Virus record (IMG/VR): IMGVR_UViG_3300003324_000465 | Location: 42,877 to 106,876 of that record | From: a virus | Length of the DNA stretch: 64,000 bases | Strand: one strand, 5' to 3' | Part shown: one piece after another, positions 1-64,000 of the stretch | How positions within the stretch are numbered: the stretch's first letter is position 1 | Layout: each line of letters begins with the position of its first letter | Translations under genes and position numbers: made by a program | The notes under the pieces: model-generated | What the model was told of the DNA's origin: nothing | Databases searched by the model: none | What the model saw: the letters and a program-made list of their open reading frames with translations, nothing else

Positions 1-386
1 TTTGCTTTATATACATTATATTCATGCAACGGTTCTATGCCACAATAATAACAAGGTTGTATAATTAAATTTCTAAATTGTTCTTCATTTAAGCTAAATT
101 CTTGTTTCCTATTATTAGCTCTTGCTTTATATCCACGATAAATATGATTAAACGCTGCTACACCGTCTGGTTTACGATTGCGTGTAGAGGCATTTTTAGC
201 AGCTATTTCTTTAAGATAACAGCCACAACTAACAACATGACCACTAGTAACATTTATCGTTAATATTTCTTTTTCAATACCACATTCACAACGCCACATA
301 TGTTTAGAGCGTTTACTGTCCTCTATCAACTTCACAGCCGTTAAACGTCCAAACCTTTTACCTGTTAAGTCTTGTCTTTTCTTCAT
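1..386 (-). CDS. HNH-type homing endonuclease (runs off the left edge of the window)
   Basis: Hand translation MKKRQDLTGKRFGRLTAV...WRCECG...SCGC...QPCYYCG matches the common phage HNH endonuclease N-terminus; not in the ORF track because the stop lies outside the window. Confidence 0.75.
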   Translation of the reverse strand, partial: MKKRQDLTGKRFGRLTAVKLIEDSKRSKHMWRCECGIEKEILTINVTSGHVVSCGCYLKEIAAKNASTRNRKPDGVAAFNHIYRGYKARANNRKQEFSLNEEQFRNLIIQPCYYCGIEPLHEYNVYKA

Positions 387-449
387 ATAACATACCTCTA
401 ATTATAATGATAAATATAACCAGAAGTATACTACATAATATTTTAGTTG

Positions 450-710
450 TCAACTATCTGTATTATCATCTATCCTTTCAAACGACAACCATTGTCCAGC
501 CGCAAATGCTATTATAATTCCCTTATCATCATTAAAACTAAGTATACCATTATCACGAATAAATCCACTATATGCAAATATAGTAATTGTTGTTACTACC
601 GGGCCAATATTTGCATCATATGGTTTGTATAACGGCATACTTTGATATTCCGGCGCAACATTCGCTACGTCCTCTTGATTTACACGTACTAAGACATCAT
701 ATCTATTCAT
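450..710 (-). CDS. hypothetical protein
   Basis: ORF coupled to the methyltransferase, same strand as neighbours. Confidence 0.6.
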   Translation of the reverse strand: MNRYDVLVRVNQEDVANVAPEYQSMPLYKPYDANIGPVVTTITIFAYSGFIRDNGILSFNDDKGIIIAFAAGQWLSFERIDDNTDS

Positions 711-1434
711 TATTTCCTTTATCCTTTCTTGCTTTTTCTATACGTTGTTTTGCTATTTCAAAATATCCTGCGTCTTTTTCTATTCCTATAAAATGCCGCC
801 CCGTATTTATAGCTGCTATACCAGTTGTACCACTTCCCATAACAGGATCAAGTACAATATCGCCAGGATTTGTATAGGTACTTATCAAGTATTCTAAAAG
901 CGGTATTGGTTTCTGTGTAGGATGTACTTTACCAACTTGGCATGCATTACTTATGTTAAGAATATTTTTAGGGAAATAAAAATTGTTTGCAGTTTTAGAC
1001 GGTACTAAGCCATTATAGTTATCAGATGCACTACCGCCACCTTTAGTACGTACTTTATCGCGAACTTCCATTATAGGATAATATGCACATTGCGATGTAC
1101 CAAATACAAGAATATCTTCTGTAATTTGAAATGGGCGATATTTCGCATTAGCGAATCCAGCACTATTATTTTTATTCCATATCCATTTATATTTATACAT
1201 TGTAGGATTGCTTGCATAAAGCATATATTCAAACCCACTATTAGCAGTAAATATATATGGTGTGTGATTTTTACCCAGTCTTAATAATAGCGACCATAGT
1301 ATATCAAATGGTATTATTATATCCCATTTATTTGCAGTTTTTCCATATGGCAGATCAGCGAATATCATATCCGCTATGTTTTCTGGTAATGTAGATAATA
1401 TTTCTAGCGCATCTCCATTATATAGTTTGATCAA
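703..1434 (-). CDS. DNA N6-adenine/N4-cytosine methyltransferase (beta class)
   Basis: DLPY catalytic motif, HPTQKP, VLDPVMGSGTTG SAM-binding motif, FIGIE. Confidence 0.92.
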   Translation of the reverse strand: MIKLYNGDALEILSTLPENIADMIFADLPYGKTANKWDIIIPFDILWSLLLRLGKNHTPYIFTANSGFEYMLYASNPTMYKYKWIWNKNNSAGFANAKYRPFQITEDILVFGTSQCAYYPIMEVRDKVRTKGGGSASDNYNGLVPSKTANNFYFPKNILNISNACQVGKVHPTQKPIPLLEYLISTYTNPGDIVLDPVMGSGTTGIAAINTGRHFIGIEKDAGYFEIAKQRIEKARKDKGNNE

Positions 1435-1467
1435 TTAATTATCCTTTTTATAATAATGCGCGGGCAA

Positions 1468-1665
1468 TTATTCCATGTTACGAATATACCATAGATCAAA
1501 CATTGCCATAAGAACAATGCTTGCGTATGACACATCTGTTGAAGGCTTCATTATTGCTGCTATACTAAAAATAATAACGTTCGCTATAAACAGTAATATA
1601 AATTGACTGAAGATACGCGAGTTATGTTCTTCTATTAGTTTATTCATATATCCTTCCATATTCAA
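1468..1665 (-). CDS. small membrane protein
   Basis: Two hydrophobic segments; lies in the minus-strand operon. Confidence 0.5.
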   Translation of the reverse strand: MNMEGYMNKLIEEHNSRIFSQFILLFIANVIIFSIAAIMKPSTDVSYASIVLMAMFDLWYIRNME

Positions 1666-1999
1666 ATAGAAATTGTTCTAGTTTTTTTATTTTAGCGGGC
1701 GTGTATTTATTTTGTATCCGTAGAATGAATTGACCATCTGTGTATCCTGTTAATACTTCTAATATAATAAACGCCCGCGTTAATATATTTTGTATTTTTT
1801 CAGAGAGAAGCATACAGTGTAATGCTATTTCTTTTACTGTATATCCTTGTAAATACATGTCTAATATATGTATATCTCTACGTTGCAATAGTCTGTTTCT
1901 ATATGCTAGTTCAATTGCTTGTGATAAATCACTTCTTTCTTCTATTGATAAACGGTTAAGACTGTAATCTAAATATAATTCTTTAACGAGTCCTGCCAT
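1640..1999 (-). CDS. putative HTH protein (sigma-70 region 4-like)
   Basis: ILDMYLQGYTVKEIALH resembles a sigma region-4/LuxR HTH. Confidence 0.45.
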   Translation of the reverse strand: MAGLVKELYLDYSLNRLSIEERSDLSQAIELAYRNRLLQRRDIHILDMYLQGYTVKEIALHCMLLSEKIQNILTRAFIILEVLTGYTDGQFILRIQNKYTPAKIKKLEQFLFEYGRIYE

Positions 2000-2000
2000 G

Positions 2001-2792
2001 TTAATCTTCTATTATATCCTCTATTATATTTACCGGCGCTTTATCTGCATAGCATAGTGAATAAAAAGAACATTCTTTTATACATACATCATCTAACATC
2101 CTTCTTGGTGCAGTATTTATATCATTCTTAGTATTAATAAGCGCCTTTATTTCTCTTGTTAATTGTTCTAGTTTAAATTCATAATTATGAAATACATTTA
2201 CTTCTATCAATTTTCCAGTGCGTAAATGATTCCAATATATTTTCCCCGGCCTATATCCGTTGCTTATTTGAATATATGCCCATGCGTAAATAAGAAACTG
2301 AGGATCGTGATCAAGCTTATCTTGCGCTGGTACTCTATTTGATGATTTGTGATCTGCAAAATCACCTGATATATCTACAATATCAATAACTCCATCCATT
2401 AGCGCAATAGGCGTATCTTCATTAGGAAATGGTAAATTAAAGCGTAATTCTATGCTTGTAGGATTCCATCTATCAAAATCCATTTTCTTTAGCATATCTT
2501 TACCGTCTTTTAATGACTTAGCTAGATATTCTTCACCTTTTATCTGAACGCCTGCTTGCTCCCATTCCGCATATGTATTAAGCATGTATTCTTGAAATGT
2601 TAGTGTAGGATTTGCTTTCTCCTTATAATACATTTCAATAGCTTTATGTACTCCACTACCTAATAACGATGCAACGGTTTTTTCTTGATCCGGTCTGTCT
2701 TCCTTATGTAGTAGATATTTATAATAATGTTGTCTTTGGCACGTTCTAAATGTCTTTAATCGGGAAGCACTTATACGTATAAGTTCAGTCAT
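2001..2792 (-). CDS. PD-(D/E)XK nuclease (RecB/Cas4-like exonuclease)
   Basis: ISASRLKTFRTC, GSGVHKAIE, GVIDIVD..DHKS, QFLIY and C-terminal CxxCxFxxxC. Confidence 0.85.
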   Translation of the reverse strand: MTELIRISASRLKTFRTCQRQHYYKYLLHKEDRPDQEKTVASLLGSGVHKAIEMYYKEKANPTLTFQEYMLNTYAEWEQAGVQIKGEEYLAKSLKDGKDMLKKMDFDRWNPTSIELRFNLPFPNEDTPIALMDGVIDIVDISGDFADHKSSNRVPAQDKLDHDPQFLIYAWAYIQISNGYRPGKIYWNHLRTGKLIEVNVFHNYEFKLEQLTREIKALINTKNDINTAPRRMLDDVCIKECSFYSLCYADKAPVNIIEDIIED

Positions 2793-2847
2793 TAACGACT
2801 ACCTCTACAATATACTTTTGCTCTAGGTGTGTTTTTTGGTGTATATA

Positions 2848-3432
2848 TCATAAGTATCCTTTTGTTTGCTCATATTGTAACACATGCTGTACTATTTCAT
2901 GCGAATAATCTTGTAATAATTCAACTCCACGCTCTACTATCTTCTCTACTTGTTGCCAGTTATATGCGCGCAGTATATTTGCCTCTCTATTCCATGGTTG
3001 ATCAAATACAATACTAATACCTTCAAATTGTTCATGATTATGCAATCCGTCATCGATTAAAAAATCTCCCTGTACCCAATGTTTTATATGTCCACCAGCT
3101 ATCATAATTACATTGGGTATATGAGGAAACATTGTATTTAACCATTGTAAACTTGCTGTAGCGCCATTATGATGCGATATTGCAGTTACAAAAGCTAATT
3201 CATATCCTGTATTTATCCATTCTTGTGTAACTGCGATACTATTTTCAATAACATCCCCGCTAGAATATACAAAAGGATTAGCTAGATATTTATATATATC
3301 GTAACTCATCTCCCATGTGGTGAGCATATCCTTTGTTATTTGATTTTTTGGGTTAGCGGCATTATATAAAGATAGCCATGGTCCATGAAGATCATATACA
3401 GTATTGTCTTTATCTATGAGTATACGTATCAT
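2848..3432 (-). CDS. 5'(3')-deoxyribonucleotidase (HAD family)
   Basis: ILIDKDNTVYD, GDFLIDD, FDQPWN, RAYNW motifs. Confidence 0.85.
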   Translation of the reverse strand: MIRILIDKDNTVYDLHGPWLSLYNAANPKNQITKDMLTTWEMSYDIYKYLANPFVYSSGDVIENSIAVTQEWINTGYELAFVTAISHHNGATASLQWLNTMFPHIPNVIMIAGGHIKHWVQGDFLIDDGLHNHEQFEGISIVFDQPWNREANILRAYNWQQVEKIVERGVELLQDYSHEIVQHVLQYEQTKGYL

Positions 3433-3704
3433 TATATAACCTTTTTAATAGTTACATTATCACCAGACATTGTTACCCATTCGATCAACTCGTTTGCAAC
3501 TTCTTCTTGTTCTTCAGGAGATTTACATATCAAAGCTACTTGAGGCTCATTCATATTACCTAGAATAAAAACAATATATAAATTGTTCTGTATAAAATGT
3601 ATTACATCTTCCGCCGTTGTGAAATTTCTATATTCCGATTGATTAAATTCGCCTGGATGCGACTCGTTCAGAAACCTATATCCTTCAATTACTAGTATCA
3701 CCAT
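3432..3704 (-). CDS. hypothetical protein
   Basis: ORF with overlapping start/stop in the operon. Confidence 0.55.
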   Translation of the reverse strand: MVILVIEGYRFLNESHPGEFNQSEYRNFTTAEDVIHFIQNNLYIVFILGNMNEPQVALICKSPEEQEEVANELIEWVTMSGDNVTIKKVI

Positions 3705-3945
3705 TTTTATTATTTTCCTTTTCTAATTCAATAGACATTAAAACATGAATATATTCAGCAAGTGTTGTAGATAATACGATAAAACCATCTCTATCATTAC
3801 CAAATGAAAATACTACATACTGACCTAAGTTTTCTTTAGTATTTGTATATTCTATCAACTCTTCCAATGTGTTTATCTCTAAAGGCTCATATAAAAGATC
3901 ATAGCTACGATTTGCTGTATTAATCTTATATACATCAAACTTCAT
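3685..3945 (-). CDS. hypothetical protein
   Basis: ORF with overlapping start/stop in the operon. Confidence 0.55.
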   Translation of the reverse strand: MKFDVYKINTANRSYDLLYEPLEINTLEELIEYTNTKENLGQYVVFSFGNDRDGFIVLSTTLAEYIHVLMSIELEKENNKNGDTSN

Positions 3946-4337
3946 ATATCACATCCTTTTCCATATATACGAATATCCTTGATTCCATGTTTCTTGGCTC
4001 TTTGTATCATATCACACGTACCTATAGATTGTGGTAATGGGAATGCTAATACAACGTCAATATGATGTTCTTCATCTAATATTTGTTGATTCCTTATTGG
4101 TCCTGCACTATTACCATATATATCCCATTGCGCACCATAAGGTTTAATAGCAGCTATACGTAGCTGTCGTGCTACAAATGCTGCTATTTTATCTGCACCA
4201 CGTTGATCACCATGTACTAGACGTATTTTATTTAATGGTTTATCTTTTATTACATCTAATATCGCGGCGCGTATTATTTTGGCATCGCGCCAGTTTCTTG
4301 ACCCCGTTACAAGGATAGTATATACATTTATATCCAT
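3942..4337 (-). CDS. SLOG-family (YspA/DUF2493-like) protein
   Basis: ILVTGSRNW, LVHGDQRGAD, AGPIRNQQI, GTCDMIQRA. Confidence 0.85.
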   Translation of the reverse strand: MDINVYTILVTGSRNWRDAKIIRAAILDVIKDKPLNKIRLVHGDQRGADKIAAFVARQLRIAAIKPYGAQWDIYGNSAGPIRNQQILDEEHHIDVVLAFPLPQSIGTCDMIQRAKKHGIKDIRIYGKGCDI

Positions 4338-4353
4338 ACAATATGTATCCTTT

Positions 4354-4575
4354 TCACGAAAAAGGGATCTTTATAAGAAATTCTTTTGTACATGCCTCAC
4401 AGCAATAAAGAAATCCATGATGGAACATATTATTACATGCTTCATACCGTTCATCCTCAGTTAATATCGCCCCGCATTTATCACATATGCCTGTATCCCA
4501 TGATGCTCTACCAAATGCATAAACGCTATCTATAAACTTTCTTATATGCTTTATGTTAACACTAGCCATATACAT
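4354..4575 (-). CDS. small Zn-finger protein
   Basis: CDKCG and CEAC pairs. Confidence 0.5.
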   Translation of the reverse strand: MYMASVNIKHIRKFIDSVYAFGRASWDTGICDKCGAILTEDERYEACNNMFHHGFLYCCEACTKEFLIKIPFS

Positions 4576-4585
4576 ATAACTCCTG

Positions 4586-4819
4586 CTACAATTCTCTTAT
4601 ATGAGCTGATAATATTTTTAATGCTTGTACTATATTACCCGGTATATCTCCTTCTAATTGCTTACTTACTTCAGATACATAGTCACCAGCGGTATTCATA
4701 CATGCTTTACGTAAATCAGTCAATCTTTCCGCTATATAATTTGTACCATCAAACACATTCATAGTCATAACATTCTGATACATAGCAAAAGCTAATCGTT
4801 GTAATGCCTTATCATCCAT
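4586..4819 (-). CDS. hypothetical protein
   Basis: ORF with AAGGA SD. Confidence 0.55.
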   Translation of the reverse strand: MDDKALQRLAFAMYQNVMTMNVFDGTNYIAERLTDLRKACMNTAGDYVSEVSKQLEGDIPGNIVQALKILSAHIREL

Positions 4820-4833
4820 TATACGATCCTTTC

Positions 4834-5199
4834 TTACAATTCATATTGTAATTTCATACGATATATTGCAGATGTAAACATGGTTTTTCGATATTCTAGT
4901 AATTTTAATTGCATTTCTGCTTCTGCTAATTGCGCTTGTATTTCTAATAAATCCCCGCGCAATGCATTAGTAGCTTGTAATTTAGCTTTCTTCGTTTCAT
5001 TACTACGCGGTCTATCCATCTCTATCGTAATTGCATCTTCAGCATCGGCTATATCACGCTTCTTTCGTATTTCTTGAGCCTTTAATTTACCTACTAGCTC
5101 ATACGCATTAGATACGTCAAAAAAATCAGGTATTTTATTAAGCCATGGATCAAGATGTTTTTTGAGTATTTCATCTGCTGTTAATGTATCACCAAACAT
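4834..5199 (-). CDS. hypothetical coiled-coil protein
   Basis: Heptad-rich sequence; near recA. Confidence 0.55.
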   Translation of the reverse strand: MFGDTLTADEILKKHLDPWLNKIPDFFDVSNAYELVGKLKAQEIRKKRDIADAEDAITIEMDRPRSNETKKAKLQATNALRGDLLEIQAQLAEAEMQLKLLEYRKTMFTSAIYRMKLQYEL

Positions 5200-5202
5200 A
5201 TG

Positions 5203-5634
5203 CTATACCTTCTTACCACTATCATATCCTGCTTTAAATGCCTTTGCTTCCTTTGTATTAAATCTATTATCGTTTTTATCAATAGTATACCGATGTAATG
5301 ATTGTGATGCTAATTTCTTTTTCCATGCAATATAATCTAAATATGCTCCTTTCCAATCCTCCATATAATATTCCCGCGCAATATAAGGGAAAAGCGATTC
5401 AAGTAATCCGTAAAGATGAATACTATCTTCCTTTAATTCATATGCTTTTGGTTTGAATACTATTTCTGTGTCATCTAGAAGATGTATTTTTACAGATGTG
5501 TGTAATTTTCCCGCTACTGAATTGGACCATGAAAAATCTGTGTATGTATCCCTATAAGCTTCTAATTCCCATACTATTGCATTGACTGGCTGCTTATCTA
5601 TATACAGTTGTTTTTGATTATGTTGCTTCGCCAT
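5203..5634 (-). CDS. hypothetical protein
   Basis: ORF coupled to recA. Confidence 0.6.
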   Translation of the reverse strand: MAKQHNQKQLYIDKQPVNAIVWELEAYRDTYTDFSWSNSVAGKLHTSVKIHLLDDTEIVFKPKAYELKEDSIHLYGLLESLFPYIAREYYMEDWKGAYLDYIAWKKKLASQSLHRYTIDKNDNRFNTKEAKAFKAGYDSGKKV

Positions 5635-6607
5635 TATTCCATATCTCCATTACTCTATCCTTAATCTCCTCAATAGGAAAGGTATCAATAGCTTTCTTCA
5701 TACCTTGAGCCTTCATATCTTTATATTCTATCCATGTTGTACCAGTAATGATACCAGCGTCCTGTGCTAGTGTCAATATATGCCGGGCTATATCCGGCCC
5801 TTGTCCAAAAACAATATCAAATTCTGTCTGTTTTGCTTCTGGCCCAAACTTAGTTTTTTCAATAAATGCTTTTATTGTAGTACGTGTCTCTGTGTTCTTT
5901 GTTCGTTCTAGTGCAATGGTTGCTTTTATCCAGTTTTGAATACTCATAGCACCATAGGGTTTAAGCTCTTTAATAGCCATGGGTGATATGTTTTTGCGCC
6001 ATTGGTTAATCACAATGAGTAAAGCATTAGCAATATCCGTAAGTGCAAGAGATCGTTTTAAAAAACGCTGAATTGCTTTTGCTTCCGCGCCAATTTTTTC
6101 ATTATCCATGTTTGATTTATCTTCTTCGGATTGTGCTACTACGCCTGCTATACTATCTACAATGATAAATTGTAATCCTTCTGCTAGTAATGCTTCTGCG
6201 AAGTCAAAAGACTGTTCGGCATATTCTGTTTCGATCAGTAATAACTTATCTATATCTACACCTAACTTTTGCGCATATACGGGATCGAAACTGCGTTCAA
6301 AATCTATATAAGCTGCATTTATTATGCGCGTCTCTTTTTTATTTATAGGTATTTCTATTTCTTTAATACCTGACTTCTGTGCATTAGCTAGATAATCAAG
6401 TGCTATCGTTGTTTTGCCACGTTTTTCTTTTGCTATTAGTTGTACTATACTTCCGCCAGGAATACCTTTACCTTTATTATCTGCTATTGCGTAATTCAAA
6501 CCAATTAAGCTACTAGGAAAATAATGTCTTTCTTTTTGTTCATTACCTAAGCGGATATAATCATTATTCTCTAATAATAGTTTAGCTAATGTCTGTTTAT
6601 TTGCCAT
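5618..6607 (-). CDS. recA: RecA/UvsX-like recombinase
   Basis: GIPGGSIVQL, Walker A AKEKRGKTT, YIDFERSFDPVYAQKLGVD, IIVDSIA, INQWR; likely start MANKQ. Confidence 0.9.
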   Translation of the reverse strand: MANKQTLAKLLLENNDYIRLGNEQKERHYFPSSLIGLNYAIADNKGKGIPGGSIVQLIAKEKRGKTTIALDYLANAQKSGIKEIEIPINKKETRIINAAYIDFERSFDPVYAQKLGVDIDKLLLIETEYAEQSFDFAEALLAEGLQFIIVDSIAGVVAQSEEDKSNMDNEKIGAEAKAIQRFLKRSLALTDIANALLIVINQWRKNISPMAIKELKPYGAMSIQNWIKATIALERTKNTETRTTIKAFIEKTKFGPEAKQTEFDIVFGQGPDIARHILTLAQDAGIITGTTWIEYKDMKAQGMKKAIDTFPIEEIKDRVMEIWNNGEAT

Positions 6608-6825
6608 TTTTGATCCTTTTATCAAGATTAAACAATAATATAATAAATACTAAAAATAAATAGCCCGATCCACAGAGTCCAGCTATACTTAAGATACTTA
6701 TTATAAACATCATTAAAAGGTTAAAAAAAAACATTATTTATTTTTCCTTTGTAGTATCCAATGAATAATAGCCGCGCAGATTATGAGTGCTATCATTGCA
6801 TATTCCGGTTTCATAACAAAAGCTC

Positions 6826-8841
6826 CTATTTATCATATCTGCGTGAAATTTTAGGACTAACCGATAATCCTTCATACTTGCCTATATCATTAGCTACCAA
6901 AGGTAATGTCTCAGAAATAGCCTGTTCCATACTTTGTTTTATAATACATGTTGCTTCACGTAAATATTCTCTCGTGGATTCTACTACAATCTCGTCATGA
7001 ACAGGAATGATCATACGTGCTTGTGAACGATCAAGACGTTCCCATATCAATTCGATTGCGCGTTTTGTCATTGTAGCCGATGTAGCTTGGATAGGCATAT
7101 TCATTGCTTCGCGCATTGCTGCTAGTTTACGCCATTTATCGCTACGAACTTCATTAAGATTCCATTGACGCCTTCTTCCCCAAACATCCGTTACATATCC
7201 TTCAAGAATAGCTTTATCAGCATTTCCATGGAGATATGCCTTTGTTTGTGGAAATAGTTTAAACCATTCCTCTATAAGCGCATCACCTTCTTGCTGAGTA
7301 ATTCTAAATCCTTCTGATGCAAGCATGATATTCATTGTTTCCGCAATATTCCGTCCCGTAGTACCATATGCAATACCATAGGATAACACTTTTGCAGCAT
7401 CTCTCCATAGATTATAAGGATGCTTCTTTTTATTGCGCGCATTTATTTCTTTGTTATGCAATACTTCTTGCGTTACATACGTATGCACATCTCCACGCAA
7501 AATTTGATCCATGAGATGAGTATCACCGCTGTTAACTGCTAAAATAACAAGCTCAATACCACTATAGTCAGATATAATCAGTCTACGCCCTTCCGGTGCT
7601 TCAATTGCCTTACGTAAAGAATATTCGCCTAATCCTAACAGCTTTAGCTTTTTATCACTGGGTAGATTCTGTAAATTAGGCTGTGTACTACTATATCTAC
7701 CTGTAGCAGCAGCACCGTAAGTGTTAAGATTACAATGTACTCTGTTTGTTGTTGTGTTAATTGCTTCAATGATACCCACTACATACGTTGAAAACAATTT
7801 GCGCGCACCCTTTAGAAAAGTAAGCGCACGTAATATTTTATTGTCTAACAATAAATAAATATCCAGAGCATCCGCTACATCTTCGTCTTCTATAAGATCA
7901 TGGTAATCAATTTCCCATTTTTTAATCTTGTGCTTCTTGTAAAGTTGCTGCATATCCCAGCGTTGTACTTTTTTCGCACTCAGAGATGGAACGTCAATAC
8001 CAATTTTATGTAACGCTTCAAGTACCTGATCACGAGAATCACTGTTTAGCGCGTAATAGCCCTCTTTTGTGAATGTGATTCGATCTGCCGCTCCATACTC
8101 AATAAATAAATCCTGTACTGCTTTGTCTGCTGTACGAATGAAACGCTCGAATGGGGCTATTAACTGTTCTAGTACATTACGATTAAAGTATACACCTGTA
8201 TATTCCATCATTGCAGTAGGAGCTAGTATATTCATTTCAAGTCGATATATACGCTCTAGCTGTAATTCATGGACTATCTTCATTTGCTGTTCCATAATAA
8301 GTACAGGATATACTGCATCCATCGCAGAGTATTCTAACTGTTCTTTGCTAAATACTGTATCTGGAGTCCATTCAGTAAATGATAAGCGTATTTCTTTCTC
8401 AACATCTATTTGCAAATAACGATAAATTAAATCCTTTAATCCATAACGTAACTTTTCATTATCAATAAACTGCAATCCTGCGTTAATCATACGATCAACA
8501 ATCATTGTATCATGAATATTTACCATTTCAATACGATTACCCTTTGAGGCATGATACAATATTTTATATTCTATTGTTGAGTTATGCGCTACTTTTACAA
8601 CGGCAGGATTTTCTAATAAAGGCTTTAATACATTTAATACACGTTTTACTGATAATTGTGTTACATCTACCACATATGCTGTCTTACCATCATACAATGA
8701 TATAAGTAGTAATGTAGCATCATGTATTGCTAATGTAGTAAACTCAGTATCAATGCCGATAATAGTTGCGTGCGCTATATTTGAGATCATATGCTGTAAT
8801 TGAGCTTCAGTAGAAACTATCTCAATATCTGGTTGAATCAT
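6826..8841 (-). CDS. polA: DNA polymerase family A with 3'-5' exonuclease domain
   Basis: GIDTE exonuclease I motif, TGRYSSTQPNLQN, motif A DYSGIEL, motif B RDAAKVLSYGIAYG, motif C VHDE. Confidence 0.95.
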   Translation of the reverse strand: MIQPDIEIVSTEAQLQHMISNIAHATIIGIDTEFTTLAIHDATLLLISLYDGKTAYVVDVTQLSVKRVLNVLKPLLENPAVVKVAHNSTIEYKILYHASKGNRIEMVNIHDTMIVDRMINAGLQFIDNEKLRYGLKDLIYRYLQIDVEKEIRLSFTEWTPDTVFSKEQLEYSAMDAVYPVLIMEQQMKIVHELQLERIYRLEMNILAPTAMMEYTGVYFNRNVLEQLIAPFERFIRTADKAVQDLFIEYGAADRITFTKEGYYALNSDSRDQVLEALHKIGIDVPSLSAKKVQRWDMQQLYKKHKIKKWEIDYHDLIEDEDVADALDIYLLLDNKILRALTFLKGARKLFSTYVVGIIEAINTTTNRVHCNLNTYGAAATGRYSSTQPNLQNLPSDKKLKLLGLGEYSLRKAIEAPEGRRLIISDYSGIELVILAVNSGDTHLMDQILRGDVHTYVTQEVLHNKEINARNKKKHPYNLWRDAAKVLSYGIAYGTTGRNIAETMNIMLASEGFRITQQEGDALIEEWFKLFPQTKAYLHGNADKAILEGYVTDVWGRRRQWNLNEVRSDKWRKLAAMREAMNMPIQATSATMTKRAIELIWERLDRSQARMIIPVHDEIVVESTREYLREATCIIKQSMEQAISETLPLVANDIGKYEGLSVSPKISRRYDK

Positions 8842-8853
8842 ATAACGCTCCTG

Positions 8854-9195
8854 TTATTCTACTGCTTTTATCCTTACTATTGTTTCACCTATTGTTAATT
8901 GAAACCCGCCTACAACAGCAGCTATCTGCGTATCTTCCATAATAAATAATAATTCGCCAGCATCAGTATAGATCATGAACGCATTAGGAGTATAATAAGA
9001 ACCTTCTGTGTTTTGACGCTTTTCTATAGGCGGTTTAATTTTAGACGTTTTTATTAGCTCAATATTATGTATTGTAATAGGAAAGCAAAATTTATCAAAT
9101 TGTAACAGCATCGATTTATATATCCATGGTTCTATTACTTTAGCATATATTTCATATGATGTTTGCAATAGTTGCTTTTTTGTAGGCGGCTTCAT
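8854..9195 (-). CDS. hypothetical protein
   Basis: ORF in the replication operon. Confidence 0.55.
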   Translation of the reverse strand: MKPPTKKQLLQTSYEIYAKVIEPWIYKSMLLQFDKFCFPITIHNIELIKTSKIKPPIEKRQNTEGSYYTPNAFMIYTDAGELLFIMEDTQIAAVVGGFQLTIGETIVRIKAVE

Positions 9196-9854
9196 TATAC
9201 ATCCTCTATAATATCTCTAAATTGTTGCATGGACATTATAATATAATTACCTAAAGGCATAGTAATTTGCATTGCCTTCATACCTTGTATTGATGTCATA
9301 TTACAATCAATAAACGTGCGCGAGGTACCATATCCTAAAATAGTACGACCATGTTTGTTTAGACTAATATCAACGCTTATAGGCAATTCTAGCATCTGTT
9401 CTAATATATCACTATATTTATTCTTGAAACGGTCAATAAGAACATGCTTTATATCCTCAGAACGCATAAATACATAATATCCTTGTGTTCTAAAAAAATG
9501 AATAACAAGGATTCCAAATTTACCATTCATTGCAATAGTATCATCATATAATTTCTGAAACCATTTCTGATACAGTATTACGGTACTCTCATTACGCGCA
9601 TTAACACCAGACGATGATTTACATTCTATAATAAGCTTGCCGGGATTATTTATGAATTGTATTTCTCCATCACCCTTATAGCCCTTAAAAGCACCTGAGC
9701 CAATCATACGTCTGCCATTAAGATACTTTGCTACATGATATTCAAGCGCATTGCCACGGCGTTTATTTGTCTTCGCTTGTAACGCTTTAGCACTCTTATG
9801 CTGCGCTTCACTTGTTAATGGAATATCTTTCTTAACTTTCCTTAGCTTCCTCAT
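9195..9854 (-). CDS. Holliday junction resolvase-like nuclease (Hjc type)
   Basis: RRGNALEYHVA, GSGAFKGYKGD, IIECK. Confidence 0.75.
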   Translation of the reverse strand: MRKLRKVKKDIPLTSEAQHKSAKALQAKTNKRRGNALEYHVAKYLNGRRMIGSGAFKGYKGDGEIQFINNPGKLIIECKSSSGVNARNESTVILYQKWFQKLYDDTIAMNGKFGILVIHFFRTQGYYVFMRSEDIKHVLIDRFKNKYSDILEQMLELPISVDISLNKHGRTILGYGTSRTFIDCNMTSIQGMKAMQITMPLGNYIIMSMQQFRDIIEDV

Positions 9855-10245
9855 CTATACGCACTTCCTTGTAAATCGGTTCGTTACCTTCTGGTTTTAC
9901 TACTCTCTCATGCGCTGGTAACACTGATTCTGGTACTTTTGCACCATCTGACATTATCGGCGGCGATATATCAGTTGCTACTATCTGTCCTGTATCATTG
10001 TCATGTACATACTGTTTTGTATTTGTAGGGAATGCATCAGCTAAACGTTCTTCTGATGATTTTATGTGATCTTTGTCTTCTACTATCTTTTGTTCAAATG
10101 GATCATTATATTCTTGTTTTGGATAAACCTGTACTCTTACCGAAGTGTCTTTTATAAATATTCGTTTAAAAAATTTCATATTTTCTATACTCCCTAATAA
10201 GTCTTTTTGATATTTACGCAATAATATATCATATAAATTTGTCAT
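9832..10245 (-). CDS. hypothetical protein
   Basis: ORF in the replication operon. Confidence 0.55.
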   Translation of the reverse strand: MTNLYDILLRKYQKDLLGSIENMKFFKRIFIKDTSVRVQVYPKQEYNDPFEQKIVEDKDHIKSSEERLADAFPTNTKQYVHDNDTGQIVATDISPPIMSDGAKVPESVLPAHERVVKPEGNEPIYKEVRIDEEAKES

Positions 10246-10247
10246 AT

Positions 10248-11486
10248 TTAATCCACTACCGCCCCTACAAATCTTTGATAGGCACCTATGAACTGTACTG
10301 CTGTGATACCTAAACTACCGAGTCTGTTCTTATGCCATTCAATGATCATGTTTTTCACCGATCCTGTATCATCATCTAATTTTATCTCTAATGCTGCATC
10401 CACTACTGCCCCTACTTCTCCACTGTCTCGGAATCTAAATGTACTGTTATTTCCTTCTGTAATTTGAGAAAGTATTACAATTGTAATACCTTCACGTTTA
10501 GCAACTGCCTTTAGCGTTTCAGCAACCTCACCTAAATCATTATTATCATTTTTCGTAGGCTTATGATTTATTAACTGCAAATAGTCAAGAAATACTACAC
10601 GAACGCCATGCTTGTGTACATATTTGCGAATTTCATAAACCATTTGAGGTAAAGTAATCTTAGCATTATCTATGATATACATTGGCATTTTTTGTATACC
10701 AATAGCCGCTTTTTCAATCCTATGCAATTCATCTGATGATATATTACCTGATCGTATATTTTTTGTATCTATAGATACAAGATCAGCTATCCATCGCATA
10801 ACCAATTCTTCTCTTGCCATTTCAAGAGAAAATATAAGTGATGCTTTAGGATCTTCATCTTGCGCCATGCGTAGCATAGAATTACCTACCAGCGCAGTTT
10901 TACCACTACCATGACCGCCCAATATACCAATTAATGTTTTTGGGGGCCATTCACCACCTAACTTATTATCAAGAAAAGGTAATCCGGTGCTAATAAATCT
11001 ATAATCACCTGCAAGTTTCGCATGCACATTACCTAAAAATATAGCAACACCCGTATGAATAGAACCCTCTTCTTCCGCCATTACTGGCGGCATATCAAGT
11101 GCTTCTCTTATCTTACGCTCATCTGGCGCAAAATCTTGTGATAACTCTTTTAGTAGTAAAGAACGCTCGTATAACTGTCGTTTACGTGCTAACCTTACAC
11201 CTTCATCCACTGCGCTACGTATTTCAGCGCCTTGTGCTGCAAATAACTCACCTGGAATATTTCCTTCAAGATGTTTATTTATACCTTCAAAAGTTATTAC
11301 ACCATAATCAATAAACGCCATTTGTATAGCACGGAATATATCTTCTCTCATATCTGTGAAAATAGCAGGAGAAATGCGATTTACCCAATCTATATTTTTA
11401 GGTTCTAATAGCGCACCGAGTATACGCCATTCCACATCTGTATCTTGAATTTTTGTTTCTGCTGTTTTATGTGCTTTATTGAGCAT
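10248..11486 (-). CDS. dnaB: DnaB-like replicative helicase
   Basis: GGHGSGKT, FSLEM, FLDYLQL, LSQ, RDSG, KNR motifs. Confidence 0.92.
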   Translation of the reverse strand: MLNKAHKTAETKIQDTDVEWRILGALLEPKNIDWVNRISPAIFTDMREDIFRAIQMAFIDYGVITFEGINKHLEGNIPGELFAAQGAEIRSAVDEGVRLARKRQLYERSLLLKELSQDFAPDERKIREALDMPPVMAEEEGSIHTGVAIFLGNVHAKLAGDYRFISTGLPFLDNKLGGEWPPKTLIGILGGHGSGKTALVGNSMLRMAQDEDPKASLIFSLEMAREELVMRWIADLVSIDTKNIRSGNISSDELHRIEKAAIGIQKMPMYIIDNAKITLPQMVYEIRKYVHKHGVRVVFLDYLQLINHKPTKNDNNDLGEVAETLKAVAKREGITIVILSQITEGNNSTFRFRDSGEVGAVVDAALEIKLDDDTGSVKNMIIEWHKNRLGSLGITAVQFIGAYQRFVGAVVD

Positions 11487-11715
11487 TGTTTGCCTCTCTT
11501 ACTAGTGCTTCAAGTATTGGCTCATCCTCTCCAGATAATACGCGGGCAATTATATATGCCTTCTCATCTACCGTTAAATGATAACTGCGCGGATCAAATA
11601 ACGTACGATCTATCATAATATATCTTGCACGTAAACGCTGCGTTAATTCTTGTGCAATATCTGTATACGGTGTAAAAGGGTTTCTTTTTAAGAGTTCTAA
11701 TATCAATTCATACAC
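11476..11715 (-). CDS. hypothetical protein
   Basis: Between primase and helicase, overlapping both. Confidence 0.55.
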   Translation of the reverse strand: MYELILELLKRNPFTPYTDIAQELTQRLRARYIMIDRTLFDPRSYHLTVDEKAYIIARVLSGEDEPILEALVREANNAQ

Positions 11716-12583
11716 GTTGTAACCTCTTCCATGTATTAAACGGTAATGCGCTATTCACTACTATATCAAAACCTGTTTTACCATATGTAAGAATAAACTG
11801 GTCTATATCCATCTTTTTTTCACCAAACAAAGGTAAAGTTGCTATTTTAGGTCCGTCTAATTGCATAGCTGCTTTCTCAATAGCCGTTCTCAGCGAATGT
11901 ACATTTTTATTCTGTGAATCAAATAACAATATAATGTGTTGATTAGCTTGTTGTCTAAATCCCTGTTTCCAGATACCCATTCCTGGCAAGGCCATTGTAG
12001 GATAGCCTATTTGTACAGCAAGATCGGCTTTTATTTCACCTTCTGTTAGTATAATAATGTTTTCTCTATGCAGATGGTAATTATACGGATAATCAGCCCC
12101 GCGATAATATGCGCCATTGAATGGAGATTTATATTTTAAAGGATCATCCCTAATACTTCTACCACGAATATCTACAATTGTGGTATCATCATACATATAT
12201 GGAAATGTAACACGATCTGCTAAAAATGCCTCTCCATTCATAGATAAACCAGCTTCTATAGGTACTTGACCATTATAAAGCGGAGATTTGCCTTTAGGGC
12301 AATAACCTATCTTCAGATTCTTAATAGTTACATCATTTAATCCCCGCGCATATAAATATCCTAATGCTCGCTTATCCAATGAGCTATGATAATACAATGC
12401 TGCTTTGTTGTAAAAATGACGTATTTCATCTAAATACGGTGATCGTTCCTTTTTCTCTGACCTGTCTAATCCTTCTCTCAGGTAATAATTACATCCCGGA
12501 GAAAAGCAATAACTTAACCCATTCATAGGAGTAACATAAAGAGTTTCTTTGCCACATATCGGGCAAGCTGTTTTATAATTCAT
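11708..12583 (-). CDS. DNA primase (Zn finger plus TOPRIM)
   Basis: CPICG...CFSPGC, YLYARG, RVTFP, KYKSP, TEGEIKA, DIDQF; likely start MNYKT. Confidence 0.9.
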   Translation of the reverse strand: MNYKTACPICGKETLYVTPMNGLSYCFSPGCNYYLREGLDRSEKKERSPYLDEIRHFYNKAALYYHSSLDKRALGYLYARGLNDVTIKNLKIGYCPKGKSPLYNGQVPIEAGLSMNGEAFLADRVTFPYMYDDTTIVDIRGRSIRDDPLKYKSPFNGAYYRGADYPYNYHLHRENIIILTEGEIKADLAVQIGYPTMALPGMGIWKQGFRQQANQHIILLFDSQNKNVHSLRTAIEKAAMQLDGPKIATLPLFGEKKMDIDQFILTYGKTGFDIVVNSALPFNTWKRLQRV

Positions 12584-12651
12584 ATATTCATGTCTTATAA
12601 AAGGAATGAGAGCACATGCTATATATGCTCTCATCTTAAATAGTATTATTT

Positions 12652-12742
12652 TCACCAGAAGCCTTCTAAGATATTACCCCTACTTCCCTATAGATTTACT
12701 AGTAGCGTGCCTTACAATGGTTCTGGTGACGTTACAGGGCAT
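12652..12742. repeat. dispersed inverted-repeat-bounded element, copy 1
   Basis: TCACCAGAA...GTAGCGTGCCTTACAATGGTTCTGGTGA; shares GTAGCGTGCCTTACAATGGTTC with copy 2. Confidence 0.7.
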
Positions 12743-12751
12743 TGTAACACA

Positions 12752-13696
12752 TTACTCTTCAAATGTTGACTTCTTGCGCGATTTTTTAGCTGTACTCTGA
12801 TCTAGTTTTTGCGTTTTACCTGTGTATGCTTCTGGATTAGTAAAATCTATATCGTTTTCCGAAGATTCCATAAGAGAAGGATATGTAGATATATTATATT
12901 CTTCAAATATCTCTAATAAATCACGACCTTCCAAAAGATCATTCAATGCATCATGCGGCCATGGTTTAACCCATGATGCAATATCATAACGCGGCATTGC
13001 TAAAAATACTGGTGAAATTGGTTGGAAATTTGCTGTAATAAAGAATGATCTATTGGTTTTAATACCTTCGCCAGTTGTCTTTAGTTTAATATCTACTTCA
13101 TGTAGTTTCTTAGGCTCTCCATCGGGACCTTCAATGCTAGTTCCAAGATCAAACAAACTTTGTAGATCATGTTTTCCTCCCTCTGGTCCAGAACTTCCTT
13201 CCAAAATACGTATTTTATTAAGCGGCTTTGCTTCCCCTACTAAAGGCTTTGGTAATACCTTGCTACTATTAGCAATACGTACAAATTGATTTTTTTCATC
13301 TGGATAGATGAGTTGTCCTTCTTCTGTAAACATTACAGGTGTCTTATCTATAACATTTATTGCAAATCGTGTTTTAAATCCACGTCTCTCTTGTGATCCT
13401 TTTTCATAATTCTTTGCTACATATGCCCACAAGGGATCACTAAAAGGATTCTTCCAATCAAGGAAAACACGCACCTTTGATTCTACACCACCTTTAAGAC
13501 CAGTCCACCAAGTTTCACGGAAGACTACTTCATCATCAGGCTCATTTAGTATATTACCTTCTTCATCTACGCCAGGCAATACACGTAGCAAACGTATACC
13601 TGCATGACGATCAACAAACTGTGTTTCAAATACTGCTGTGCCTTCACTGTTACCACCAATATTAACTTTTTCTTTAAGCTTCTGTCCAAACGCCAT
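12752..13696 (-). CDS. probable single-stranded DNA-binding protein
   Basis: IRLLRVLP and RFAINVID pattern, acidic/charged tail, first gene of the replication operon, GAAGGAG SD before MAFGQKL. Confidence 0.6.
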   Translation of the reverse strand: MAFGQKLKEKVNIGGNSEGTAVFETQFVDRHAGIRLLRVLPGVDEEGNILNEPDDEVVFRETWWTGLKGGVESKVRVFLDWKNPFSDPLWAYVAKNYEKGSQERRGFKTRFAINVIDKTPVMFTEEGQLIYPDEKNQFVRIANSSKVLPKPLVGEAKPLNKIRILEGSSGPEGGKHDLQSLFDLGTSIEGPDGEPKKLHEVDIKLKTTGEGIKTNRSFFITANFQPISPVFLAMPRYDIASWVKPWPHDALNDLLEGRDLLEIFEEYNISTYPSLMESSENDIDFTNPEAYTGKTQKLDQSTAKKSRKKSTFEE

Positions 13697-13781
13697 TGCT
13701 ATGACTCCTTCATAAAATAATGCGTATTCATAAGCCTTCATGCGATTCCGCTTTGGTATGAGGAATTTCTGAGGTAATGGC

Positions 13782-13810
13782 AGTATACCATGGAAATATA
13801 CATGAGTCAA
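13782..13810 (-). promoter_or_regulatory. sigma-70-type promoter for the replication operon
   Basis: TTGACT-N17-TATACT with extended TG on the minus strand. Confidence 0.75.
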
Positions 13811-13845
13811 CTAAGACTTTAGACCTAAAAATATTCCGATTATTT

Positions 13846-13950
13846 TCACAGGAAGCCCTTAGAGGAAATAAAAAAAGCTACCCCTATCCTTTTATATAAA
13901 TAGGGGTAGCGTGCCTTACAATGGTTCCTGTGAGCTTACAGCGGCATTCT
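13846..13950. repeat. dispersed inverted-repeat-bounded element, copy 2 (contains a terminator-like hairpin)
   Basis: TCACAGGAA...TTCCTGTGA ends; internal GCTACCCCTAT/ATAGGGGTAGC hairpin beside an A-run. Confidence 0.7.
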
Positions 13951-14224
13951 GTAATGGAGAGGTAACAGCTAAAACATCATCACTAAAAAAATTTGTTTTT
14001 ATAATCAATTCGCCATGCTGTTCTAATAAACGATCAATTGTAGCTTGTAGTTCTGGATCAATATATAGCTGTATTTCTTTGGAATCACGTTTAAACCATA
14101 AACCAAAATCAAATGCAACTAATTCTTTTGTATACGTAGGTTTAGAAATACGAATTTTACCGATATTTTTTATATTTAGTTCTGGAGAAAGAGATTGTGT
14201 CTTGTATCGTTTACTCATCTTCAT
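13916..14224 (-). CDS. hypothetical protein
   Basis: Last ORF of the structural operon. Confidence 0.5.
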   Translation of the reverse strand: MKMSKRYKTQSLSPELNIKNIGKIRISKPTYTKELVAFDFGLWFKRDSKEIQLYIDPELQATIDRLLEQHGELIIKTNFFSDDVLAVTSPLQNAAVSSQEPL

Positions 14225-14399
14225 ATCCTAATAATTCATTCACTTCGCGAGCATAATCATTGATTGTATCAAGAAGTATTTTACGTAATTGCGATGTTAA
14301 TAATCCGTATTTCTCTAAACGTAATAATAATTCTTTTATATATTTACCGCGAATATTATCTAACTGTACTTTCATTAAGTAATCCTTCAAATATAGCAT
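14211..14399 (-). CDS. hypothetical protein
   Basis: ORF coupled to the glycosyltransferase. Confidence 0.5.
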   Translation of the reverse strand: MLYLKDYLMKVQLDNIRGKYIKELLLRLEKYGLLTSQLRKILLDTINDYAREVNELLGYEDE

Positions 14400-15573
14400 G
14401 AAATTGATTAGCTATACTTGACCATCTGTACTTATCTTGCGTAATCAGATCATATCCTTTCTTTCCCATATGTAAACGATATGTTTCATCTCTATATAGT
14501 TTATCTAGTGCTTCTATCGTACACTTCATTTCTGGTACACCGCCTATGGTATTAATACCTTTAGGTGTAATATAAGGTATATTATTTATATCAATATATT
14601 CTACACCACCATTAGCCCATTCTTGTAAAGCTGAATGACGTGGTATAATGTTAGGTATGCCACAAGCCATTGATTCTGCTGTTGTAAGACCCCATCCTTC
14701 GCCCATGCTGGTACTTAGTTTAACATCGGCTAGATTATAAAGATATACTAACTTGTCTAATGGGATACCCTCTCTTGGATGTATATAGTGTGATGTGAAG
14801 ATAATTCGATCATGAATATGTGGCGTTTTTCCGTATTCTCGTATGTATTCTGCATCTATATATTTTCCTAATTGACCGAGATCATAACCTTCATCCTTTA
14901 ATGCTCCATGATAATAAAAATACACATTTTTTGGTATATCTCTCGTTCTCACCCATTCTGCAAAATAGTATAATCCAAGATCAATTCTTTTTCTTATACT
15001 GTTACGATCTACCATTTGAACAATATACCAGTCTTCTGGAATACCAGTTACATTACGTACTTCTTTTTTATATAATGGGCGAAATAATTGTGTATCTACA
15101 CCATGCGGTATATCTGACATAGGCACAGTTACACCAGCATAAGATAATTCTCTTTGTGCAAATTTTGTATAAGGTATAATGAAATCGAATGCATTTAACC
15201 GTTCACCAAACATCGGTTTAATGTTTTTAGCATCTACTGGCGTATATCCTACCTTCTTACCATATGTTTCAGAAAGTAAAGGGCTAAATTCAGACAATAC
15301 CCATGGATCGTTAATAAACAATACAATATCTGGTTTTATATGCTGAGATAATTCTACAATTCTACCAATACCGTAAAAATCACCATATTGCACTGCTTGT
15401 GGATTCCAATGCCGCGCCTCTTTTAATATTTCATGAGGATCGCCATAATAATTAGTTGCAAGTACATCTATTTCCCATCTATCTTTTAAATGATGTATAA
15501 GATTGTGTGTTACTTGCGCAAATCCAGTAGATACTGCCGAATCTGCAACTATAAATAATTTCCTTTTATCCAT
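14356..15573 (-). CDS. glycosyltransferase (GT-B, GT4-like)
   Basis: TGFAQV, IPHGVD, RNSIRKR, EGWGLTTAESMACGIP. Confidence 0.9.
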   Translation of the reverse strand: MDKRKLFIVADSAVSTGFAQVTHNLIHHLKDRWEIDVLATNYYGDPHEILKEARHWNPQAVQYGDFYGIGRIVELSQHIKPDIVLFINDPWVLSEFSPLLSETYGKKVGYTPVDAKNIKPMFGERLNAFDFIIPYTKFAQRELSYAGVTVPMSDIPHGVDTQLFRPLYKKEVRNVTGIPEDWYIVQMVDRNSIRKRIDLGLYYFAEWVRTRDIPKNVYFYYHGALKDEGYDLGQLGKYIDAEYIREYGKTPHIHDRIIFTSHYIHPREGIPLDKLVYLYNLADVKLSTSMGEGWGLTTAESMACGIPNIIPRHSALQEWANGGVEYIDINNIPYITPKGINTIGGVPEMKCTIEALDKLYRDETYRLHMGKKGYDLITQDKYRWSSIANQFHAIFEGLLNESTVR

Positions 15574-15585
15574 ATCCTTTATTCC

Positions 15586-16182
15586 TTATATATCTGCGGT
15601 GGGTATATATGCTAATGGGAAAATTGACCGTATTGGTGTTCCTAAACGACTGCCGAAAAATGAATTTATTTCATCTAAATCATTTTGTAGTAATCTTGTG
15701 ATAGACCTTTCAGATCCAAGATTACTAAATCGTATATCCTCTGTACTCCATGATACAAAACTGCTACTGCTACTTGCTACCTGTGATCTACGTAACATGT
15801 ATACTGCCGCGCTAATTATTACTGGTCTGTCTATATTTGCAATAATAGGTGGCGATCCTTGTGTAAATTCAATGTATGGATTGCGAAATACAGAACCTTC
15901 TACTAAACTATCAGGTATATTAGCCTCTCCATTAGCAGTATTAATACGTTTGTATCCTACTGGTACATCAGATGGTTGTGGGTTTAATAAAGACTCTTCC
16001 CAGAATATTTGATATTTTGCACTCCATCTGTTTTGTAAGTAGTCTATCCCATATGCCAAAGCACTGCGTATTACAGTATCACTATAGAGATCGCCTGTAA
16101 GATCACCAAATTGTAAACGTGTAGGGCTTATCAGATAATCTAGATTTGTGGGCTCTGTGATAAATATTACATTCGTTGTCAT
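15586..16182 (-). CDS. hypothetical protein, possibly virion-associated
   Basis: In the structural operon; no recognised motif. Confidence 0.5.
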   Translation of the reverse strand: MTTNVIFITEPTNLDYLISPTRLQFGDLTGDLYSDTVIRSALAYGIDYLQNRWSAKYQIFWEESLLNPQPSDVPVGYKRINTANGEANIPDSLVEGSVFRNPYIEFTQGSPPIIANIDRPVIISAAVYMLRRSQVASSSSSFVSWSTEDIRFSNLGSERSITRLLQNDLDEINSFFGSRLGTPIRSIFPLAYIPTADI

Positions 16183-16388
16183 TATGGTTCTAACTTCATA
16201 TTTTTACGCTTATCCTCTAGCAATTTTTCTAATTCTTCAATACTAGTAGAATTAAAAGCTATCTTTTTATCTTGTTCTATTAATTGCGGAAGAATAGTAT
16301 TTATTGCTGTGATAAGATGCCGCGCAGTTGTTAATTCTCCGATAACCTGTACTCTGCCATCTTCTAAAAATAAAATACCGTTTATCAT
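16182..16388 (-). CDS. hypothetical protein
   Basis: Coupled ORF. Confidence 0.5.
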   Translation of the reverse strand: MINGILFLEDGRVQVIGELTTARHLITAINTILPQLIEQDKKIAFNSTSIEELEKLLEDKRKNMKLEP

Positions 16389-16759
16389 TGTGTTTTTGTC
16401 CTTTGTAGTGGAGTAAGTTCAGAGCGTGCCAAAGCTCTAATTGGAATAAATGCCCCGCTATTATCTGTCAGATTTTTTATCTGTATAATTATCCATATGT
16501 AATTTGCTCCAATATGTAGTGTATGTCCACTTCCTAATTTAGCAGGAAATGGTACAATATCAGATAATACATGTTTTGAAGCAAAATCATATTCAAGTAT
16601 CCATTCGTCAATATAGGGATTGTATCTATAAAGTAGTGCTGTATCAGGATCACAATCACTTAATACCCAGAATGTTTCATTATCACTTTTTGACTCACCA
16701 TGATTACTATAACAAGGTTTTCCATTTTTTGATTTTAATTGAAGCATGCTACCTATCAT
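16385..16759 (-). CDS. hypothetical protein
   Basis: ORF downstream of the tail fibre. Confidence 0.5.
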   Translation of the reverse strand: MIGSMLQLKSKNGKPCYSNHGESKSDNETFWVLSDCDPDTALLYRYNPYIDEWILEYDFASKHVLSDIVPFPAKLGSGHTLHIGANYIWIIIQIKNLTDNSGAFIPIRALARSELTPLQRTKTQ

Positions 16760-16772
16760 TTATACCTCTTTA

Positions 16773-19616
16773 TTATACTCTAAAAGATATTCCATTAAGA
16801 GAGAAAAACGCATTGCTACCTACTGTTGCTTGCACATTACCAGCGGTATCAATAGTTACTCTTGCAAATGCATCGTTAGCTACTGTTGCAAATATCTGCG
16901 CGTTAGAAGGACGATATGCCGCTGGTAATGTAAATATAGCTGCTGTGATTGTGCCGTTTTTAACTAAACCTCTTAAATGCACATATCCAAAAGCATCTTT
17001 CCAATAACCGGCGTTTTCAAAACCAGAGCCATAATTTACCCAACTATTAAGTAATGTAGGCGCAATAACTGATTCAGTAGTAATACTTCCAGTAATAGTC
17101 ATACTACCACTTAGATTAAGTGTCGCATTATCAATATTCACTTCTTTAACAGAAGAAGAAGTATGAACTATAGATAATGAAGGTCCTGTACCAGCACCAC
17201 TTTGATTAGCTGAAAAACGAACAGTTGACGTTTTACCTGATACCGAAAATACATCAAGATCAATTCTTGTATGATACCCAGATATAGCTTCCCCAACAAT
17301 AGTAGTCTTATTTCTTAATAAATCAGTATCCTGATACGCATATATAGAACTTAACAACGTAGAACTTACATACCACTTAATCTTATTTGCGTCATTCTGA
17401 CCTTGTGTTATTGAAATTCCATTAGCGTCTATTATAACTGCACCAGCACCAGCACTAATTTTACCATCACTACTTTGAATACGTACTTGTAATGTACCGC
17501 TGCTATTATATCCGCTCACACCATTACTGTCAATAACAATACGTTGCGCGCTAGAAGCTGTTTGGATAGTGAAATTGCTACCAGTTAATACTAGATTTGT
17601 GCCATCCCACGCAAAATATGTACCTGAACCATTACCAATACTGAATTTTGTTGTGCCGCTATCATTACCTAAATAAAAACCTGTACCTGTAGCATACGCC
17701 GTCATACCACTACGAATATATCCATTGGTATTGATTGTTAATGTACCTGTGGATGTTTGGATTGCTGATAGTGTTGTTACTGATATATGCCCCGCGTTTA
17801 TTGTACTTGCCGCGATATTAATACCTTTAATGTCTTCTGCCTGTATATCATCAGATTGTATTACTCTACGTGGGTAAAATTCCCGAAAAGAATAAGCCCC
17901 GCTGGCATTTTTATGAAAAATAATAATATATCGTGCTTCTATAAGTGAAGGTAGATCAAATCTATATACTCCTGAAGACTTTAAGAATGAATTTGTATCT
18001 GCAAGAGATTGATTCGCATACTCAACTAATGTTGTATTTTGTCCTGTAGTACCTGTAGCAGCTAAAGGACCTGCAAACCATCGCCATGTACTACCATCCG
18101 CTGAAGTTGCAAAATAAAATGATGTATTTGTTGCTGAGATACTTAATGTAATGGGTTTATAACGATCTAATTGGGGTCTCGACGCCTGTGTCCAGCGAAA
18201 TACTGAACTAGAACCGTATGTTACAACTGTTGTTGTAAGATCACCATCTTTAAGACCATTTAATGTTGTAGGAGATGTGGATACACTATCGCTGTATGAT
18301 GTCTCAGCGCGCAATTCATCAATTGTTAATGCATCTACGTAAATACCACTAGCTACAACAGCAGTGCTTTTTCTATCATACTTATCAACTGCTTTAACAC
18401 TTACATCATATGTACCCGCTGAATTAAGCGATACCGTTTGTATATTATCTGGAGATGTAAAACTTGAAACTGTTGTTACACCATTAAGAACACTAAACTC
18501 ATAGTGATCAAAATCTAATATATTTGTAGAAGGAGTAACAGTAATACCTAAACTACTAAATCCACCTGTAGCTTGCACTGTACCAAATGCATTAGGTGGG
18601 GCCATGTTAGTTGCTGTTCCCGTAGCTGCTACTGATTGTTGATCTAATAAATCGCGGGCAATTATACTATAGCTTAAAGCATAATCACCACTACTAAGCG
18701 TAGGAGTATGATCAGCTTTGTTATTGAAATATGGATAGATAACAAAAGGTGTTTTTGTTGTAATATTTTTTGAATCTAGTGTTAATATATAATCATTTGC
18801 ATTTGTAACAGTAGACCATTGAATTGTTAAATCTTCATCAGCCGTACCATCATCGCTTTGCCATGAGTGTGCAATTCCTGAAGGTGTTCCAGGGATAGGA
18901 GCTACTACAGATACAATTTCTACACTCGCGCCAGATGTATTACCCCATGAATTACTTGTTACATCGACAAGTACACTCGTTAATGGAGTTCCTAAACCGA
19001 TACGTCTATTCTCTGCTGCTGTTAATATAAACGGTGATTCACGCTGCCAATACGTGTTGTATAAAACTGTACCTGTTGCATTCCATATACGAATGCGCGC
19101 ATTTTTATAAGCTTCGTCATTCGGCTGATCCCATGAAATAATGAGATTACTATTCTCAAATTCACCAGTTACATTCGTTACATCACTAGGAATGAGTGTG
19201 TCTTCTATAGTTGTTATATTTAGAACATTACTCCAATCGGATTGAATTGTTCTTATACGTGGTGCTATACGTATCCAGTAGTCTGTATCAGGTTTTAAAT
19301 AAAGTGAAGCAGTTAAACCATATGCAATAAATGATTCTTTATTTAATGTAAATGTGTCATTTTCAGCATACTGTACTATATAATCTTGTGGTATTTCACC
19401 ATCTGGATGCTGCCATCCTATATTTACTACAATTGTAGGCGTAGCAGCACTACGAAACACTGCTTGATCAATAAATTCCAAGGTATCAATGGATTGTGGT
19501 AAGTGGATAGCCGACCCTGCTACACTTACTGATTGTGTTATTATTTCTCCATCACCTATTTGTGATATTGCTTTATCATCTATTTGTCTTTTAGGTCTAT
19601 CTTTTCGTGTAGGCAT
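16773..19616 (-). CDS. tail fibre / receptor-binding protein with fibronectin-III-like repeats
   Basis: FN3-like LKPDTDYWIRI..SDWS, Ser/Thr/Gly-rich shaft, C-terminal PTLLNSWVNY..VHLRGLVK..IFTLPAAYRP. Confidence 0.8.
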   Translation of the reverse strand: MPTRKDRPKRQIDDKAISQIGDGEIITQSVSVAGSAIHLPQSIDTLEFIDQAVFRSAATPTIVVNIGWQHPDGEIPQDYIVQYAENDTFTLNKESFIAYGLTASLYLKPDTDYWIRIAPRIRTIQSDWSNVLNITTIEDTLIPSDVTNVTGEFENSNLIISWDQPNDEAYKNARIRIWNATGTVLYNTYWQRESPFILTAAENRRIGLGTPLTSVLVDVTSNSWGNTSGASVEIVSVVAPIPGTPSGIAHSWQSDDGTADEDLTIQWSTVTNANDYILTLDSKNITTKTPFVIYPYFNNKADHTPTLSSGDYALSYSIIARDLLDQQSVAATGTATNMAPPNAFGTVQATGGFSSLGITVTPSTNILDFDHYEFSVLNGVTTVSSFTSPDNIQTVSLNSAGTYDVSVKAVDKYDRKSTAVVASGIYVDALTIDELRAETSYSDSVSTSPTTLNGLKDGDLTTTVVTYGSSSVFRWTQASRPQLDRYKPITLSISATNTSFYFATSADGSTWRWFAGPLAATGTTGQNTTLVEYANQSLADTNSFLKSSGVYRFDLPSLIEARYIIIFHKNASGAYSFREFYPRRVIQSDDIQAEDIKGINIAASTINAGHISVTTLSAIQTSTGTLTINTNGYIRSGMTAYATGTGFYLGNDSGTTKFSIGNGSGTYFAWDGTNLVLTGSNFTIQTASSAQRIVIDSNGVSGYNSSGTLQVRIQSSDGKISAGAGAVIIDANGISITQGQNDANKIKWYVSSTLLSSIYAYQDTDLLRNKTTIVGEAISGYHTRIDLDVFSVSGKTSTVRFSANQSGAGTGPSLSIVHTSSSVKEVNIDNATLNLSGSMTITGSITTESVIAPTLLNSWVNYGSGFENAGYWKDAFGYVHLRGLVKNGTITAAIFTLPAAYRPSNAQIFATVANDAFARVTIDTAGNVQATVGSNAFFSLNGISFRV

Positions 19617-19632
19617 TTATTTCCTTTGTTCT

Positions 19633-21129
19633 TTAATTGCTGTTAAAATATTCTGCCGCGTAAATTAAATCTTTGCCTGTAATGTGATATATATTGCCAG
19701 GAAATAATCCCTTAAATTGATTTAAATATACAAGCTTTGTTTGTATATTCTCACCGTCAATAAGTTCTTCTTCATTTGAAAAGCTGTACATGTTCGGATC
19801 TTCCATCTGCATTGTTTGAAAATCTTTTGCTATCGTTAATCCGCCCCATGCTATTTTAATTCCTTTACCTCGCACTAATAATGTATTACCTATGCGATTT
19901 AACGACGCTATCTGTAAGCGTGCCCATTTGTTTTCCTGATGATCGTCATTGGAAAAACGACGCCGAAACATCTGCTGCCTGTTCCATATTTCAGGTTGAT
20001 CATCTATGCGTGCTTTAATTGCGCTAAATACGTCACTTGTATCTTGTAATCTGTTTTTTAATTCAAGAAACGTCATTGATTCTAATTCTTCTGTTATTGT
20101 TGCTGGAGTAGCATAATCATATGCAAATCCAGCAGGTACCATCTCTATTTGCCCAATGTGAAAAATACTGTTTTGATTATATGTTTGCCCTACTGGATTA
20201 CCACTTATCGGCACATTATCAATATGTAGAGCATATGTCGTTTTATTTGTATATGATCCTGACATATCGTAGTAAAAATTGGTGTGACCTTTATCTCCTA
20301 CAGTAAAAGGTCCAAGTGTACCTACAAGTACATAATTTATATATATCTTAATATAGTCTTCTACATTGTATGAATAATATGTTATAGGTATTTTTACAAC
20401 ATCAGCGCTGTTTGATCGCATAACACTACCACGGAATAAGGGATATTGTTCAGCTTTATGTGTACCCGGCCAAAATAAAAGACGTTGCATAGGTATTCTT
20501 GGTGCTAATCGTAATCGACGCATAAGCCAATCAGATGTATTTGACATTTGATTAAGATCACTAGCACTAATATTTGTATCTCCCGTAAATGTAGGCAAGC
20601 CTGGATATGTGCCCCAAAATGTTATTCCAGATAAAGGATGTACATAAGCATCTAATACCTGAAATACTCCTGTTTTTGGTGTGTATGCTCCTCCATTTTC
20701 AACACTAACTAGAACTTCAATAACTTCATTCATGTTATATCCGAGCCCAGATATGTCTATATCTACATTATATTGAGCAGGATTATTAGGATCTGTACCA
20801 TTATATACAAGTGTACCGATTGAATCCTCAGAATCAGATTCTCTCTTAAAATAAATATTTATCTCTTCCGGCCCATCTGTTATAGTTAATAAACGAAATG
20901 TAGCAGTAGTTATACCCGTCATATATTTAAAACCACCACGCCATAATTTTAAGAAACTGCGTTCGGAAGCATTCCAATTACTTGCTTTATGCATGGATGG
21001 AAACCCCTGCTTACCACGCAAGGATAATGCGTCTAATATAATGCTATTAGTACGTAACGTATTTATATCTGTAGCGCTTACTTCTGTATTGGTAGTAAAT
21101 GTAGGCGCATCTATATATGCTGAGATCAT
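19633..21129 (-). CDS. minor tail protein
   Basis: Position between baseplate gene and fibre; beta-rich composition. Confidence 0.6.
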   Translation of the reverse strand: MISAYIDAPTFTTNTEVSATDINTLRTNSIILDALSLRGKQGFPSMHKASNWNASERSFLKLWRGGFKYMTGITTATFRLLTITDGPEEINIYFKRESDSEDSIGTLVYNGTDPNNPAQYNVDIDISGLGYNMNEVIEVLVSVENGGAYTPKTGVFQVLDAYVHPLSGITFWGTYPGLPTFTGDTNISASDLNQMSNTSDWLMRRLRLAPRIPMQRLLFWPGTHKAEQYPLFRGSVMRSNSADVVKIPITYYSYNVEDYIKIYINYVLVGTLGPFTVGDKGHTNFYYDMSGSYTNKTTYALHIDNVPISGNPVGQTYNQNSIFHIGQIEMVPAGFAYDYATPATITEELESMTFLELKNRLQDTSDVFSAIKARIDDQPEIWNRQQMFRRRFSNDDHQENKWARLQIASLNRIGNTLLVRGKGIKIAWGGLTIAKDFQTMQMEDPNMYSFSNEEELIDGENIQTKLVYLNQFKGLFPGNIYHITGKDLIYAAEYFNSN

Positions 21130-21138
21130 TATTGTACC

Positions 21139-22644
21139 TTAATATGAAACATAACGTATATCGGTATTATTATATGTTGTGCCTATAATAAATACATCAT
21201 CTCGTGTAGGTAAATTATTTATAGGTACAATATCAATCGTCATTCGTGAACCTGTATTACTATGGCGTTTTGCTGTGATACGATATAAACCGCTATATGA
21301 CCATGTTGTATAATCAAACTGTACTATTTCTCCGATATATCTATCAGGATCATAGCCCATTCCTTCCAATGTAATAATTGCCCGCGAATTATTATAGAAG
21401 TCATAATACATCCGTATTAGTCTTTGTGCATGTACTTCACTATCTACATATACATTACTTTCAAGCTCTAATTCTGGTATTCCAGAACCATATGTTACAT
21501 TACCAGATGGTCCCTCTGTTACTGGTCTACCTTGTATATTTATATCCTCAACTGTTAATGGCTCATCTGTTAGATTTTCAAAACTTACTTGTAGTAATGT
21601 TGCATTTAAATAGCTGTATGTTAATTCATATGTAAATGCTAGTTCACTTGTAGATGTTACTTGTCTTCCATCAGGATATACTGCTTTAATACTTGTAAAT
21701 GGTATATTACCCGAAGAGTCTAACGTATATGTATACACAGGCCATTTCATTTCTATTTCTTTTGTAACAATTTCACCGGGTATCACTGCAAACGTATCAT
21801 CTAATTCGTATACAGTCTGTGTCGCCTGTAAATTACGTTCTATGAACTGTGTTTTAATAGTTGCTACTTGATCGCGAGCAGTTTCTTTCTCAGATATTGA
21901 AACAAAGTCATCATCACTTATTTCAAATGGCGTGCCGTTTACTATACCAAAAGATAATGGTTGCTTGTAATATATAACTCCATCATCGTTCTGAAATAAT
22001 TGACCACCTGCTGCTTTTATAAGCTTATTAGCTTCTTCCCATGCATTTTCACCACTTATCCAAGACCATTTAGGTTTTAATAAAGCTTGATCAAATGAAT
22101 AATAAAATAAAGCGCTATCATATGTACTTATTTGTTCATATGGTCTACCACCAGATTCCCACATTATTCTATTTAGTAAACCTGCATTATATCCCGGCTC
22201 ATTTGGATCATCTATACTAGATAATGTTGTTTGCGTAGCTATTGGTCTACGATAAAACATTTCTGTATGTATCTTCTTCCTTTCAATAATTGCGTCCCAT
22301 CCTCTTGCCTCAAATGTCAAATAATGCCCGCTTCTTGATCTATCTGTTAATACACCTTCAAATACCTGTACAAAATCAGCAGTATCGAATGTGAAAGATA
22401 TGCGCACTTTATGCAATTTCCATGCAACACTTGCAAAATCATCTGTCATTTCTATTTTAGCTTTAGGTATTGCATGTATTCCAAAAGCTAATCCATTATT
22501 ATTTGCAGTTATTTCTAGCACTCCATCTACATCGTGAATATAATCATCATTTACAGTAGAATAACTTATACCGTTGTGTATTTCTACACGATATTTAGGT
22601 AATGCAATACTGCTTTCTATTTGATCTCTTGTAGGAAGGCTCAT
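21139..22644 (-). CDS. tail tip / baseplate hub protein
   Basis: Position after the distal tail gene; GGQLFQNDDGVIYY hub-like pattern. Confidence 0.65.
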   Translation of the reverse strand: MSLPTRDQIESSIALPKYRVEIHNGISYSTVNDDYIHDVDGVLEITANNNGLAFGIHAIPKAKIEMTDDFASVAWKLHKVRISFTFDTADFVQVFEGVLTDRSRSGHYLTFEARGWDAIIERKKIHTEMFYRRPIATQTTLSSIDDPNEPGYNAGLLNRIMWESGGRPYEQISTYDSALFYYSFDQALLKPKWSWISGENAWEEANKLIKAAGGQLFQNDDGVIYYKQPLSFGIVNGTPFEISDDDFVSISEKETARDQVATIKTQFIERNLQATQTVYELDDTFAVIPGEIVTKEIEMKWPVYTYTLDSSGNIPFTSIKAVYPDGRQVTSTSELAFTYELTYSYLNATLLQVSFENLTDEPLTVEDINIQGRPVTEGPSGNVTYGSGIPELELESNVYVDSEVHAQRLIRMYYDFYNNSRAIITLEGMGYDPDRYIGEIVQFDYTTWSYSGLYRITAKRHSNTGSRMTIDIVPINNLPTRDDVFIIGTTYNNTDIRYVSY

Positions 22645-22991
22645 TATACTTCCTCAAATACTAATTCTACATTATAATATAATTTATTGTTAGCTTCCCT
22701 CTCAGCATCTAAATCTTCGTTAAATTCACGCGATAATACAGAATAATTTTGATTATTCTCATCATTTAATGTAACTACTGCCGAATTACGATATAATGTA
22801 CGTAATTGAGGTACAGAATCCTCTATAAGACCTTCCCAACTAAGTGACCATCTTTTTTTATACGCACGTAACCATGTACGTAATTTTCCATTCGCCATCC
22901 TATCAGAATCTTCGATCTTAATATCATCTATTTCAACCTTTGTAGGATGAAGCGTTACGCTATTAATAATATATCTTTTTAATGTTGCCAT
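22644..22991 (-). CDS. distal tail protein-like
   Basis: RMANGKLR..KKRWSLSW..YYNVELVFEE; follows the tape measure; likely start MATLKR. Confidence 0.6.
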   Translation of the reverse strand: MATLKRYIINSVTLHPTKVEIDDIKIEDSDRMANGKLRTWLRAYKKRWSLSWEGLIEDSVPQLRTLYRNSAVVTLNDENNQNYSVLSREFNEDLDAEREANNKLYYNVELVFEEV

Positions 22992-23047
22992 ATATCTATT
23001 TAAAAAATAAAACGCGAGCACTATATACCCGCGTTTTATATATTGAA

Positions 23048-25431
23048 TTATAAAGTATTTGATCTTGATGTGTTGCTAAGTATATTACGCATCCCATCCA
23101 GTCTGATGTTTATTTCCTGTACACCTAAAACGAGTGTGTCATTTACTTGCTGTAATTTCGTTTCTAGTCTAATTGTTTGATCAGTCAATGTATCAATTAC
23201 ACCCTGATCTCTTACTGTCCATATACCATTTTGTTGAACAAGTAATACTTGCTGCGATGTTATTGGTATTGGTGCTACAGGTGTAATTGGTAATGGTTCT
23301 GGCGCTGATATTTGCTGTGTATCACCCGCCATAGTATTATCAGATGTTACCTTATCCTGCTTATTTGGAGATTTATTTGCAGCATTTGTAACATCTTGAT
23401 ACAATCCAATCTGCTTTGCAAGTTCTTTGTTTTCTTCACTTACCGCTATTTTTGCACGCTCTGATTGAGCTATTTTAATATCTGCCGCGTTTTGTGCTGC
23501 AATTCCAATTTTTGTAGTTTGCTCCTCATAGGCTGCATTCTCTTCATCTAAACGCTGTTTAGTATCGTTTGTTATTGCATCACCACGAGCAAGTAATTGC
23601 TGTTCTTCTTCTTTTTGAGCATCTTCTATAAGCTTTTTTCTACCAGCTAGAAATTCTAATGCTGCTGCTTTATCACTATCTGATAAATCCTCATCTGCTC
23701 GTATATTTGCGGCTTCTTTTTCAAGATCAAGCAATTCTTGAATATGTTGCTGCTTTAATTTCAAAAAGTCATCTGCTAGTTTAGCCGAACCCGATTGTGC
23801 AATTTCCTGCGCCTTTGCAAATGCCTCTTCATATGCAGCCGCAAACTGTGAAGTATCTACACCTTTAGCATCAGTAAGACCACTATAAAACTGCTCTCTG
23901 CTACGTCGTTTACTTACTTCGTTCTCGGCAATCTGTGCCTGGACTTTCTTTAAATGATCTGCTTGAATTTCTTCGATTTTATTAAAATGCTTACGTTGGG
24001 CTTCTTCTTCCTTATCATTAAATTTCTGAAGATCAGTAAGCAATTTATTATTAATCTTTTCGTTAGGCGTTAATTTAGGAGCGCCACCTCCCTTTTTACG
24101 TTTTTTGCGCTCGTTATCTAATTGTTCTTCCAAACCATTAACTTTCGTTAATGCTTGAAAATATTCCGCTGTACCTACAGTAGTGTTTGCTAACTCATCA
24201 CGAGCTATTTTTAATTTACCTGTTGTATTTGCAATAGCAAATTCATATTCTTTTTGCGCCTTTGTGGCTTGATTGACTGCATCTATATTCTTTAATGCTG
24301 TAGGTAAATCTGCTACACCACCTAAAACATTTTCAGGTACTTGCCCTCTACCTGATGTATTTGGCGGGCTTAATGCTAATCGCGCTCTTGCTATTTCTAA
24401 TTGACTAAGTGCGCTGATTAAACCAAATGCTTCACCTGTAGTGATATTTAATTGATTTGCTAAAAATGCCGCTGCTTCTGCTGTTACTCCTAATCCTTGC
24501 GCCGCAGCTAATGCTGTGCTCGTTAACTCTTCTTGACGTTGTTTTAAAGCATCTGTTTGAATTTGACTATTAACAGCTTCTAAGGCGCTTGCATTCAATT
24601 CTTGTGAAAATATGTTTTGAGCACCAGCCGCATCTTGTGTAGCAGATGTATTTGCAGCATTAGCTTGATTAGCTTGTTCAGTTGCATTTACATAAATGCT
24701 TAATAAATTCGTAGCCTCTCCAAGACTTAACGATTGCTGTCCTACTGCTACAGCATAATTTTCTGCTACTAATGCACCTTGATCTGATACACTCGCGGCG
24801 GATAATGCAGCTACTTGAAATTTTTGCAATTCTGATGCGCTTGCATTTGCCGATACGCCTGTTGAACTGAATATCTGACTAATACCTGTTAATAACGGCT
24901 GCAATTGCTGCAATCGCCCAAGTATTTCATCAGTACCCACACCTATTAACTGTAAGTTTTTAGCAAATTCAAATTGAGCGCCGGATAATTGAGTAAATCC
25001 AGCAGCATAAAATGGTAACTGTGCATTTGCAGCGGCTACTTTTGCATTAAATTGATCAACACTTACACTGCTTTGTAAAAACGCAGTAGTGATATTTGTT
25101 ATTTGTTCGCCTTGTGCAGATAGATTTGTTAATGCTGTTGCAAGTATATTTAATTCACTTGTTAATCCTTTTGCAGCCGGTAATAATAATCCGCCTAATG
25201 CTTGTCCTAGCTGTGCTAATGCATCACCAGCAGCACCTTTTAATTTATCGTACTCTACCGCAGTTGTATTTGCACTTGCCGCTATTAACTCTTGCGTGAT
25301 ACCTAGCTTTGCAAGCTCTTGATTAAGTGCCGCGAATTTTGCTGTAGGATCGGATATTTTATTTAAATCATTAAGAATTTGACGTGGAATCTCGAAGCGC
25401 CTGGCAAGGCTCGTGATGTCTCCTGAGAAAA
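23048..25431 (-). CDS. tail tape measure protein, exon 2
   Basis: The frame continues upstream of the ORF-track start at 24940 (checked by hand over most of the interval); spliced junction reads ASIALKE-FFSGDITSLARRFEIPR; spliced gene 3105 nt, 1034 aa. Confidence 0.85.
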
Positions 25432-26313
25432 CATTTTGTTATCTTGTGAGCTTTTTATCTCACAATTCTATATCTTTCGTTATTTAATATAGTTCGGCGT
25501 ACATTTTTACCTATGAATAGGTATCTGCCACTCTTGGATTTAGTATTATATTCCTCTACTCTTACGATACTTCCAGATATATTTATAATTAGTATTAAAT
25601 ATTTTTGCTATTTCTGCGCTTGATTTACCTTCACTAATCAATTTTACTATAAGATCATAATCAATTTTTGATTCTCTATCTTTACTAATAGGCTTTCTAC
25701 GAGGTATCGAATTACGCTCTAAAGCTTTAACTATACCGCCTATACTCATGCCTATACGTTTTGATATTTCTTTAACTTTGATATTAGCCTGATACATTTC
25801 TATAATATACTGTTCCTGTTCTTTTGTTAATCGAGTATCTTTAACGCCGTCATGTTTTCCAGTGCGAATATTATAACCATTAGGTACAAGACTATTATAT
25901 TTAGTAATATATTGTTCTTCTAATGAATCAAGCTGATCCTGATCTTTTATATCTGATTCAAGTATATGTATTTCAAACGAGTCTATACCATACTTTGTGA
26001 TTGCAGCCTTTAATAAAGGGCTACCATCACCGCTAACATGTACCTTGAGTCTACGTCTCAAATACTTTGTTTGTCCTATGTATTTTTTATTATTTATTTT
26101 ATTGACAAACATATAAATAGTACCGTTCATTTTTATATCTCCTATGAATAATATAATATCTCCTGTATATTACTCCATAGTTAGATATTTGTCAAGTAGA
26201 TGGTTTCAACGATCTACGCTCTACACTGCTACACCTCTTTTAAAAAGTGCAGTTAGCACGGTATTAGCATTTCAGCTTTCACCGTTTTTGACAGATTTTA
26301 AAAGAGCATTTCT
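25432..26313 (-). mobile_element. group I intron (882 nt) in the tape measure gene
   Basis: P1 AAAGAGU/GCUCUUU with U.G at the 5' splice site, P3 AUCUGUCA/UGGCAGAU, AACGGUGAAA..AAUACCGUGCUAA core, P7 GCGUA/UACGC, terminal G; removal restores the frame. Confidence 0.9.
25546..26130 (-). CDS. intron-encoded GIY-YIG homing endonuclease with C-terminal HTH repeats
   Basis: GTIYMFVNKINNKKYIGQT, R..H, EEQYITKYNSLVPNGYN. Confidence 0.92.
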   Translation of the reverse strand: MNGTIYMFVNKINNKKYIGQTKYLRRRLKVHVSGDGSPLLKAAITKYGIDSFEIHILESDIKDQDQLDSLEEQYITKYNSLVPNGYNIRTGKHDGVKDTRLTKEQEQYIIEMYQANIKVKEISKRIGMSIGGIVKALERNSIPRRKPISKDRESKIDYDLIVKLISEGKSSAEIAKIFNTNYKYIWKYRKSRGI

Positions 26314-27034
26314 ACTCTTTAAGCGCAATTGAAGCGCCTTTAAATCCCTGTGCAGGATCAATAATAGCTAAACCCCTTGCAGTTTCAGCAAGTTTATTTA
26401 GCTCAATTCCCGTTCTTCTTGATAAATTAACAAAGCCTGACAAATTCTCTAACGTATCAGTTAAAGAACCCCCGAACTTTTGTTGTTGTTGTTTTGCAAT
26501 TTCAAGATTTTTTATATATTGTTCTTGACTACCAGACAATGCACGAAATGTAGCTTCTTGCTTTTCTAGGGCATTTCCTGCTTCTATAACTGCCGCGAAT
26601 GTTTGTGCAGCTTGTGTAACAACCAAGTATGATCCAATAAGACCTTGAAATACTTGCCCTAGTTTTGCGAAGGACAGTTGAGACTTTTCTACTGCTGCTT
26701 CCTGTCGAGCAATTGTACCTTGCAATTGATTAAGTGCATTGTTAGCGGCTGTCGTATTAGGCGTTACCTGTTCGATTGCTGTAGCTAGTATTTGCTGTGC
26801 TCCCGCTACATCACCTTGCTTTTCTGCTACTTGTGCAAGCGATCGAGCATAAGCTAATAAACCCTGTTCATTCTTACGTGTTACAGGATCAAGCTCTGCC
26901 ATAGCAGCATCATACTGTCTTGCACTAGTAACGCCTCTCTGCATGTCTGTTTGTATTTTTTGCAATAGACTACTAAGGCCAACATCTTTACCTTGTAATA
27001 CTACTGATATTGTACCACCTTGTATTGTAGCCAT
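26314..27034 (-). CDS. tail tape measure protein, exon 1
   Basis: Ala/Gln-rich helical N-terminus, IDPAQGFKGASIALKE; follows the tail assembly chaperones. Confidence 0.85.
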
Positions 27035-27043
27035 ATATACCTA

Positions 27044-27328
27044 CTATTGTAATTTCTTTAAATGATCTAATAATTGTTTCTCGCGTTTTTCAGCATCTTC
27101 TTGTTGTTTCTTTATTTTACGCGCATTATCTGCTGTTATAATCTTCGTGCGTAATTTAATTTCATCCTCTATATCAAACATTGTCATATTCTTAAAATCA
27201 CTTATACGTTTATGACCAGACTCAATTTGATCTTGATAGAGTATACCGATAAACGTTAAATATTCTTCTGCTATAGCTAATCTATTTTTCCTGCGCGCCA
27301 TTTCTATTTTGTAACTTATAATAGACAT
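27044..27328 (-). CDS. tail assembly chaperone, downstream (gpT-like) ORF
   Basis: Between the chaperone and tape measure; TAATG overlap. Confidence 0.55.
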   Translation of the reverse strand: MSIISYKIEMARRKNRLAIAEEYLTFIGILYQDQIESGHKRISDFKNMTMFDIEDEIKLRTKIITADNARKIKKQQEDAEKREKQLLDHLKKLQ

Positions 27329-27741
27329 TATTTTTTAGTAGCTAAGTCGTTCGCTTGTTTAATACTGCTAATATAACTATCCCATACCGTTTTACTTACT
27401 CTTCCAATTGACCATATTTCATCTGCAAGCTCTTTTACAAATTCACCATTCTTTTCACCAAGACCTTGTGCTTTGATGAATGTAAATTTTGGTCTCATTA
27501 CACCTTCTACAACAGTCCAATATGCAAATAGCGTATCATCTACTTCTGTTTTTTGTGTGTCTTTATCTGTTACTAATGACTTTTTATTTATGCGGCCCAT
27601 TTGTTCAAATGTCAATGCACGTATACGGAATTTTTTCTTCCATCCTATAATGCGTACATCTGCTTCAATAATATCATCTTCTTGTAAAAGATCATCCGCA
27701 TTTTCATAGTATTCATCATTTTCTGGATACCTATCAACCAT
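27328..27741 (-). CDS. tail assembly chaperone (gpG-like)
   Basis: Position after tail tube; FRIRALT..EGVMRPKF pattern. Confidence 0.7.
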   Translation of the reverse strand: MVDRYPENDEYYENADDLLQEDDIIEADVRIIGWKKKFRIRALTFEQMGRINKKSLVTDKDTQKTEVDDTLFAYWTVVEGVMRPKFTFIKAQGLGEKNGEFVKELADEIWSIGRVSKTVWDSYISSIKQANDLATKK

Positions 27742-27757
27742 ATATTTTTCCTTATAT

Positions 27758-27795
27758 AAAAAATAACTCCCCCTTGAAATAAATCGCGGGGGAGT
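27758..27795 (-). terminator. intrinsic terminator after the tail tube gene
   Basis: ACTCCCCC/GGGGGAGT stem followed by a U-run on the minus strand. Confidence 0.6.
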
Positions 27796-27802
27796 ATATA
27801 CC

Positions 27803-28083
27803 TTATGCTACTGTGAATGTACCACTTGAAGAGAAATCAAAAGATACTGTTACCGTCTCTCCTGCATCTTGAGACATAGAGAAGGTTGTTACTGTACCGG
27901 ATGGAATTGTTACTGTGTATCCACCTGTAGTAGTAAGAACTAACGTTATAGGTGAACTATTTAAAGCACCAGATATTAACGTTGTTTGCCCACTATCTTT
28001 ACCAACAGGAATTGTTGCTTCTAGTGTACCTGTTAATTTACGGGATGTTGTGTATGTGTATAATACACCATTATCGCCAATGA
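27803..28083 (-). CDS. major tail tube protein, exon 2
   Basis: IGDNGVLYTYTTSRKLTGTLE...GETVTVSFDFSSSGTFTVA; missed by the ORF track; spliced product 131 aa. Confidence 0.85.
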
Positions 28084-28951
28084 CCTTATATTTAATGTTA
28101 CATATTTCTATATAACCTACATATTACTATGTAGAGTAGATCATATCACCATCTACTTTAGTAGAGGTATCCATACGAAAATATTTGGAAGTCTGCGTAT
28201 GTATATCTAATTTATACTCATATGATGGTTTAACATATGGTGTAATACCTTCTATAAATCTTTTAGCATAATCTTTTCGTGCTTGTAATCTATAACCATA
28301 CGTTTCTTTAAATTTGCGACGCTGAATATCAAAAGGTATATTAGTATATTCATAAATAGCTCTCTGTAACAAAACAACATCACCATAAGTAAAATTATCT
28401 GTTGCTATACGAATACGTACATAATTCTCTTGAGTTATTCTAGGACTAACCTCTATATAACCATCATCTTGGTATAATATTGCTAATGTTTCCCAATCTA
28501 ACAATTTCAGGTCATGCGGAGATATTTGCTTTATTTTTCTTTCCGTATAAATACGTTCATACAATGTCGTATAAAACGGATGTGTTTTAGTTTCTATGCG
28601 TATAGATGCTTTTGCCTTTGCGCCTTGAATATTTATATACGCTGGAATATCACGCCAATTAACCGAGGTTAGTGTTTCAAGAATATTAGCTTGCCATTCA
28701 ATGTAATCTTTATGGATCGATAACTGATGTAATCCGTAATTTGCATTTTTATTACGTTTTGTCATCCATCCATCACCTAATGTAAATGAGAATATATACT
28801 TAGTTAGTTCTTTTCTTCCAATTTCTTTCATGATCGTTACACATTCCTTTATTCAGGATTAGCACGGTATTGACCTTCTATTAAGGCGTTTCACCGTTTT
28901 TAGGATACTTTTCATTATATATTACTATATAATGCCGCTCTTGTCAATCGA
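28084..28951 (-). mobile_element. group I intron (868 nt) in the tail tube gene
   Basis: P1 GCCGU/GCGGC with U.G, P3 GUAUCC/GGAUAC, AACGGUGAAA..AAUACCGUGCUAA, P7 GAUCAU/AUGAUC, terminal G; junction reads VGP-F-IGD. Confidence 0.88.
28127..28831 (-). CDS. intron-encoded LAGLIDADG homing endonuclease
   Basis: SFTLGDGWM and LAILYQDDGY two-motif LAGLIDADG pattern. Confidence 0.9.
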   Translation of the reverse strand: MKEIGRKELTKYIFSFTLGDGWMTKRNKNANYGLHQLSIHKDYIEWQANILETLTSVNWRDIPAYINIQGAKAKASIRIETKTHPFYTTLYERIYTERKIKQISPHDLKLLDWETLAILYQDDGYIEVSPRITQENYVRIRIATDNFTYGDVVLLQRAIYEYTNIPFDIQRRKFKETYGYRLQARKDYAKRFIEGITPYVKPSYEYKLDIHTQTSKYFRMDTSTKVDGDMIYST

Positions 28952-29066
28952 ACGGCCCAACGGTCTTCTCATCTGTCTCTAAATTTACTTCCCAATTATT
29001 AACAAAGCCAGTAGCAATACCCTCTGCGGTAATTGTACCTTCGTAACCTTTAATTGGCTGTGCCAT
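28952..29066 (-). CDS. major tail tube protein, exon 1
   Basis: GAGG SD then MAQPIKGYEGTITAEGIATGFVNNWEVNLETDEKTVGP. Confidence 0.85.
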
Positions 29067-29087
29067 TATTATTTTACCTCATTTTAT

Positions 29088-29507
29088 TTATGTACTATCT
29101 TTTGGGTATACGCCAAACTCGACAATGAGTCCTGCTGTATATATATTACCCGTTGTTATTTTTTCAATAGGAAACCATTGTGGATTTGTTATATCGGCAC
29201 TAATATCATAATGAGCATGTGCAAGTGCAGGTAATGCTTCTGCTAACTCAATAGCTTTATCCCAAGCTTCTGTTTTTGACATAGACATCACACGGAATGT
29301 TATCTGTCCTATCCATGCATTTGAACCTATTTTGTTTTTTTGGAACCCGCCTGCATCCTGACTTTGATATACTGCTCGCGGAAAATTACTTGACGTAGGC
29401 GCTACAATGTTATATAAACGCCCTTCAAATAATGGCGCTAAATACATACTGAATACAAGATCCAAAGCGGGTAATACACGTGCGAAAAATGCTTTATCAA
29501 TTGCCAT
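29088..29507 (-). CDS. tail terminator / tail completion protein
   Basis: Position before the tail tube; GRLYNIVAP..FPRAVY pattern. Confidence 0.7.
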   Translation of the reverse strand: MAIDKAFFARVLPALDLVFSMYLAPLFEGRLYNIVAPTSSNFPRAVYQSQDAGGFQKNKIGSNAWIGQITFRVMSMSKTEAWDKAIELAEALPALAHAHYDISADITNPQWFPIEKITTGNIYTAGLIVEFGVYPKDST

Positions 29508-29515
29508 ATATACCT

Positions 29516-29896
29516 TTATGTTGTAGTAATTGTTATTTGTGGGTTTCCTATAATCTTACCGAAATCTTTTGTAAATATACGATCACCAGATGTTTTTACT
29601 TGTATATCATAAAAATATTCGCTGCTTGGTGACAATAACAACGTCTCACTTGAACTTAATGTGAATTTAACATGGCCTGTACCATCTATACCAATATCGG
29701 ATATAACACCATCACCATTACTACCGCTATTTATCACTTTCTGCATAATGGCATCCGCGTCTGTATCTGTTATTTTTCTTTTAACCGTAAACCACGCTGT
29801 TGTTAATGTTTCTCCTACAGGAATATTAGATATGTCTCTTTCAATATCAACATTGTCGCCTACAAAAAAATCACTGATTTCATTCAATGTAATCAT
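29516..29896 (-). CDS. virion structural protein (BppU N-terminal-like)
   Basis: GD start, AWFTVK, YFYDIQV motifs. Confidence 0.55.
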   Translation of the reverse strand: MITLNEISDFFVGDNVDIERDISNIPVGETLTTAWFTVKRKITDTDADAIMQKVINSGSNGDGVISDIGIDGTGHVKFTLSSSETLLLSPSSEYFYDIQVKTSGDRIFTKDFGKIIGNPQITITTT

Positions 29897-30225
29897 TTTA
29901 TACCTAATTTTTTAATAATATGGAATGTGAAGTCGATATGTTTAATGGCTACTGAAAGATATGGCTGTGCTGGCATAAATGCAGTACCATATTCTTGCGC
30001 TATTGCTCTATCATCTGGTAAATCATTACCAAAAGATACTTCTACGCTAAAAGGTCCAGTCATAACAACTTTACCACTATTTTTAAGTTGCCCCGATTTT
30101 TCTGGTGCTAATTGACGTGCAAGATCATGTAAATCTTTCCCGGCTTCATGTAATCCATCAGTTATTACATCTTTTACACGGTTTTGAAAAGCAATAAAAT
30201 TTGTTAAGTCTGTGTTTACTGGCAT
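29893..30225 (-). CDS. neck protein (HK97 gp10-like)
   Basis: APEKSGQLKNS, QEYGTAFMPAQPYL. Confidence 0.85.
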   Translation of the reverse strand: MPVNTDLTNFIAFQNRVKDVITDGLHEAGKDLHDLARQLAPEKSGQLKNSGKVVMTGPFSVEVSFGNDLPDDRAIAQEYGTAFMPAQPYLSVAIKHIDFTFHIIKKLGIK

Positions 30226-30629
30226 TATGTCTCTTCCTGTAAAAATATAATAAACGCACCAGTCATACCATGATGCGGCGGGACAAAAACGACATTAAAT
30301 ACTCTTTGACTATCTAATGCTATATCATTAAATTCGATCATATCTCCTTGATTGATCTCTGTCCCATATGGTAATTGTAGTCTATATAAACCAGTAAAAA
30401 AAGATTGTTGTGTAGCACGCTCTTGACTAGCTATGTTTACATCTTCACTACCAGATCGAACAATAAATCGGCATTTCGTTGTTACTGGTCCTGTATATAT
30501 TGGAATAGATTCACCATTAACAATCGATTCACCAATCTTTCTACGTATATTGCATGTATCTGTTAGAAATAATTCGCATTGCTCCCTTATATAGCTTACC
30601 TGTTGTTTAACTAGTAGCTGAAAGCTCAT
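30225..30629 (-). CDS. head closure / head-tail joining protein
   Basis: DTCNIRR..LQLPYGTEINQGD pattern and position. Confidence 0.7.
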   Translation of the reverse strand: MSFQLLVKQQVSYIREQCELFLTDTCNIRRKIGESIVNGESIPIYTGPVTTKCRFIVRSGSEDVNIASQERATQQSFFTGLYRLQLPYGTEINQGDMIEFNDIALDSQRVFNVVFVPPHHGMTGAFIIFLQEET

Positions 30630-31137
30630 TTATACGACCCTCTATTGTTTTTATTACGTTAATCGAGCGATCTAACTCAGTAGCCGCCTCTTTAATTCTA
30701 ATTAAACTAACGTCACTTGTTATAGTAGATAAACGCTTTTTCAAAGCAGTTAATTGACGAATGTTTGCTATATCTTTCACATCTCGATCAGTTAGCATAT
30801 TAGAATTATCAATACTAGGCGCTGTTAATGTATATTCTTTAATCAATCCGCGTTCTATTAAAGATTTATTCCATCGCTCAAATACTCTCGCTTCTGTATC
30901 AGAATAAAGTTCTAATACCTCATCGTCATACGAAAATCGTGTATGGTTTAATTTAGGCGATCCTTCTGCTTGCGTAATAAACTCAATATCTTTCTCTGGC
31001 GTTATCAAAAGAAAATCAAGTCTGTTTTCTGGTCTATGCGGATCAACTCGCCATCCCGAAACACGATATAATACTGTCTTTACATAGCGCTTTACAACAC
31101 GATCATTAAATTCTAAAAACTGATGATTGATACTCAT
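30607..31137 (-). CDS. hypothetical protein downstream of the capsid gene
   Basis: ORF with GGAG SD. Confidence 0.6.
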   Translation of the reverse strand: MSINHQFLEFNDRVVKRYVKTVLYRVSGWRVDPHRPENRLDFLLITPEKDIEFITQAEGSPKLNHTRFSYDDEVLELYSDTEARVFERWNKSLIERGLIKEYTLTAPSIDNSNMLTDRDVKDIANIRQLTALKKRLSTITSDVSLIRIKEAATELDRSINVIKTIEGRINELSATS

Positions 31138-31198
31138 ATGTACTTTTTCTCCCTTATATTATCCATGCGCTCTATAACTTATGATAGAGTAGCTGTAT

Positions 31199-31245
31199 AA
31201 AAAATAATATCCCTCATGCATGTGTGATTATGAGGGATATTATTT
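31199..31245 (-). terminator. intrinsic terminator after the major capsid gene
   Basis: AATAATATCCCTCAT/ATGAGGGATATTATT stem beside an A-run. Confidence 0.6.
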
Positions 31246-31272
31246 AATCATATTATTTTTTATCGACGGTTC

Positions 31273-31371
31273 TACCAGAAGCCCTACAAGATTTCACCCA
31301 TATCAGAGTATGGATTTAACCCTATCGTGCCTCTACGAGGCTCCTATGGGCCTTGTAGGGCATTCTGTGAG
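31273..31371. repeat. dispersed inverted-repeat-bounded element, copy 3
   Basis: CCAGAAGCCCTACAAG...CGTGCC...CTTGTAGGGCATTCTG. Confidence 0.6.
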
Positions 31372-32367
31372 TTAGGTATTAGTCTTAATAACTGCAATAG
31401 CCTCTACGTCATCCACCCATAAGCCGTATCCTTGCCAGCTATGTAATACATAGTTCGGTGGTTGAGTACTAGGATCAGTATAGTCTTGGTATTCGGTTCC
31501 GCCCATTAACAACACTTCTCCAACCTGATCACCGATTACAAGAATCTTGTCAGTAGGGATCATACGCTGCTCTGATGATAACAACGTTCCAGTTGCATTA
31601 GCAGGTAAGCGGTTGCGGTAAACCTGTGGTAACTCTACCAACGGAATACCCTTATAGGTCGATACTCTACCAGTATTTGAAAATTCATCAAAAGCGCGTG
31701 TTACAGGGAACATTGCACGATCAGGATTATTACCGCTTCCACCTAACACAAACTCACGATACTGAGCAAATGTATAAATCGGTAACAGCGCCCTGCGTGA
31801 TCCTACAATTGAACGAACACTACCAGTGTGATCTAACAATGTTTCAATTGCACTATCAAGCATTGTGGATGTAACACCTGTTGACGATCCATCAAAATAG
31901 TTATTAGGCGTATCTGTACTATTCCATACTGTTGAAAGCAGTGTAAATACCTTAGATACAAGCTCATCAAATATATCTGCGCGCAATTCTGTACGCATCT
32001 GTTCGATTGTGCCTACTTCACCGCTCTGAATTTCCCATAAACTATGAGAAGTACCAGCTACAAGACGATCAGCTAAATACGTTTCCTGCTCCAAGTAGCT
32101 TAACACATCAGTTAGATGCTTTGCGCCAGGGGTAAATGTACGTACAGGGTAACGACCACGACGTACACGACGGCCACGCCGATCGCCAGGCTTCATTGTT
32201 CTTGTAGGCATAAAAGCGGAAAAAAGCTCAAGTGACAAGTGATTAGGCTGAACAATTTCCATTACCAGATCACTATATGCTGAACGAGTAGGGCGCGTTA
32301 CGCTGCCTCCCATTCCTGCTGTCTTGCTTACTTCTGCTACAGCCCGTTGTAATTTCTCACGATCCAT
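31372..32367 (-). CDS. major capsid protein
   Basis: 331 aa, follows the protease/scaffold and decoration genes, followed by a terminator; TYKGIPLVELP HK97-fold-like segment. Confidence 0.8.
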   Translation of the reverse strand: MDREKLQRAVAEVSKTAGMGGSVTRPTRSAYSDLVMEIVQPNHLSLELFSAFMPTRTMKPGDRRGRRVRRGRYPVRTFTPGAKHLTDVLSYLEQETYLADRLVAGTSHSLWEIQSGEVGTIEQMRTELRADIFDELVSKVFTLLSTVWNSTDTPNNYFDGSSTGVTSTMLDSAIETLLDHTGSVRSIVGSRRALLPIYTFAQYREFVLGGSGNNPDRAMFPVTRAFDEFSNTGRVSTYKGIPLVELPQVYRNRLPANATGTLLSSEQRMIPTDKILVIGDQVGEVLLMGGTEYQDYTDPSTQPPNYVLHSWQGYGLWVDDVEAIAVIKTNT

Positions 32368-32387
32368 AATTATTTCTTATTTACCTC

Positions 32388-32918
32388 TTAATGCCATAGT
32401 GTAATGACAAGTGTATCATTTACCGGCTGATATTCTTCTACCATACCTACAGCATTAGCACCACTTGTATATACCCATACACCACCAGCGCCAACTGCAA
32501 TTAAATTGCCGGGTACTCTAATATTAGCACTATCTGTATATGTGCCTGATGGAATTGCGTATGTACCGCCACGCTCCATATTTGCTAATTCACCAGATTC
32601 TAGTGTAGGATTCCATAATGTACTCTTACCTACATCGTACATAGTACGTGTATGAATAGGCTCACTAAATCCACTACGGAAATTAACTACCCGCGTTGAA
32701 GGAGCAGTATACATTCGTGAATCTGTAGGGCGACTGAAATCATCTGGTCCCTTGATAACAATACCTACATTGTTTACTGCATTTGCGCCTGCTTTCATAA
32801 GTACAGGCAAATCGTTATGCACACCGCTTTGTGTAGGAACTACTGCAAGACCTTCTTGCATTGTCTCTCCTACTACACCGCCACGTACATAGTCACTTAG
32901 TCTTGAAACATGTGCCAT
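32388..32918 (-). CDS. capsid decoration/cement protein (probable)
   Basis: Gly-rich beta protein directly upstream of the capsid gene. Confidence 0.55.
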   Translation of the reverse strand: MAHVSRLSDYVRGGVVGETMQEGLAVVPTQSGVHNDLPVLMKAGANAVNNVGIVIKGPDDFSRPTDSRMYTAPSTRVVNFRSGFSEPIHTRTMYDVGKSTLWNPTLESGELANMERGGTYAIPSGTYTDSANIRVPGNLIAVGAGGVWVYTSGANAVGMVEEYQPVNDTLVITLWH

Positions 32919-32924
32919 GTTCTA

Positions 32925-34034
32925 TTAACCTCTTAATGTTTCTCTATATGCTTTCGCAATATCTGTTATACTGTAATTATTATCTGTTGACATTGGTTCC
33001 GGTATAACAATCTTCTTTTGTTCTGCTTGCGCAGATACTTTGCGCACTGACAATAAATCATTGATATATGTATTGAACATTGCTTCATCCATATTCATAT
33101 ACATATCAATTTTATCTTGTGTACCTTTAAATGTATCTGATGTAATATCTAATCCTGCATCAGACAATTTTTGTGTACGTTCTTTGATAAGCTGCGCCCG
33201 CTCGTTATTTTGCTTTTCTTCTGTAAGTGTTGCAACTTCGCTTTTTAATTGCTCTGCTAATCCTGCTTTTTCTTTCAAAGTTTTAATCTGATCAGCAAGT
33301 TTACTTAGTTTCTCCGCAAATTGCGCTGCAATTTTACCAATGTCACGTTCTACTGTTGCTTGTTCAATTTCAAATGTTTCTGTGAAGAGTGTATCAATAC
33401 CTTCCCACATACGAAACATTGTGTCTTGCACGTTAAGCAATTCTGTTCTTAACGCTTCAACGTCAACCGTAGATTGCGCACTTTCTTCTGTTTTACTCAT
33501 TGTTGCCTCATCTTGCGTATCTCGCATTTTTTCTGCAATAGCAAGTATTCTAGTTCTATTTGGTCCGTATGCCGGTGTTTCAACAACGCATGTAGCTGCA
33601 AATGTACAGTTATTTAACCATTCAACGCCATTATTATCTTTATTTGATTCCTCAAAATACATTTCCCATGAAGTCCCTACACCCTCATCTAATGTGGCTA
33701 TTAAATGTTCACTTACATCCTTATACAGTTCATTCCATATAATTGCCTCACCCATGATAACTTCGCGCCCATTATCTGTACCGATATATGCGCTTGTAAT
33801 AGGTCCTACAGGAAATGCACCTTTATGACCTAAGTAACCATCTCCGGTAAAATTTATCTTTAATGGTTGATTGAGTGCTGTACGTATAATGTTTTCGGCT
33901 TCTGAGCGTGGAATAGCTTGCCTATTACCATTTGGCTCAAAGTCAGTTAAAATAAGTGATAACTTCGTCTGGAATGGATGCGCTTGATCCGCTACGGCTT
34001 TAACAAATCCTCTTGTGTGTATTGTATGTGCCAT
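32925..34034 (-). CDS. prohead protease fused to a scaffold coiled coil
   Basis: PNGN, GHKG..VGPI, GTSWEM, ETPAY protease-like motifs plus C-terminal coiled coil. Confidence 0.75.
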   Translation of the reverse strand: MAHTIHTRGFVKAVADQAHPFQTKLSLILTDFEPNGNRQAIPRSEAENIIRTALNQPLKINFTGDGYLGHKGAFPVGPITSAYIGTDNGREVIMGEAIIWNELYKDVSEHLIATLDEGVGTSWEMYFEESNKDNNGVEWLNNCTFAATCVVETPAYGPNRTRILAIAEKMRDTQDEATMSKTEESAQSTVDVEALRTELLNVQDTMFRMWEGIDTLFTETFEIEQATVERDIGKIAAQFAEKLSKLADQIKTLKEKAGLAEQLKSEVATLTEEKQNNERAQLIKERTQKLSDAGLDITSDTFKGTQDKIDMYMNMDEAMFNTYINDLLSVRKVSAQAEQKKIVIPEPMSTDNNYSITDIAKAYRETLRG

Positions 34035-34325
34035 ATTTTTACCCAAATAAAAAAGGACCGCATTATTACATGTGATCCTTTAATACATCATTCACAATAT
34101 ACTCTACTTTACCCTGAACACGTTACCGTGAAGAATAAGTAATTTTTAAATACTCATCAAATGTAATACTTGGTTTAGGTGGTATCTCACTATACGTTAC
34201 AGCACCACAACGAACACACTTATACTCATTATGTACCATGTCTAACCATAAATGTGCATAAATACATGGTATAGAATGTACTAACCAGACAAGTGTATGA
34301 ATAATCCATGTAACTAGTTGTATAA

Positions 34326-36473
34326 TCATCGTATAGGGCAAGCTCCTGTAGCACAATCCGCATCAATAAGTTCAGACATAATATTTTCTCTTTCTATTTC
34401 CTTTAGTTCTTCTACTATATCTTCCATACATACATGTACTAATAATTGGGCGCGATTATTATACTCTTCTTCCGTAATAGCCTGTTCTGGCATTAATGGA
34501 TATGGAGTATCTGTATCAAATTTAGGTAAAAATGAAACTGCTATATAATCATCCCAATGTTCTAGCAAAGCATCTACAAGACTTTCTATTTCATCAGGCG
34601 CAAATGTAATCGTAATACTTGTATTATGTTCTGTCCAGTATTCTTGAAAATCTAAGTATCTATAGAATTGTGCTAATGCTGATTCTTCTGAAGCTTTTAT
34701 TTTTGCGGGCGTTTTTACAGGAAATTCAATAACCCATGTATTACTTTCATTCAATACGGCTAAACGTTCTGATTCATTCATGCTATCAAATTGATTAACA
34801 CTAGAACCATTACTACTGTTCTCAGGATAAACAGGATAGCCGTTATGCAACATAACTTTCGCTAATGGATCATGCGCGCTTATGCGTACTCTACGAATAC
34901 CATAAGGGAATGGGGAACGATGAACACCGCTAGACACGTATGGTAATTTACTTATTGTACCAGATGGTTTAATAGTGGTACTGAGTAATGGTATAGGAAT
35001 ACGCATCTCATACGCATAGCGCATTACTTCATTATCTGCGATATAACGTAACTGCTGTAATAGTAGTGATAACTCATCACTTATTGATAAACTGCGCGCA
35101 TTATTATCATGCCTCCATCCTAATGCTTCCTCGAAGTCCATAACACCAGATAAGGATACGCCAATGAGCCTATCGCGCTTCTGCATTTTATCCCATTCTG
35201 GTAAATCCAGTGCGATGTTTGTTTGCCGCATCCCAATACGTACAGCCATTTCAACAGCTTTCTTAAGCTCTTGCATATCGTAAGTAATAGTATTATCTAC
35301 GTTACGTGTTAAGAAAGCTGTCATATTTACTTCAGTTAAATTACAAACTCCCTTATCATCTAACAGTATTTCAGCGCATGGATTTAAACCTTTGAAATTA
35401 GGTCTGCGTTTTCTAGCTGCATCTGCGTTAATTATTCCTGGCTCGCCATTTGATTGAATACGCTTAAATATATCTAATAAATACTCTTTTGTAGGTTTAT
35501 TTTCAAAAAATATACTATTATTAGACATACTGCGCTGATCTTGCCCGTAATTAACAGAACCTTCTTTCCAAAGATCAACTTTTGCATTAAGTATTGTATC
35601 ATCATTCTGATCAAATAACGCTATTTCAGATGTTCTGCGCACTCCGCCGACTACAACATTTTTTCCAATGTGATTCATTATATCCATTGCATGTATTGGT
35701 AATAACTTGCCATCCTTCTTGGATTGTATTACTTTATGAATAGAATCAAACATATTTTGCAATGCTGTGTGCCCTGATGCTCTACCGCCAAATGTTTTCA
35801 GTATCTCACCACTAGGACGTACTGAATCATAATTGATTATAATAGAATCAAAATAGGGGCTTTGCATTGTTTCTAAATAATATTCCAATGCTTTTGTCCA
35901 TCCGTTTTTACTGTCTCCTACTTGTATATGTCTTATACTATTATAATCATGTTTTATTGTATCTTCTAAACGCAGTTCTTTAGGTCTTGCGTTATATGTA
36001 GTATGGATAAGTTTAATACCTGTATTTAGAGCGGGCAACTTTTCTACATCAGAAGAAAGAACGCGAAAACCTACGCCTGAACCTACCATGAGTAAATGAA
36101 AAGAATCAATAAATGCGCGTATACTATCAATAACAACAAAAGCGCAATTAAAATTTGCACTTCCAAATAGTTTTGCCGCTTCTGTACCTCCTATCCATAA
36201 TGTTCTACCGGCAGTAAATACACGTAAATTATACATGTTATCGAACATTTCTTCTGCTTCTTTACGCAATTCATCTTCTCTAGCAGGACCTTCGTAGAGT
36301 GACATAGAGTATTCTACAACCCTACGTACTGTTTCATGCCATTGCTCCCTACGCATACTCTGTTCTATCCATCTTGAATACGTGCGCAAATACACAAAAA
36401 AGCCTAAACCATTTCCCCCCCATGGAATAGACTTGTCTTTGTATTGATCAATAAATTGATCAGATAATAACAT
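34326..36473 (-). CDS. nrdJ: class II (B12-dependent) ribonucleotide reductase
   Basis: YLRTYSR, GRTLW, NFNC, GGVRRTSEI, NPCAEI, CNL, TIKPSGT, C-terminal CATGACPIR; no beta subunit nearby. Confidence 0.92.
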   Translation of the reverse strand: MLLSDQFIDQYKDKSIPWGGNGLGFFVYLRTYSRWIEQSMRREQWHETVRRVVEYSMSLYEGPAREDELRKEAEEMFDNMYNLRVFTAGRTLWIGGTEAAKLFGSANFNCAFVVIDSIRAFIDSFHLLMVGSGVGFRVLSSDVEKLPALNTGIKLIHTTYNARPKELRLEDTIKHDYNSIRHIQVGDSKNGWTKALEYYLETMQSPYFDSIIINYDSVRPSGEILKTFGGRASGHTALQNMFDSIHKVIQSKKDGKLLPIHAMDIMNHIGKNVVVGGVRRTSEIALFDQNDDTILNAKVDLWKEGSVNYGQDQRSMSNNSIFFENKPTKEYLLDIFKRIQSNGEPGIINADAARKRRPNFKGLNPCAEILLDDKGVCNLTEVNMTAFLTRNVDNTITYDMQELKKAVEMAVRIGMRQTNIALDLPEWDKMQKRDRLIGVSLSGVMDFEEALGWRHDNNARSLSISDELSLLLQQLRYIADNEVMRYAYEMRIPIPLLSTTIKPSGTISKLPYVSSGVHRSPFPYGIRRVRISAHDPLAKVMLHNGYPVYPENSSNGSSVNQFDSMNESERLAVLNESNTWVIEFPVKTPAKIKASEESALAQFYRYLDFQEYWTEHNTSITITFAPDEIESLVDALLEHWDDYIAVSFLPKFDTDTPYPLMPEQAITEEEYNNRAQLLVHVCMEDIVEELKEIERENIMSELIDADCATGACPIR

Positions 36474-36503
36474 AATAGCTCCATTAAAAATTAAAAGGCG
36501 TAG

Positions 36504-36722
36504 CTAACAACATCTTTCTACGCCATATGCTCTATTACTACGTGCTTGACTTTGATCTATAAATACACTAAGATTATGTAATATGGCTTCTATAACATCG
36601 GTAGATACATCTGTGTATATCGGATTGTATGGAAATTCGTCTTCACTTATCGATACATGTATATCTGTCATATACACATTATATGTACCTGACTCATTCT
36701 GGTGTAGTAGTATTGTTTTCAT
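36504..36722 (-). CDS. hypothetical protein
   Basis: Coupled ORF. Confidence 0.5.
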   Translation of the reverse strand: MKTILLHQNESGTYNVYMTDIHVSISEDEFPYNPIYTDVSTDVIEAILHNLSVFIDQSQARSNRAYGVERCC

Positions 36723-37008
36723 TTTTTGGTATTAACTCCACTTCCCATGTTATAGACTGTTCTATAAAAATACGCGCTATCTGTTCTATAAGCTGCATAC
36801 TTTCCAACGCTTTTGTTAATTCCTGTTGTATTGTATTTACGTCAATATAATCATTCTTCATATGATGAGTTATATCAATCGCAATTTTAAATGTTACAGG
36901 CGAAGCACTTGTCTTTACTTCAAATCGAATAATATTCTCTTTTACTGGTACTGCATTTACAACGGTAATCGTATTTATCATATTGTTATTATCTCCCTGA
37001 TGATCCAA
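36694..37008 (-). CDS. hypothetical protein
   Basis: Coupled ORF. Confidence 0.5.
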   Translation of the reverse strand: MDHQGDNNNMINTITVVNAVPVKENIIRFEVKTSASPVTFKIAIDITHHMKNDYIDVNTIQQELTKALESMQLIEQIARIFIEQSITWEVELIPKNENNTTTPE

Positions 37009-37738
37009 AACCTTTATTATCGCGGGCGGTCTTATCTAATTCCTGTACTTCTTGTACACCTGAAAATGTAATCGGGTAGATTATTAATTGTGCTATCCTA
37101 TCACCTTTTCTAATATATTGAACGCGCTGATCTAAATTATACAGTAATACAATGATTTCTCCTCTATATCCTTGATCTATAACTCCACCTAAGATAGTCA
37201 TAGATTTTGCACCTAATGAACTACGATCAGCTAGTCTTCCGTAAGTGTTCTCTGGTAATGCTATTGCTATTCCTGTGTGAATTTTTGTAAGTGTGAAGGG
37301 CTCTAATTCAGCGTCTTCGACGCTATATATATCAAGTCCTGCATCTGTTCTATTATTCCTCGTAGGTAGAATAGCATATTCAGATAATTTCTTTACTAAT
37401 ACAGGAGGGCCTAAACGTATTACTGGTGTTATAGTAAAACTTGGTGACTCAAACTCGTATATTTTAAATGATTCGGGAATTATAGTTTCTGTTATAGTAG
37501 CGCTAACCATTAAAAGCTTTGTATCTTTTTTAGTGAAAATAACATCACCAACATTGTCGTAGACAATTTTATTAGCTGATGGTTGCGATCTTAATAGATG
37601 TTTTACATGAGCATCTATATTAGTATTATTTAATACTATTCTTATTACATTATTCTTATTATCATACATAGATTCATCTATACTAATATCTTCATCTATA
37701 ATAATATCTTTTCCTTTTAGATTCATGATTATTGACAT
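36989..37738 (-). CDS. dut: trimeric dUTPase with N-terminal extension
   Basis: AGLDI, DRSSL, GVIDQGYRGEI, DRIAQL, RDNKGFGSSG. Confidence 0.92.
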   Translation of the reverse strand: MSIIMNLKGKDIIIDEDISIDESMYDNKNNVIRIVLNNTNIDAHVKHLLRSQPSANKIVYDNVGDVIFTKKDTKLLMVSATITETIIPESFKIYEFESPSFTITPVIRLGPPVLVKKLSEYAILPTRNNRTDAGLDIYSVEDAELEPFTLTKIHTGIAIALPENTYGRLADRSSLGAKSMTILGGVIDQGYRGEIIVLLYNLDQRVQYIRKGDRIAQLIIYPITFSGVQEVQELDKTARDNKGFGSSGR

Positions 37739-37992
37739 GTTATATATCCTTATTATATACTACTACATGATCTATACATATGATCATGTATAATGGCGTT
37801 TAAAGTTTAATTTTAAACGTCTACGACGTGTATTATTACGCATCTACGATGCATGTATTACATGCTCTATGCGCTGTAACACATTTTTTATAATGCCGAA
37901 GGTGCCCATCAATTATATTATAGGATGATTTCTGTGTAAATAGGTCTACAGATGTAACTTTATACTACTACTTCAGGAGTACATTTAAGAAA

Positions 37993-38433
37993 ATGGAAAA
38001 GACATGTATATTATGCCCCGCAAAAATACCAGTGAGAGATTATCAAAAAAAGCTTTGTTTTCCATGTTATAAAGAATATAGTCATTATATGAATGAGCCG
38101 TGGTTTTTGGAATTGGAAGTCATGCAGAAAAGACAGGATGCTATTGATCTCAGAGAATTGGAGTTAATAGAAATAGCACACGATACTAATATTACAGGTA
38201 AGCATGAACATCATGTGCGTTCACCTACAAGATCAGGGAGACTCGTAACAGATTGGCGCTTAGAACAAAAAGTATTAGATTTGTTCGATGAATCACTTGA
38301 AAATGGAAAACGTATATCTTTGCGGGCAATATCTAAAGCGCTAGATTATAAAGTGAAGTATGTTACAGTGCGTAGGATATTACTTGACTATCGTAAAGAG
38401 CAATTTTTGAAAAAAGTTCAAAAAGATATGTAG
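37993..38433 (+). CDS. Zn-binding HTH DNA-binding protein
   Basis: CILC..CFPC plus C-terminal ISLRAISKAL..YVTVRRIL HTH. Confidence 0.55.
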   Translation: MEKTCILCPAKIPVRDYQKKLCFPCYKEYSHYMNEPWFLELEVMQKRQDAIDLRELELIEIAHDTNITGKHEHHVRSPTRSGRLVTDWRLEQKVLDLFDESLENGKRISLRAISKALDYKVKYVTVRRILLDYRKEQFLKKVQKDM

Positions 38434-38477
38434 TAGGGATGTCAAACCCTATGCAAAGTATATAAAATTGGAGAAAT

Positions 38478-39152
38478 ATGGCAAGAAAAGCAAATTTTGA
38501 CACGAGATTTGAATTAACAATGCAAGAATACGGGAAGCGTTACGATATTGATTCATTAACGAATCCCAATGACCTTGCTAACTTACATACAATGATTCGT
38601 AATCAGCTTGTTATCGAAGAATTGCAAATAAAGATGCATGAACTAGCGTCTCAAGACGCTGTAGGTAATGCAGTAGACGTTAAGAAAATCAACGATAGCA
38701 TTGTAGCGCTATCACAAACAAACATGCAATACGAGAAAACACTAGGTATTGATCGGCGTACAAGGAAACAAGAGCAAGCTGAAACTATTACAGATTATAT
38801 TGCGCGCATTAAATTATTATCGAGAGAATTTCTAGATGAACATGATCGTTTGAAAAAAGTAATTTGTAAATACTGTGATATTATGATAGGACGTATATCC
38901 GGCGTCTATGATACAACGTATTATACTGCTTCGTTTCAATGTCCACAATGTAAGAAACAAACTGTTATAACACGCAAAGAAAGAGATATATTTTTTGATG
39001 TTAAAGATGCCGATTGGAGACGTAAATATCCAATAGAGATTGCGCAACCGAAGAAAGCAAAAGATCGGCCAGAATTACCGATAGCAGATAATGAATTGAT
39101 TATAGGTGTATATGACGAGGAAACGGATGAAAATATACAATCTCAATCGTAA
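38478..39152 (+). CDS. hypothetical Zn-ribbon protein, candidate terminase small subunit
   Basis: Upstream of the large terminase; helical N-terminus, CKYC/CPQC. Confidence 0.4.
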   Translation: MARKANFDTRFELTMQEYGKRYDIDSLTNPNDLANLHTMIRNQLVIEELQIKMHELASQDAVGNAVDVKKINDSIVALSQTNMQYEKTLGIDRRTRKQEQAETITDYIARIKLLSREFLDEHDRLKKVICKYCDIMIGRISGVYDTTYYTASFQCPQCKKQTVITRKERDIFFDVKDADWRRKYPIEIAQPKKAKDRPELPIADNELIIGVYDEETDENIQSQS

Positions 39153-39369
39153 ATTAGATATTACGGGAGTAAGTGGTACAGGTATTGTAGCAGAAGTGGT
39201 AGAATTTAGTGATGGTGTTTGTATCGTTCATTGGATAGGACATATGACATTATCAAATGTTTCTTCTATTGTTATTTATAATTCGCGGGCGGATTTATTA
39301 GCAGTACATGGTCATAATGGAAATACAGTATTAGAGGAAATACATGGCGCTACAACAGAAATTAGATGA
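39127..39369 (+). CDS. conserved phage hypothetical protein
   Basis: DITGVSGTGIVAEVVEFSDG...HGHNGNT pattern. Confidence 0.65.
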   Translation: MKIYNLNRKLDITGVSGTGIVAEVVEFSDGVCIVHWIGHMTLSNVSSIVIYNSRADLLAVHGHNGNTVLEEIHGATTEIR

Positions 39370-41929
39370 AGGCGATATAGCACTATTAGAAGTTATAGAA
39401 GATCCCGTTTGGCTAGGAGAGTTTCTTAGAAGTACAAATGATGGCGAAGTTGATAAAAAACTATGGCCTGCTAATAGATGGACATATAGAGATTATCAAA
39501 GACAGTTCTTGACTGATCAATACGCCTTTATTTTATATACTGGCGGTAGAAGCATTGGCAAGTGCTCTCCTGGCGGCTCAAGGATATATACAACACAAGG
39601 TTATCGCAAACTTAGTGATGTAGCACAAGATAAAGCCTTTATTGCCTATACCTTTACTCCTGATATGTTACTAGAACAGCGTAGGGCTGTATGTGTATTA
39701 GACAAAAGGGATAAAGCTTATTCTATACGTACAGAAGCGGGTCATGAATTTATTGGTACGAATAATCATCCTATTTTAACACCAGAAGGTTATAAGCTTA
39801 TACGCGATCTTAATGTAGATGATTATGTAGCAATCGCTACACATTTACCGCATGAAAGTACTCAAAGGGCATTTAGATGGCATGAATTGAGGATTTTTGG
39901 TTATATATCTTTAATAAAAGGATTTACTGTAGAGCAGCCCATAATACCACGATGGTCTTCAATAGGTAAAGAATTTGAATATATTGCAGATCAGTTGTTA
40001 TTAAATTGGCATAAATCTATAGAAACAGGAGCATATACATTTATACGGAAACTTGGAGGAAATTTTCCACATCCGTTAACATCTTTATTGAGACAAATAA
40101 GACAAGCTGAGAATTTGAAGCGTTATGGTGTTATAAAACGTATACCTGATATTATAAAAGCTGAATGCCTTGAGAATATACAGATAATGCTTGAGTCTAT
40201 GTTTTCACAGCATGCGGTACTATCACAGAATAGCGTAATATTAAAAACATATTCAAGATTATTTGCACAAGACATACAAGAGCTACTTCTGAGATTTGGT
40301 ATTGAATCTTCAATAAAACATACTACTGTATCTTTATTAGATACCCGCGCTATTTATAAATTCTATACAACATTTAATTTACCCGGTATTGGTATAGGTA
40401 GATTAAAAGAACCATCAGCAATAACACAACTAACGCCATTTATGCGCTTTGATCGTATTGTGCATAAATATCAAAGTCGTGTAGATGTACAAACATATGC
40501 AGTACATGTCTATGAGCATAATAACTATATTGGTGATAATTTTTTTGTACATAATTCAGTTGTACTAGAAGATAAAATTGTACATGAGATTGTTAATGCT
40601 GATATCGAATTTCCGCCGGAAGATCGCGAGTCAGTATTAGTTACACCTAATCAAGCGCAAATGACGCCGTTACTAGGTAAATTAAATGGTAGGTTTAATT
40701 CAAGTAAATTTTTGCGCAGTTATTTAGGTAAGGTTAATCGATCAGATGGTATTATGGAATTTCCAATCCAAGGAAAAAGTAGTAAACCTATGATATTTAA
40801 TTTTCGTATTGCAGGAAGTAACGGGGAGCGCAATATGGTTGGCTTGCACATACCTAAAATACGTGCAGATGAGACACAATTATTCCCTCTATTAGCATGG
40901 ACTCAGCTTATGCCTGCATTAAATACATGGCAAAAAGAAAAACAAATTGTTGCTGCTGGTGTACATAATGGTTTACGTAATAGTGTTTTATATTTGCTCG
41001 ATTATCAAACACCGAAATATAAAAAATATAGAATACCGAGTCATAATAATCCATACTATACATACGAAGATGATATAGATAACATACGTAAATATGGTGG
41101 AGAGCAAGATGATCGTTATCAAAACCTTGTATTAGGAAGGCCAGGAGCGGCTGCATTTCAAGTTATACCACGAGAAAGCATTATAACTGAAACATTTGCG
41201 TTTTCGCGGCAAGTATATAATTCAGGACATGTAAATAAAGGTATTAATTACGATGATGTACTACAAAGACCGTCACTACCAGAAGATACACAAACTGTTG
41301 TTATAGCTATAGATCCTGGATTTGTTGATCCCACCATTATACAAGTCATTGCGCGAGATAAAAAAGGTATATGGCGTACATATATACGTTATAGACTAAT
41401 ACGAATTGATTTTAATCAACAACAAAAAATTATTGATTGGGTAGCACACTATTATAATGCTGCGATAATAACAATAGATATTGGTGCTGGCGGTCAAGGT
41501 CCTTCTATAATGCATAATCTTATGCATGGAGATGAATATAAATCACGTAAATATGAATCACGCATGATAGGTGTTCAATTCAGTGAGCAAATAATATCAG
41601 GCTATGATGAAGAAGGTGAAGAAATAAAGCAAGATACCAAAGGTTATGCAGCTAATGAATTAGCAAAAATAGTACAAGAAGGGCGTTTAATATTTAGCGA
41701 ATTTGATCACGAAGGTGTATCGCAGCTTGAAAGGATAGCAAAACAAAAATCAACATCTGGCAAGGATAGATATTTTGTTTTAAATGATAAAGGTGCTGGC
41801 GCTGATGAGGAAGATCATATTTTTGCATCTTACATAACATTTGTTATGGCTATTAGGAATATTGTTACTAATCCACAATTGAAAAAACTAGGATCGCCTT
41901 CTAGCGCGATCACATATAATAAAGAATGA
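39344..41929 (+). CDS. terL: terminase large subunit (intein-containing)
   Basis: Walker A GGRSIGK/S split by the intein, Walker B RADE, nuclease AIDPG and DH motifs; precedes portal. Confidence 0.9.
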   Translation: MALQQKLDEGDIALLEVIEDPVWLGEFLRSTNDGEVDKKLWPANRWTYRDYQRQFLTDQYAFILYTGGRSIGKCSPGGSRIYTTQGYRKLSDVAQDKAFIAYTFTPDMLLEQRRAVCVLDKRDKAYSIRTEAGHEFIGTNNHPILTPEGYKLIRDLNVDDYVAIATHLPHESTQRAFRWHELRIFGYISLIKGFTVEQPIIPRWSSIGKEFEYIADQLLLNWHKSIETGAYTFIRKLGGNFPHPLTSLLRQIRQAENLKRYGVIKRIPDIIKAECLENIQIMLESMFSQHAVLSQNSVILKTYSRLFAQDIQELLLRFGIESSIKHTTVSLLDTRAIYKFYTTFNLPGIGIGRLKEPSAITQLTPFMRFDRIVHKYQSRVDVQTYAVHVYEHNNYIGDNFFVHNSVVLEDKIVHEIVNADIEFPPEDRESVLVTPNQAQMTPLLGKLNGRFNSSKFLRSYLGKVNRSDGIMEFPIQGKSSKPMIFNFRIAGSNGERNMVGLHIPKIRADETQLFPLLAWTQLMPALNTWQKEKQIVAAGVHNGLRNSVLYLLDYQTPKYKKYRIPSHNNPYYTYEDDIDNIRKYGGEQDDRYQNLVLGRPGAAAFQVIPRESIITETFAFSRQVYNSGHVNKGINYDDVLQRPSLPEDTQTVVIAIDPGFVDPTIIQVIARDKKGIWRTYIRYRLIRIDFNQQQKIIDWVAHYYNAAIITIDIGAGGQGPSIMHNLMHGDEYKSRKYESRMIGVQFSEQIISGYDEEGEEIKQDTKGYAANELAKIVQEGRLIFSEFDHEGVSQLERIAKQKSTSGKDRYFVLNDKGAGADEEDHIFASYITFVMAIRNIVTNPQLKKLGSPSSAITYNKE
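39563..40555 (+). mobile_element. intein (331 aa) with degenerate LAGLIDADG domain
   Basis: Starts CSPGGSRI after GK, block B TNNHPIL, IQELLLRFGI, ends FFVHN before Ser. Confidence 0.92.
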
Positions 41930-43428
41930 CAGAATTAAAATTAGGAAAAGCACAATCTAACTATTCATACATGGATCAAACAAATCCATTATATAATAGT
42001 GGGCGAAAAATAATACCCGGTTATTATGATGGATCTCAGAAATTAGGAGATTATCATAAAGACATTAAAACATGCAGATGGTTTTATACATTTGACCCTA
42101 TTGCTGGAACAGTAATAAATAGAATGGCTGATATGTCACTTACACAGATAAGAAACCGAAGAAAAACAAAATTTAATACTGATGGTGTTGACGATACTAT
42201 ACAAGCATTTTATGATGCTATAATAGATAAATTGCGGCCATTTATTAAAATGATGGCATTAGAGTATCTGTTACATGGCATGGCTGTACCAGAGTATACT
42301 TATGAAAGAATACGCGGCGATTTATTATCAGAGAGATTAGGAAGGAAAAGATATACTATACCCACAAAGTTTTGGATACGTAACCCAGATAATATACAAT
42401 TAAAGCGTAGACCGATGGGAACTGATCGTCAAGTATGGCTTATCATTCCAAAAGATGATATAGATTTAATCATGGGTAAAGGTATACGATCAGATGGAAC
42501 ACAAGATAAAGAAGCATATCAGTTTCTTGTAGATAATTTTCCTGACTATGTTAGAGCAGTTCTTAATGGCGCGACTAAATTTTTACTAGAAGACGCACGC
42601 CCGATTATGCGCAAAATCGTATCATATGAAGATTATCCCGCTCCATTCTTGCGTAATGCTTTAAGTGCTTTACAACATAAAGCATATTTAAAAACAATGG
42701 ATAAATCTATAGCTTCGCGTGCTATTGAAGCTATAAGATTGTTTAAAACCGGAGATAAAGATCATCCTGCCGATAATGACGATATTAAAGCACTGGAACT
42801 CCAAGTAACACAGAATAGTAGCTCAGGTGAAAGGGTACTTAATTTATTCACAAATCATACGGTTACTGGAGAATGGATTTTCCCTCCATTAGAAACATTA
42901 ATGAGTGAGGAGAAATATGCAGAACCTAATGCAGATATTTTCTTAGCTATGGGATTTCCTAGAATATTAACAACAGGTGAAACATTACGTAGTAATAGTA
43001 GCGACAGTAAAATAGCCTCATTAGGTCCAAAAGCAACGTTAGATGATTTAAGAGATGCTATTATCGTATGGCTGAAACAGTTATATGCAGAAATAGCAGA
43101 TAAAAATAATTTAACACGTATACCAGAACCTTATTTTAGTCCTATTGCCACAAGTGATTATACTGCGTTAGTACAGTTTGCCATTCAAGCATTGCAAGCT
43201 GGTGCTATTAGTAAAGACACAGTTGCGCAGTTATATAGCTCTGATTATGAAACAGAAGCAGATCAGATCGAAGCAGAAATTGAGCGCGGTGTACCATCTC
43301 CTGCTGAATTACAAATGCAGAAGCAGCAAGAATTTACAAGAGAAACAACACAACAAGCACAAGAATTTCAAGCAAAACAATCTGATAAACAGTTACAGCA
43401 TGATAAACAGATTAGAAAAGGTGAATAA
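41926..43428 (+). CDS. portal protein
   Basis: 500 aa, coupled to terL; FYTFDPIAGTVINRM, YLLHG, AMGFPRIL. Confidence 0.8.
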   Translation: MTELKLGKAQSNYSYMDQTNPLYNSGRKIIPGYYDGSQKLGDYHKDIKTCRWFYTFDPIAGTVINRMADMSLTQIRNRRKTKFNTDGVDDTIQAFYDAIIDKLRPFIKMMALEYLLHGMAVPEYTYERIRGDLLSERLGRKRYTIPTKFWIRNPDNIQLKRRPMGTDRQVWLIIPKDDIDLIMGKGIRSDGTQDKEAYQFLVDNFPDYVRAVLNGATKFLLEDARPIMRKIVSYEDYPAPFLRNALSALQHKAYLKTMDKSIASRAIEAIRLFKTGDKDHPADNDDIKALELQVTQNSSSGERVLNLFTNHTVTGEWIFPPLETLMSEEKYAEPNADIFLAMGFPRILTTGETLRSNSSDSKIASLGPKATLDDLRDAIIVWLKQLYAEIADKNNLTRIPEPYFSPIATSDYTALVQFAIQALQAGAISKDTVAQLYSSDYETEADQIEAEIERGVPSPAELQMQKQQEFTRETTQQAQEFQAKQSDKQLQHDKQIRKGE

Positions 43429-43430
43429 TC

Positions 43431-44216
43431 ATGTCATATGAAGATATAAAACATTGGAATACGCCAGAAGAATTTAATACATATCTTTTAACGCTAAAAC
43501 CTCCTAAATGGTTTAAGATTATAATTAATCATCATACATATGAACCTACTGTAGATGACTGGCGCGGGTTATCTACAATGAAAGGTATGCTTAATTATTA
43601 TAAGAATAAAAAGAAATGGGACAGGTTTCCTCATTTATTTGTAGCGCCCGATGGTATCTGGCAAATGAATAAACTTAATGAAACAGGTATACATGCAAAT
43701 GCAGCAAATTCTATATCTATTGGCGTTGAAGTTGTAGGTAATTACGATAAACAAGTATGGCAAGAGCCAATACGTACATTTGCATTTAAAACAAACGCTT
43801 ATTTAGCTAAATGGGGTAATATATCTTTACAGAACATATTACCTCATAGACAATATAACCCATTAAAATCATGCCCTGGAAGAGCTATAGACATGAATTG
43901 GGTACGCCAGGGAACAGCAACATATTTACATACGGATTTGACTATGCGTAGATTCAAAGCACGTAATTCATTACCAGATGGTACGATAATAGGATATGTA
44001 AATATACGTCAAGCTCCTAATCAATATGCGTTAAAAGCTGGCAAAATATATCCCGGCGATATTATAGAAACAATTGCTATAAAAGATGATGAGCGTAAAG
44101 AAACTATATACGGTAAAACACAATGGTTACATATAACACATGGTGTGAATGCACGAAATGAAGATGTAAGTAATAGCGGATTTGCACACATAAGTCTTTT
44201 TGAGGAAATTACATGA
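43431..44216 (+). CDS. endolysin (amidase_2 plus SH3-like binding domain)
   Basis: INHHT, PHLFV, GIHA, SIGVEVVG, PHR, KSCPG; VNIRQAP. Confidence 0.88.
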   Translation: MSYEDIKHWNTPEEFNTYLLTLKPPKWFKIIINHHTYEPTVDDWRGLSTMKGMLNYYKNKKKWDRFPHLFVAPDGIWQMNKLNETGIHANAANSISIGVEVVGNYDKQVWQEPIRTFAFKTNAYLAKWGNISLQNILPHRQYNPLKSCPGRAIDMNWVRQGTATYLHTDLTMRRFKARNSLPDGTIIGYVNIRQAPNQYALKAGKIYPGDIIETIAIKDDERKETIYGKTQWLHITHGVNARNEDVSNSGFAHISLFEEIT

Positions 44217-44569
44217 AAAGTCTCGTAAAGTTCTACACATTCTTACATGACAGAGATGCAAGAATAGTAGAACTTTTCTTTTTAGGTCTTAATACATATA
44301 TACTTGCACTCATCATATTACCACCATATACATATTTTGGATGGCCTTTATATTCGCGGGCAATATTTCAAAGTATTGTTGTACTATTAAATATATTAGC
44401 ATTGATACAAAGAATAAAACGTGCGCGTGTTATAAGCTCAGTAGCTAATGCGTCAATAATGATATTTGTGGCAGCATCATTATTCAGAAATAGCAATCCT
44501 AATGCAGGTACATATGCACTATTAGCATTATTGGCAATATTTGTAACCTGGAAAATCAATATAAAATAA
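44213..44569 (+). CDS. membrane protein, putative holin
   Basis: About four hydrophobic segments next to the endolysin. Confidence 0.55.
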   Translation: MKSLVKFYTFLHDRDARIVELFFLGLNTYILALIILPPYTYFGWPLYSRAIFQSIVVLLNILALIQRIKRARVISSVANASIMIFVAASLFRNSNPNAGTYALLALLAIFVTWKINIK

Positions 44570-44575
44570 TACAAT

Positions 44576-44956
44576 ATGTTAAACCAATACCTACCAGTTA
44601 TATCAGCGATCATTGTAGCAATCATTACTTTTGTAGGTAATTATTACATAAATCGTTTAAAAACAACAGTTGACACAAAAACACTTGCCACGAATGCAAA
44701 TGATGCTTTGCGTGATGATCTACTACAGATTGTAGATCGTTACGAAAAGAGGGAACAATTTCTTACTGATCGTGTAGATAAACTTACTGATCGTGTCGAT
44801 AAAAGCGAAGCGACGAAAGAAGAACTACATGAAGTTATTAGAAAATTACGAGATGAGATAATTGCTTTGCGTACAGAAAATCAAAGTTTACGCAATGAAT
44901 TACAACAGACACGTTTAGAGCTTGAAAAATTCGAGCGTATGATTAAAGAAAAATAG
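44576..44956 (+). CDS. membrane-anchored coiled-coil lysis-cassette protein
   Basis: N-terminal hydrophobic helix plus long coiled coil. Confidence 0.55.
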   Translation: MLNQYLPVISAIIVAIITFVGNYYINRLKTTVDTKTLATNANDALRDDLLQIVDRYEKREQFLTDRVDKLTDRVDKSEATKEELHEVIRKLRDEIIALRTENQSLRNELQQTRLELEKFERMIKEK

Positions 44957-44968
44957 AGAGGCACATGA

Positions 44969-45409
44969 ATGAATTTTACATTTACACCAGAAAATGCAAA
45001 ACAGTTGTTAGCAATACTATCACCTATTGCAGTAATAATAGCTGGATATGTATTTACTAAAACCAATTGGAATAAGGTTGCTAAATCTGCGGTTGTTTTT
45101 GCAATATCAGCACTGTTAGCATCATTAAATGCATACTCCAGCGGTAATCTTGTAGATAATTTCTGGACAAACCTTACACAGATATATACATTATCTCAGA
45201 TAGGATTTTGGGTTCTATTAAAAGCTGCTGGATTAGAATCATATGTTGCGCCAAAGGATGCACTTATATCTAAAGCAAGTGATGAAGTAGCAAAACAAAT
45301 TGACGCGAACGTATCTTCTGATACAGCGCGGGCAATTCTTGATCCTGACAAGACTCCTGCATTAGATGTTAATGCTTTTGTAGTAAATCAGAAAACGGAT
45401 ATTGTATAA
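44969..45409 (+). CDS. putative holin
   Basis: Three hydrophobic segments; last gene of the lysis cassette. Confidence 0.55.
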   Translation: MNFTFTPENAKQLLAILSPIAVIIAGYVFTKTNWNKVAKSAVVFAISALLASLNAYSSGNLVDNFWTNLTQIYTLSQIGFWVLLKAAGLESYVAPKDALISKASDEVAKQIDANVSSDTARAILDPDKTPALDVNAFVVNQKTDIV

Positions 45410-45589
45410 TACATCTTAAGGTGTATAAAATAAATACATCTTAAGAACTATAGACAAAATCTCCACAGAGCTATATACTGCTAGATGTCAGGGAGACATA
45501 TGCTACGTCGGCACTCGTATATGATGTCACGTTAAAGCCATCTCCCTGACTAACAATGAAAGGATCGTTCAAAACTACCTCCTTAAAAT

Positions 45590-45646
45590 CTTAACTAAGC
45601 CTTAACGAAATTGGTACTTGACAACCTTCTGAAAGCGTGGTATGCT
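45590..45646 (+). promoter_or_regulatory. sigma-70 promoter of the tRNA/Y-RNA region with upstream CTTAAC direct repeats
   Basis: TTGACA(45618)-N17-TATGCT with extended TG; CTTAAC at 45590 and 45601. Confidence 0.75.
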
Positions 45647-45709
45647 TTCAGCAAGCAAGAAACATGACGACCAGAACAAATTAGGCTCGCAAGTTATCTT
45701 GCAAAATAT

Positions 45710-45781
45710 AGCGGCTGGTGTGGAAACCAAGAATGTCTCATAAGCAATCTAGCACAGGTTCAAATCCTGTAGCCGCTACCA
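45710..45781 (+). tRNA. tRNA-Met(CAT), reduced D arm
   Basis: AGCGGCT/AGCCGCT acceptor, CTCATAA loop, GGTTCAAATCC, ACCA; weak anticodon stem. Confidence 0.65.
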
Positions 45782-45857
45782 CAGTAACGTTTAATCATTA
45801 CGACGTTACGCTACAAAATAAACAGTTTGGTGCATACGAGAAACGGAATGCACACAT

Positions 45858-45936
45858 GGGATGCCATGGTGTCGATTAGGCGTAAAAACCAAAGTGAGCG
45901 CTTAACATGCGAGTTCGAGTCTCGTGCATTCCACCA
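45858..45936 (+). ncRNA. tRNA-like RNA without a canonical anticodon loop
   Basis: GGGATGC/GCATTCC-ACCA acceptor and GCGAG-TTCGAGT-CTCGT T arm, but no 7-nt anticodon loop. Confidence 0.55.
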
Positions 45937-46133
45937 AAATATTTGACAAGTTCCATCAGTAAAAATACTGGCGCGCTTATTGATAACAGTTTACCGTATA
46001 AGATATATCTGAATACGGAACGTATGTTGCAAGCGTAATACATGCACTTCACATTGAGCAATTGCATGACGTGAGATGTGATAGTATATGGACATGCAAA
46101 ATAATTGTGAATCACATTATAGAAAGGTATATA

Positions 46134-46328
46134 ATGTTTAATTGGTATATTGCAATTATAGTTTTCATTAGTTTTCTAAATTTACTTTACATCCCGTTTG
46201 ATCCTATTACTAAACGTTTAGCTTGGTGGGAAATTGTATTAAAATTTGTACTTGATGTACTAAGAGTAGCGGTTGTTTGGTCTATTATCTTTGCTTTTAT
46301 AAAGCTTATGATGTGGGTATTTTCTTGA
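46134..46328 (+). CDS. small membrane protein
   Basis: AAAGG SD before MFNWY; two hydrophobic segments. Confidence 0.55.
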   Translation: MFNWYIAIIVFISFLNLLYIPFDPITKRLAWWEIVLKFVLDVLRVAVVWSIIFAFIKLMMWVFS

Positions 46329-46335
46329 TGTATAT

Positions 46336-46420
46336 GCAAGTGTAGCGTAATTGGTAACGCATCACTCTGTAAAAGTGACACCTAAGGGCATTGTAGGTTC
46401 GAGTCCTATCACTTGCACCA
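46336..46420 (+). tRNA. tRNA-Tyr(GTA)
   Basis: Full cloverleaf, TCACT-CTGTAAA-AGTGA, long variable arm, CCA. Confidence 0.9.
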
Positions 46421-46685
46421 CTGATATAAAGTAAAACGGCTACAGAGTTATGTAGCACTTTATATCAAATCATTGGAATACTAGCTGCGAGTTACACGCG
46501 CCGTAACCTTGTATTCCATTTAATCAGCGCGGTTTGTACGTTAAACGGATAAGGAGTTAAAGGAAACGTACATGTAGGTTTGTGTCGTTTATAATAAAGC
46601 GTAGGAGAGTGCGTATGGATTATACTCGTTACTGATTTACATTTTATGCCGTGAATATTCTAGATAATTCCCGGCCCATTATTAT

Positions 46686-46759
46686 ACAGAATGAAGTGTA
46701 ATGGTAGCACCCGTATTTTGGGAATATGGAGAGCAGTTCGATTCTGACATTCTGTACCA
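46686..46759 (+). tRNA. tRNA-Pro(TGG)
   Basis: CGTAT-TTTGGGA-ATATG, GTTCGATTC, CCA; weak T stem. Confidence 0.8.
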
Positions 46760-46995
46760 TTAAATAACATAGGCTATGCCAGTGTGTACGCTTAAGCAAC
46801 AATGCTTCTCTGAATCAAGCACATGTGAGAAGATGTTATTTATATCAGTGAATATAATGTAAGCACTTATAAGAGTGATTCCTTATAAGATAGACGCGGG
46901 CAAAATATTCAAAAGACAAGATCATAATAGATTAAAATTTATTTCATCTCTATTGTTTATTACGGATAATATCAATCTATTATGATCATCATTAT

Positions 46996-47070
46996 GCGTC
47001 AATGATGTAATTGGTAGCATATTGCTCTCCAAAAGCAAGCGTTAGGGTTCAAATCCTTATTGACGTGCCA
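46996..47070 (+). tRNA. tRNA-Trp(CCA)
   Basis: TTGCT-CTCCAAA-AGCAA, CCA end. Confidence 0.9.
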
Positions 47071-47207
47071 TATATAATATAGCGGTTTATAGAATTACAA
47101 CGCTTACCAAACACCAAGCTATAATACGTTCGATTCGTATATGGGCTAATGGAAAACCTCTCGCAAGAGAACTGCCCACATATTCTATAAGATATTCGTA
47201 TTATATA
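47071..47207 (+). ncRNA. Y-RNA-like RNA 1
   Basis: Terminal stem, AGCGG, second stem, TACAACG, internal T-loop hairpin TACG-TTCGATT-CGTA, TATTC; upstream of Ro60. Confidence 0.75.
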
Positions 47208-47220
47208 AAACAAACACATA

Positions 47221-47331
47221 TACTGTAGCGGGAAAAATGCAATACAACGTTTATTTGATTAATAAAACACACTACGTTCAAATCGTACACTTGGGTTGGT
47301 TATCCCTTTTTGCTTTTTCATATTCACAGTA
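47221..47331 (+). ncRNA. Y-RNA-like RNA 2
   Basis: TACTGT/ACAGTA, AGCGG, TACAACG, T-loop TACG-TTCAAAT-CGTA, ATATTC. Confidence 0.75.
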
Positions 47332-47358
47332 ATTATAATATTTGCGGGCAATATTTAC

Positions 47359-47431
47359 GGAAACATGGTGTAAGCAGCATACATCTAGGAATAGATGAGG
47401 CGTAATGGGTTGGACTCCCACGTTTCCATCA
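47359..47431 (+). ncRNA. tRNA-like RNA with a GGAA-capped anticodon arm
   Basis: GGAAAC/GTTTCC acceptor, CATCTA-GGAA-TAGATG, TGGG-TTGGACT-CCCA. Confidence 0.5.
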
Positions 47432-47436
47432 CATAC

Positions 47437-47564
47437 AATACTATGTAGCGGAAAAATCCTTTACAACGAATAACATATGCCTTGTTAATGTGGTGATACA
47501 CGTAAAAATATTCTGCGATGCGCTACAGTTACGCATTATAGGATTTTTATATTCGCATAGCATT
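47437..47564 (+). ncRNA. Y-RNA-like RNA 3
   Basis: CTATGT/GCATAG, AGCGG, AAAAATCCT/AGGATTTTT, TACAACG, ATATTC. Confidence 0.75.
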
Positions 47565-47630
47565 CAAAAGAAAAAAAAACATTATTAAATGGTTTTATCG
47601 ACTTGCCAAATACAAGTATAATATTTAATT

Positions 47631-47768
47631 TTCTGTAGCGGATGTCAGCGATTACAACGCATTACGAGCGGGTGATTGTAGGTTCGAGTCCTACTGTCTG
47701 TACCATGTATACAGACATAGCTTAATGGCAAAGCACCTAAAATATATCGCGGGCAATTATTCACAGAA
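47631..47768 (+). ncRNA. Y-RNA-like RNA 4 (YrlA-like, permuted tRNA domain)
   Basis: TTCTGT/ACAGAA, AGCGG, TACAACG; T arm, then acceptor stem, then D arm. Confidence 0.85.
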
Positions 47769-47781
47769 GAACAATGATAAT

Positions 47782-47869
47782 AAGCTGCTACAGCGGAAAT
47801 ACAAGTACAACGAATATTTTTAGACAAAATTAACCGTAAACACCTTGTATTTAATATCCGTAGCAGCTT
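47782..47869 (+). ncRNA. Y-RNA-like RNA 5 (minimal)
   Basis: AAGCTGCTAC/GTAGCAGCTT, AGCGG, AAATACAAG/CTTGTATTT, TACAACG, ATATCC; followed by a T-run. Confidence 0.75.
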
Positions 47870-48155
47870 TTTTTATGATTCATCAGCCAAGTATTCAAGA
47901 AAGGATTTTTTATGCTAGATTTTTTTAAAGCAACAGAAGAAAATGGTTTGCGTTTTACTTCATGATGGTGATTATATGTGGATAACTGAAAACGAAGCAT
48001 TTTCAGGACAGCCTATTATTGCTACTGCAGTAATGTATAGGAATCATCCCTTAAGTGATTGGCAATTTGATGAAGAAAGTATCGATATACTAGATTCTAA
48101 GTATACTAAATAATTCGCGGGCAATTTATAAACCGTAGCAAAGGAATAAAATAAC

Positions 48156-49712
48156 ATGAGAAAAAATTTAACACAGGGATCAAAGAAAACAGTCAGTACA
48201 AAGCCGGTGGCACCAGTAGCCATGGGAGTAGCTCATAATCCTAATTATCGGTCAACACCAGTATCTTCATTTGAAGGCAATACTAACTATAAGCTTGATC
48301 CAATTGCAACATTGAAACTGGTAACTGCAAGTTCATTTTTTGGTGAGCCTTCTTTTTATGAAGGAAATACACGTACAGCGTTATTTGAACAGACAATTGA
48401 CGCGGCCCTTGATTATGATTTTTATGCGACACTTGATTGGGCTGGTGTATTACGTAATGCGTATTATATGCGCCTTAATCCTCAAATCATCATGACAAGA
48501 GCAGCAGTGCATCCAAAGCGTGGTGAGTTTACAAAACAATATCCCGGCGCATTTAATACATTTATGGAAATTGTTGCGAAAAGACCGGATGATCTTACTG
48601 CACAGGTAGAATATTACTTGTCAAAGTTTGAAGATCGTAAGGTTCATGGGGTTAAAGCCTCTCGTATGCCTGGAATTATGAAGCGTTCAATAGCACACCG
48701 TCTTGAGCAATTTAATCGTTATCAAATGGCGAAATATGCTAATCGTGGTATCGGTTTAATTGATATAGTTCGTTTAACACATGCTCATGGAGCATTAATT
48801 AACGAACTTATGAAAACTGGCGGAATTAGTATCGATGAGGAAGACCAAACATGGCGTACTATGCGTAGCGCTGGTAAGTCATGGACAGAGATTATTAATT
48901 CAGGCATCACACTAACACACCAAGATATACTTTTTCAAATGCGTTCTATTTTTGATTCTGTTAAGGGTGATACTGCTCAATATATTGCGGGCAAATTTCT
49001 TAATGGGGTCAAGAATGGTAAAATGTTCCCATATCAGTATTATATTGCTTTTCAGCAATTGAGTGAGGATACATTCAGTAATAAGATACTAGCGTTAGAT
49101 ACACTTCAAGAAGCCCTTGATATGTCTATTCGAGAACAGCCAAAATTAGGCGGAAGTGTTGCGGTTGTGGCAGATAATAGCGGATCTATGAATAATCCAC
49201 TTAAAGTAGACGGTCATCAAGTTACAGCAGCGGAAGTAGCTAATTTATCTGCAATTATGACAGCCTACAATGCTACTGATGGAGATGTATTCTCGTTTGG
49301 TACCACGTTAGCAAAGTTATCATATAGCAAGCGTGATGGTATAATGACAAATGCAAAACGGCTTGCTGATTTATCTACTGGATGGGGCACAAATATGGGA
49401 TTGTTCTGGCAATACGCTATACAACATAAAAAGAGTTATGATACCGTATTTGTATATAGTGATATGCAAGCTCTACCTGTTTCTGGATACGGTTATAACA
49501 ACGAAGTAAGAAACATGTATGACATTGTGAACGAATATCGCCGCAAGCTAAATCCAAAGGTAAATGTTTTCTACGTGCAAGTAGCAGGCTATGATAATAG
49601 TGTACAACCAGATAATACATATCGTGCAACTAACCTGTCTGGATGGACAGGTAAAGAGGTTATGTATGCTGCTGCTGTAAATGCTGTGTGGGATGAAGTA
49701 GATAGTAAATAA
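48156..49712 (+). CDS. Ro60/TROVE domain RNA-binding protein with vWA domain
   Basis: SFFGEPSFY, YYMRLNP, RPDDL, YQMAKY, DIVRLTH, FPYQY, vWA MIDAS ADNSGSM, GTN, YSDMQ, LSGW. Confidence 0.92.
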   Translation: MRKNLTQGSKKTVSTKPVAPVAMGVAHNPNYRSTPVSSFEGNTNYKLDPIATLKLVTASSFFGEPSFYEGNTRTALFEQTIDAALDYDFYATLDWAGVLRNAYYMRLNPQIIMTRAAVHPKRGEFTKQYPGAFNTFMEIVAKRPDDLTAQVEYYLSKFEDRKVHGVKASRMPGIMKRSIAHRLEQFNRYQMAKYANRGIGLIDIVRLTHAHGALINELMKTGGISIDEEDQTWRTMRSAGKSWTEIINSGITLTHQDILFQMRSIFDSVKGDTAQYIAGKFLNGVKNGKMFPYQYYIAFQQLSEDTFSNKILALDTLQEALDMSIREQPKLGGSVAVVADNSGSMNNPLKVDGHQVTAAEVANLSAIMTAYNATDGDVFSFGTTLAKLSYSKRDGIMTNAKRLADLSTGWGTNMGLFWQYAIQHKKSYDTVFVYSDMQALPVSGYGYNNEVRNMYDIVNEYRRKLNPKVNVFYVQVAGYDNSVQPDNTYRATNLSGWTGKEVMYAAAVNAVWDEVDSK

Positions 49713-49755
49713 AGGATAAAGGCGCGCAGAGATAATATCAAAGCGCGTTTTATAA

Positions 49756-49830
49756 TGCAGAATCAGCTAATAGGTAGGTTGGTACTCTCTGAAAGTGCCT
49801 GTACAGGTTCGAGTCCTGTTTCTGTAACCA
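49756..49830 (+). tRNA. tRNA-Gln(CTG)
   Basis: GTACT-CTCTGAA-AGTGC, GGTTCGAGTCC, CCA. Confidence 0.8.
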
Positions 49831-49841
49831 AAGGAATTTTT

Positions 49842-50081
49842 ATGAAACATTATATTTTGTTGTTACATACTTCTATACCTAGATATTTTGCGGGCGAGTT
49901 TATTTATAGTGATTTAGTAGATGGTACAACATTTGTAGAAATAGAATGGACAAAACAAATGTCCATGGCTACACCTATGACATATGAGGAAGTCAATCAA
50001 TTAAAAACATGGTGTGATCAGTATCGAAGCGAGTTTACACAAATACTAGATACATCTCTGGAAATTATAATGCAGCCGTAG
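49842..50081 (+). CDS. hypothetical protein
   Basis: AAGGA SD before MKHYIL; the ORF-track start overlaps the tRNA. Confidence 0.6.
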   Translation: MKHYILLLHTSIPRYFAGEFIYSDLVDGTTFVEIEWTKQMSMATPMTYEEVNQLKTWCDQYRSEFTQILDTSLEIIMQP

Positions 50082-50090
50082 AATATCTCT

Positions 50091-50177
50091 ATAACGTCAC
50101 CAGCGCCTTCCTAAGAGGCGATAGGATCAAAGTGGTATCTTGGTATGGGTAGAATATCCTGAGCCTTCTGGTGAAAA
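50091..50177. repeat. dispersed inverted-repeat-bounded element, copy 4 (inverted)
   Basis: Reverse complement TTTTCACCAGAAGG...CTGGTGACGTTA aligns with the ends of copy 1. Confidence 0.65.
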
Positions 50178-50203
50178 ATAATAGCAGAAATATTCATAAA
50201 AAT

Positions 50204-50270
50204 CTTAACTAAATCTTAACGAAAATTGCCCAAATTGCCTATTGACTCCGGTCCATGGGCGTGGTAATAT
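50204..50270 (+). promoter_or_regulatory. sigma-70 promoter with upstream CTTAAC direct repeats
   Basis: TTGACT(50242)-N17-TAATAT with extended TG; CTTAAC at 50204 and 50215. Confidence 0.75.
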
Positions 50271-50326
50271 ACACACATAAGAAATGACGACGGCGGAACA
50301 AGCGATAACAGACAGGAGAAAACAAA

Positions 50327-50419
50327 ATGAAAACTATTGTTCGCACTCCGAAGGGTAGCGCTCGTGTTGGTCCTATGACCGCTAAGTATCTGAAGTATAT
50401 CCAATACAGCGGCGCGTAG
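50327..50419 (+). CDS. 30-aa basic peptide
   Basis: AGGAG SD, MKTIVRTPKGSARVGPMTAKYLKYIQYSGA, hairpin at the stop. Confidence 0.55.
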   Translation: MKTIVRTPKGSARVGPMTAKYLKYIQYSGA

Positions 50420-50432
50420 TAATCTACGCCGT

Positions 50433-50962
50433 ATCTCTCACTAGTATGTTTTCCTAGTGCAGTATAGTGAGATGTATCTAAACTAGGACGCGGAATAAAT
50501 GAATCGTAACAATTGCGAAACTGATAGCTAATTGCTTAGGCAAGCGGTGACGCAGATAGGTGTTACGTGGAGTTGTTAACTACTAATCAATGAAGCTGTA
50601 GGCAACATGCGTTATGTGGAGATTAGAATAATAGCTAACAGCGAAAGAGCAACAAGAGTCGCAAGCTCCGTGCTGTGGATTTGCTGCACAGCGTTAACAT
50701 GCAGAATGGGTACAATAGGTTATGAAATGTTTCTATTGTATGGCTCTGCAATAACATTTCCCGCGTTGTATTAAACTCGCTATTTGACGTACACGCGGTT
50801 ATAATAATAGTGATGGTACTCTGCCCATTTAGAGCCTTACCTTTAAGCTGTAAGCGTAAGTAATCAGCAGAGAGACAGCTATTGACAAATGCTCATGTAC
50901 GCTACTATAAAAATGGATGACACCACAGTAAAATACAGAGTGTAGCTTAGAGTTTGTCAATA
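50433..50962 (+). ncRNA. candidate large structured ncRNA (family unassigned)
   Basis: ORF-free 530 nt with nested stems, e.g. ACGCGG(AAT)AAATG/CATTTCCCGCGT and TATTGACAAA/TTTGTCAATA. Confidence 0.45.
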
Positions 50963-51026
50963 TTGCGAGCAATTATTTGTAAAGTGTACGTTACTGTGTG
51001 CTGTATCTCTCAAAGGATGAATATAT

Positions 51027-51103
51027 GCCCGTATAGCCAAACTGGATGAAGGCACATGTCTACGAAACATGTAATGTGGGTTCGAGTCCTGCTACGGGTG
51101 CCA
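51027..51103 (+). tRNA. tRNA-Arg(ACG)
   Basis: CATGT-CTACGAA-ACATG, CCA. Confidence 0.9.
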
Positions 51104-51248
51104 ATTGATACAATACTATCATCATATTTCTCTATGCGGCCAATAGAGCCAAAAAGATATTTATTATCTTTTCCATAAACCATAAAAAAATGAATAGGTT
51201 TCATCATGTCAGTGATTATTCTGATTTATTAGAAGCATTAAATTTTGT

Positions 51249-51326
51249 GCCGTAATAGCAAAAGCTGGCTTTGCAGGGGCCTTTTAAGCCTTTTAAACGC
51301 GGGTTCGATTCCTGCTTACGGCACCA
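51249..51326 (+). tRNA. tRNA-Lys(TTT)
   Basis: GGGGC-CTTTTAA-GCCTT, CCA. Confidence 0.85.
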
Positions 51327-51436
51327 CTCATCCATGGAGTTTATCAATCATTTGTACATGGAGTAGTTATAAAAATAGTTGACTTCTATAATAATGCCCC
51401 GCAGATTATTATAGTCGTAATTACTTAGCGGGATAT

Positions 51437-51512
51437 GCCAGATTAACCTTATGTGGTAAAGGTTCTGTTTGAAGCACAGAAATAACGTGTTCGAGTCACG
51501 TATCTGGCACCA
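51437..51512 (+). tRNA. tRNA-Phe(GAA)
   Basis: TCTGT-TTGAAGC-ACAGA, CCA. Confidence 0.88.
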
Positions 51513-51647
51513 CGGAAGGCAATTATTTGTTATATCAAAATATACTGTCTGATCAACGGTATATGGAGATATGGCGGTATCTGATCAATATAGCGCATAG
51601 TTCTAGCGTAATGCTAGAATATATGGCAAATAAACCTTCAGTATTAT

Positions 51648-51723
51648 ACCAGTATAGCACAATTGGTAGTGTAGCAAGCTGTTAACTTGTATTGTCTAGG
51701 TTCGATTCCTAGTGCTGGTGCCA
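51648..51723 (+). tRNA. tRNA-Asn(GTT)
   Basis: GCAAG-CTGTTAA-CTTGT, CCA. Confidence 0.9.
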
Positions 51724-52045
51724 ATAATAGTATTGTTGATACATTTGAAAGTATAGTGGGCGGCTGAATATAAAGGCTTATCGTGTGAAAATAACGATAG
51801 CAATACTATTTTTATATACTGGTATACAAAATTGGTGATGTATATGTATAGTAAATTTATTCTACTGTTTCGGCGGAAGCATTACTTGTAACATGAATAA
51901 AGCCAGTATTTAATAACATAAATAATAATATGCTATCATTGTCCAAATGGAGATAATTGCTTTATATATGCTCTAAAAAGTGTATTTGTGCAGTGTTGAC
52001 ACGTTGAATAATTCGCGGGCAATTTATAAAAAAAGGATGTATGTT

Positions 52046-52312
52046 ATGAGATTGTATGATTTTATATTGTTACATGGAGATATTGAAGATTACATCGATT
52101 TTGGCTATAGCCTTAATAGTAATAGTAGTATAGAAGAGCGTGTAAATTATATTTTGGAACGATCTAAGTTTCAGAGTCTACTTAATACACTAGAATTATT
52201 AGCTTCGTTAAACACAACAAATGAAGTTGAACGTAGTTTATTGCTCGCGTCATATTCAAAGACAATTACATTAAAATCTATTTGCATAAAGTTTGGATGG
52301 ACTCTGAAATAA
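52046..52312 (+). CDS. hypothetical protein
   Basis: AAGGA SD upstream of MRLYDF. Confidence 0.55.
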   Translation: MRLYDFILLHGDIEDYIDFGYSLNSNSSIEERVNYILERSKFQSLLNTLELLASLNTTNEVERSLLLASYSKTITLKSICIKFGWTLK

Positions 52313-52341
52313 TAATCCGCGAATTATGAGAGGATATTGCT

Positions 52342-52512
52342 ATGTTAGATAAAGCAATTAAACACGGTAAAGAAAAACGTAAACCATATCGTAAATCTAA
52401 GGCATTTGATAAGTCTTGTCGTAATCATGGATATTGCCCATACTGCCGTAATAATAGACTTTTTAAGAATAAAATGCGCGCACTTATTACAAAAGATGAT
52501 ATAGAGGAATAA
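52342..52512 (+). CDS. small basic Cys/His phage protein
   Basis: Hand translation MLDKAIKHGKEKRKPYRKSKAFDKSCRNHGYCPYCRNNRL; GAGG SD; below the ORF-track cut-off. Confidence 0.7.
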   Translation: MLDKAIKHGKEKRKPYRKSKAFDKSCRNHGYCPYCRNNRLFKNKMRALITKDDIEE

Positions 52513-52515
52513 ATT

Positions 52516-52701
52516 ATGGTGATGGAAACAATGCTTATACATTATGGAGTTAGAGGGACTATTAAACTGTTAATAGCTGCATGCTGGAAAAAACATGAAC
52601 ATTACAAACCCCTAGAATCAGTGTTTTCGATATGGGCTAAAATACTTGAAAAGCACTTAGACTTAATGTATGAAGAATATCAAGAAAAGTTTAATCTTTA
52701 A
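52516..52701 (+). CDS. hypothetical protein, paralog A
   Basis: Closely similar to 52749..52931. Confidence 0.65.
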   Translation: MVMETMLIHYGVRGTIKLLIAACWKKHEHYKPLESVFSIWAKILEKHLDLMYEEYQEKFNL

Positions 52702-52748
52702 ATAAAATATGTGTACTTATTACAAAAGATGATATAGGATAATAGATA

Positions 52749-52931
52749 ATGGAAAACATGCTTATACAACATGGAGTTAAAGGAGTTATTAGATTACTTA
52801 TTATTGCTTGCTGGAAGCGACATGAACACTATGTGCCGCGTGAATCTGTCTTTTCTATATGGGCACGTGTATTAGAAAAATATATCGATCTTATAGAGCA
52901 AGAAGCTAAAGAAGGTATTAAGAACTTATAA
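52749..52931 (+). CDS. hypothetical protein, paralog B
   Basis: Shares ACWK.HEHY.P.ESVFSIWA..LEK with paralog A. Confidence 0.65.
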   Translation: MENMLIQHGVKGVIRLLIIACWKRHEHYVPRESVFSIWARVLEKYIDLIEQEAKEGIKNL

Positions 52932-52932
52932 T

Positions 52933-53006
52933 GCTACCATCGTCTAAAGGTAAGACTCTTCTCTGATATAGAAGGTATTGCAGTTCAAATCTGTATGGTA
53001 GTACCA
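52933..53006 (+). tRNA. tRNA-Ile(GAT)
   Basis: CTTCT-CTGATAT-AGAAG, CCA. Confidence 0.85.
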
Positions 53007-53120
53007 TGAGCGAGCTAGATATGTTGAAGTGGAGCATACTATAGTTTATGCATATTGACATGTGTGTAAACTTGATATATTTATATGTCAGCGTGAATAT
53101 ATTGCCCGCGAATTATATAT

Positions 53121-53194
53121 GCGTCTTTCGTATAATGGAAGTACAATAGTTTCTCAAATTATAAATAGCAGTTCAATTCTGCTAAGACGTACCA
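53121..53194 (+). tRNA. tRNA-Glu(CTC)
   Basis: ATAGT-TTCTCAA-ATTAT, CCA. Confidence 0.85.
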
Positions 53195-53588
53195 TTATTA
53201 TATAGGTTGAGCAAAGAATAAATATTTGCTGAAAACACCTAGATGTAAGTTGCATAAGGATTTCCAATAAATGATTTTTACTTATGTGTAATTGGAATAC
53301 AGTGCTCAATTGCTCGAATACGTGACTCGTCAAATCGTATAAGAGTAATATGACGCCTATAGTATTGACGATTGCTATAGGTTTGAGAAGTCTTACACAT
53401 CCTATATAATAGACCATGGCTAGTTTTGTATCCTCTGGCATTTAAATGAAAAGGGATACGTATAAGAGCACATAATAATGCGCGGCGATTATTATAGGAT
53501 TATATGACGTAAATACATCATCTATGATCGTGTATTTACGTAAGTGGCATAGCGTTAGCTTAGAGTATATAATTCGCGCTCTTTATAT

Positions 53589-53663
53589 GCGCTTGTAATG
53601 TAATTGGTAACATGTCAGTCTTCCAAACTGAAATTCAGAGTTCAAATCTCTGTAGGCGTACCA
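53589..53663 (+). tRNA. tRNA-Gly(TCC)
   Basis: TCAGT-CTTCCAA-ACTGA, CCA. Confidence 0.88.
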
Positions 53664-53739
53664 GTATACTCATATAGGTCTTTTTTCTTATTGTTAATCG
53701 ACTGTAGCGATATGATTTCTCAGCTTGTATGTGTATCAT

Positions 53740-53814
53740 GCTCCCTTCGTACAAAGGCTAGTACAAAAGTTTTACATACTTTTAATGGCAGTTCGATTCT
53801 GTCAGGGAGTACCA
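53740..53814 (+). tRNA. tRNA-Val(TAC)
   Basis: AAAGT-TTTACAT-ACTTT, CCA. Confidence 0.88.
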
Positions 53815-53967
53815 TAGCATCTGTATCTAGCTAGTACAGAAGTGAAGCCTTTCAAAGTACACGAAAGGAACGTATATTGATATATGAAGGTGTTACGCCT
53901 ATTCGTAGCTAGTCCCTTGAAGGGGATTATAGTATAAGTAGTGAGTATGTCATATATCCTTATATAT

Positions 53968-54041
53968 GTCTCGTTAGCATAAAGGCCATGCACATATCTG
54001 CAAAATATGACATATCAGTTCAATTCTGATACGAGACTCCA
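53968..54041 (+). tRNA. tRNA-Cys(GCA)
   Basis: CATAT-CTGCAAA-ATATG, U73, CCA. Confidence 0.9.
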
Positions 54042-54081
54042 ATAAATAAAATGCGGGCAGTTTATTATGAAAGGAAACAGT

Positions 54082-54324
54082 ATGTACACGTTCAAAACAA
54101 TAGATGGTAAGGAGATTAAAATTCGTGATGTTATTGCTTATAACTCACGACGCGGTTTAGCTGTTGCTAAAGTTGTAGGATTTGTATATAAGCTAGATAG
54201 CTACAATAATAAGACTGTATCAACAATGCAAGTGCGTAGAATGAATAAATATCCTGATACAAAGCTTGCTTATTCAAAAACATCTCTTACAACTAAAGCG
54301 CAATGTGTTATCTTGGAAAGCTAA
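54082..54324 (+). CDS. hypothetical protein
   Basis: AAGGA SD before MYTFK. Confidence 0.6.
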   Translation: MYTFKTIDGKEIKIRDVIAYNSRRGLAVAKVVGFVYKLDSYNNKTVSTMQVRRMNKYPDTKLAYSKTSLTTKAQCVILES

Positions 54325-54369
54325 ATTCATTATTGCTGTCTATTATGCTTATAGTGCTAGGAAACGAAT

Positions 54370-54711
54370 ATGAAAGCGTTTATAGAATTACTTAATCCTA
54401 AAAATAACCAGAGAAAGAAGTTTGAAATAGATGTTATTGCTGAGAGCAAAGGACTAATATTACACAAGCGTGCATCAATAGATCATGAGGGTAACGTATA
54501 TTATCCTGAAAGGCAAGGCTATGTTATTTCCCATAGTGCTACAGGATGGTTTCTTATTATGAATAAAACATTGAAAAGTATTAAAGCGACTTTTCATGTA
54601 TTATCAGAGTTACCTATAGATTGGTCATTAGAAAGACCGCTAAATAATTTGCCCGTAGATATACGTCAAAAAATAGCAGAAATACGATCAAAATTTCATA
54701 CACAAATATAA
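54370..54711 (+). CDS. hypothetical protein
   Basis: AGGA SD, 113 aa. Confidence 0.6.
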   Translation: MKAFIELLNPKNNQRKKFEIDVIAESKGLILHKRASIDHEGNVYYPERQGYVISHSATGWFLIMNKTLKSIKATFHVLSELPIDWSLERPLNNLPVDIRQKIAEIRSKFHTQI

Positions 54712-54724
54712 TATAATATACTAT

Positions 54725-54889
54725 GTCCTTATAGCATAGAGGTAATGCACATATCCTACAGCGATGTAGATGCAAGATATGGTCATATTTGAGAGTAGAT
54801 GCTAACGTGTGAGTAAGTGATCATAATGTTCAGCGTATGCAGTATGGTAGATAATATGCAGAGGGTTCAAGTCCCTTTTAAGGACTCCA
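54725..54889 (+). ncRNA. 165-nt tRNA-Cys-derived RNA with two insertions
   Basis: GTCCTTA/TAAGGAC-T-CCA acceptor, D arm, CATAT..GCAAG.ATATG, T arm; extra hairpin in the anticodon loop and about 80 nt in the variable region. Confidence 0.7.
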
Positions 54890-55307
54890 CTTCGGTTTTT
54901 ACCGAAACTATGTATATAGTTTAAGTAGCATTGTTCTATATACATAGAAAAACCATGCTTCAAGTTGCTGGATTTCTCTAAACCAGTAGTAATCTAGTTG
55001 AAGGTATCCTATAAACCTTATCGTAAACATCTAAGCGTTAGTATGATGTAAGTTGTAAATGTATAAACTCAAATTTACAAGCACATATATAGTTTTATCA
55101 AACCGTTCTATATGTGTGTTAAAACGGAACCGTTGCTTACTTACGTAAATGTATGACATTGCGGGAGCAATCAAAATATCCGCTGTTCTGAGCTTGCAGA
55201 AGGTTTTATTGCATTTATATCCTTAATAGATTGCACGCGAAAATCTAAGCGTAATAAGAGATGTAAGTTAGTGGGTATGATAAACTGAAACCTACTCTTT
55301 ATAATAC

Positions 55308-55379
55308 GGGCGCAATTTATTAGTAGAATGCACATAGTAACTCTATGAGGCGACGGTGCGAATCCGTATGTGTCCACCA
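55308..55379 (+). ncRNA. tRNA-like RNA with a 5-nt anticodon loop
   Basis: GGGCGCA/TGTGTCC-ACCA, CATAG-TAACT-CTATG, ACGG-TGCGAAT-CCGT. Confidence 0.55.
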
Positions 55380-55829
55380 AAGCATGGTAATACATGCTCA
55401 CAGTATAATAACGGCGGCATTGAATGAGTTCTAGCATAAAGGATAGGATGCCTTTATGGTATAGATAAATAAGATATGACCAGCTAGTAAAGAAGGTGTT
55501 ATACTGTTTGAAGCCGGTTATAGTTGCAACCTTTATGTATCTTTTAGTCAAAGCCAGTGGTTATAGCATTGCTTTATGAGACTGGATAACGTTAATAGCG
55601 TTGAAGTGAGCATGCAACAGAAAAAGACAATATACATAAAGATAATCGGCGGGGGTAAAATATCAGGGACAAGTATTATATCTGGACAGATACATGCCGG
55701 ATATATGGGAGACATTAGGATGCTGAACGGCCTAATTACCTGATATAGTTGTATGCACTTTATCACTGTATGCGTCAAAGTGATATATAATCTGCGCGCA
55801 GTTTATTAGCTGCTATAAAGCAGATATAT

Positions 55830-55907
55830 GCGTATCTACTCCAATAAGGTAGAGAGAACTGTTTCAAAAACAGTAAAGTATCGGTTCGAGTCCGTTGATA
55901 CGTACCA
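55830..55907 (+). tRNA. tRNA-Leu(CAA), short variable loop
   Basis: ACTGT-TTCAAAA-ACAGT, CCA. Confidence 0.85.
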
Positions 55908-55930
55908 AAATCATTATATAAGAGGTAAAT

Positions 55931-56119
55931 ATGTTTATTATCTATGGTCGTTATAATGAAAATGCTACATATACTGATAATTTTATGTGGGATTTATCAG
56001 AAGCAAAAGAATATGTGAACAAAATTGCATGTGAAAATGAGCATAAAAATGTAATCCAGTATGAAGTACATGATAGTGATGGCTTACAATATGCAGTAAG
56101 AGCTGGTGAATGTAAATAA
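55931..56119 (+). CDS. hypothetical protein
   Basis: GAGG SD. Confidence 0.6.
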   Translation: MFIIYGRYNENATYTDNFMWDLSEAKEYVNKIACENEHKNVIQYEVHDSDGLQYAVRAGECK

Positions 56120-56125
56120 CTATAT

Positions 56126-56200
56126 GCCCTATTTCGTCTAATGTAGGACATCAGCAGTGAGAAAGCTGAAAACGCTGGACAAATCCAGCTATGGGCACCA
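56126..56200 (+). ncRNA. tRNA-like RNA with a 9-nt anticodon loop
   Basis: GCCC/GGGC-ACCA, GTCT/GGAC D arm, TCAGC-AGTGAGAAA-GCTGA, T loop lacks TTC. Confidence 0.55.
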
Positions 56201-56330
56201 TTGTGTTATGTATAAAATTAGCTATGCAAAACGTGTTATTTCTATGTGAAGCACTACTATAATCATAGAAACCAGCGCTGATGCCGCTTATATCTATGTA
56301 GTACGGATATAAGACATAACACTAAATTAT

Positions 56331-56408
56331 GCACGTATAGCCCAATTAGGTAGAGGCAACACGTTTAGACCGTGTATAGTGTAGGTTCGAGTCCTATTAC
56401 GTGTACCA
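56331..56408 (+). tRNA. tRNA-Leu(TAG), short variable loop
   Basis: ACACG-TTTAGAC-CGTGT, CCA. Confidence 0.88.
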
Positions 56409-56709
56409 GTATAGTTGTATAAAATTGCTTATGTATCCGTATGTCCACTAAACTAATGTGTGCTGATAGGGTTTAGTCTATGCGGTGCGGCGCGTACAGT
56501 ACACAGCACACTGTTACGACAACTATATAAAGATATTCCCTAAAAATATTCTATAAGCAATTATGGGTATCAGAATACCAGATTGCAAAATTCATCAATT
56601 CTGAGCCTTCCTGTAAAATAGGCATTATTTTATACAGCATTACAAAGCCGTAAAATAATCAAAGAAATAATATAAAAATAAAGCAGGCTTATAGAAAACT
56701 GATAAAAAT

Positions 56710-56754
56710 CTTAACCAATTTTCTATGGACAACCTACGGAAAGCATGCTATACT
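56710..56754 (+). promoter_or_regulatory. sigma-70 promoter with upstream CTTAAC box
   Basis: TGGACA(56726)-N17-TATACT with extended TG; spacer resembles that of the 45618 promoter. Confidence 0.65.
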
Positions 56755-56875
56755 GCTCTCAAATAATTCGCGGGCGCTTATTAAGAAATGATAATACGAT
56801 GGATGTGACATGGCTTTTTGTAGGATTAGGTATTGTGTTTTTGTCTTGGATAGATTGAAGAAGGATAAATAAGTT

Positions 56876-57112
56876 ATGATTGTTGTTATTGACGATGTTA
56901 ATGGATATTGGAAAAAAGAAAAAGGATGGTCTGTTAATTTGACTGATGCCGCTACTTTTTCTTCTTCTACTAATATTCCAGAAAATTTAATCAATATTTG
57001 GCGCGCATCGTATAATTCTAATGTGTATGTGCTTCCTATTGAAGCTGCAAAACCAGATTCAAAAGATGTAGATTTATCGTTAGCTACATACATACATAAA
57101 ATACAAATTTAA
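56876..57112 (+). CDS. hypothetical protein
   Basis: AAGGA SD; GWSVNLTDAATF resembles motifs in 62472.. and 63207.. Confidence 0.55.
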   Translation: MIVVIDDVNGYWKKEKGWSVNLTDAATFSSSTNIPENLINIWRASYNSNVYVLPIEAAKPDSKDVDLSLATYIHKIQI

Positions 57113-57179
57113 TCCTTTGTGTATAGATAGCATCATTATGATATGATATACTATTTGTACTGTAGTGAAAAGGATTACC

Positions 57180-57611
57180 ATGCTAGGGAAACAAATAGAT
57201 CAAAATACAGCATGTACACTTATAGCTTTGGATGATATGTTTGAAGCTACGGGTATTCAATGGGGTCAAGATTTTCTTGAGGATTATTTCTTAGAACAGG
57301 GTAACATCGGCTTTGATATAAAACATTTTTATCTTATTGAAGAAAGCGCACCAATTAAACTTTTTCAGAGTGCTGGCGGTGATTTTACATCTATGTGGTA
57401 TCAAGGTGATCTATATTGGACTTTGATAGATAACAATACAGGTATAAGATACAGAATAGGTAAGAACACTAAAATTGTACTTACTTATAAAGATAAATTA
57501 ATTGTGCATTCTGTATGTATTCCTGCACATACCGTAAATAACTATTTAAATCATTTTGAATTTGTTGCTTTATTCTTACCGTTATATGGTTTAATCGTAG
57601 ATAATATATAA
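57180..57611 (+). CDS. hypothetical protein
   Basis: AAGGA SD before MLGKQ. Confidence 0.6.
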   Translation: MLGKQIDQNTACTLIALDDMFEATGIQWGQDFLEDYFLEQGNIGFDIKHFYLIEESAPIKLFQSAGGDFTSMWYQGDLYWTLIDNNTGIRYRIGKNTKIVLTYKDKLIVHSVCIPAHTVNNYLNHFEFVALFLPLYGLIVDNI

Positions 57612-57637
57612 TCTGTGGGCGAATTATAAGAAAGGAT

Positions 57638-57829
57638 ATGTTTATGACGATGGAAGACTATGCAATTAAATCATTCAAAGTAGATCAACAAGAAGGTGAG
57701 TGGACTAAAGATATGCAATTCTACGATTTACCAGAAGAAGAAATTTATCTGTATTGGGAAGAAGCTTTAGCATACCTCAGATTACCTGAAGAGGAATGGA
57801 TAGATTTTGCTTTCTATGGAGTAGAATAA
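57638..57829 (+). CDS. small acidic protein
   Basis: Asp/Glu- and aromatic-rich 63 aa. Confidence 0.55.
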   Translation: MFMTMEDYAIKSFKVDQQEGEWTKDMQFYDLPEEEIYLYWEEALAYLRLPEEEWIDFAFYGVE

Positions 57830-57853
57830 ATAAACGGCGCGCAATTATTATAT

Positions 57854-57925
57854 GGGGTGTTAGTGATAATGGGAGCACGTAATACTTGCAATATTACAGA
57901 AACGGATCGTAACCGTTACACTCCA
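57854..57925 (+). tRNA. tRNA-Ala(TGC)
   Basis: G3.U70 pair, TAATA-CTTGCAA-TATTA; followed by CTA rather than CCA. Confidence 0.85.
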
Positions 57926-57944
57926 CTATTTAGAAAGGTGATAT

Positions 57945-58190
57945 ATGCTGGATGATGATTATATATACTATGCTGTAACTGTACTAGCTTATAATGTGCA
58001 TACAGGCGAAGTTGTTATAGGGACAACATGTGGTCGAAGCCCTAAAAATAATGTTTCTAAGTATGATAGAGAGGAATCATTACGACAATCTCTATTGAAA
58101 CACGCTAAAAAAGATTTTCCTGAACAGCATTTTTATGGACATAAAGTATTAATATGTGAAATACCAGAAGAAGGGTTTCAAGATTTATGA
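57945..58190 (+). CDS. hypothetical protein
   Basis: AAGGTG SD, coupled to the next ORF. Confidence 0.55.
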   Translation: MLDDDYIYYAVTVLAYNVHTGEVVIGTTCGRSPKNNVSKYDREESLRQSLLKHAKKDFPEQHFYGHKVLICEIPEEGFQDL

Positions 58191-58372
58191 AACACAATGC
58201 AATCGAGTCTATTTTTGCAGTTGATCAGCGTGTTAAAGTTATTAAAGGTGATTATTCAGGTAAAGAAGGCGTTATTCAGCGTTTAGGAGCAGCAGGATCA
58301 GTAATTTATGTACATGTCCTATTGGACGGTGCTATTACAGTTTTGACCTTTAGTGAAAGTCATTTAGAATGA
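58187..58372 (+). CDS. KOW-motif small protein
   Basis: DQRVKVIKGDYSGKEGVI. Confidence 0.6.
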   Translation: MKHNAIESIFAVDQRVKVIKGDYSGKEGVIQRLGAAGSVIYVHVLLDGAITVLTFSESHLE

Positions 58373-58560
58373 AAACTTATTTTGTACGTTTAATCGAATA
58401 CGAAGGTAAGAACAGGGTAATTAGAGAGGCTATTGAAATCTACGCGGATCACTATGATGTAGATGGTAACAATAATCTTATATTTTATGGTACACAGGAA
58501 GATAAGTCTACGTTTGTAATTATGTACCATTCATATAATTGGTTTTCTGTGGAATTATGA
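58369..58560 (+). CDS. hypothetical protein
   Basis: ATGA-coupled ORF. Confidence 0.55.
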   Translation: MKTYFVRLIEYEGKNRVIREAIEIYADHYDVDGNNNLIFYGTQEDKSTFVIMYHSYNWFSVEL

Positions 58561-58994
58561 TTAAAAAGTGTACTAAATGTGGTATTGAGAAAGCTGAATC
58601 TGAATTTAATTGGAGAAATAAATCAAAGGGTGTACGTCAATTTGCTTGTAGGGTGTGTACTAAATTAGAGGTAAATGCAACTAGGAAAGATTTGGATGGT
58701 AAAATTAAACCTAAATATTCATATCCTAGTAAAGTTAAAGAAAGAAAACGCCAGTTAAGATTATGGCTGCAAACTAAAAAGAAATCTCTATCTTGTATTA
58801 TTTGTGGATTTTCTCATCCAGCAGCATTAGATTTTCATCATCGCAACCCTAGTAATAAGACCATAGAAATAACAACAGCTATAGAACATGGATACTCGAT
58901 AAATAAGCTTGAAAAGGAAATAGCTAAATGTGATGTTCTTTGCTCTAATTGTCATAGAATATTACATTATAATGAACGCGGCGGTATCGTTTAA
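58557..58994 (+). CDS. HNH endonuclease
   Basis: KKCTKCG, CIICG..ALDFHH, EIAKCDVLCSNCHRILH. Confidence 0.9.
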   Translation: MIKKCTKCGIEKAESEFNWRNKSKGVRQFACRVCTKLEVNATRKDLDGKIKPKYSYPSKVKERKRQLRLWLQTKKKSLSCIICGFSHPAALDFHHRNPSNKTIEITTAIEHGYSINKLEKEIAKCDVLCSNCHRILHYNERGGIV

Positions 58995-59054
58995 TGGCAA
59001 GGACAATTGCCTTTCAAGCAATGAATTGGAGTTCGATTCTCCATACCGCTACCA
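58980..59054 (+). tRNA. tRNA-Glu(TTC)
   Basis: ATTGC-CTTTCAA-GCAAT, CCA; overlaps the HNH stop. Confidence 0.88.
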
Positions 59055-59316
59055 GTTATACATAAAGATTATTAAGCATGGGTAGATACATGTGTGTTTC
59101 TGTAGTGACCTTTACTATATCTAACATACAGGAAAGATAGTATTTATGTATATACATGCGCGCTATGTAATTAAGTCTTTTATATCTATAATGACTAGCT
59201 ACTAGCATGGCCCTGTAGATAATTCCGTAAGACATAGGCGGTGATACTCTACATGTTGGTTGTTTTTCTATATGAATGCTACATATAGAAAGGGTATAAA
59301 AGCCGCGCATTATTAT

Positions 59317-59392
59317 GGCTCTATGGTATAATGGTTCATTATAACAGCCTGTCAAGTTGTAGATAGCAGTTCAATTCTGCTTAGGGCCGCCA
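59317..59392 (+). tRNA. tRNA-Asp(GTC)
   Basis: ACAGC-CTGTCAA-GTTGT, G73, CCA. Confidence 0.88.
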
Positions 59393-59593
59393 TTAAAAGA
59401 AAGAGACATAGCTAAATGAAATTGCTGTGTAGCGTTATTTTAAGAATTTCCATAGGATTTATGTATGTAGATTCTTTTCTATTTCGTGTTCATAAGAGAT
59501 ATATTTCAGAATTAAATGCTAATGAAAGGATTGCATTTATACTGATCTTCCTATTTATCCTTATAGTTACCATTGAACATGCAAAACAATATA

Positions 59594-59917
59594 ATGATTG
59601 TGAATGACACTGATCTTGAAAAGTATGGACAGCGTTTAATATCGCGGCGCATATTATTTGCAGAAGAAGCATATATTAGTAATAAAGATGGATATGTATT
59701 TATGCCGCTGGTGGATGATGTTATTTTAGACGTTGGATCTGGAAGGATGTATAGAATACTATCCGACAATAAAAGAAGAGTCAATATTAAATTCTTATCA
59801 AGAGAATATAGACATCTAAAAACAGATACATGGGATTTTCTTAATAGAATTGATCCTATAACACATTTATATATACCAGAGATGAATCTACACAGAAGAA
59901 AAAGAAAGGGAACATAA
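59594..59917 (+). CDS. hypothetical protein
   Basis: Plus-strand ORF in the operon; start uncertain. Confidence 0.5.
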   Translation: MIVNDTDLEKYGQRLISRRILFAEEAYISNKDGYVFMPLVDDVILDVGSGRMYRILSDNKRRVNIKFLSREYRHLKTDTWDFLNRIDPITHLYIPEMNLHRRKRKGT

Positions 59918-59921
59918 TATC

Positions 59922-60122
59922 ATGGAAAAAGCTTTAGTTGCAGCACTCATTATGCTCACTATTTCAATGGGGTTTCAGTTATATACAATAGTAGTCAATT
60001 GGAGTAATGATGATATATCTGCTGTTTTAGGTTTAGGATTTTCTATTATTGTATGGCTCATTATTATGGGCGCATCTATTCATTATATGACTTCTATCAT
60101 GCCTTTACTATTGGGAAGATAG
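59922..60122 (+). CDS. small membrane protein
   Basis: Two hydrophobic segments. Confidence 0.55.
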   Translation: MEKALVAALIMLTISMGFQLYTIVVNWSNDDISAVLGLGFSIIVWLIIMGASIHYMTSIMPLLLGR

Positions 60123-60123
60123 C

Positions 60124-60492
60124 ATGATACATTATGGCATGAATCGTTTTGTATTTACGTTTGGACATTATGTCATAAAATTTCCTATATTTTGGCGCGA
60201 CGACCAAGCATTTATTCGCGGATTGTTATCTAATATACTAGAGCGTGTACGCTATAAACTATCACATAAACATCCTGCACTTATGCCTATAATATACTGT
60301 TTTCCTTTTGGGTTATTTCTTATTATGCGTAGATGTCCTATAATATTGCGCCGCAAATTAACAACGGAAGAATTAGAAGAATTACCATTTATCAATATAG
60401 ATAATAATGAGCGTAATATGGGAATATATAAACATCATATTGTGTGGTTTGATTATGGTAATCCTGATATGCGCTTAAAGGAGATAACGTGA
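60124..60492 (+). CDS. minimal protein-kinase-like protein
   Basis: YVIKFP, N..E, IDNNERNMG, WFDYG in kinase motif order. Confidence 0.55.
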   Translation: MIHYGMNRFVFTFGHYVIKFPIFWRDDQAFIRGLLSNILERVRYKLSHKHPALMPIIYCFPFGLFLIMRRCPIILRRKLTTEELEELPFINIDNNERNMGIYKHHIVWFDYGNPDMRLKEIT

Positions 60493-60686
60493 AAGACTTA
60501 TACATATTTTATTTTGTATATAATGGTGATGAAGATAAGTATGCGGGTATATTAAGTGCTATAGCAATAGCTGAAACAGAAGAAAAAGCGCGCAAATTAT
60601 TTAATAAACATCAATCTGAATCGTTACGTTTACAACATAAAAAACCAATTAAGACAAAAGTTATCGATATTAGGTGGGGTAGATAA
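60489..60686 (+). CDS. hypothetical protein
   Basis: GTGA-coupled, AAGGAG SD. Confidence 0.55.
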   Translation: MKDLYIFYFVYNGDEDKYAGILSAIAIAETEEKARKLFNKHQSESLRLQHKKPIKTKVIDIRWGR

Positions 60687-60690
60687 TAAA

Positions 60691-60814
60691 GATGCTATAA
60701 GTCTAACCGATAATGGACGTAATGTTTATTATAGGATGATCTCTATAATGGACTGTACGTAAAAAGACCGTTTGATCAATGGTCTCAATGAGCGTTCGAG
60801 TCGCTCTAGCATCT
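60691..60814 (+). ncRNA. elongated tRNA-like RNA (about 124 nt)
   Basis: GATGCTA/TAGCATC acceptor, GAGCG-TTCGAGT-CGCTC T arm, long anticodon-position hairpin and 8-bp variable arm. Confidence 0.65.
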
Positions 60815-60832
60815 ATTAGTATTGAGGTAATA

Positions 60833-61012
60833 ATGAGTAAATTATATAAATTGCGTCGCGATATTAAAAGAAATCCTAGTAAATATATTAATGCATCGTG
60901 GAATAATCATATAAAAGGCGCTTATTTCATATATAAAGATGAAATAATTACAGATACATGGAGTAGAAGTTATAAGAAATTTATAACAAAGGTGTTGAAA
61001 GAGATACAATAA
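60833..61012 (+). CDS. hypothetical basic protein
   Basis: GAGG SD before MSKLYK. Confidence 0.55.
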   Translation: MSKLYKLRRDIKRNPSKYINASWNNHIKGAYFIYKDEIITDTWSRSYKKFITKVLKEIQ

Positions 61013-61013
61013 T

Positions 61014-61100
61014 GGAAGATTGACAGAGCATGGTAATGTGAAGTCCTGCTAAGACTATGCCGCTGTAATAGGCGCAAAGGTTCAAATCCTTTATCTTCCG
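61014..61100 (+). tRNA. tRNA-Ser(GCT)
   Basis: AGTC-CTGCTAA-GACT, long variable arm, G73; CCA not encoded. Confidence 0.85.
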
Positions 61101-61317
61101 TTGTCAATAACTGCGCGCATTTTATTATAAGAAGGAAAAAAGTATGTTGTTTGATGTTGTATTTTGTAATGATAGTGGAATATTACGAATACGTGTTACA
61201 AATGATAGTGCTGGTAAAGATGCTATATTACGTCCTGTATACCATAATATGTTGACTATGAGTATAGGTGATTATCTACTATTGAATGATAAATACTATA
61301 TAGTAAGATTAAGTTAA

Positions 61318-61406
61318 CGAAGGTCAACCCGATTGGTGACGGGAATTGTCTTGAAAACATTTGAGCCTAATAAGCCTTAAGCGTTCGACTCGCTTACCTT
61401 CGGCCA
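61318..61406 (+). tRNA. tRNA-Ser(TGA)
   Basis: CTTGAAA loop, long variable arm, GCCA. Confidence 0.85.
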
Positions 61407-61615
61407 ATAATAAAGAAAGGAATACTATATGAGGTTATGCGCTGTTATAGAGTGCGGAGTTTGTCATAGAGTAACAGTAATTATTTTGGATAATGGAATA
61501 CATTATTGCTCAAATAATGCATGTCACGCTACCTTAATTATTGCAAATGACATAAATGCAATGATTAAAAATAATTCAATAATTCAATATACATATGAAT
61601 GTTGAAAGGCTTTAT

Positions 61616-61873
61616 ATGAATACATGTCCGGTTTGTACATATAATGATGAAGATGTTGCACTATTAAATATATATAATGTTACAATGACGATTTGTAACG
61701 AATGTGGTAGTATTCATATACAAGATACAGGGCAGATAATACGTATGCAACAGCATAATTTTATTGTTAAAACTAATCCTTTTACATTGCCTGGATTTGT
61801 TGCTGTTGCATGGGCAGTAGGCGAAGTTAATAATGTTTGGTTGTATATTAAACAAGAACTGGATAATAAATAA
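61616..61873 (+). CDS. Zn-ribbon protein
   Basis: CPVC..CNECG. Confidence 0.55.
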   Translation: MNTCPVCTYNDEDVALLNIYNVTMTICNECGSIHIQDTGQIIRMQQHNFIVKTNPFTLPGFVAVAWAVGEVNNVWLYIKQELDNK

Positions 61874-62381
61874 TGAAGTTTACTATAGCGGTTATTCCAG
61901 ATAATCAGCAAGAAGAACAAACTATTATAGACATTATAGATAGCTATGGGCTACTTACGGATAAGAATAAGAATAATACAATAACATTACGTTTTAATAG
62001 CCATACCACTTTCATATTTATTGCATCTATGCTTGTGGAATACTATGCAGGAATATAGGAAAAAATACACATGATTATTCTTATCGATATTAGTGACACT
62101 GGTTTAAGGCCGGGACATGTGCGCGCTACTCAATTTGTTGCACCATCTATGATAACAAGTGCAGTATTTATAGCTTTTTTTAATGGTGATGAGTTCTATA
62201 TTATTAAAAGCCCTTGGGCACGTATTAATGTATATGGTAAAATAGATGATCTTTCTGAGTTAGTTGAGTATCATATTGCAAGGATTATCAATAAGTGAAT
62301 AAGATACACATAGTTATTGATCAAATAAACGAATATGGCCAAACAGTAGCACAAGTTAGATAAATATATATTTGTCGATAT

Positions 62382-62453
62382 GGTGTAGTTCGTATAACGG
62401 TAGTATGATATATTGTGAATATATAGGAGACGGTTCGATTCCGTTACTGCACA
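62382..62453 (+). tRNA. tRNA-His(GTG)
   Basis: G-1, ATATA-TTGTGAA-TATAT; A73 followed by CTA. Confidence 0.82.
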
Positions 62454-62471
62454 CTAAAAAAGGATATAGAT

Positions 62472-62678
62472 ATGCAAATAGTTATAAAAAGAATATCTAT
62501 AATTAGTTCAGAAGTTGAATATTTAACTTATAATGGTGATTGGTCAACAGATAAACAAGATGCTTTATTGTTTGATGCGCAAGATGATCTTAGCGGAGCA
62601 ATGCTTATTGCTAATGTATCCAATAAAGATGATATTACTCATATTTATTTTATAGATTATATAAGGTATAGTAACTAA
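62472..62678 (+). CDS. hypothetical protein
   Basis: AAGGA SD; GDWSTDKQDALLF motif also seen in 63207..63482. Confidence 0.55.
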   Translation: MQIVIKRISIISSEVEYLTYNGDWSTDKQDALLFDAQDDLSGAMLIANVSNKDDITHIYFIDYIRYSN

Positions 62679-63025
62679 TGAATATCTTTGTATATGGTGC
62701 AAATACACAAGGTCGCCATGGTAAAGGGGCTGCTTTAGAGGCAGTACAAAAACATGGAGCAGTGTATGGACGTGTAGGGTTATGTGGTAATTCTTATGGA
62801 GTTATAACAAAAGAATTGCGCGCAAATTATCCACCTATAACAATTAAAGATATAAGTAAAGAAATAGATTTACTCATTATATGCGCCTACGAACATCCAG
62901 ATTATACGTTTATATGTACACCGTTTGGTACAGGTCTTGCTGGATTTTCTCATGATATTATGCGCGCATTGTTTCAAGAAAAAGAAGTACCAAGTAATAT
63001 AATATTGCCTGAAGAATGGAGATAA
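62678..63025 (+). CDS. macrodomain-like phage protein
   Basis: IFVYGANTQGRHGKGAA, GNSYGV.T, TPFGTGLAGF, PSNIILP.EW. Confidence 0.7.
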   Translation: MNIFVYGANTQGRHGKGAALEAVQKHGAVYGRVGLCGNSYGVITKELRANYPPITIKDISKEIDLLIICAYEHPDYTFICTPFGTGLAGFSHDIMRALFQEKEVPSNIILPEEWR

Positions 63026-63206
63026 TGATATGGAAGTAGAAGTAAGACTTATATCTTATACTGGTATTCATGGTATTGTTGAATATAATCATATAAGATA
63101 TTCTATCGAATTATCATGGCTAAGATCACATGTTGTTGACGACGTTTACACAATCTATGATTCTTTTCTAAATCCTAAGAATATTGTTACGGGTAAATAA
63201 TTAATT

Positions 63207-63482
63207 ATGTGGATTTGTCATATTTGTGGACAAGAAAATAATCCAGAAGAACATGCTCTATTTTGTGAAAATTGCGGTCAACAGCGTAAACTGACAAAAG
63301 GATATGTATTGCGCATGATTGTTGAAAGATACCGCGTATTTTATTATACTGAAAATGGTAAATGGACTTCTGATGATGAGGATGCTTTATTATTTCCAGA
63401 TAGTGAAATACCTGCGCAATTATATAGTAATTTAGATTTTAATTGTTGTACATATACTATGATCTATACAGAAAGGGTATAA
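63207..63482 (+). CDS. RanBP-type Zn-finger protein
   Basis: WICHICG..N....FCENCG. Confidence 0.6.
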   Translation: MWICHICGQENNPEEHALFCENCGQQRKLTKGYVLRMIVERYRVFYYTENGKWTSDDEDALLFPDSEIPAQLYSNLDFNCCTYTMIYTERV

Positions 63483-63934
63483 TGTTTACTTTACAAGATG
63501 CTATGAAATTAGCAATAAATGCTTTTGGTGATCAAAAAGATAAAAGTGGGCGGGAATTATCAGTATGGCATTCATTTCGTGTAGCTGAAATGCTTTCCGA
63601 TCCTATCGATCAAATGATAGCTCTATTACATGATGTGTTGGAAGATACGGAAATAACGGTAAATGTTTTGTATACATTAGATGTGCCGCGAGAAGTTATC
63701 GATACTGTTATAGAGCTTACTCGTTCCAAAGAGAGGTATTTTGATTATATTGATCGTATTAAGTCGCCGCGAGGTATTAAAGTAAAATTAGCAGATATTG
63801 TAGATAATTGTAATAGACTCCATACATTGCTCAATGTAATAGAAAAAGCATCTATGCATAATAGATATATAAAAGCATATAATATTCTTATAAATAAACT
63901 TTATGAATTAAGTACAGACATAAACAGTACATAA
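63482..63934 (+). CDS. HD-domain hydrolase (SpoT/Mesh1-like small alarmone hydrolase)
   Basis: GDQKDKSG, H..RVA, ALLHDVLEDT, VKLADIVDN. Confidence 0.85.
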   Translation: MFTLQDAMKLAINAFGDQKDKSGRELSVWHSFRVAEMLSDPIDQMIALLHDVLEDTEITVNVLYTLDVPREVIDTVIELTRSKERYFDYIDRIKSPRGIKVKLADIVDNCNRLHTLLNVIEKASMHNRYIKAYNILINKLYELSTDINST

Positions 63935-63945
63935 TTCATGAGTAA

Positions 63946-64000
63946 TGACGTTTCTTCTAATGGTAGGAAACGACGCTTTGAACGTCGATAATGTGGGTTC
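63946..64000 (+). tRNA. tRNA-Gln(TTG), truncated by the window edge
   Basis: CGACG-CTTTGAA-CGTCG, GGGTTC at the window end. Confidence 0.85.

Follow-up and report, generated by a model that had tools for sequence, protein, structure and literature searches.

Stems closing the spacers of a phage tRNA array are anchored at tRNA 3' ends and may act in cis as structured precursor trailers

The DNA considered here is a 64,000-nt window of phage sequence, whose positions are used throughout (all spacer features described lie on the + strand). Its tRNA array, in which nearly all tRNAs encode their CCA, was analysed over the 19 kb from 45001 to 64000, with 22 tRNAs included in the tests. This region also carries a gene for a phage Ro60 protein (48156-49712), a gene within the array for an HNH homing endonuclease (58539-58994) and five Y-like modules with the signature AGCGG...TACAACG, which occurs only at 47081-47812. 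The spacers contain segments closed by terminal stems, eleven of which were listed in a preliminary description as units with closing stems of 8-14 bp. All eleven stems are indeed perfect Watson-Crick helices, although their lengths span 7-14 bp (11, 10, 14, 10, 7, 8, 9, 9, 9, 10 and 7 bp in order along the window). Their arms are 67-100% A+T, all differ in sequence and show no common consensus, and the units mostly begin with T or A. None of the eleven has a usable U-tail, a lack that had been stated for most of them. Terminator-like sites, consisting of a short G+C-rich hairpin and a U-tract, are no commoner than in shuffled DNA (9 vs 7.5 +/- 2.9), and the only ones inside units come from a single hairpin, at 46422, whose inner stem is counted on both strands and lacks a real U-tract.

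For the individual units, we report folding z-scores, pair probabilities of the closing stem and, where applicable, the p value of an arm-conditioned test, in which the arm sequence was held fixed while the downstream DNA was shuffled with its dinucleotide content preserved. One nucleotide past the CCA of tRNA-Tyr, positions 46422-46467 form a hairpin that has no U-tail and consists of a perfect outer stem of 11 bp and an inner one of 6 bp (z -6.5, matched by 0 of 200 shuffles; arm-conditioned p 0.007; pair probability 0.98). The 82-nt segment at 46761-46842, closed by a 10-bp AT-rich stem 1 nt past the tRNA-Pro CCA, is weak (unit z -0.7, interior z +1.4, arm-conditioned p 0.18), with a pair probability of 0.88 for the spacer alone and 0.23 together with the flanking tRNAs. 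At 46920-46987, a 14-bp perfect stem with a 40-nt AT-rich loop ends 8 nt upstream of tRNA-Trp (z about -3.6 to -4.0, interior z -0.5, pair probability 0.99); stems of at least 14 bp arose in none of the shuffles of the region. Directly on the CCA of tRNA-Trp, a 9-bp stem closes the first Y-RNA-like module (47071-47207), which carries AGCGG...TACAACG and had been missing from the list; its pair probability is 0.97, and its arm, a pure TA sequence, is not significant on its own (arm-conditioned p 0.53).

Two nucleotides past the CCA of tRNA-Asn, a 10-bp stem closes the 85-nt segment at 51726-51810 (z -2.0 to -2.5, interior z -0.3, arm-conditioned p 0.013, pair probability 0.45 for the spacer alone). 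The 94-nt segment at 51816-51909 has only a 7-bp closing stem, a length found at chance level (z -1.1 to -1.2, pair probability 0.38), and its 5' arm has a rival 12-bp pairing with the 5' end of tRNA-Asn (51645-51656 with 51815-51826). The most structured spacer follows tRNA-Glu(CTC), where a 216-nt domain at 53196-53411 is closed by an 11-bp stem 1 nt past the CCA (z -3.9, interior z -2.8, arm-conditioned p 0.020, pair probability 0.99); the narrower boundaries first proposed, 53199-53408, give 8 bp. The entire spacer (53195-53588) has a z-score of -3.5, with 0 of 100 shuffles as good. Also absent from the original list was the whole Gly-to-Val spacer (53664-53739), whose imperfect closing stem includes G-U pairs (arm-conditioned p 0.04) and which is the only spacer with a clear strand asymmetry (z -3.5 on the + and +0.3 on the - strand).

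At 55393-55614, the 9-bp stem of a claimed 222-nt unit is present in the sequence, has no anchor at a tRNA end and is missing from the minimum-energy fold (pair probability 0.00, interior z -0.5), and the unit is most likely a chance repeat. A tRNA-like element at 56127-56200 is followed, 2 nt past its CCA, by a 9-bp stem (duplex -11.8 kcal/mol) that closes the 120-nt segment at 56203-56322, ending 8 nt upstream of tRNA-Leu(TAG) (z -2.0, interior z -0.5, pair probability 0.61). This segment has TGTATAAAATT in common with the next one, at 56410-56527, where it lies downstream of the 5' arm; the latter comprises 118 nt closed by a 9-bp stem 1 nt past the tRNA-Leu(TAG) CCA (z -1.3, interior z -0.05, arm-conditioned p 0.026, pair probability 0.92-0.97). 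Next to tRNA-Glu(TTC), a 10-bp stem starting 2 nt past the CCA closes a 96-nt segment at 59057-59152 (z -2.1, interior z +0.1, arm-conditioned p 0.073, pair probability 0.91-0.96). Finally, the 155-nt segment at 59156-59310 has a 7-bp G+C-rich stem and ends 6 nt upstream of tRNA-Asp (z -2.2, interior z -1.75, pair probability 0.69-0.86), with its 3' arm located in a GC-core motif (59295-59316).

In a sequence this rich in A+T, stems of 9 bp arise easily and often by chance, a caveat already raised in the preliminary description. Among perfect inverted repeats with a span of 30-260 in the region 45001-64000, 55 are at least 9 bp long, compared with 33 +/- 5 in block-wise dinucleotide shuffles, and 26 are at least 10 bp long, compared with 10 in the shuffles; an excess over shuffles is also present in other 19-kb pieces of the genome. 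These counts, with 33 of the 55 stems expected by chance, speak for the view that the pattern mostly reflects chance and composition, with AT/TA-rich tRNA flanks and repeated GC-core motifs providing complementary words without any function. A reader seeking closing stems will find some, and the z-scores of the units derive largely from the very stems by which they were picked. Moreover, the tiling of the spacers is not special, as shuffled spacers pair their ends equally well in minimum-energy folds (Fisher p 0.8). The stem at 55393-55614 that is not predicted to form, the chance-level 7-bp stems, the 3' arm at 59156-59310 that is a copy of a motif and the stems behind tRNA-Pro and tRNA-Trp, whose TA-rich arms account for two of the seven perfect anchored stems and are individually non-significant once fixed, all fit the same view.

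Three results nevertheless lead us to consider chance an unlikely explanation for the pattern as a whole. The first is the anchoring of stems at tRNA 3' ends, which exceeds chance. A perfect helix of at least 9 bp begins 0-3 nt past the annotated 3' end in 7 of the 22 tRNAs, compared with 1.4% of background positions (binomial p 1.8e-8), so that a start within a few nucleotides of the CCA, previously described as frequent, applies to about one third of the tRNAs. The effect survives the arm-conditioned null, with p <= 0.05 for 6 of the 22 tRNAs (Fisher p 2e-4) and for only 3 of 70 random positions used for calibration. In all eight anchored cases, the linker between CCA and stem measures 0-2 nt, and the partner arm follows 46-216 nt downstream. 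Stems ending just upstream of a tRNA are weakly enriched (3 of 22, p 0.03), and the tight spacing to the CCA is confined to the tRNA 3' side.

The second result concerns folding. Whole spacers, whose folding the preliminary description had offered as the touchstone of its proposal, outperform their dinucleotide shuffles, with a mean z of -1.95 and 62% of them at z <= -2, and they likewise surpass length-matched coding DNA (mean z -0.34; Mann-Whitney p 4e-4). The excess folding energy resides in the long-range closing stems, because both 100-nt windows (mean z -0.82) and unit interiors are much weaker. Stripped of their closing arms, 8 of the 11 interiors fold no better than shuffles (z -0.6 to +1.4), at odds with the earlier picture of self-contained modules with internal hairpins; the exceptions are the hairpin at 46422 and the segment 53199-53408 (z -2.8), with 59156-59310 (z -1.75) as a possible third. 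Across all spacers, there is no strand asymmetry (mean z -2.03 on the + and -1.87 on the - strand).

The third result is an independent enrichment in other phages. Among 400 tRNAs from 80 unrelated phage tRNA loci, 6.5% have an anchored stem, compared with a background rate of about 1.1% per position. For several of these stems, the next tRNA begins 3-12 nt further on, and 70 inter-tRNA spacers from these loci have a mean z of -1.62. The tendency is thus shared, albeit more weakly, by unrelated phage tRNA arrays. In the two nearest relatives, anchored stems of at least 9 bp occur at 1 of 20 and 1 of 11 tRNAs, which corresponds to the general control rate. Given this rate, and with only about one third of the tRNAs anchored in the array studied here, the feature is not essential. 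Neither blastn nor nhmmer detected a match to any unit in these two relatives, in which the tRNAs and the tRNA-like element at 56127-56200 (E 3e-9) are still recognisable. In one of the relatives, G002, this conserved element appears to precede a putative ATG-led reading frame rather than a unit.

We favour the interpretation that the stems structure the tRNA precursors in cis, within their trailers and spacers, and are not separate RNA genes, a proposal in which our confidence and our doubt are about equal. In roughly one third of the tRNAs, the first spacer bases, 0-2 nt past the encoded CCA, would be held in a 9-11 bp AT-rich helix. The unpaired stretch separating this helix from the acceptor stem would then be limited to the discriminator base, the CCA and one or two more bases. 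This exposed stretch could direct a host endonuclease to cut right behind the CCA. The short remaining trailer would then be open to exonuclease trimming, and pairing between spacer and tRNA sequence would be prevented. Once excised, the spacer would be a by-product with paired ends, which may persist for a while, and the pattern would not require it to have a function. We infer transcription through the spacers, the cutting enzyme with its site and any effect on tRNA yield. With no two stems alike in sequence and no conservation of the units in the relatives, the data fit a requirement for pairing only. On the other hand, closure over 46-216 nt insulates poorly during transcription, since the 5' arm remains free until the 3' arm has been made.

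The proposed arrangement has a counterpart in the E. coli valU, lysT and leuX transcripts, in which hairpins located 2-7 nt past the CCA are removed by RNase P or RNase E, the latter being less efficient (PMC4176162). Long 3' trailers hinder RNase P (PMC4176162), and model hairpin substrates are cleaved by it (PMC11143913). A helix within a few nucleotides of the encoded CCA, the hallmark of structured trailers of the valU/leuX type, is present in the eight anchored cases described above. In E. coli, endonucleolytic removal of the hairpin leaves a short trailer for exonucleases, as cleavage of the phage precursors would. The E. coli hairpins, however, are Rho-independent terminators, rich in G+C and equipped with U-tracts, that stand at the ends of operons, whereas the phage stems are rich in A+T, have no U-tracts, span 46-216 nt and are located within the array.

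The preliminary description went further and suggested that the array may serve as a polycistronic carrier from which a dozen or more unrelated small RNAs are released, which would be kept and act in trans as decoys, sponges or additional Ro60 ligands. Decoys of this kind might be aimed at host defences that target tRNAs. Since the stems abut CCA ends, tRNA-processing cuts would leave stem-closed pieces, whose ends, being paired with each other, would slow exonucleases, and the first Y-like module (47071-47207) shows the same layout, with its closing stem directly on the tRNA-Trp CCA. In addition, two of the pieces, the hairpin at 46422 and the domain at 53196-53411, fold well, and most of the 80 phage loci have Ro60 genes among their tRNA arrays. 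There are precedents for stable or functional RNAs of such origin. Species 1 and 2 of phage T4 (rnaC and rnaD) are stable non-tRNA RNAs that are encoded in the T4 tRNA cluster and cut from tRNA precursors, with no function assigned. However, they were found as stable molecules, whereas the units described here have been read from sequence; they bear no sequence relation to these units, most of whose interiors are no more structured than expected by chance. Similarly, the 3' external transcribed spacer of E. coli glyW-cysT-leuZ (3'ETS of leuZ) is a by-product of tRNA processing that functions in trans as an sRNA sponge, an activity that rests on its complementarity to known sRNAs.

Several observations make such a set of trans-acting RNAs improbable in our view. 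Apart from the shuffle-level interiors, none of the 11 listed units contains AGCGG...TACAACG or the motif GNCGAAN0-1G, which is found near the 5' end of published Y RNAs (PMC4201824), and none matches any Rfam family at E values up to 5. T-arm-like hairpins outside the tRNAs are located at 45909, 47124, 47678, 54861 and 60790, none of them within a listed unit. The YrlA covariance model (RF02553) likewise matches no listed unit; its only match in 45000-64000, at 47645-47756, reaches 30 bits and thus lies below the gathering score of 69 bits. The units do resemble the bacterial and phage Y RNAs (YrlA) encoded beside Ro60/Rsr (PMC4201824; RF02553), in having a long terminal stem and a variable interior, and the phage genome, like YrlA systems, has a Ro60 gene, along with five Y-like modules; unlike YrlA, however, the listed units lack the module signature, the published motif, a tRNA-like domain and a match to the model. 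The units are also unrecognisable in relatives that retain the tRNA-like element, behind which G002 appears to have a reading frame instead. Of the original reading, the folding of the spacers and the stems abutting the CCA thus hold up, whereas the trans-acting RNAs find no support in interiors, motifs, Rfam, relatives or strand asymmetry, and the single polycistronic transcript had been assumed.

The stems could also be inverted repeats acting at the DNA level, as boundaries of tRNA-cassette insertion or exchange, protein-binding palindromes or promoter-linked elements. Because the folding z-scores are equal on both strands, a cause of this kind retains some probability, and the HNH homing endonuclease gene in the array, the variation in tRNA order and content among the relatives and the near-palindromic GC-core motif at seven tRNA 5' ends are in line with it. 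However, arms without a consensus do not fit any single recombinase or binding protein, the tight CCA spacing exclusively on the 3' side of the tRNAs fits a signal in the transcript, and closure of the Gly-to-Val spacer depends on G-U pairs of the + strand, so that we judge a DNA-level origin decidedly improbable.

HDV-like ribozymes adopt a nested double pseudoknot, start with G and have their first 7 nt paired internally, whereas here the 5'-most bases pair with the 3'-most ones and the starts are mostly T or A. Although the position right after tRNA 3' ends is that of tRNA operon terminators and of the HDV-like theta ribozymes, which directly follow phage tRNAs (PMC10879173), we consider terminators without U-tracts or self-cleaving ribozymes very improbable, given that terminator-like sites are no commoner than in shuffles and the 3' arms lack a good U-tract, that no HDV-like or other ribozyme family in Rfam matched at E values up to 5 and that only 4.5% of theta-associated tRNAs encode their CCA (PMC10879173), as opposed to nearly all tRNAs here.

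The GC-core motif that provides the 3' arm at 59156-59310 is near-palindromic and occurs genome-wide, with copies abutting seven tRNA 5' ends. It may be a promoter; if so, many tRNAs may have their own transcript, a point against the favoured trailer reading.

At 64 kb, the window forms the end of a 106,876-bp virus record that stems from a tailed phage with genes for terminase, portal protein, DNA polymerase and ribonucleotide reductase. Its 22 tRNA genes (45710-62454) all lie on the plus strand, and almost every one encodes its CCA. Interspersed with them are small open reading frames (ORFs) and an HNH homing-endonuclease gene (58539-58994; PHROG 2255, E = 3.5e-33) whose ORF runs 15 nt into the start of tRNA-Glu(TTC). 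Five modules bearing the signature AGCGG...TACAACG lie ahead of a Ro60 homologue (48156-49712), and one of them matches the Rfam YrlA model below threshold (30 bits). Ro60 and YrlA-like RNAs are known in 22 phages (PMC4201824); the results below deal with the remaining spacers.

The solid result of our analysis is a positional rule, a stem placed on the CCA end of the tRNA, together with structured spacers, both of which are common to other phage tRNA arrays. For seven of the 22 tRNAs (Tyr, Pro, Trp, Asn, Glu-CTC, Leu-TAG and Glu-TTC), the 5' arm of a perfect 9-11 bp helix begins 0-3 nt past the tRNA 3' end, compared with 1.4% of background positions (p = 1.8e-8). An eighth case follows a tRNA-like element ending at 56200, and the linker between CCA and stem measures 0-2 nt in all eight. 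Since the arms are TA-rich, the test was repeated on shuffles of the downstream sequence alone, with the arm left intact, an approach adopted in place of a comparison of duplex energies with an all-positions background, which proved too insensitive for AT-rich stems. Under this arm-conditioned null, six of the 22 tRNAs reached p <= 0.05 (Fisher 2e-4), as opposed to 3 of 70 random positions (Fisher 0.65; Mann-Whitney p = 0.001 between the two sets). The stems of tRNA-Pro and tRNA-Trp were not individually significant in this test; imperfect stems after tRNA-Gly and tRNA-Ala were, the latter with its pairing partner inside the next gene, and tRNA-Met was marginal (p = 0.053). Stems ending just 5' of tRNAs showed weak enrichment only.

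The preliminary description had listed 11 spacer units closed by terminal stems, and all 11 stems are indeed present, with 7-14 perfect pairs (11 bp in the sixth unit when taken as 53196-53411). However, at a G+C content of 34%, stems of such length are cheap. In the 19 kb from 45001, there are 55 perfect inverted repeats of at least 9 bp with a span of 30-260 nt, compared with 33 +/- 5 in block-wise dinucleotide shuffles, and 26 compared with 10 at a length of at least 10 bp; a similar excess is seen in other parts of the genome. As 33 of the 55 repeats are expected from the shuffles, more than half of the readable 9-bp stems would arise by chance, and the 7-bp stems at 51816 and 59156 carry no weight on their own. 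Reading stems by eye calls for caution, as illustrated by apparent closing stems after tRNA-Met and tRNA-Tyr in the relatives, which were not supported by the shuffle test.

Spacers folding no better than shuffled sequence would have refuted the preliminary description, yet whole spacers exceed their shuffles, with a mean z of -1.95 and z <= -2 in 8 of 13 cases, compared with a mean of -0.34 for length-matched coding segments (p = 4e-4). The signal is much weaker in 100-nt windows (-0.82 versus -0.27), indicating that the extra folding energy resides in long-range stems. The notion that the units are self-contained structured modules, by contrast, is not borne out. Once the arms are removed, the interiors of 8 of the 11 units resemble shuffles (z -0.6 to +1.4). 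Those that stand out are the unit at 46422, which is a simple hairpin, the large domain spanning 53199-53408 (z -2.8) and, weakly, 59156-59310. Whole-unit z-scores range from -6.5 to -0.7 and are biased because the units were picked for their terminal stems. Likewise, the tiling of spacers by closed units is uninformative, as minimum-energy folds of shuffled spacers leave equally few unpaired end bases (Fisher p = 0.8). The closing stem is part of the minimum-energy fold of its own spacer for 11 of 12 stems; in unit 55393-55614, its pair probability in the native spacer is 0.00. The ORFs overlapping the units, on the minus strand or small and on the plus strand, gave no significant Pfam match.

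Several local features of the spacers may be recorded here. An exact TGTATAAAATT directly follows the 5' arms of both units flanking tRNA-Leu(TAG) (56209-56219 and 56416-56426), and a third copy with one mismatch lies on the minus strand (56626-56636). A tandem duplication of tRNA and trailer at ~56120-56535 was considered in view of the common TGTATAAAATT and rejected, because homology of the arms was not established by alignment and no tandem repeat was found. An analogy to integron attC sites, palindromes that follow each cassette with conserved structure and variable sequence, was dropped for want of R-box-like ends. The 5' end of tRNA-Asn (51645-51656) is perfectly complementary over 12 bp to the start of the second unit in the adjoining spacer (51815-51826), a pairing that rivals the claimed closing stems when the whole context is folded. 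The ORF-free stretch of 600 nt 5' of tRNA-Arg (50420-51026) showed no Rfam match at E values up to 5, GOLLD and ROOL included, and its 100-nt windows fold no better than shuffles (mean z -0.47).

The generality of these signals was assessed in 80 unrelated Ro60-encoding phage loci from IMG/VR (Ro60 +/- 10 kb; 723 tRNAs). Among the 400 non-redundant tRNAs with a downstream spacer of at least 30 nt, 6.5% carry an anchored perfect stem of at least 9 bp, compared with ~1.1% of background positions. These stems are AT-rich and all different, and several stop 3-12 nt before the next tRNA. In addition, 70 ORF-free inter-tRNA spacers from the same loci have a mean z of -1.62. Phage tRNA arrays thus tend in general to have structured spacers with a helix placed against the tRNA 3' end, and the present phage is at the high end (32% of tRNAs anchored; p = 3.5e-4 versus the control rate). 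The window provides a statistically sound but modest example. At least five tRNAs are found in 47 of the 80 loci, with the Ro60 genes located among the tRNA genes, a placement that suggests a link between phage Ro60 and the expression or clean-up of tRNA arrays.

The best-supported reading of the anchored stems is a role in cis, in the processing of tRNA precursors. A helix starting 0-2 nt past the CCA would confine the single-stranded stretch to the discriminator base, the CCA and one or two additional bases, and would thereby set the point at which an endonuclease can detach the trailer. Hairpins that start 2-7 nt past the CCA are removed from the valU, lysT and leuX transcripts of E. coli by RNase P and, with low efficiency, by RNase E; in this system, long 3' trailers impede maturation of the 5' end, and RNase PH or RNase T takes off the one or two bases left over (PMC4176162). 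RNase P is also known to cut model hairpins at the helix base (PMC11143913). If anchored stems guide precursor cutting in this manner, phage tRNA arrays would follow a simple design rule, a helix directly behind the CCA, which is apparently undescribed in the literature searched and, if true, would be useful for annotating and engineering such arrays.

Alternatively, the inverted repeats may act at the DNA level, given that the folds are strand-symmetric, with the reverse strand of the units yielding the same fold scores; the Gly-to-Val spacer, whose fold needs G-U pairs on the plus strand, is an exception to this symmetry. A further conceivable reading is that the spacers act in trans, with phage tRNA arrays in general serving as production lines from which host tRNA-processing enzymes would release, alongside the tRNAs, a fast-evolving set of stem-closed small RNAs that are kept and used. 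Both ends of an excised spacer would be paired, as pictured in the preliminary description, and such a piece might survive and be put to use. The small RNAs could, for instance, serve the phage Ro60/Y-RNA system as substrates or partners, or act as decoys that counter host defences directed at tRNAs, and one third of the tRNAs of this phage would then carry such a passenger. A large hidden source of small RNAs would lie in phage tRNA arrays if the excised pieces were stable and functional. We consider this scenario improbable, because the interiors lack structure, the units have neither Y-RNA features nor an Rfam match, and they turn over quickly in relatives. Overall, the preliminary observation is confirmed in part and its interpretation supported in part: the stems, their anchoring and the structured spacers stand, the self-contained modules do not, and the dozen functional small RNAs are unsupported by the available sequence evidence. 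Theta-type ribozymes are unlikely, as their topology differs, no ribozyme model matched in the units, and the tRNAs here encode their CCA, in contrast to most of those described (PMC10879173).

The collections searched contained no close relative, with megablast and blastn against the phage collection returning tRNA matches only and the nearest Ro60 proteins showing 39% identity in the phage collection (phage G) and 53% among 5.8 billion protein clusters. The tRNA genes follow the same order in four IMG/VR contigs with ~55% terminase identity, first Met-Tyr-Pro-Trp-Gln and later Leu(TAG)-Ala-Glu(TTC)-Asp. Across such a divergence, one can still recognise the tRNAs, the tRNA-like element (56127-56200) and a 57-nt piece (45983-46038), but none of the 11 units. 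This turnover speaks only weakly against conserved, sequence-specific RNAs, because the Y-RNA-like modules and tRNA mimics were likewise not found in the relatives, where anchored stems occur at about the general rate. The tRNA-like element, which scores 27.5 bits and hence below the Rfam tRNA threshold, is 81% identical between the window (56128-56194) and one of the two nearest relatives (oriented contig G002, 11591-11660, from L085; nhmmer E = 3e-9). Its 3' end reads CCA in the window and ACCG in G002, where a putative ATG-led reading frame, rather than a stem-closed unit, seems to come next. The 57-nt non-tRNA stretch (81% with the other nearest relative, G001; L086 6197-6253) contains TTGATA and a -10-like TAAGAT and is probably a promoter or leader.

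A further candidate control element combines an AT-rich segment, a GCGGGC-like GC core and ATTATTAT (46664-46686, 49740-49756, 51387-51436, 53096-53120, 53566-53588, 57825-57853 and 59295-59316). It abuts seven tRNAs, stopping flush with their 5' end or 1 nt short of it, and one copy contains the 3' arm of unit 59156-59310. The motif also occurs upstream of protein genes, its orientation is only weakly tied to the gene strand (20 forward and 7 reverse in the plus-strand gene region), and it may represent an operator, or a promoter whose discriminator is rich in G+C. A scan for consensus promoters and terminators performed no better than on shuffles and was uninformative on promoters.

T-arm-like hairpins without an ARAGORN tRNA call were noted at 45909-45936 and 55352-55379, which fit the pattern of T-arm, acceptor strand and CCA, at 54861-54890, which ends in CCA, and at 60790-60806, where only the T-arm hairpin was checked. 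Finally, a CCA-ending tRNA-like element lies just 5' of tRNA-Leu(TAG) in oriented G002 (~12030-12150; reverse complement of L085), followed 1 nt past its CCA by a 9-bp-closed unit that has in common with the first Y-RNA-like module of the window the T-arm-like hairpin ACG-TTCGAAT-CGT (47124-47140 in the window).

Follow-up and report, generated by a model that had tools for sequence, protein, structure and literature searches.

Six tRNA-derived, probably non-decoding elements in the tRNA island of an uncultured phage

The 107-kb genome of an uncultured phage contains a tRNA island in which 27 called tRNAs are accompanied by six further tRNA-like elements, referred to here as c1 to c6. The question raised by this locus is whether these elements serve the phage as RNAs or are remains of tRNA genes. 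The earlier note on the window (the whole stretch of 64,000 nucleotides analysed) had regarded them as one class of tRNA mimics, with paired acceptor and T stems and with damage concentrated on the anticodon loop, and had proposed that they act as decoys of anticodon nucleases or as ligands of synthetases or Ro60.

The six elements and their tRNA character

All six elements were retrieved on the + strand, which is the coding strand of the island, at most 13 nt from where they had been placed before:

c1, 45845–45936, + strand: acceptor/T minihelix, remodelled in between, with ACCA; T arm at 45909–45925
c2, 47358–47431, + strand: small pseudo-tRNA; lies between Y modules 2 and 3
c3, 54725–54889, + strand: paralog of tRNA-Cys(GCA); T arm at 54861–54877, 3' end U73-CCA
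c4, 55308–55379, + strand: small pseudo-tRNA; acceptor GGGCGCA/UGUGUCC-A-CCA (G3.U70, A73)
c5, 56126–56200, + strand: pseudo-tRNA with ACCA; 9-nt anticodon loop, arm at 56151–56169
c6, 60690–60814, + strand: class-II body resembling tRNA-Ser(UGA), without CCA

ARAGORN called none of the six with default settings. With relaxed thresholds, c1, c2, and c4 were called with odd arms, and when introns were allowed at the default threshold, c3 was the only intron-type call in the whole genome. In the Rfam tRNA search, c5 and c4 reached 27.5 and 16.4 bits, respectively (gathering score 29), and c2, c3, and c6 gave no match; c1 scored 18.6 bits against the Rfam tRNA-Sec model. Compared with the phage's own tRNAs, all six elements scored 3–6 SD above shuffled sequences. 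Furthermore, strict T-arm motifs outside the called tRNAs were found seven times on the + strand, all at 45.9–60.8 kb, and once on the − strand, a bias in strand and location indicating that the uncalled T-arm elements are not due to chance. A CCA was indeed encoded in four of the elements (c1, c3, c4, and c5), and was absent from c2 and c6. At the sequence level, the elements are likely tRNA-derived genes unable to decode, as had been proposed. They are surplus, since the 27 tRNAs called by ARAGORN already serve all 20 amino acids.

Remodelled and damaged elements

The idea of a single class was not borne out, and half of the elements show scattered damage. Two groups were distinguished, namely group A (c1, c3, and c6), remodelled rather than eroded, and group B (c2, c4, and c5), broadly damaged and tRNA-sized. 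The paired acceptor and T stems ascribed to all six were present throughout group A (acceptor 7/7, T stem 5/5, canonical T loops) and largely in c4 (7/7 and 4/5), but not in c2 (6/7 and 4/5) or c5 (acceptor 4/7, aberrant T loop). Similarly, the claim that damage concentrates on the anticodon loop did not hold for group B, whose lesions extend to the T or D loop, the linker or the acceptor.

Folding of the group A elements was favoured on the + strand over the − strand by 8.6–10.3 kcal/mol, with four to seven G.U pairs used. This difference was 8.6 kcal/mol for c1 (T loop UUCGAGU; MFE −32.5 kcal/mol, z −3.0), in which either GGAATGC at 45845 or GGGATGC at 45858 can serve as the 5' acceptor strand; the long form is the more stable one and has A3-U70. 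Element c6 (MFE −42.9 kcal/mol, z −5.5) combines an 8-bp acceptor, a 17-bp anticodon arm with a 6-nt loop (60717–60760), an 8-bp variable arm (60765–60785), and a canonical T arm (60790–60806). Element c3 (z −1.95) carries a 15-nt GCGA-capped hairpin (54756–54770) immediately 5' of a kept UGCAA (54771–54775), and an insert of approximately 75 nt (54784–54858) with the closing stem CATATT/AATATG. Two called tRNAs served for comparison:

tRNA-Cys(GCA), 53968–54041, + strand: parent or paralog of c3
tRNA-Ser(UGA), 61318–61406, + strand: own tRNA nearest c6 in D region and T arm

The D region and T arm of c6 resemble those of tRNA-Ser(UGA), with 14 of 15 positions identical in a blastn match. With the hairpin removed, the core of c3 is identical to the phage tRNA-Cys at 36 of 42 positions, versus 18–26 on the same scale for the tRNA-Cys cores of relatives. 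Its uppermost three acceptor pairs, U73, and UGCAA are those of tRNA-Cys, and its remaining stems are changed: both partners have been replaced in each of the four lower acceptor pairs and the five T-stem pairs, with pairing kept. These nine compensated stem pairs were counted as evidence that the stems of c3 may be under selection.

The intron-type call raises the possibility that c3, and perhaps other elements, are working tRNAs from which the inserts are removed, resulting in a second tRNA-Cys. Indeed, removal of the 15-nt hairpin would restore a 7-nt CUGCAAG loop and removal of 54784–54858 a short variable loop, and the 'enigmatic introns' of Lak megaphages (PMC6784885) provide a precedent. 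However, each insert would have to be cut out on its own at a non-canonical site, both inserts are far below the size of group I/II introns, neither RtcB nor a splicing endonuclease was found among the subset of ORFs scanned, a normal tRNA-Cys lies 680 nt upstream, and simple excision yields no canonical tRNA from c1 or c6, making this explanation very unlikely.

In group B, c2 (z −1.6) has a 6-bp stem with a GGAA cap (47382–47397), the T loop UUGGACU (C56 changed into G), and the tail AUCA. Element c4, whose seven acceptor pairs include two G.U pairs, lacks the U8-A9 linker and has the T loop UGCGAAU, with G at position 55. Its anticodon loop measures 5 nt, extending to 7 nt if an A.A mismatch is allowed in the stem, and its T arm is identical to that of tRNA-His at 15 of 17 positions. 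The acceptor of c5 gains two pairs (6/7) if one base is bulged, and its T loop is shortened and non-TPsiC. The D-loop GG is absent from all three, and no strand asymmetry of folding was found for c2 and c5.

Origin and possible roles

The scattered lesions of group B would fit the view that all six are functionless, dead duplicates heading for deletion, their intact stems reflecting youth or chance. Also in line with this view, no homologs of the elements were found in any collection searched, and the conservation expected in related phages was not encountered at two of the loci, as the nearest syntenic relative (L086; Rsr 48% identical) contained no counterpart at the positions of c1 or c2, which was counted as evidence that these two are dispensable. 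In addition, uncalled T-arm elements outside the Y modules had a frequency (4 per 22 tRNAs, 0.18) similar to that in four tRNA arrays of phages picked as presumed rsr-free controls (12 per 84 tRNAs, 0.14). Decay of all six is nevertheless unlikely, in view of the 9/9 compensation in c3, the well-paired, G.U-using, strand-specific inserts of c1, c3, and c6, and the z of −5.5 of c6. Moreover, phage genomes usually lose useless DNA quickly.

The explanation preferred here, if tentatively, is that c1 to c6 are surplus, non-decoding duplicates of tRNA genes of the phage itself, of which some have been retained for a processing or structural role and others are in decay. Duplication inside the fast-evolving 27-tRNA island would have been followed by loss of decoding ability. 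In group A, the anticodon or variable region would have been replaced or expanded by well-paired hairpins formed only on the transcribed strand, and the group B elements, with lesions in several arms, look like decaying pseudo-tRNAs. The island is probably transcribed as polycistrons of ORFs and tRNAs, and the acceptor/T minihelix would be the part read by RNase P and the 3'-end maturation enzymes, so that the elements may still be excised, thereby setting the 3' end of the upstream mRNA. The group A elements would last as stable tRNA-like RNAs, and selection on the minihelix alone would leave the anticodon region free to vary.

Three of the elements start shortly after a + strand stop codon, namely c3 (13 nt), c5 (6 nt; ORF 55931–56119), and c6 (3 nt; ORF 60489–60686), as do true tRNAs of the island (Tyr 7, Ile 1, Ser 0 and 0, Ala 24, and Gln 43 nt); c1, c2, and c4 do not adjoin ORFs. 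Such adjacency is expected of anything located in short intergenic gaps, which counts against it as evidence for punctuation.

A pure processing signal needs no elaborate, well-paired inserts such as those of c3 and c6, and the synthetase identity features of c3, c4, and possibly c1 hint at a role beyond punctuation. These features involve one further called tRNA:

tRNA-Ala(UGC), 57854–57926, + strand: compared with c4 and short-form c1 at the top of the acceptor

Within the set of 27 real tRNAs, G3.U70 is unique to tRNA-Ala. The AlaRS set (G1-C72, G2-C71, G3.U70, A73, and CCA) is present in c4 and in short-form c1, c3 keeps the tRNA-Cys features mentioned above, and c6 keeps a long variable arm. 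According to established E. coli identity-element work, AlaRS and SerRS ignore the anticodon. The synthetase-ligand idea of the earlier note thereby gained a lead from c4, short-form c1, and c3. The elements might then be chargeable, non-decoding mimics, which would either carry amino acids or capture tRNA-targeting defence enzymes in the manner of a decoy or sponge; phage tRNAs have been proposed to counteract host tRNases (PMC10264068, PMC11555353). This role is rather improbable, as c1 in its more stable, long form has A3-U70, c6 has neither G73 nor CCA, c2 and c5 display no recognisable identity set, no such mimic was seen in a list, read by eye, of relatives' uncalled elements with free acceptor ends, and decoying catalytic toxins would take very high abundance. 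Within it, enzymes acting on the acceptor end are more plausible targets than anticodon nucleases. A decoy of the latter, as put forward before, is not supported, since it would need the anticodon loop that the elements lack, judging from substrate recognition by PrrC, VapC, and colicins; nothing in the sequences analysed shows decoy action of c1 to c6.

The Ro60 suggestion found part of its basis in an intact gene and Y RNAs in the same island, given here as context:

Ro60/Rsr gene, 48156–49712, + strand: 518 aa; PF25045 (E 4.8e-8) plus a weak TROVE match
Five Y-RNA modules, 47071–47880, + strand: array with c2 in one spacer

At E <= 1e-20, about 2000 homologs of Rsr were retrieved, among them proteins named 60 kDa SS-A/Ro; Rsr is 39% identical to gp540 of Bacillus phage G. 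The Y modules share the layout [H1]-AGCGG-[H2]-TACAACG...ATATTC-[H1'] (four matches versus 0.06 expected), and their array includes a YrlA-like permuted tRNA (47645–47756; RF02553, 30.1 bits, E 4e-4). The elements could be clients or partners of Rsr, serving as effector modules of the Y type or, if misfolded, as substrates whose free 3' ends are threaded into the Rsr cavity. Complete tRNA bodies with a capped Y scaffold replacing the anticodon arm occur in distant Rsr phages (16 covarying pairs; 12 strong matches inside bodies with a 7-bp acceptor and NCCA), and rsr loci hold approximately 3.4 times as many uncalled T-arm elements per tRNA as the four control arrays. Also, CAGCG occurs twice in c3 (0.10 expected), one copy sharing CAGCGAT with the YrlA-like module. 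However, a Ro60-docking scaffold, whether of the phage's own Y modules or of the relatives' tRNA-shaped Y RNAs, was present in none of the six elements: AGCRG...TACWWC is confined to the five modules, and the capped-scaffold covariance model gave no match in the window with filters off. In addition, c3 to c6 lie 5–11 kb from rsr, beyond the 4-kb distance rule used for YrlA (PMC4201824). A role as Rsr clients is hence rather improbable.

Comparison with known systems

As surplus duplicates, c1 to c6 resemble the pseudo-tRNA or 'tRNA-OTHER' genes of T5-like phages, such as Pectobacterium phage My1, in being tRNA-derived, in sharing one strand of a tRNA island where small ORFs are interspersed, and in being overlooked or flagged by tRNA finders. 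They differ in that c1, c3, and c6 are expanded by structured inserts, not merely mutated, and in that the stems of c3 have diverged from its parent with full compensation. The 'enigmatic introns' reported in tRNA genes of Lak megaphages (Devoto et al. 2019, PMC6784885) are, like the inserts of c3, too small for group I/II introns, but c3 carries one insert at positions 32/33 and a second in the variable region; splicing is putative in both cases. YrlA-type Y RNAs (RF02553; Chen et al. 2014, PMC4201824) likewise mimic tRNAs, their genes lying close to that of Ro60 and in the same orientation, and they have T and D arms and an acceptor-like stem in common with the elements. However, they are circularly permuted and end in a Ro60-binding helix, with a loop-closed acceptor stem, whereas c1 to c6 have free acceptor ends and no such scaffold.

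The tRNA-shaped Y RNAs of relatives, in which the anticodon arm of a tRNA body holds a grafted Ro60-docking helix, come close in their whole tRNA body, free acceptor-CCA end, replaced anticodon arm, and presence in phages with rsr; their capped scaffold (ATATTC-hairpin-AGCAG-helix-TACTTCA) is absent from c1 to c6. Finally, tRNAs punctuate polycistronic transcripts in animal mitochondria and in bacterial tRNA-mRNA operons. Such a role does not need elaborate inserts, and processing is putative here, but in both cases tRNA-like structures adjoin coding regions (here 0–13 nt after stop codons), and only the part recognised by RNase P must be intact.

The tRNA island and its surplus tRNA-like elements

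The window comprises the final 64 kb of a 106,876-bp IMG/VR virus record, a 25-bp terminal overlap of which indicates that the assembly is effectively circular. The GC content of the window is about 34%, and genes coding for ribonucleotide reductase, DNA polymerase, terminase, portal protein, and amidase were present. On the + strand, a tRNA island extends from 45.7 kb over the contig junction; of the 27 tRNAs that ARAGORN retrieved in the genome (the whole record), 22 are in the window, and together the 27 cover all 20 amino acids. Inside this island, an intact Ro60/Rsr gene (rsr) was found, the product of which is 39% identical to gp540 of Bacillus phage G. In addition, the island contained six surplus tRNA-like elements, referred to as c1 to c6, that decode nothing.

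Surplus tRNA-like elements and Ro60-related features of the island
45845-45936, + strand: c1, no canonical anticodon arm
47358-47431, + strand: c2, anticodon loop of 6 nt, or GGAA tetraloop
47645-47756, upstream of rsr: YrlA-like RNA, Y module 4 (RF02553, 30.1 bits, E 4e-4)
48156-49712, inside the island: rsr, intact (PF25045, E 4.8e-8; ~2000 homologs at E <= 1e-20)
54725-54889, + strand: c3, anticodon loop split by a 15-nt hairpin
55308-55379, + strand: c4, anticodon loop of 5 nt, or of 7 nt with an A.A mismatch and U37
56126-56200, + strand: c5, anticodon loop of 9 nt
60690-60814, + strand: c6, anticodon arm of 17 bp with a 6-nt loop

The tRNA-Leu genes with the anticodons CAA and UAG (55830-55907 and 56331-56408) are 78 nt long and of class I shape, lacking the long variable arm, unlike tRNA-Leu(UAA) (genome 1525-1611), which displays the usual class II shape. 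The T loop of the tRNA-Ala(UGC) gene (57854-57926), AUCGUAA, is unusual, and this gene does not encode CCA; a G1.U72 wobble tops the acceptor stem in 13 of the 27 tRNAs. Five tRNAs in the first 12,000 nt of the genome continue the island across the contig junction, accompanied by genes for a 366-aa vWA-domain protein (2140-3240) and an RNase H-like (RVT_3) protein (4723-5157). The sequence GCGGGCAA was found at 15 sites in the window versus 0.56 expected, 13 of which are on the + strand (e.g. 46896, 47344, 47749, and 48117); among these sites, one stops 7 nt short of c2, another forms the end of the YrlA-like module, and a third precedes the start codon of rsr by ~33 nt. GCGGGCAA is a candidate promoter or processing motif of the phage. 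Scans with promoter and terminator consensus sequences gave counts not exceeding those of shuffles. The ORF-poor region between tRNA-Gln and tRNA-Arg (50458-51006) had no Rfam match at E <= 10, and neither RtcB nor an RNA ligase was encountered in the subset of island ORFs scanned with Pfam.

All six elements pointed out in the earlier note were present, and CCA was indeed encoded in four of them (c1, c3, c4, and c5). None was a canonical tRNA, taken as an Rfam RF00005 score of at least 29 bits or an ARAGORN default call, and none possessed a canonical 7-nt U33 anticodon loop on a 5-bp stem. With its default settings, ARAGORN called none of the six; with relaxed settings, it called c1, c2, and c4 with aberrant arms. 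When introns were allowed at the default threshold, c3 was the sole such call in the genome. Against the Rfam tRNA family (RF00005), c5 scored 27.5 bits and c4 16.4 bits, both below the gathering score of 29; c1 matched tRNA-Sec only (18.6 bits), and no Rfam tRNA match was obtained for c2, c3, and c6. Outside called tRNAs, the + strand contained seven strict T-arm motifs, none of them beyond the island, versus a single one for the - strand. This strand and island bias, together with the detection results, indicates that c1 to c6 are derived from tRNAs and did not arise by chance.

Two groups of elements and their ancestry

The sequence features of c1 to c6 are real but heterogeneous, and they define two groups rather than the single class of tRNA mimics with damage concentrated on the anticodon loop proposed before. 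A 7-bp acceptor stem, a 5-bp T stem, and a T54-Psi55-C56 loop occur together in c1, c3, and c6, the half of the set for which this argument holds, and not in c2, c4, and c5, in which lesions affect several arms. In the former group, all seven acceptor pairs and all five T-stem pairs are formed and the T loops are canonical. Element c1 has an ACCA end and a remodelled middle part. Its acceptor can be formed with either of two 5' strands, offset by 13 nt, and pairing with the upstream strand gives the stabler fold (-32.5 versus -22.9 kcal/mol). Element c3 has a normal D arm; a hairpin capped by GCGA is contained within its anticodon stem, and a large insert, closed by a stem, precedes the T arm. 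In c6, besides the long anticodon arm, the acceptor stem and the variable arm are both 8 bp long and the T arm is canonical; the z-score of its fold is -5.5. The + strand of these three elements folds 8.6-10.3 kcal/mol better than its complement, with 4-7 G.U pairs, which indicates that the structure forms in the RNA, on the strand presumably transcribed.

Two other identities were rejected. A mini-tmRNA function of c1 is contradicted by the absence of a tag frame in its 79-92 nt and of any tmRNA call by ARAGORN; the G3.U70 pair of a tmRNA tRNA-like domain is found only in the less stable short form of c1. Similarly, c3 is not a suppressor tRNA, as the UCA reading of ARAGORN might imply, since the ORFs are intact under code 11 and homology with tRNA-Cys places GCA at the anticodon.

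The elements of the other group are tRNA-sized, with lesions at several places. In c2, six of the seven acceptor pairs are formed, G56 and the 6-nt anticodon loop are present, and both the D-loop GG and the CCA are missing. Element c4 lacks the U8-A9 linker and has G55 and a T-stem mismatch, whereas c5 forms four of the seven acceptor pairs (six with one bulge) and has a shortened T loop in addition to its 9-nt anticodon loop.

Duplication and divergence of island tRNA genes is the best-supported origin of the six elements. Indeed, all six resembled the phage's own tRNAs at 3-6 SD above shuffles. After removal of its 15-nt hairpin (54756-54770), c3 matches the phage tRNA-Cys(GCA), located ~680 nt upstream (53968-54041), at 36 of 42 positions (positions 8-49), versus only 18-26 on the same scale for the tRNA-Cys genes of related phages, indicating a specific paralogy and not a general constraint on tRNA-Cys. 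The hairpin is placed between nucleotides 32 and 33, with UGCAA intact directly after it. The top three acceptor pairs and U73-CCA are the same in both genes. In the remaining four acceptor pairs and throughout the T stem (five pairs), c3 differs on both strands yet stays paired. The D region of c6, as well as its T arm (14/15, blastn match), resembles tRNA-Ser(UGA), 500 nt downstream, and 15 of the 17 T-arm positions of c4 agree with tRNA-His. A mobile-hairpin origin of the inserts is unsupported, as the insert sequences of c1 to c6 are not repeated elsewhere in the genome. In this account, c1, c3, and c6 are remodelled copies that are probably still processed as stable tRNA-like RNAs, and c2, c4, and c5 are decaying copies.

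Relatives, Ro60, and Y RNAs

Megablast and blastn searches against 50,697 phage records returned tRNA-sized matches only and no close relative, Rsr and portal peptide scans of IMG/VR found no relative, and nhmmer searches with each of the six elements against 71 metagenome loci gave no match at E < 1. The closest Rsr homologs were 50-53% identical. A metagenome scan and a genome scan with an Rsr alignment yielded 91 loci (34-52% identity). In most of the long ones, rsr is embedded in an array of tRNA genes of its own strand, and tRNA-Gln often comes next, as it does in the window. The closest two of these loci, L085 (LDIY01000027.1; 52%) and L086 (LDIY01000019.1; 48%), are short contigs of one soil TM6 (Dependentiae) MAG, which may hint at the host or be a binning artefact. 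L086 (6.5 kb, GC 34%, phage-like) is the closest syntenic locus, with the order Met, ORFs, Pro, Trp, four Y modules, rsr, Val, and Leu. It has no element after Met and none among its Y modules, so that c1 and c2 are absent from the nearest syntenic relative and the conservation test proposed earlier turned out negative there. Searches of the MAG holding L086 did not recover the ORFs next to c3 and c6, and its other tRNA-bearing contigs contained no counterparts.

The YrlA-like RNA is one of five Y-RNA units (Y modules) upstream of rsr (47071-47880), and the other four have AGCGG-N-TACAACG in common with it. The modules are laid out as [H1]-AGCGG-[H2]-TACAACG-cargo-[H2']-ATATTC-[H1']. T arms are contained in three of the five cargos. 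In L086, the four modules lie at 2103-2700, one of them using AGCAG. The Ro60-binding helix of YrlA and other Y RNAs (RF02553) carries a GNCGAA-type motif, represented here by AGCGG...TACAACG opposite ATATTC; the corresponding sequence (AGCRG...TACWWC) was found in the window at 47081, 47227, 47447, 47637, and 47792 only, and not in or flanking c1 to c6. Concerning proximity, YrlA RNAs are sought on the same strand at less than 4 kb from Ro60 (PMC4201824), a distance within which c1 and c2 fall (2.2 and 0.7 kb upstream of rsr, respectively); c3 to c6 lie 5-11 kb downstream.

Distant Rsr loci, with 291 tRNAs in total, contained 140 + strand and 4 - strand uncalled T-arm motifs; 12 such motifs accompanied 84 tRNAs in four phage tRNA arrays chosen as controls and assumed to lack rsr. 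With the three in Y modules subtracted, the window holds 4 uncalled T-arm elements per 22 tRNAs, which is near the control rate. Many of the elements in the distant loci are tRNA-shaped Y RNAs of 130-155 nt, with a full tRNA body (7-bp acceptor stem, D arm, T arm, and NCCA) and an anticodon arm consisting of helix-ATATTC-hairpin-AGCAG-helix-TACTTCA.

Conserved tRNA-shaped Y RNAs of 135-155 nt with CCCA ends in distant Rsr loci (locus:positions)
L021:2203-2353
L021:2571-2720
L029:8060-8213
L029:8228-8362
L043:9138-9288
L045:8497-8646
L050:808-946
L050:952-1089
L077:8337-8488
L077:8496-8632

An alignment of ten copies displayed 16 covarying pairs. A covariance model of the capped scaffold (R1; 10 relatives, 13 base pairs), with scores of 62-78 bits for its source relatives, gave 67 matches in Rsr loci. 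Of these, 66 share the strand of rsr, several are situated ~150 nt upstream of it, and 12 fall within tRNA bodies; no credible match was obtained in the four control arrays. Judged from these sequences, the structure that replaces an anticodon arm in Rsr phages can serve Ro60 as a docking site. With filters off, the best match of R1 on 45000-64000 was 10.5 bits (E 1.2), and none overlapped c1 to c6. The Ro60-ligand role suggested for the six elements is possible but unsupported, both the scaffold motif and R1 matches being absent from them. The only hint toward Ro60 consists of two CAGCG copies in c3 (0.10 expected), one of which is CAGCGAT, common to the YrlA-like module.

Possible roles and known systems

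Elements c3, c5, and c6 start 13, 6, and 3 nt, respectively, after a + strand stop codon, a slot also taken by true tRNAs (46328-61318; Tyr 7, Ile 1, both Ser 0, Ala 24, and Gln 43 nt). These tight gaps suggest tRNA-punctuated polycistronic transcripts, in which RNase P would separate ORFs and tRNAs, the acceptor/T minihelix alone being sufficient.

AlaRS and SerRS are independent of the anticodon, and G3.U70 is sufficient for AlaRS in Escherichia coli. Among the 27 real tRNAs, G3.U70 occurs in tRNA-Ala only. Element c4 unambiguously carries the tRNA-Ala identity set that AlaRS would read (G1-C72, G2-C71, G3.U70, A73, and CCA), as does c1 if its 5' end is at 45858; the stabler long form of c1 has A3-U70. 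The occurrence of this set in two of six elements versus none of 26 tRNAs (p ~0.03) would also be explained by inheritance from an Ala-type ancestor. Together with U73 and GCA of c3, these sets suggest that the retained parts are those that synthetases read.

A function as decoys for anticodon nucleases, as proposed before, is unlikely: c1 to c6 lack the very loop by which such nucleases would recognise them. Acceptor-end enzymes would be a better fit as decoy targets. In a further, though improbable, reading, the phage maintains c1, c3, c4, and perhaps c6 as non-decoding tRNA mimics that can be charged or engage Ro60. It is based on the acceptor top and discriminator base being kept (Ala-type G3.U70/A73 twice, Cys-type U73 plus GCA) while the decoding arm became structured modules. 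If true, these elements would be aminoacylatable decoys or Rsr clients, guarding or monitoring the phage tRNA pool during host tRNA-directed defence.

Phage tRNA islands are now viewed as a counter-defence against host tRNases, and tRNA-like genes discarded by finders are seldom examined. The present case indicates that such genes can be separated by sequence alone into plain decay and remodelled copies, the latter retaining precisely what RNase P and synthetases read. If expressed, the remodelled copies would offer a cheap experimental entry to non-decoding tRNA mimics in a Ro60/Y-RNA phage; if not, they would be a useful calibration for tRNA-mimic calls elsewhere.

A counter-defence role of phage tRNAs has been documented (PMC10264068, PMC11555353), and short 'enigmatic introns' have been reported in phage tRNAs (PMC6784885). 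Spliced c3 would be a second tRNA-Cys, but ARAGORN proposes a single intron (73 nt, anticodon UCA), in conflict with the homology to tRNA-Cys, according to which there are two inserts and two excisions would be needed; c1 and c6 give no canonical cloverleaf upon intron removal. Finally, the combination of phage Ro60 and YrlA RNAs is already known, from 22 phages (Chen et al. 2014, PMC4201824), and the anticodon-arm scaffold of the tRNA-shaped Y RNAs is a loop-closed, circularly permuted form of the Y-module scaffold of the window.

What the first reader, a model, noticed from the sequence alone, without database searches (positions are those of the whole stretch)
47071..49712. Five tandem Y-RNA-like genes with one shared scaffold and five different cargo domains, upstream of a phage Ro60
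Seen: five units (47071-47207, 47221-47331, 47437-47564, 47631-47768, 47782-47869) all read stem1-AGCGG-stem2-TACAACG-variable domain-stem2'-TATTC/TATCC-stem1'. The stem sequences differ between copies but stay complementary, whereas AGCGG, TACAACG and TATYC are fixed. Cargo differs: T-loop hairpin plus GCAA hairpin (1), T-loop (2), no T-loop (3), permuted tRNA (4), minimal loop (5). Known: bacterial Ro60 (Rsr) binds a conserved helix formed by the ends of Y RNAs, which tether it to effectors such as PNPase; the characterised loci have about two Y RNAs. Inference: a modular phage RNP in which one Ro60 is directed by interchangeable adaptor RNAs, perhaps for tRNA salvage or as decoys against tRNA-targeting defences. 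The unpaired UACAACG may be an additional contact site. No RtcB is visible in this window.
Basis: partly seen in the sequence, partly recalled or inferred. Interest (0 to 1): 0.88.

Follow-up and report, generated by a model that had tools for sequence, protein, structure and literature searches.

The report
Phage Ro60 with five Y RNAs
An uncultured phage carries five small RNA genes in a row that share one conserved two-stem "handle" but have different middles. They lie just upstream of its Ro60 ring-protein gene and belong to a large RNA family, which I could not find described, that sits beside this kind of Ro60 in hundreds of phage and bacterial contigs.

Summary
The pattern AGCGG-N6-14-TACAACG occurs exactly five times in the 64-kb window (0.02 expected), all on the + strand at 47.07-47.87 kb. 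Each copy is closed by two stems whose sequences differ between copies but stay complementary. The 518-aa ORF downstream is a genuine Ro60: it passes Pfam vWA_Ro60, and the 12 best PDB fold matches of its AlphaFold model are all Ro60.

The handle is not private to this phage. Bacillus phage G has seven such units around its Ro60 gene gp540. A covariance model (R1) built mostly from other phages finds all five window units and nothing else in the window. In DNA around Ro60 relatives it finds 170 hits in viral loci and 111 in metagenome loci, all on the Ro60 strand, plus 78 in genome contigs (74 on that strand). It finds none in 817 kb of unrelated viral DNA. Both stems covary strongly.

Most loci have 1-3 units; some have 5-8. 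Middles range from open loops to T-arm hairpins, YrlA-type permuted tRNA mimics (unit 4) and, in relatives, whole tRNA look-alikes.

These are most likely Ro60-bound Y RNAs with a variant handle. Binding, expression and function are untested. This scan has noted the same kind of array on other DNA.

The parts
46996..47070 (+). tRNA-Trp(CCA) with an encoded CCA end. It abuts unit 1, which suggests co-transcription and shared end processing.
   Evidence: ARAGORN; Rfam tRNA 56 bits; sequence
47072..47207 (+). Y-like unit 1: 10-bp stem1, AGCGG, 10-bp stem2, UACAACG. The 79-nt cargo has a T-arm-like hairpin (about 47124-47140) and a GCAA-capped hairpin. The 3' loop is AUAUUC.
   Evidence: model R1 33.7 bits, E 3.7e-5, and this unit was not in the training set
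47221..47331 (+). Y-like unit 2: 6-bp stem1, AGCGG, stem2 with one bulge, UACAACG. The cargo has three small hairpins, one of them T-arm-like (loop UUCAAAU).
   Evidence: R1 29.1 bits
47359..47431 (+). Spacer element that folds like a tRNA, but its anticodon arm is a 6-bp stem capped by GGAA. It lacks the handle and is not called by ARAGORN or the Rfam tRNA model.
   Evidence: RNAfold -19.8 kcal/mol cloverleaf-like fold; no hit
47441..47560 (+). Y-like unit 3: 6-bp stem1 (10 bp with one A.C mismatch if extended to 47437-47564), AGCGG, 9-bp stem2, UACAACG. The 71-nt cargo has no T loop.
   Evidence: R1 22.1 bits, E 0.015, not in the training set. The unconstrained MFE fold does not recover the handle, so this unit rests on the family model.
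47631..47768 (+). Y-like unit 4: the handle plus a YrlA-type permuted tRNA mimic (T arm, 7-bp acceptor-like stem with internal ACCA, D arm).
   Evidence: Rfam YrlA 30.1 bits, E 3.7e-4, below gathering 69; fold; R1 26.5 bits, not in the training set
47783..47869 (+). Y-like unit 5: 10-bp stem1, AGCGG, 9-bp stem2, UACAACG, a 31-nt open loop, and 3' loop AAUAUCC. It is followed directly by a run of eight T (47870-47877), which may be the end of the transcript.
   Evidence: Fold z-score -5.6; R1 48.1 bits; sequence
47943..48113 (+). 56-aa ORF between the array and Ro60. It has no family match, and it is uncertain whether it is a gene.
   Evidence: no Pfam hit
48156..49712 (+). Ro60 (TROVE/HEAT ring plus a vWA domain with an intact MIDAS motif), 518 aa.
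   Evidence: Pfam vWA_Ro60 33.6 bits, over the cut-off; TROVE 15.9 bits, under the cut-off. PDB sequence hit to Thermus phage phiLo Ro60, E 1.2e-8. AF2 pLDDT 80.7, and the 12 best fold hits are all Ro60. D340/S342/S344 are invariant in 32 homologues.
49756..49830 (+). tRNA-Gln(CTG) directly after Ro60. The module lies inside a 22-tRNA island.

Best explanation
The five units are paralogous Y-type non-coding RNAs of the phage's own Ro60. They are probably transcribed with the surrounding tRNA genes and cut out by the tRNA-processing machinery. Unit 1 starts right after the CCA of tRNA-Trp, and unit 5 ends in a U run.

The constant part is two helices formed by the 5' and 3' ends, separated by the asymmetric internal loop AGCGG / AUAUYC and followed by UAC..C. 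This is the docking handle for the Ro60 ring. It plays the role of the terminal stem plus GNCGAA motif in bacterial YrlA/YrlB and of the bulged helix in animal Y RNAs. The variable middle projects from the ring. By analogy with known Y RNAs, it either tethers Ro60 to another factor or controls access to the ring.

Three of the five middles carry tRNA parts. Unit 4 is a full YrlA-type tRNA mimic whose 7-bp acceptor-like stem could be recognised by RNase P and tRNA-modifying enzymes.

What is shown: the RNA family is real, its stems are under selection, it is tightly linked to Ro60, and the cargo is modular. What is inferred: Ro60 binding, processing into separate RNAs, and any role in tRNA or RNA surveillance during infection.
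For: - Motif count: 5 in the window against 0.02 expected, all on the + strand.
- Shared handle: it is found around Bacillus phage G gp540, whose Ro60 is 39% identical. GCGG-N6-14-TACTTC occurs 7 times there against 0.03 expected, and one of those units is the phage's YrlA-type RNA.
- Covariation without a structure prior: in a MAFFT alignment of 29 units from 20 sources, 15 of 15 predicted pairs show compensatory changes, and the inner five pairs of stem1 have no broken pairs.
- Covariation on the model alignment: on 126 distinct units, 91.7% of cells are paired, against 59% after shuffling and about 43% after sliding the partner. The covariation score is 0.83 against 0.22.
- Model R1 in the window: it finds units 1, 3 and 4, which were not used to build it, and nothing else at E<=1.
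- Model R1 elsewhere: it gives 170 hits in 827 kb around viral Ro60 genes, all on the Ro60 strand. Of the best 150, 127 lie within 1 kb of Ro60.
- Further R1 hits: 111 in metagenome loci, all on the + strand, and 78 in bacterial or MAG contigs, 74 of them on the + strand.
- Negative control: 0 hits in 817 kb of unrelated viral DNA.
- Whole genomes: in five whole phage genomes (1.6 Mb), 17 of 18 hits lie within about 5 kb of Ro60.
- tRNA-like cargo: YrlA or tRNA models hit the cargo of units in the window and in L006, L161, L165, L181, L182 and L191.
- The protein is Ro60 by sequence and by fold.
- Published precedent: bacterial and phage Ro60 genes have Y RNAs encoded within 2-4 kb, at least one of them tRNA-like (PMC4201824). 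Thermus phage phiLo Ro60 binds two upstream Y-like RNAs in vitro (PMC12135203).
Against: - There is no expression or binding evidence for any member of this handle family.
- The published Ro60-recognition motif GNCGAAN0-1G is not present in the window's units. The stem-loop junction reads GU/AU/AC + AGCGG. Most relatives read UGA+AGCGG and only a subset read CGA+AGCGG.
- Rfam YrlA aligns only the tRNA-like part consistently. Its alignment of the handle differs from unit to unit, so handle homology with YrlA is an argument from architecture only.
- Unit 4 scores far below YrlA's gathering score.
- The unconstrained MFE fold of unit 3 does not give the handle.
- The host is unknown, so the processing route is guesswork.
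Confidence: 0.8

Rival explanations
1. The handle is a processing or maturation cassette for tRNA-like cargo. The two stems would act as a leader-trailer duplex recognised by RNase III, P or Z or another phage factor. Ro60 would be linked only because it inspects or discards these RNAs as substrates, not because it keeps them as stable partners.
For: The units sit among tRNA genes and abut tRNA ends: window unit 1 and L191 unit 4818, directly after a tRNA. In L181, L182 and L191, stem2 takes the place of a tRNA acceptor stem around nearly complete tRNA bodies.
Against: Many units, including window units 3 and 5 and most short units in relatives, have no tRNA-like cargo yet keep the handle. Whole-genome searches find the handle only next to Ro60, not at the many other tRNA genes of the same phages. 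Known Ro60 substrates are bound by their single-stranded 3' ends, not by a conserved internal loop.
Confidence: 0.1
2. The units are cis-acting regulatory structures (attenuators, protein-binding leaders or terminators) that control Ro60 expression.
For: They lie directly upstream of Ro60 on the same strand. Unit 5 ends in a U run, like an intrinsic terminator.
Against: In about a third of related loci the units lie downstream of Ro60 (54 of the 150 best hits). Copy number varies from 1 to 8 and the cargos are unrelated. In phage G, protein-coding genes lie between some units and Ro60. A 56-aa ORF and a separate conserved upstream motif lie between unit 5 and Ro60 in the window.
Confidence: 0.04
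3. The units are decaying tRNA-gene duplicates or selfish repeats with no function.
For: The setting is a tRNA-rich island with other tRNA-like remnants. T-arm fragments occur in 3 of the 5 units.
Against: Both stems show strong compensatory covariation across hundreds of units, and the loop letters are invariant over Ro60 proteins only 36-52% identical. The strand bias is strict and the units are linked to one gene.
Confidence: 0.02

Closest known systems
YrlA / YrlB Y RNAs of bacterial Rsr (Salmonella, Mycobacterium smegmatis, mycobacteriophages; Rfam RF02553; Chen et al. 2014, PMC4201824; YrlA structure, bioRxiv 10.1101/312249)
   Same: They are encoded within a few kb of Ro60. The 5' and 3' ends pair into two helices separated by an internal loop with conserved purine-rich letters on the 5' strand. 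A conserved UA follows helix 2 (YUAY in YrlA, UAC here). One RNA per locus carries a permuted tRNA mimic in T - acceptor-like - D order, as in unit 4. Its partner RNAs are simpler and may carry only a T arm.
   Different: The loop letters differ: AGCGG / AUAUYC here, against GNCGAAN0-1G and A-rich CUUG in YrlA. Unit 4 reaches 30 bits against a gathering score of 69, and only its tRNA-like part aligns reliably. Characterised bacteria have two Y RNAs; this locus has five and its relatives up to 7-8. No RtcB is nearby.
Bacillus phage G gp540 (TROVE protein) and its reported YrlA-type RNA
   Same: It carries the same handle family. Seven units (GCGG - stem - UACUUC ... AAUC - stem) lie within 4 kb of a Ro60 that is 39% identical, inside a tRNA/tmRNA island.
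   Different: The literature I could read credits phage G only with a Y RNA-like RNA (PMC12135203, citing Chen 2014). I found no description of the six paralogues that lack a YrlA domain. The phage G handle uses UACUUC and ...AUC, where the window uses UACAAC and ...UUC.
Thermus phage phiLo Ro60 with Yrl1 and Yrl2 (PMC12135203; PDB 9KOP, 9L5Y)
   Same: It is a phage Ro60 with Y-like RNAs upstream. It is the best structural match to the window's Ro60 (E 9e-18, TM 0.66/0.73). In vitro it binds its RNAs and forms ternary complexes with host PNPase.
   Different: It has two RNAs, found by a CGAA motif, and no shared AGCGG/UAC handle is described. Protein identity is only about 18%.
Deinococcus radiodurans Yrn1/Yrn2 with Rsr and PNPase (RYPER)
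   Same: It is the model for how this is likely to work: the Y RNA handle binds the ring and the other module tethers an effector. Yrn1 has an unpermuted tRNA-like order, like the whole-tRNA heads seen in L181, L182 and L191.
   Different: The Deinococcus handle keeps the animal-type bulged helix. No PNPase gene or link to PNPase is visible here.
Vertebrate Y RNAs (2-4 clustered paralogues)
   Same: They are small paralogue families with a constant Ro60-binding stem and variable loops that bind different proteins.
   Different: They are Pol III genes with a GGUCCGA bulged helix and no tRNA-like modules.

Membership tests
Ro60 / TROVE protein | HEAT-repeat ring (TROVE) followed by a vWA domain | tested here: met
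   Pfam vWA_Ro60 33.6 bits (cut-off 27.7); TROVE only 15.9 bits (cut-off 23). The 12 best fold matches of the AF2 model are all Ro60 structures, E 9e-18 to 3.5e-12. phmmer hit to 9KOP, E 1.2e-8.
Ro60 / TROVE protein | MIDAS motif (DxSxS) in the vWA domain | tested here: met
   D340, S342 and S344 are invariant in the alignment of 32 homologues.
Y RNA (functional class) | Encoded next to the Ro60 gene | tested here: met
   The array ends 287 nt upstream of Ro60 on the same strand. In relatives, 127 of the 150 best hits lie within 1 kb of Ro60, and whole-genome searches find the handle only there.
Y RNA (functional class) | About 80-140 nt, with the 5' and 3' ends paired into a long stem interrupted by an internal loop and a variable second module | tested here: met
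   The units are 87-138 nt. Two covarying helices flank a conserved asymmetric loop.
Y RNA (functional class) | Conserved Ro60-recognition letters (GGUCCGA in animals, GNCGAAN0-1G in YrlA/YrlB) | tested here: not met
   The window units read (GU/AU/AC)+AGCGG. The family consensus is YGA+AGCGG, which shares only GAAG with the published motif.
Y RNA (functional class) | Physically bound by Ro60 and present as a discrete stable RNA | not testable with these tools
   Needs RNA-seq or Northern blots and a pull-down or EMSA.
YrlA (Rfam RF02553) | Score at or above the curated gathering threshold (69 bits) | tested here: not met
   Unit 4 scores 30.1 bits, E 3.7e-4. Units 1, 2, 3 and 5 give no hit at E<=10.
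YrlA (Rfam RF02553) | tRNA-like module with T arm, acceptor-like stem-loop and D arm, in that order | tested here: met
   Unit 4 only: the cmscan alignment covers T, AS and D with high posterior probability, and the fold agrees.

The most novel reading that the evidence does not exclude
The phage Ro60 ring works with a library of interchangeable adaptor RNAs whose heads imitate tRNAs or parts of them. In relatives these include heads with intact Lys-UUU, Thr-GGU and Ser-GCU anticodon loops. Together they would form a counter-defence device that soaks up or senses host anticodon nucleases and other tRNA-targeting immunity, or delivers damaged phage tRNAs to repair. On this reading, array size and head repertoire track the defences a phage meets.
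Probability: 0.2. Interest if true: 0.85.

Novelty: new variant of a known kind. Interest (0 to 1): 0.62.

Why it matters
Ro60 and Y RNAs are an old, medically known RNP, and what they do in bacteria and phages is still unclear. This locus and its relatives supply about 360 model hits (including near-duplicate loci) with one well-defined, covarying handle and a natural series of exchangeable heads.

That yields a testable definition of what this Ro60 clade recognises: AGCGG / AUAUYC / UAC..C. It shows that Y RNA repertoires in phages can reach 5-8 per genome rather than two. It also points to a tractable experimental system, Bacillus phage G on B. megaterium with seven units, for asking what each head recruits. 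The placement inside phage tRNA islands and the tRNA-like heads tie the system to tRNA biology during infection, and phage tRNA genes are one known way round host tRNA-cleaving defences.

Tried and rejected
Searches that found nothing useful:
- blastn of the locus against 50,697 phage records: no match.
- A single-protein scan of IMG/VR: none.
- The exact pattern GTAGCGG..TACAACG in IMG/VR: 120 single chance hits. R1 later matched none of the first 100 of those loci, so they served as a negative control.
- A metagenome scan for closer Ro60 relatives: nothing above 42% identity. The nearest neighbour available is a 5-kb contig binned as TM6 (52%), which has at least 3 units of the UACAAC variant but is cut off.

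Tools and papers not available:
- The Chen 2014 supplements and the two Wolin-lab reviews are not held. I therefore could not see which phage G RNA was reported.

Handle homology:
- I tried to show sequence homology of the handle to YrlA through Rfam alignments. The handle columns align differently in different units, so I claim only the same architecture.

Repair genes in the whole record:
- RtcB and the CCA-adding enzyme family are absent.
- The Rnl1 search is uninformative because its control failed.
- One Rnl2-family RNA ligase lies 77 kb away.

Other points:
- The sigma-70 promoter scan is no better than shuffles.
- I considered and rejected a riboswitch or attenuator, tRNA pseudogenes, known ribozymes (no Rfam hit at E<=10) and a coding region (only ORFs of 60 aa or fewer overlap the array).
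- A possible likeness to Dictyostelium Class I RNAs, raised in earlier notes of this scan, was not tested beyond the absence of any Rfam hit.
Full report
**What is in the sequence**

The stretch 47071-47869 holds five + strand units with the layout stem1 - AGCGG - stem2 - TACAACG - variable part - stem2' - (A)TATTC or ATATCC - stem1'. The pattern AGCGG-N6-14-TACAACG matches exactly these five places in 64 kb, against 0.02 expected from shuffles. It has no further copies in the whole 106,876-bp virus record, which has direct terminal repeats.

Stem sequences differ completely between units but remain complementary. Stem1 is 6-10 bp. Stem2 is 9-11 bp, with a bulge in unit 2 and weak pairing in unit 4. 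Unconstrained folding recovers the handle in units 1, 2, 4 and 5 (unit 5 z = -5.6) but not in unit 3.

The cargo descriptions are accurate:
- Units 1 and 2 carry T-arm-like hairpins.
- Unit 1 also has a GCAA-capped hairpin.
- Unit 3 has no T loop.
- Unit 4 is matched by Rfam YrlA across its T arm, acceptor-like stem-loop and D arm (30.1 bits, E 3.7e-4, gathering score 69).
- Unit 5 has an open 31-nt loop.

**The protein**

ORF 48156-49712 (518 aa) passes Pfam vWA_Ro60 and weakly matches TROVE. It hits the solved Thermus phage phiLo Ro60 by sequence, E 1.2e-8.

An AlphaFold model built on 32 homologues has pLDDT 80.7 and pTM 0.74. Its 12 best PDB matches are all Ro60, from phage, Deinococcus, Xenopus and human. 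The MIDAS residues are invariant.

The array and Ro60 lie inside an island of 22 tRNA genes on the same strand. The phage also encodes a DNA polymerase, a DnaB-like helicase, ribonucleotide reductase and an amidase-type lysin.

**The handle is a family**

The best named relative of the protein is Bacillus phage G gp540, at 39% identity. Around gp540 the pattern GCGG-N6-14-TACTTC occurs 7 times against 0.03 expected. Each copy is closed by two complementary stems and a 3' loop ending in AUC or AAC. One copy carries the YrlA-like domain.

A profile of 32 homologues fetched 80 IMG/VR loci with Ro60 at 36-42% identity. Across the window, phage G and those loci, the loose pattern GCGG-N5-14-TACNNC occurs 186 times on the Ro60 strand and 16 times on the other strand.

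Parsing gave the family consensus stem1(..YGA) - AGCGG - stem2 - UACUUCA - cargo of 5 to about 230 nt - stem2' - RAUAUUC - stem1'(UCR..).

**Covariation**

A structure-blind MAFFT alignment of 29 short units gave 15 predicted pairs. Every pair shows compensatory changes, and the inner five pairs of stem1 have no broken pairs.

On 126 distinct units aligned to the model, 91.7% of cells pair. After shuffling the figure is 59%, and after sliding the partner it is about 43%. The covariation score is 0.83 against 0.22. This alignment is fitted to the model and so leans towards it. The MAFFT result does not have that bias.

**Specificity and linkage**

Covariance model R1 finds all five window units, including units 1, 3 and 4, which were not used to build it. 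It finds nothing else in the window at E<=1.

| DNA searched | R1 hits | Strand |
|---|---|---|
| 827 kb around viral Ro60 genes (E<=0.1) | 170 | all on the Ro60 strand |
| Metagenome loci around Ro60 (E<=0.001) | 111 | all on the Ro60 strand |
| Bacterial or MAG contigs (E<=0.01; mostly Clostridia; also Bacillus, Synergistaceae and a spirochaete bin) | 78 | 74 on the Ro60 strand, 4 opposite |
| 817 kb of unrelated viral contigs (E<=0.01) | 0 | - |

Of the best 150 viral hits, 127 lie within 1 kb of Ro60: 95 upstream, 54 downstream and 1 overlapping the assumed Ro60 span. In five whole phage genomes totalling 1.6 Mb, 17 of 18 hits lie within about 5 kb of Ro60.

**Array size**

By the conservative count (best 150 hits), the 81 viral loci have 0 to 7 units:

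| Units per locus | 0 | 1 | 2 | 3 | 4 | 5 | 7 |
|---|---|---|---|---|---|---|---|
| Loci | 5 | 31 | 29 | 10 | 1 | 4 | 1 |

Metagenome loci L292, L298 and L313 have 6-8 units. Five is therefore in the upper tail but not unique.

**Cargo across the family**

Most units are short (median 86 nt) with a simple loop or hairpin. 24 of 126 have a T-arm-like hairpin.

Some cargos are YrlA-type permuted mimics (window unit 4; L006; L161; L165). In L181, L182 and L191 the handle's stem2 replaces the acceptor stem of an otherwise ordinary tRNA body. ARAGORN reads these as Lys-UUU, Thr-GGU, Ser-GCU or a UUA suppressor.

The nearest relative, L210 (Ro60 52% identical), shares the window's UACAAC variant. 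It shows the same order of a YrlA-type unit followed by short units and then Ro60.

**Relation to known Y RNAs**

Chen et al. 2014 (PMC4201824) found YrlA-type RNAs near Ro60 in 254 bacteria and 22 phages and described two Y RNAs in each characterised species. They named a 5' motif, GNCGAAN0-1G, and a conserved YUAY after the second helix. The YrlA structure paper notes that the conserved UA causes a kink (10.1101/312249). The phiLo paper shows a phage Ro60 binding two upstream Y-like RNAs (PMC12135203).

The handle here has the same architecture: helix, 5-nt purine-rich loop, helix, then UA. Its letters differ, and the Rfam model aligns the handle inconsistently.

I found no paper describing this handle or multi-copy phage arrays in two full-text searches. 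Two reviews and the supplements of the key paper were not available to me.

**Mechanism**

The most likely reading is Ro60-bound Y RNAs with a constant docking handle and exchangeable heads. They would be made from the tRNA-island transcript: unit 1 abuts the CCA of tRNA-Trp and unit 5 is followed by T8. This part is inference.

The genome lacks RtcB but has an Rnl2-family RNA ligase elsewhere. That fits an RNA-repair or surveillance setting without showing one.

**Earlier notes of this scan**

Other agents reported same-design arrays beside Ro60-like genes on other DNA, including the phage G paralogues and whole-tRNA heads. I reached those two points independently, before reading the notes, and they agree with what I tested.

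Noticed in passing
window 46896, 47344, 47749, 48117, 48987, 49890 (+), and 10 more sites in the window: The 8-mer GCGGGCAA (once GCGGGCGA), flanked by AT-rich sequence (roughly TATWTT-GCGGGCAA-WWTWT), occurs 16 times in the window against 0.86 expected, 14 of them on the + strand. In the whole record it occurs 17 times forward and 3 times reverse. Six copies crowd the 3 kb around the Y array and Ro60, often 8-32 nt before an RNA or gene start. One copy overlaps stem2' of unit 4. It may be a phage-specific promoter or a protein-binding site.
   Followed up: partly
window 47359-47431: Between units 2 and 3 lies a 73-nt element that folds like a tRNA (6-bp acceptor stem, T-like arm), but its anticodon arm is a 6-bp stem capped by GGAA. 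ARAGORN and Rfam tRNA do not call it, and it lacks the Y handle.
   Followed up: partly
L181:6612-7000, L182:1801-2046, L191:6655-7018: In three related phages the Y handle encloses nearly complete, normally ordered tRNA bodies. ARAGORN reads them as Lys-UUU, Thr-GGU, Ser-GCU and a UUA suppressor, and the handle's stem2 stands in for the acceptor stem.
   Followed up: partly
L165:2809-3452: A ROOL RNA (Rfam RF03087, 284 bits) lies among tRNA genes about 1.5 kb upstream of the Ro60 gene of this related phage.
   Followed up: no
window 50409-51006: An ORF-poor, GC-richer stretch before tRNA-Arg begins with AGCGG ... TACGCCG. It is not matched by the handle model (no R1 hit at E<=1) or by any Rfam family at gathering score. 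It may be another structured RNA.
   Followed up: no
window 39344-41929: An 861-aa ORF has intein-splicing and LAGLIDADG domain matches, so an intein probably interrupts a phage gene.
   Followed up: no
G000:C1:12319-12852 (outside the window): A 445-aa ORF matches the Rnl2-type RNA ligase family PF09414 (45.4 bits, over the cut-off). It is the only RNA-repair-type gene found in the record.
   Followed up: no
L247 (spirochaete MAG contig) 1823-2830; L228 2296-2892: Contigs binned to bacteria also carry 4-5 handle units upstream of a Ro60 relative. I did not check whether these are prophages, mis-binned phage contigs or cellular loci.
   Followed up: no
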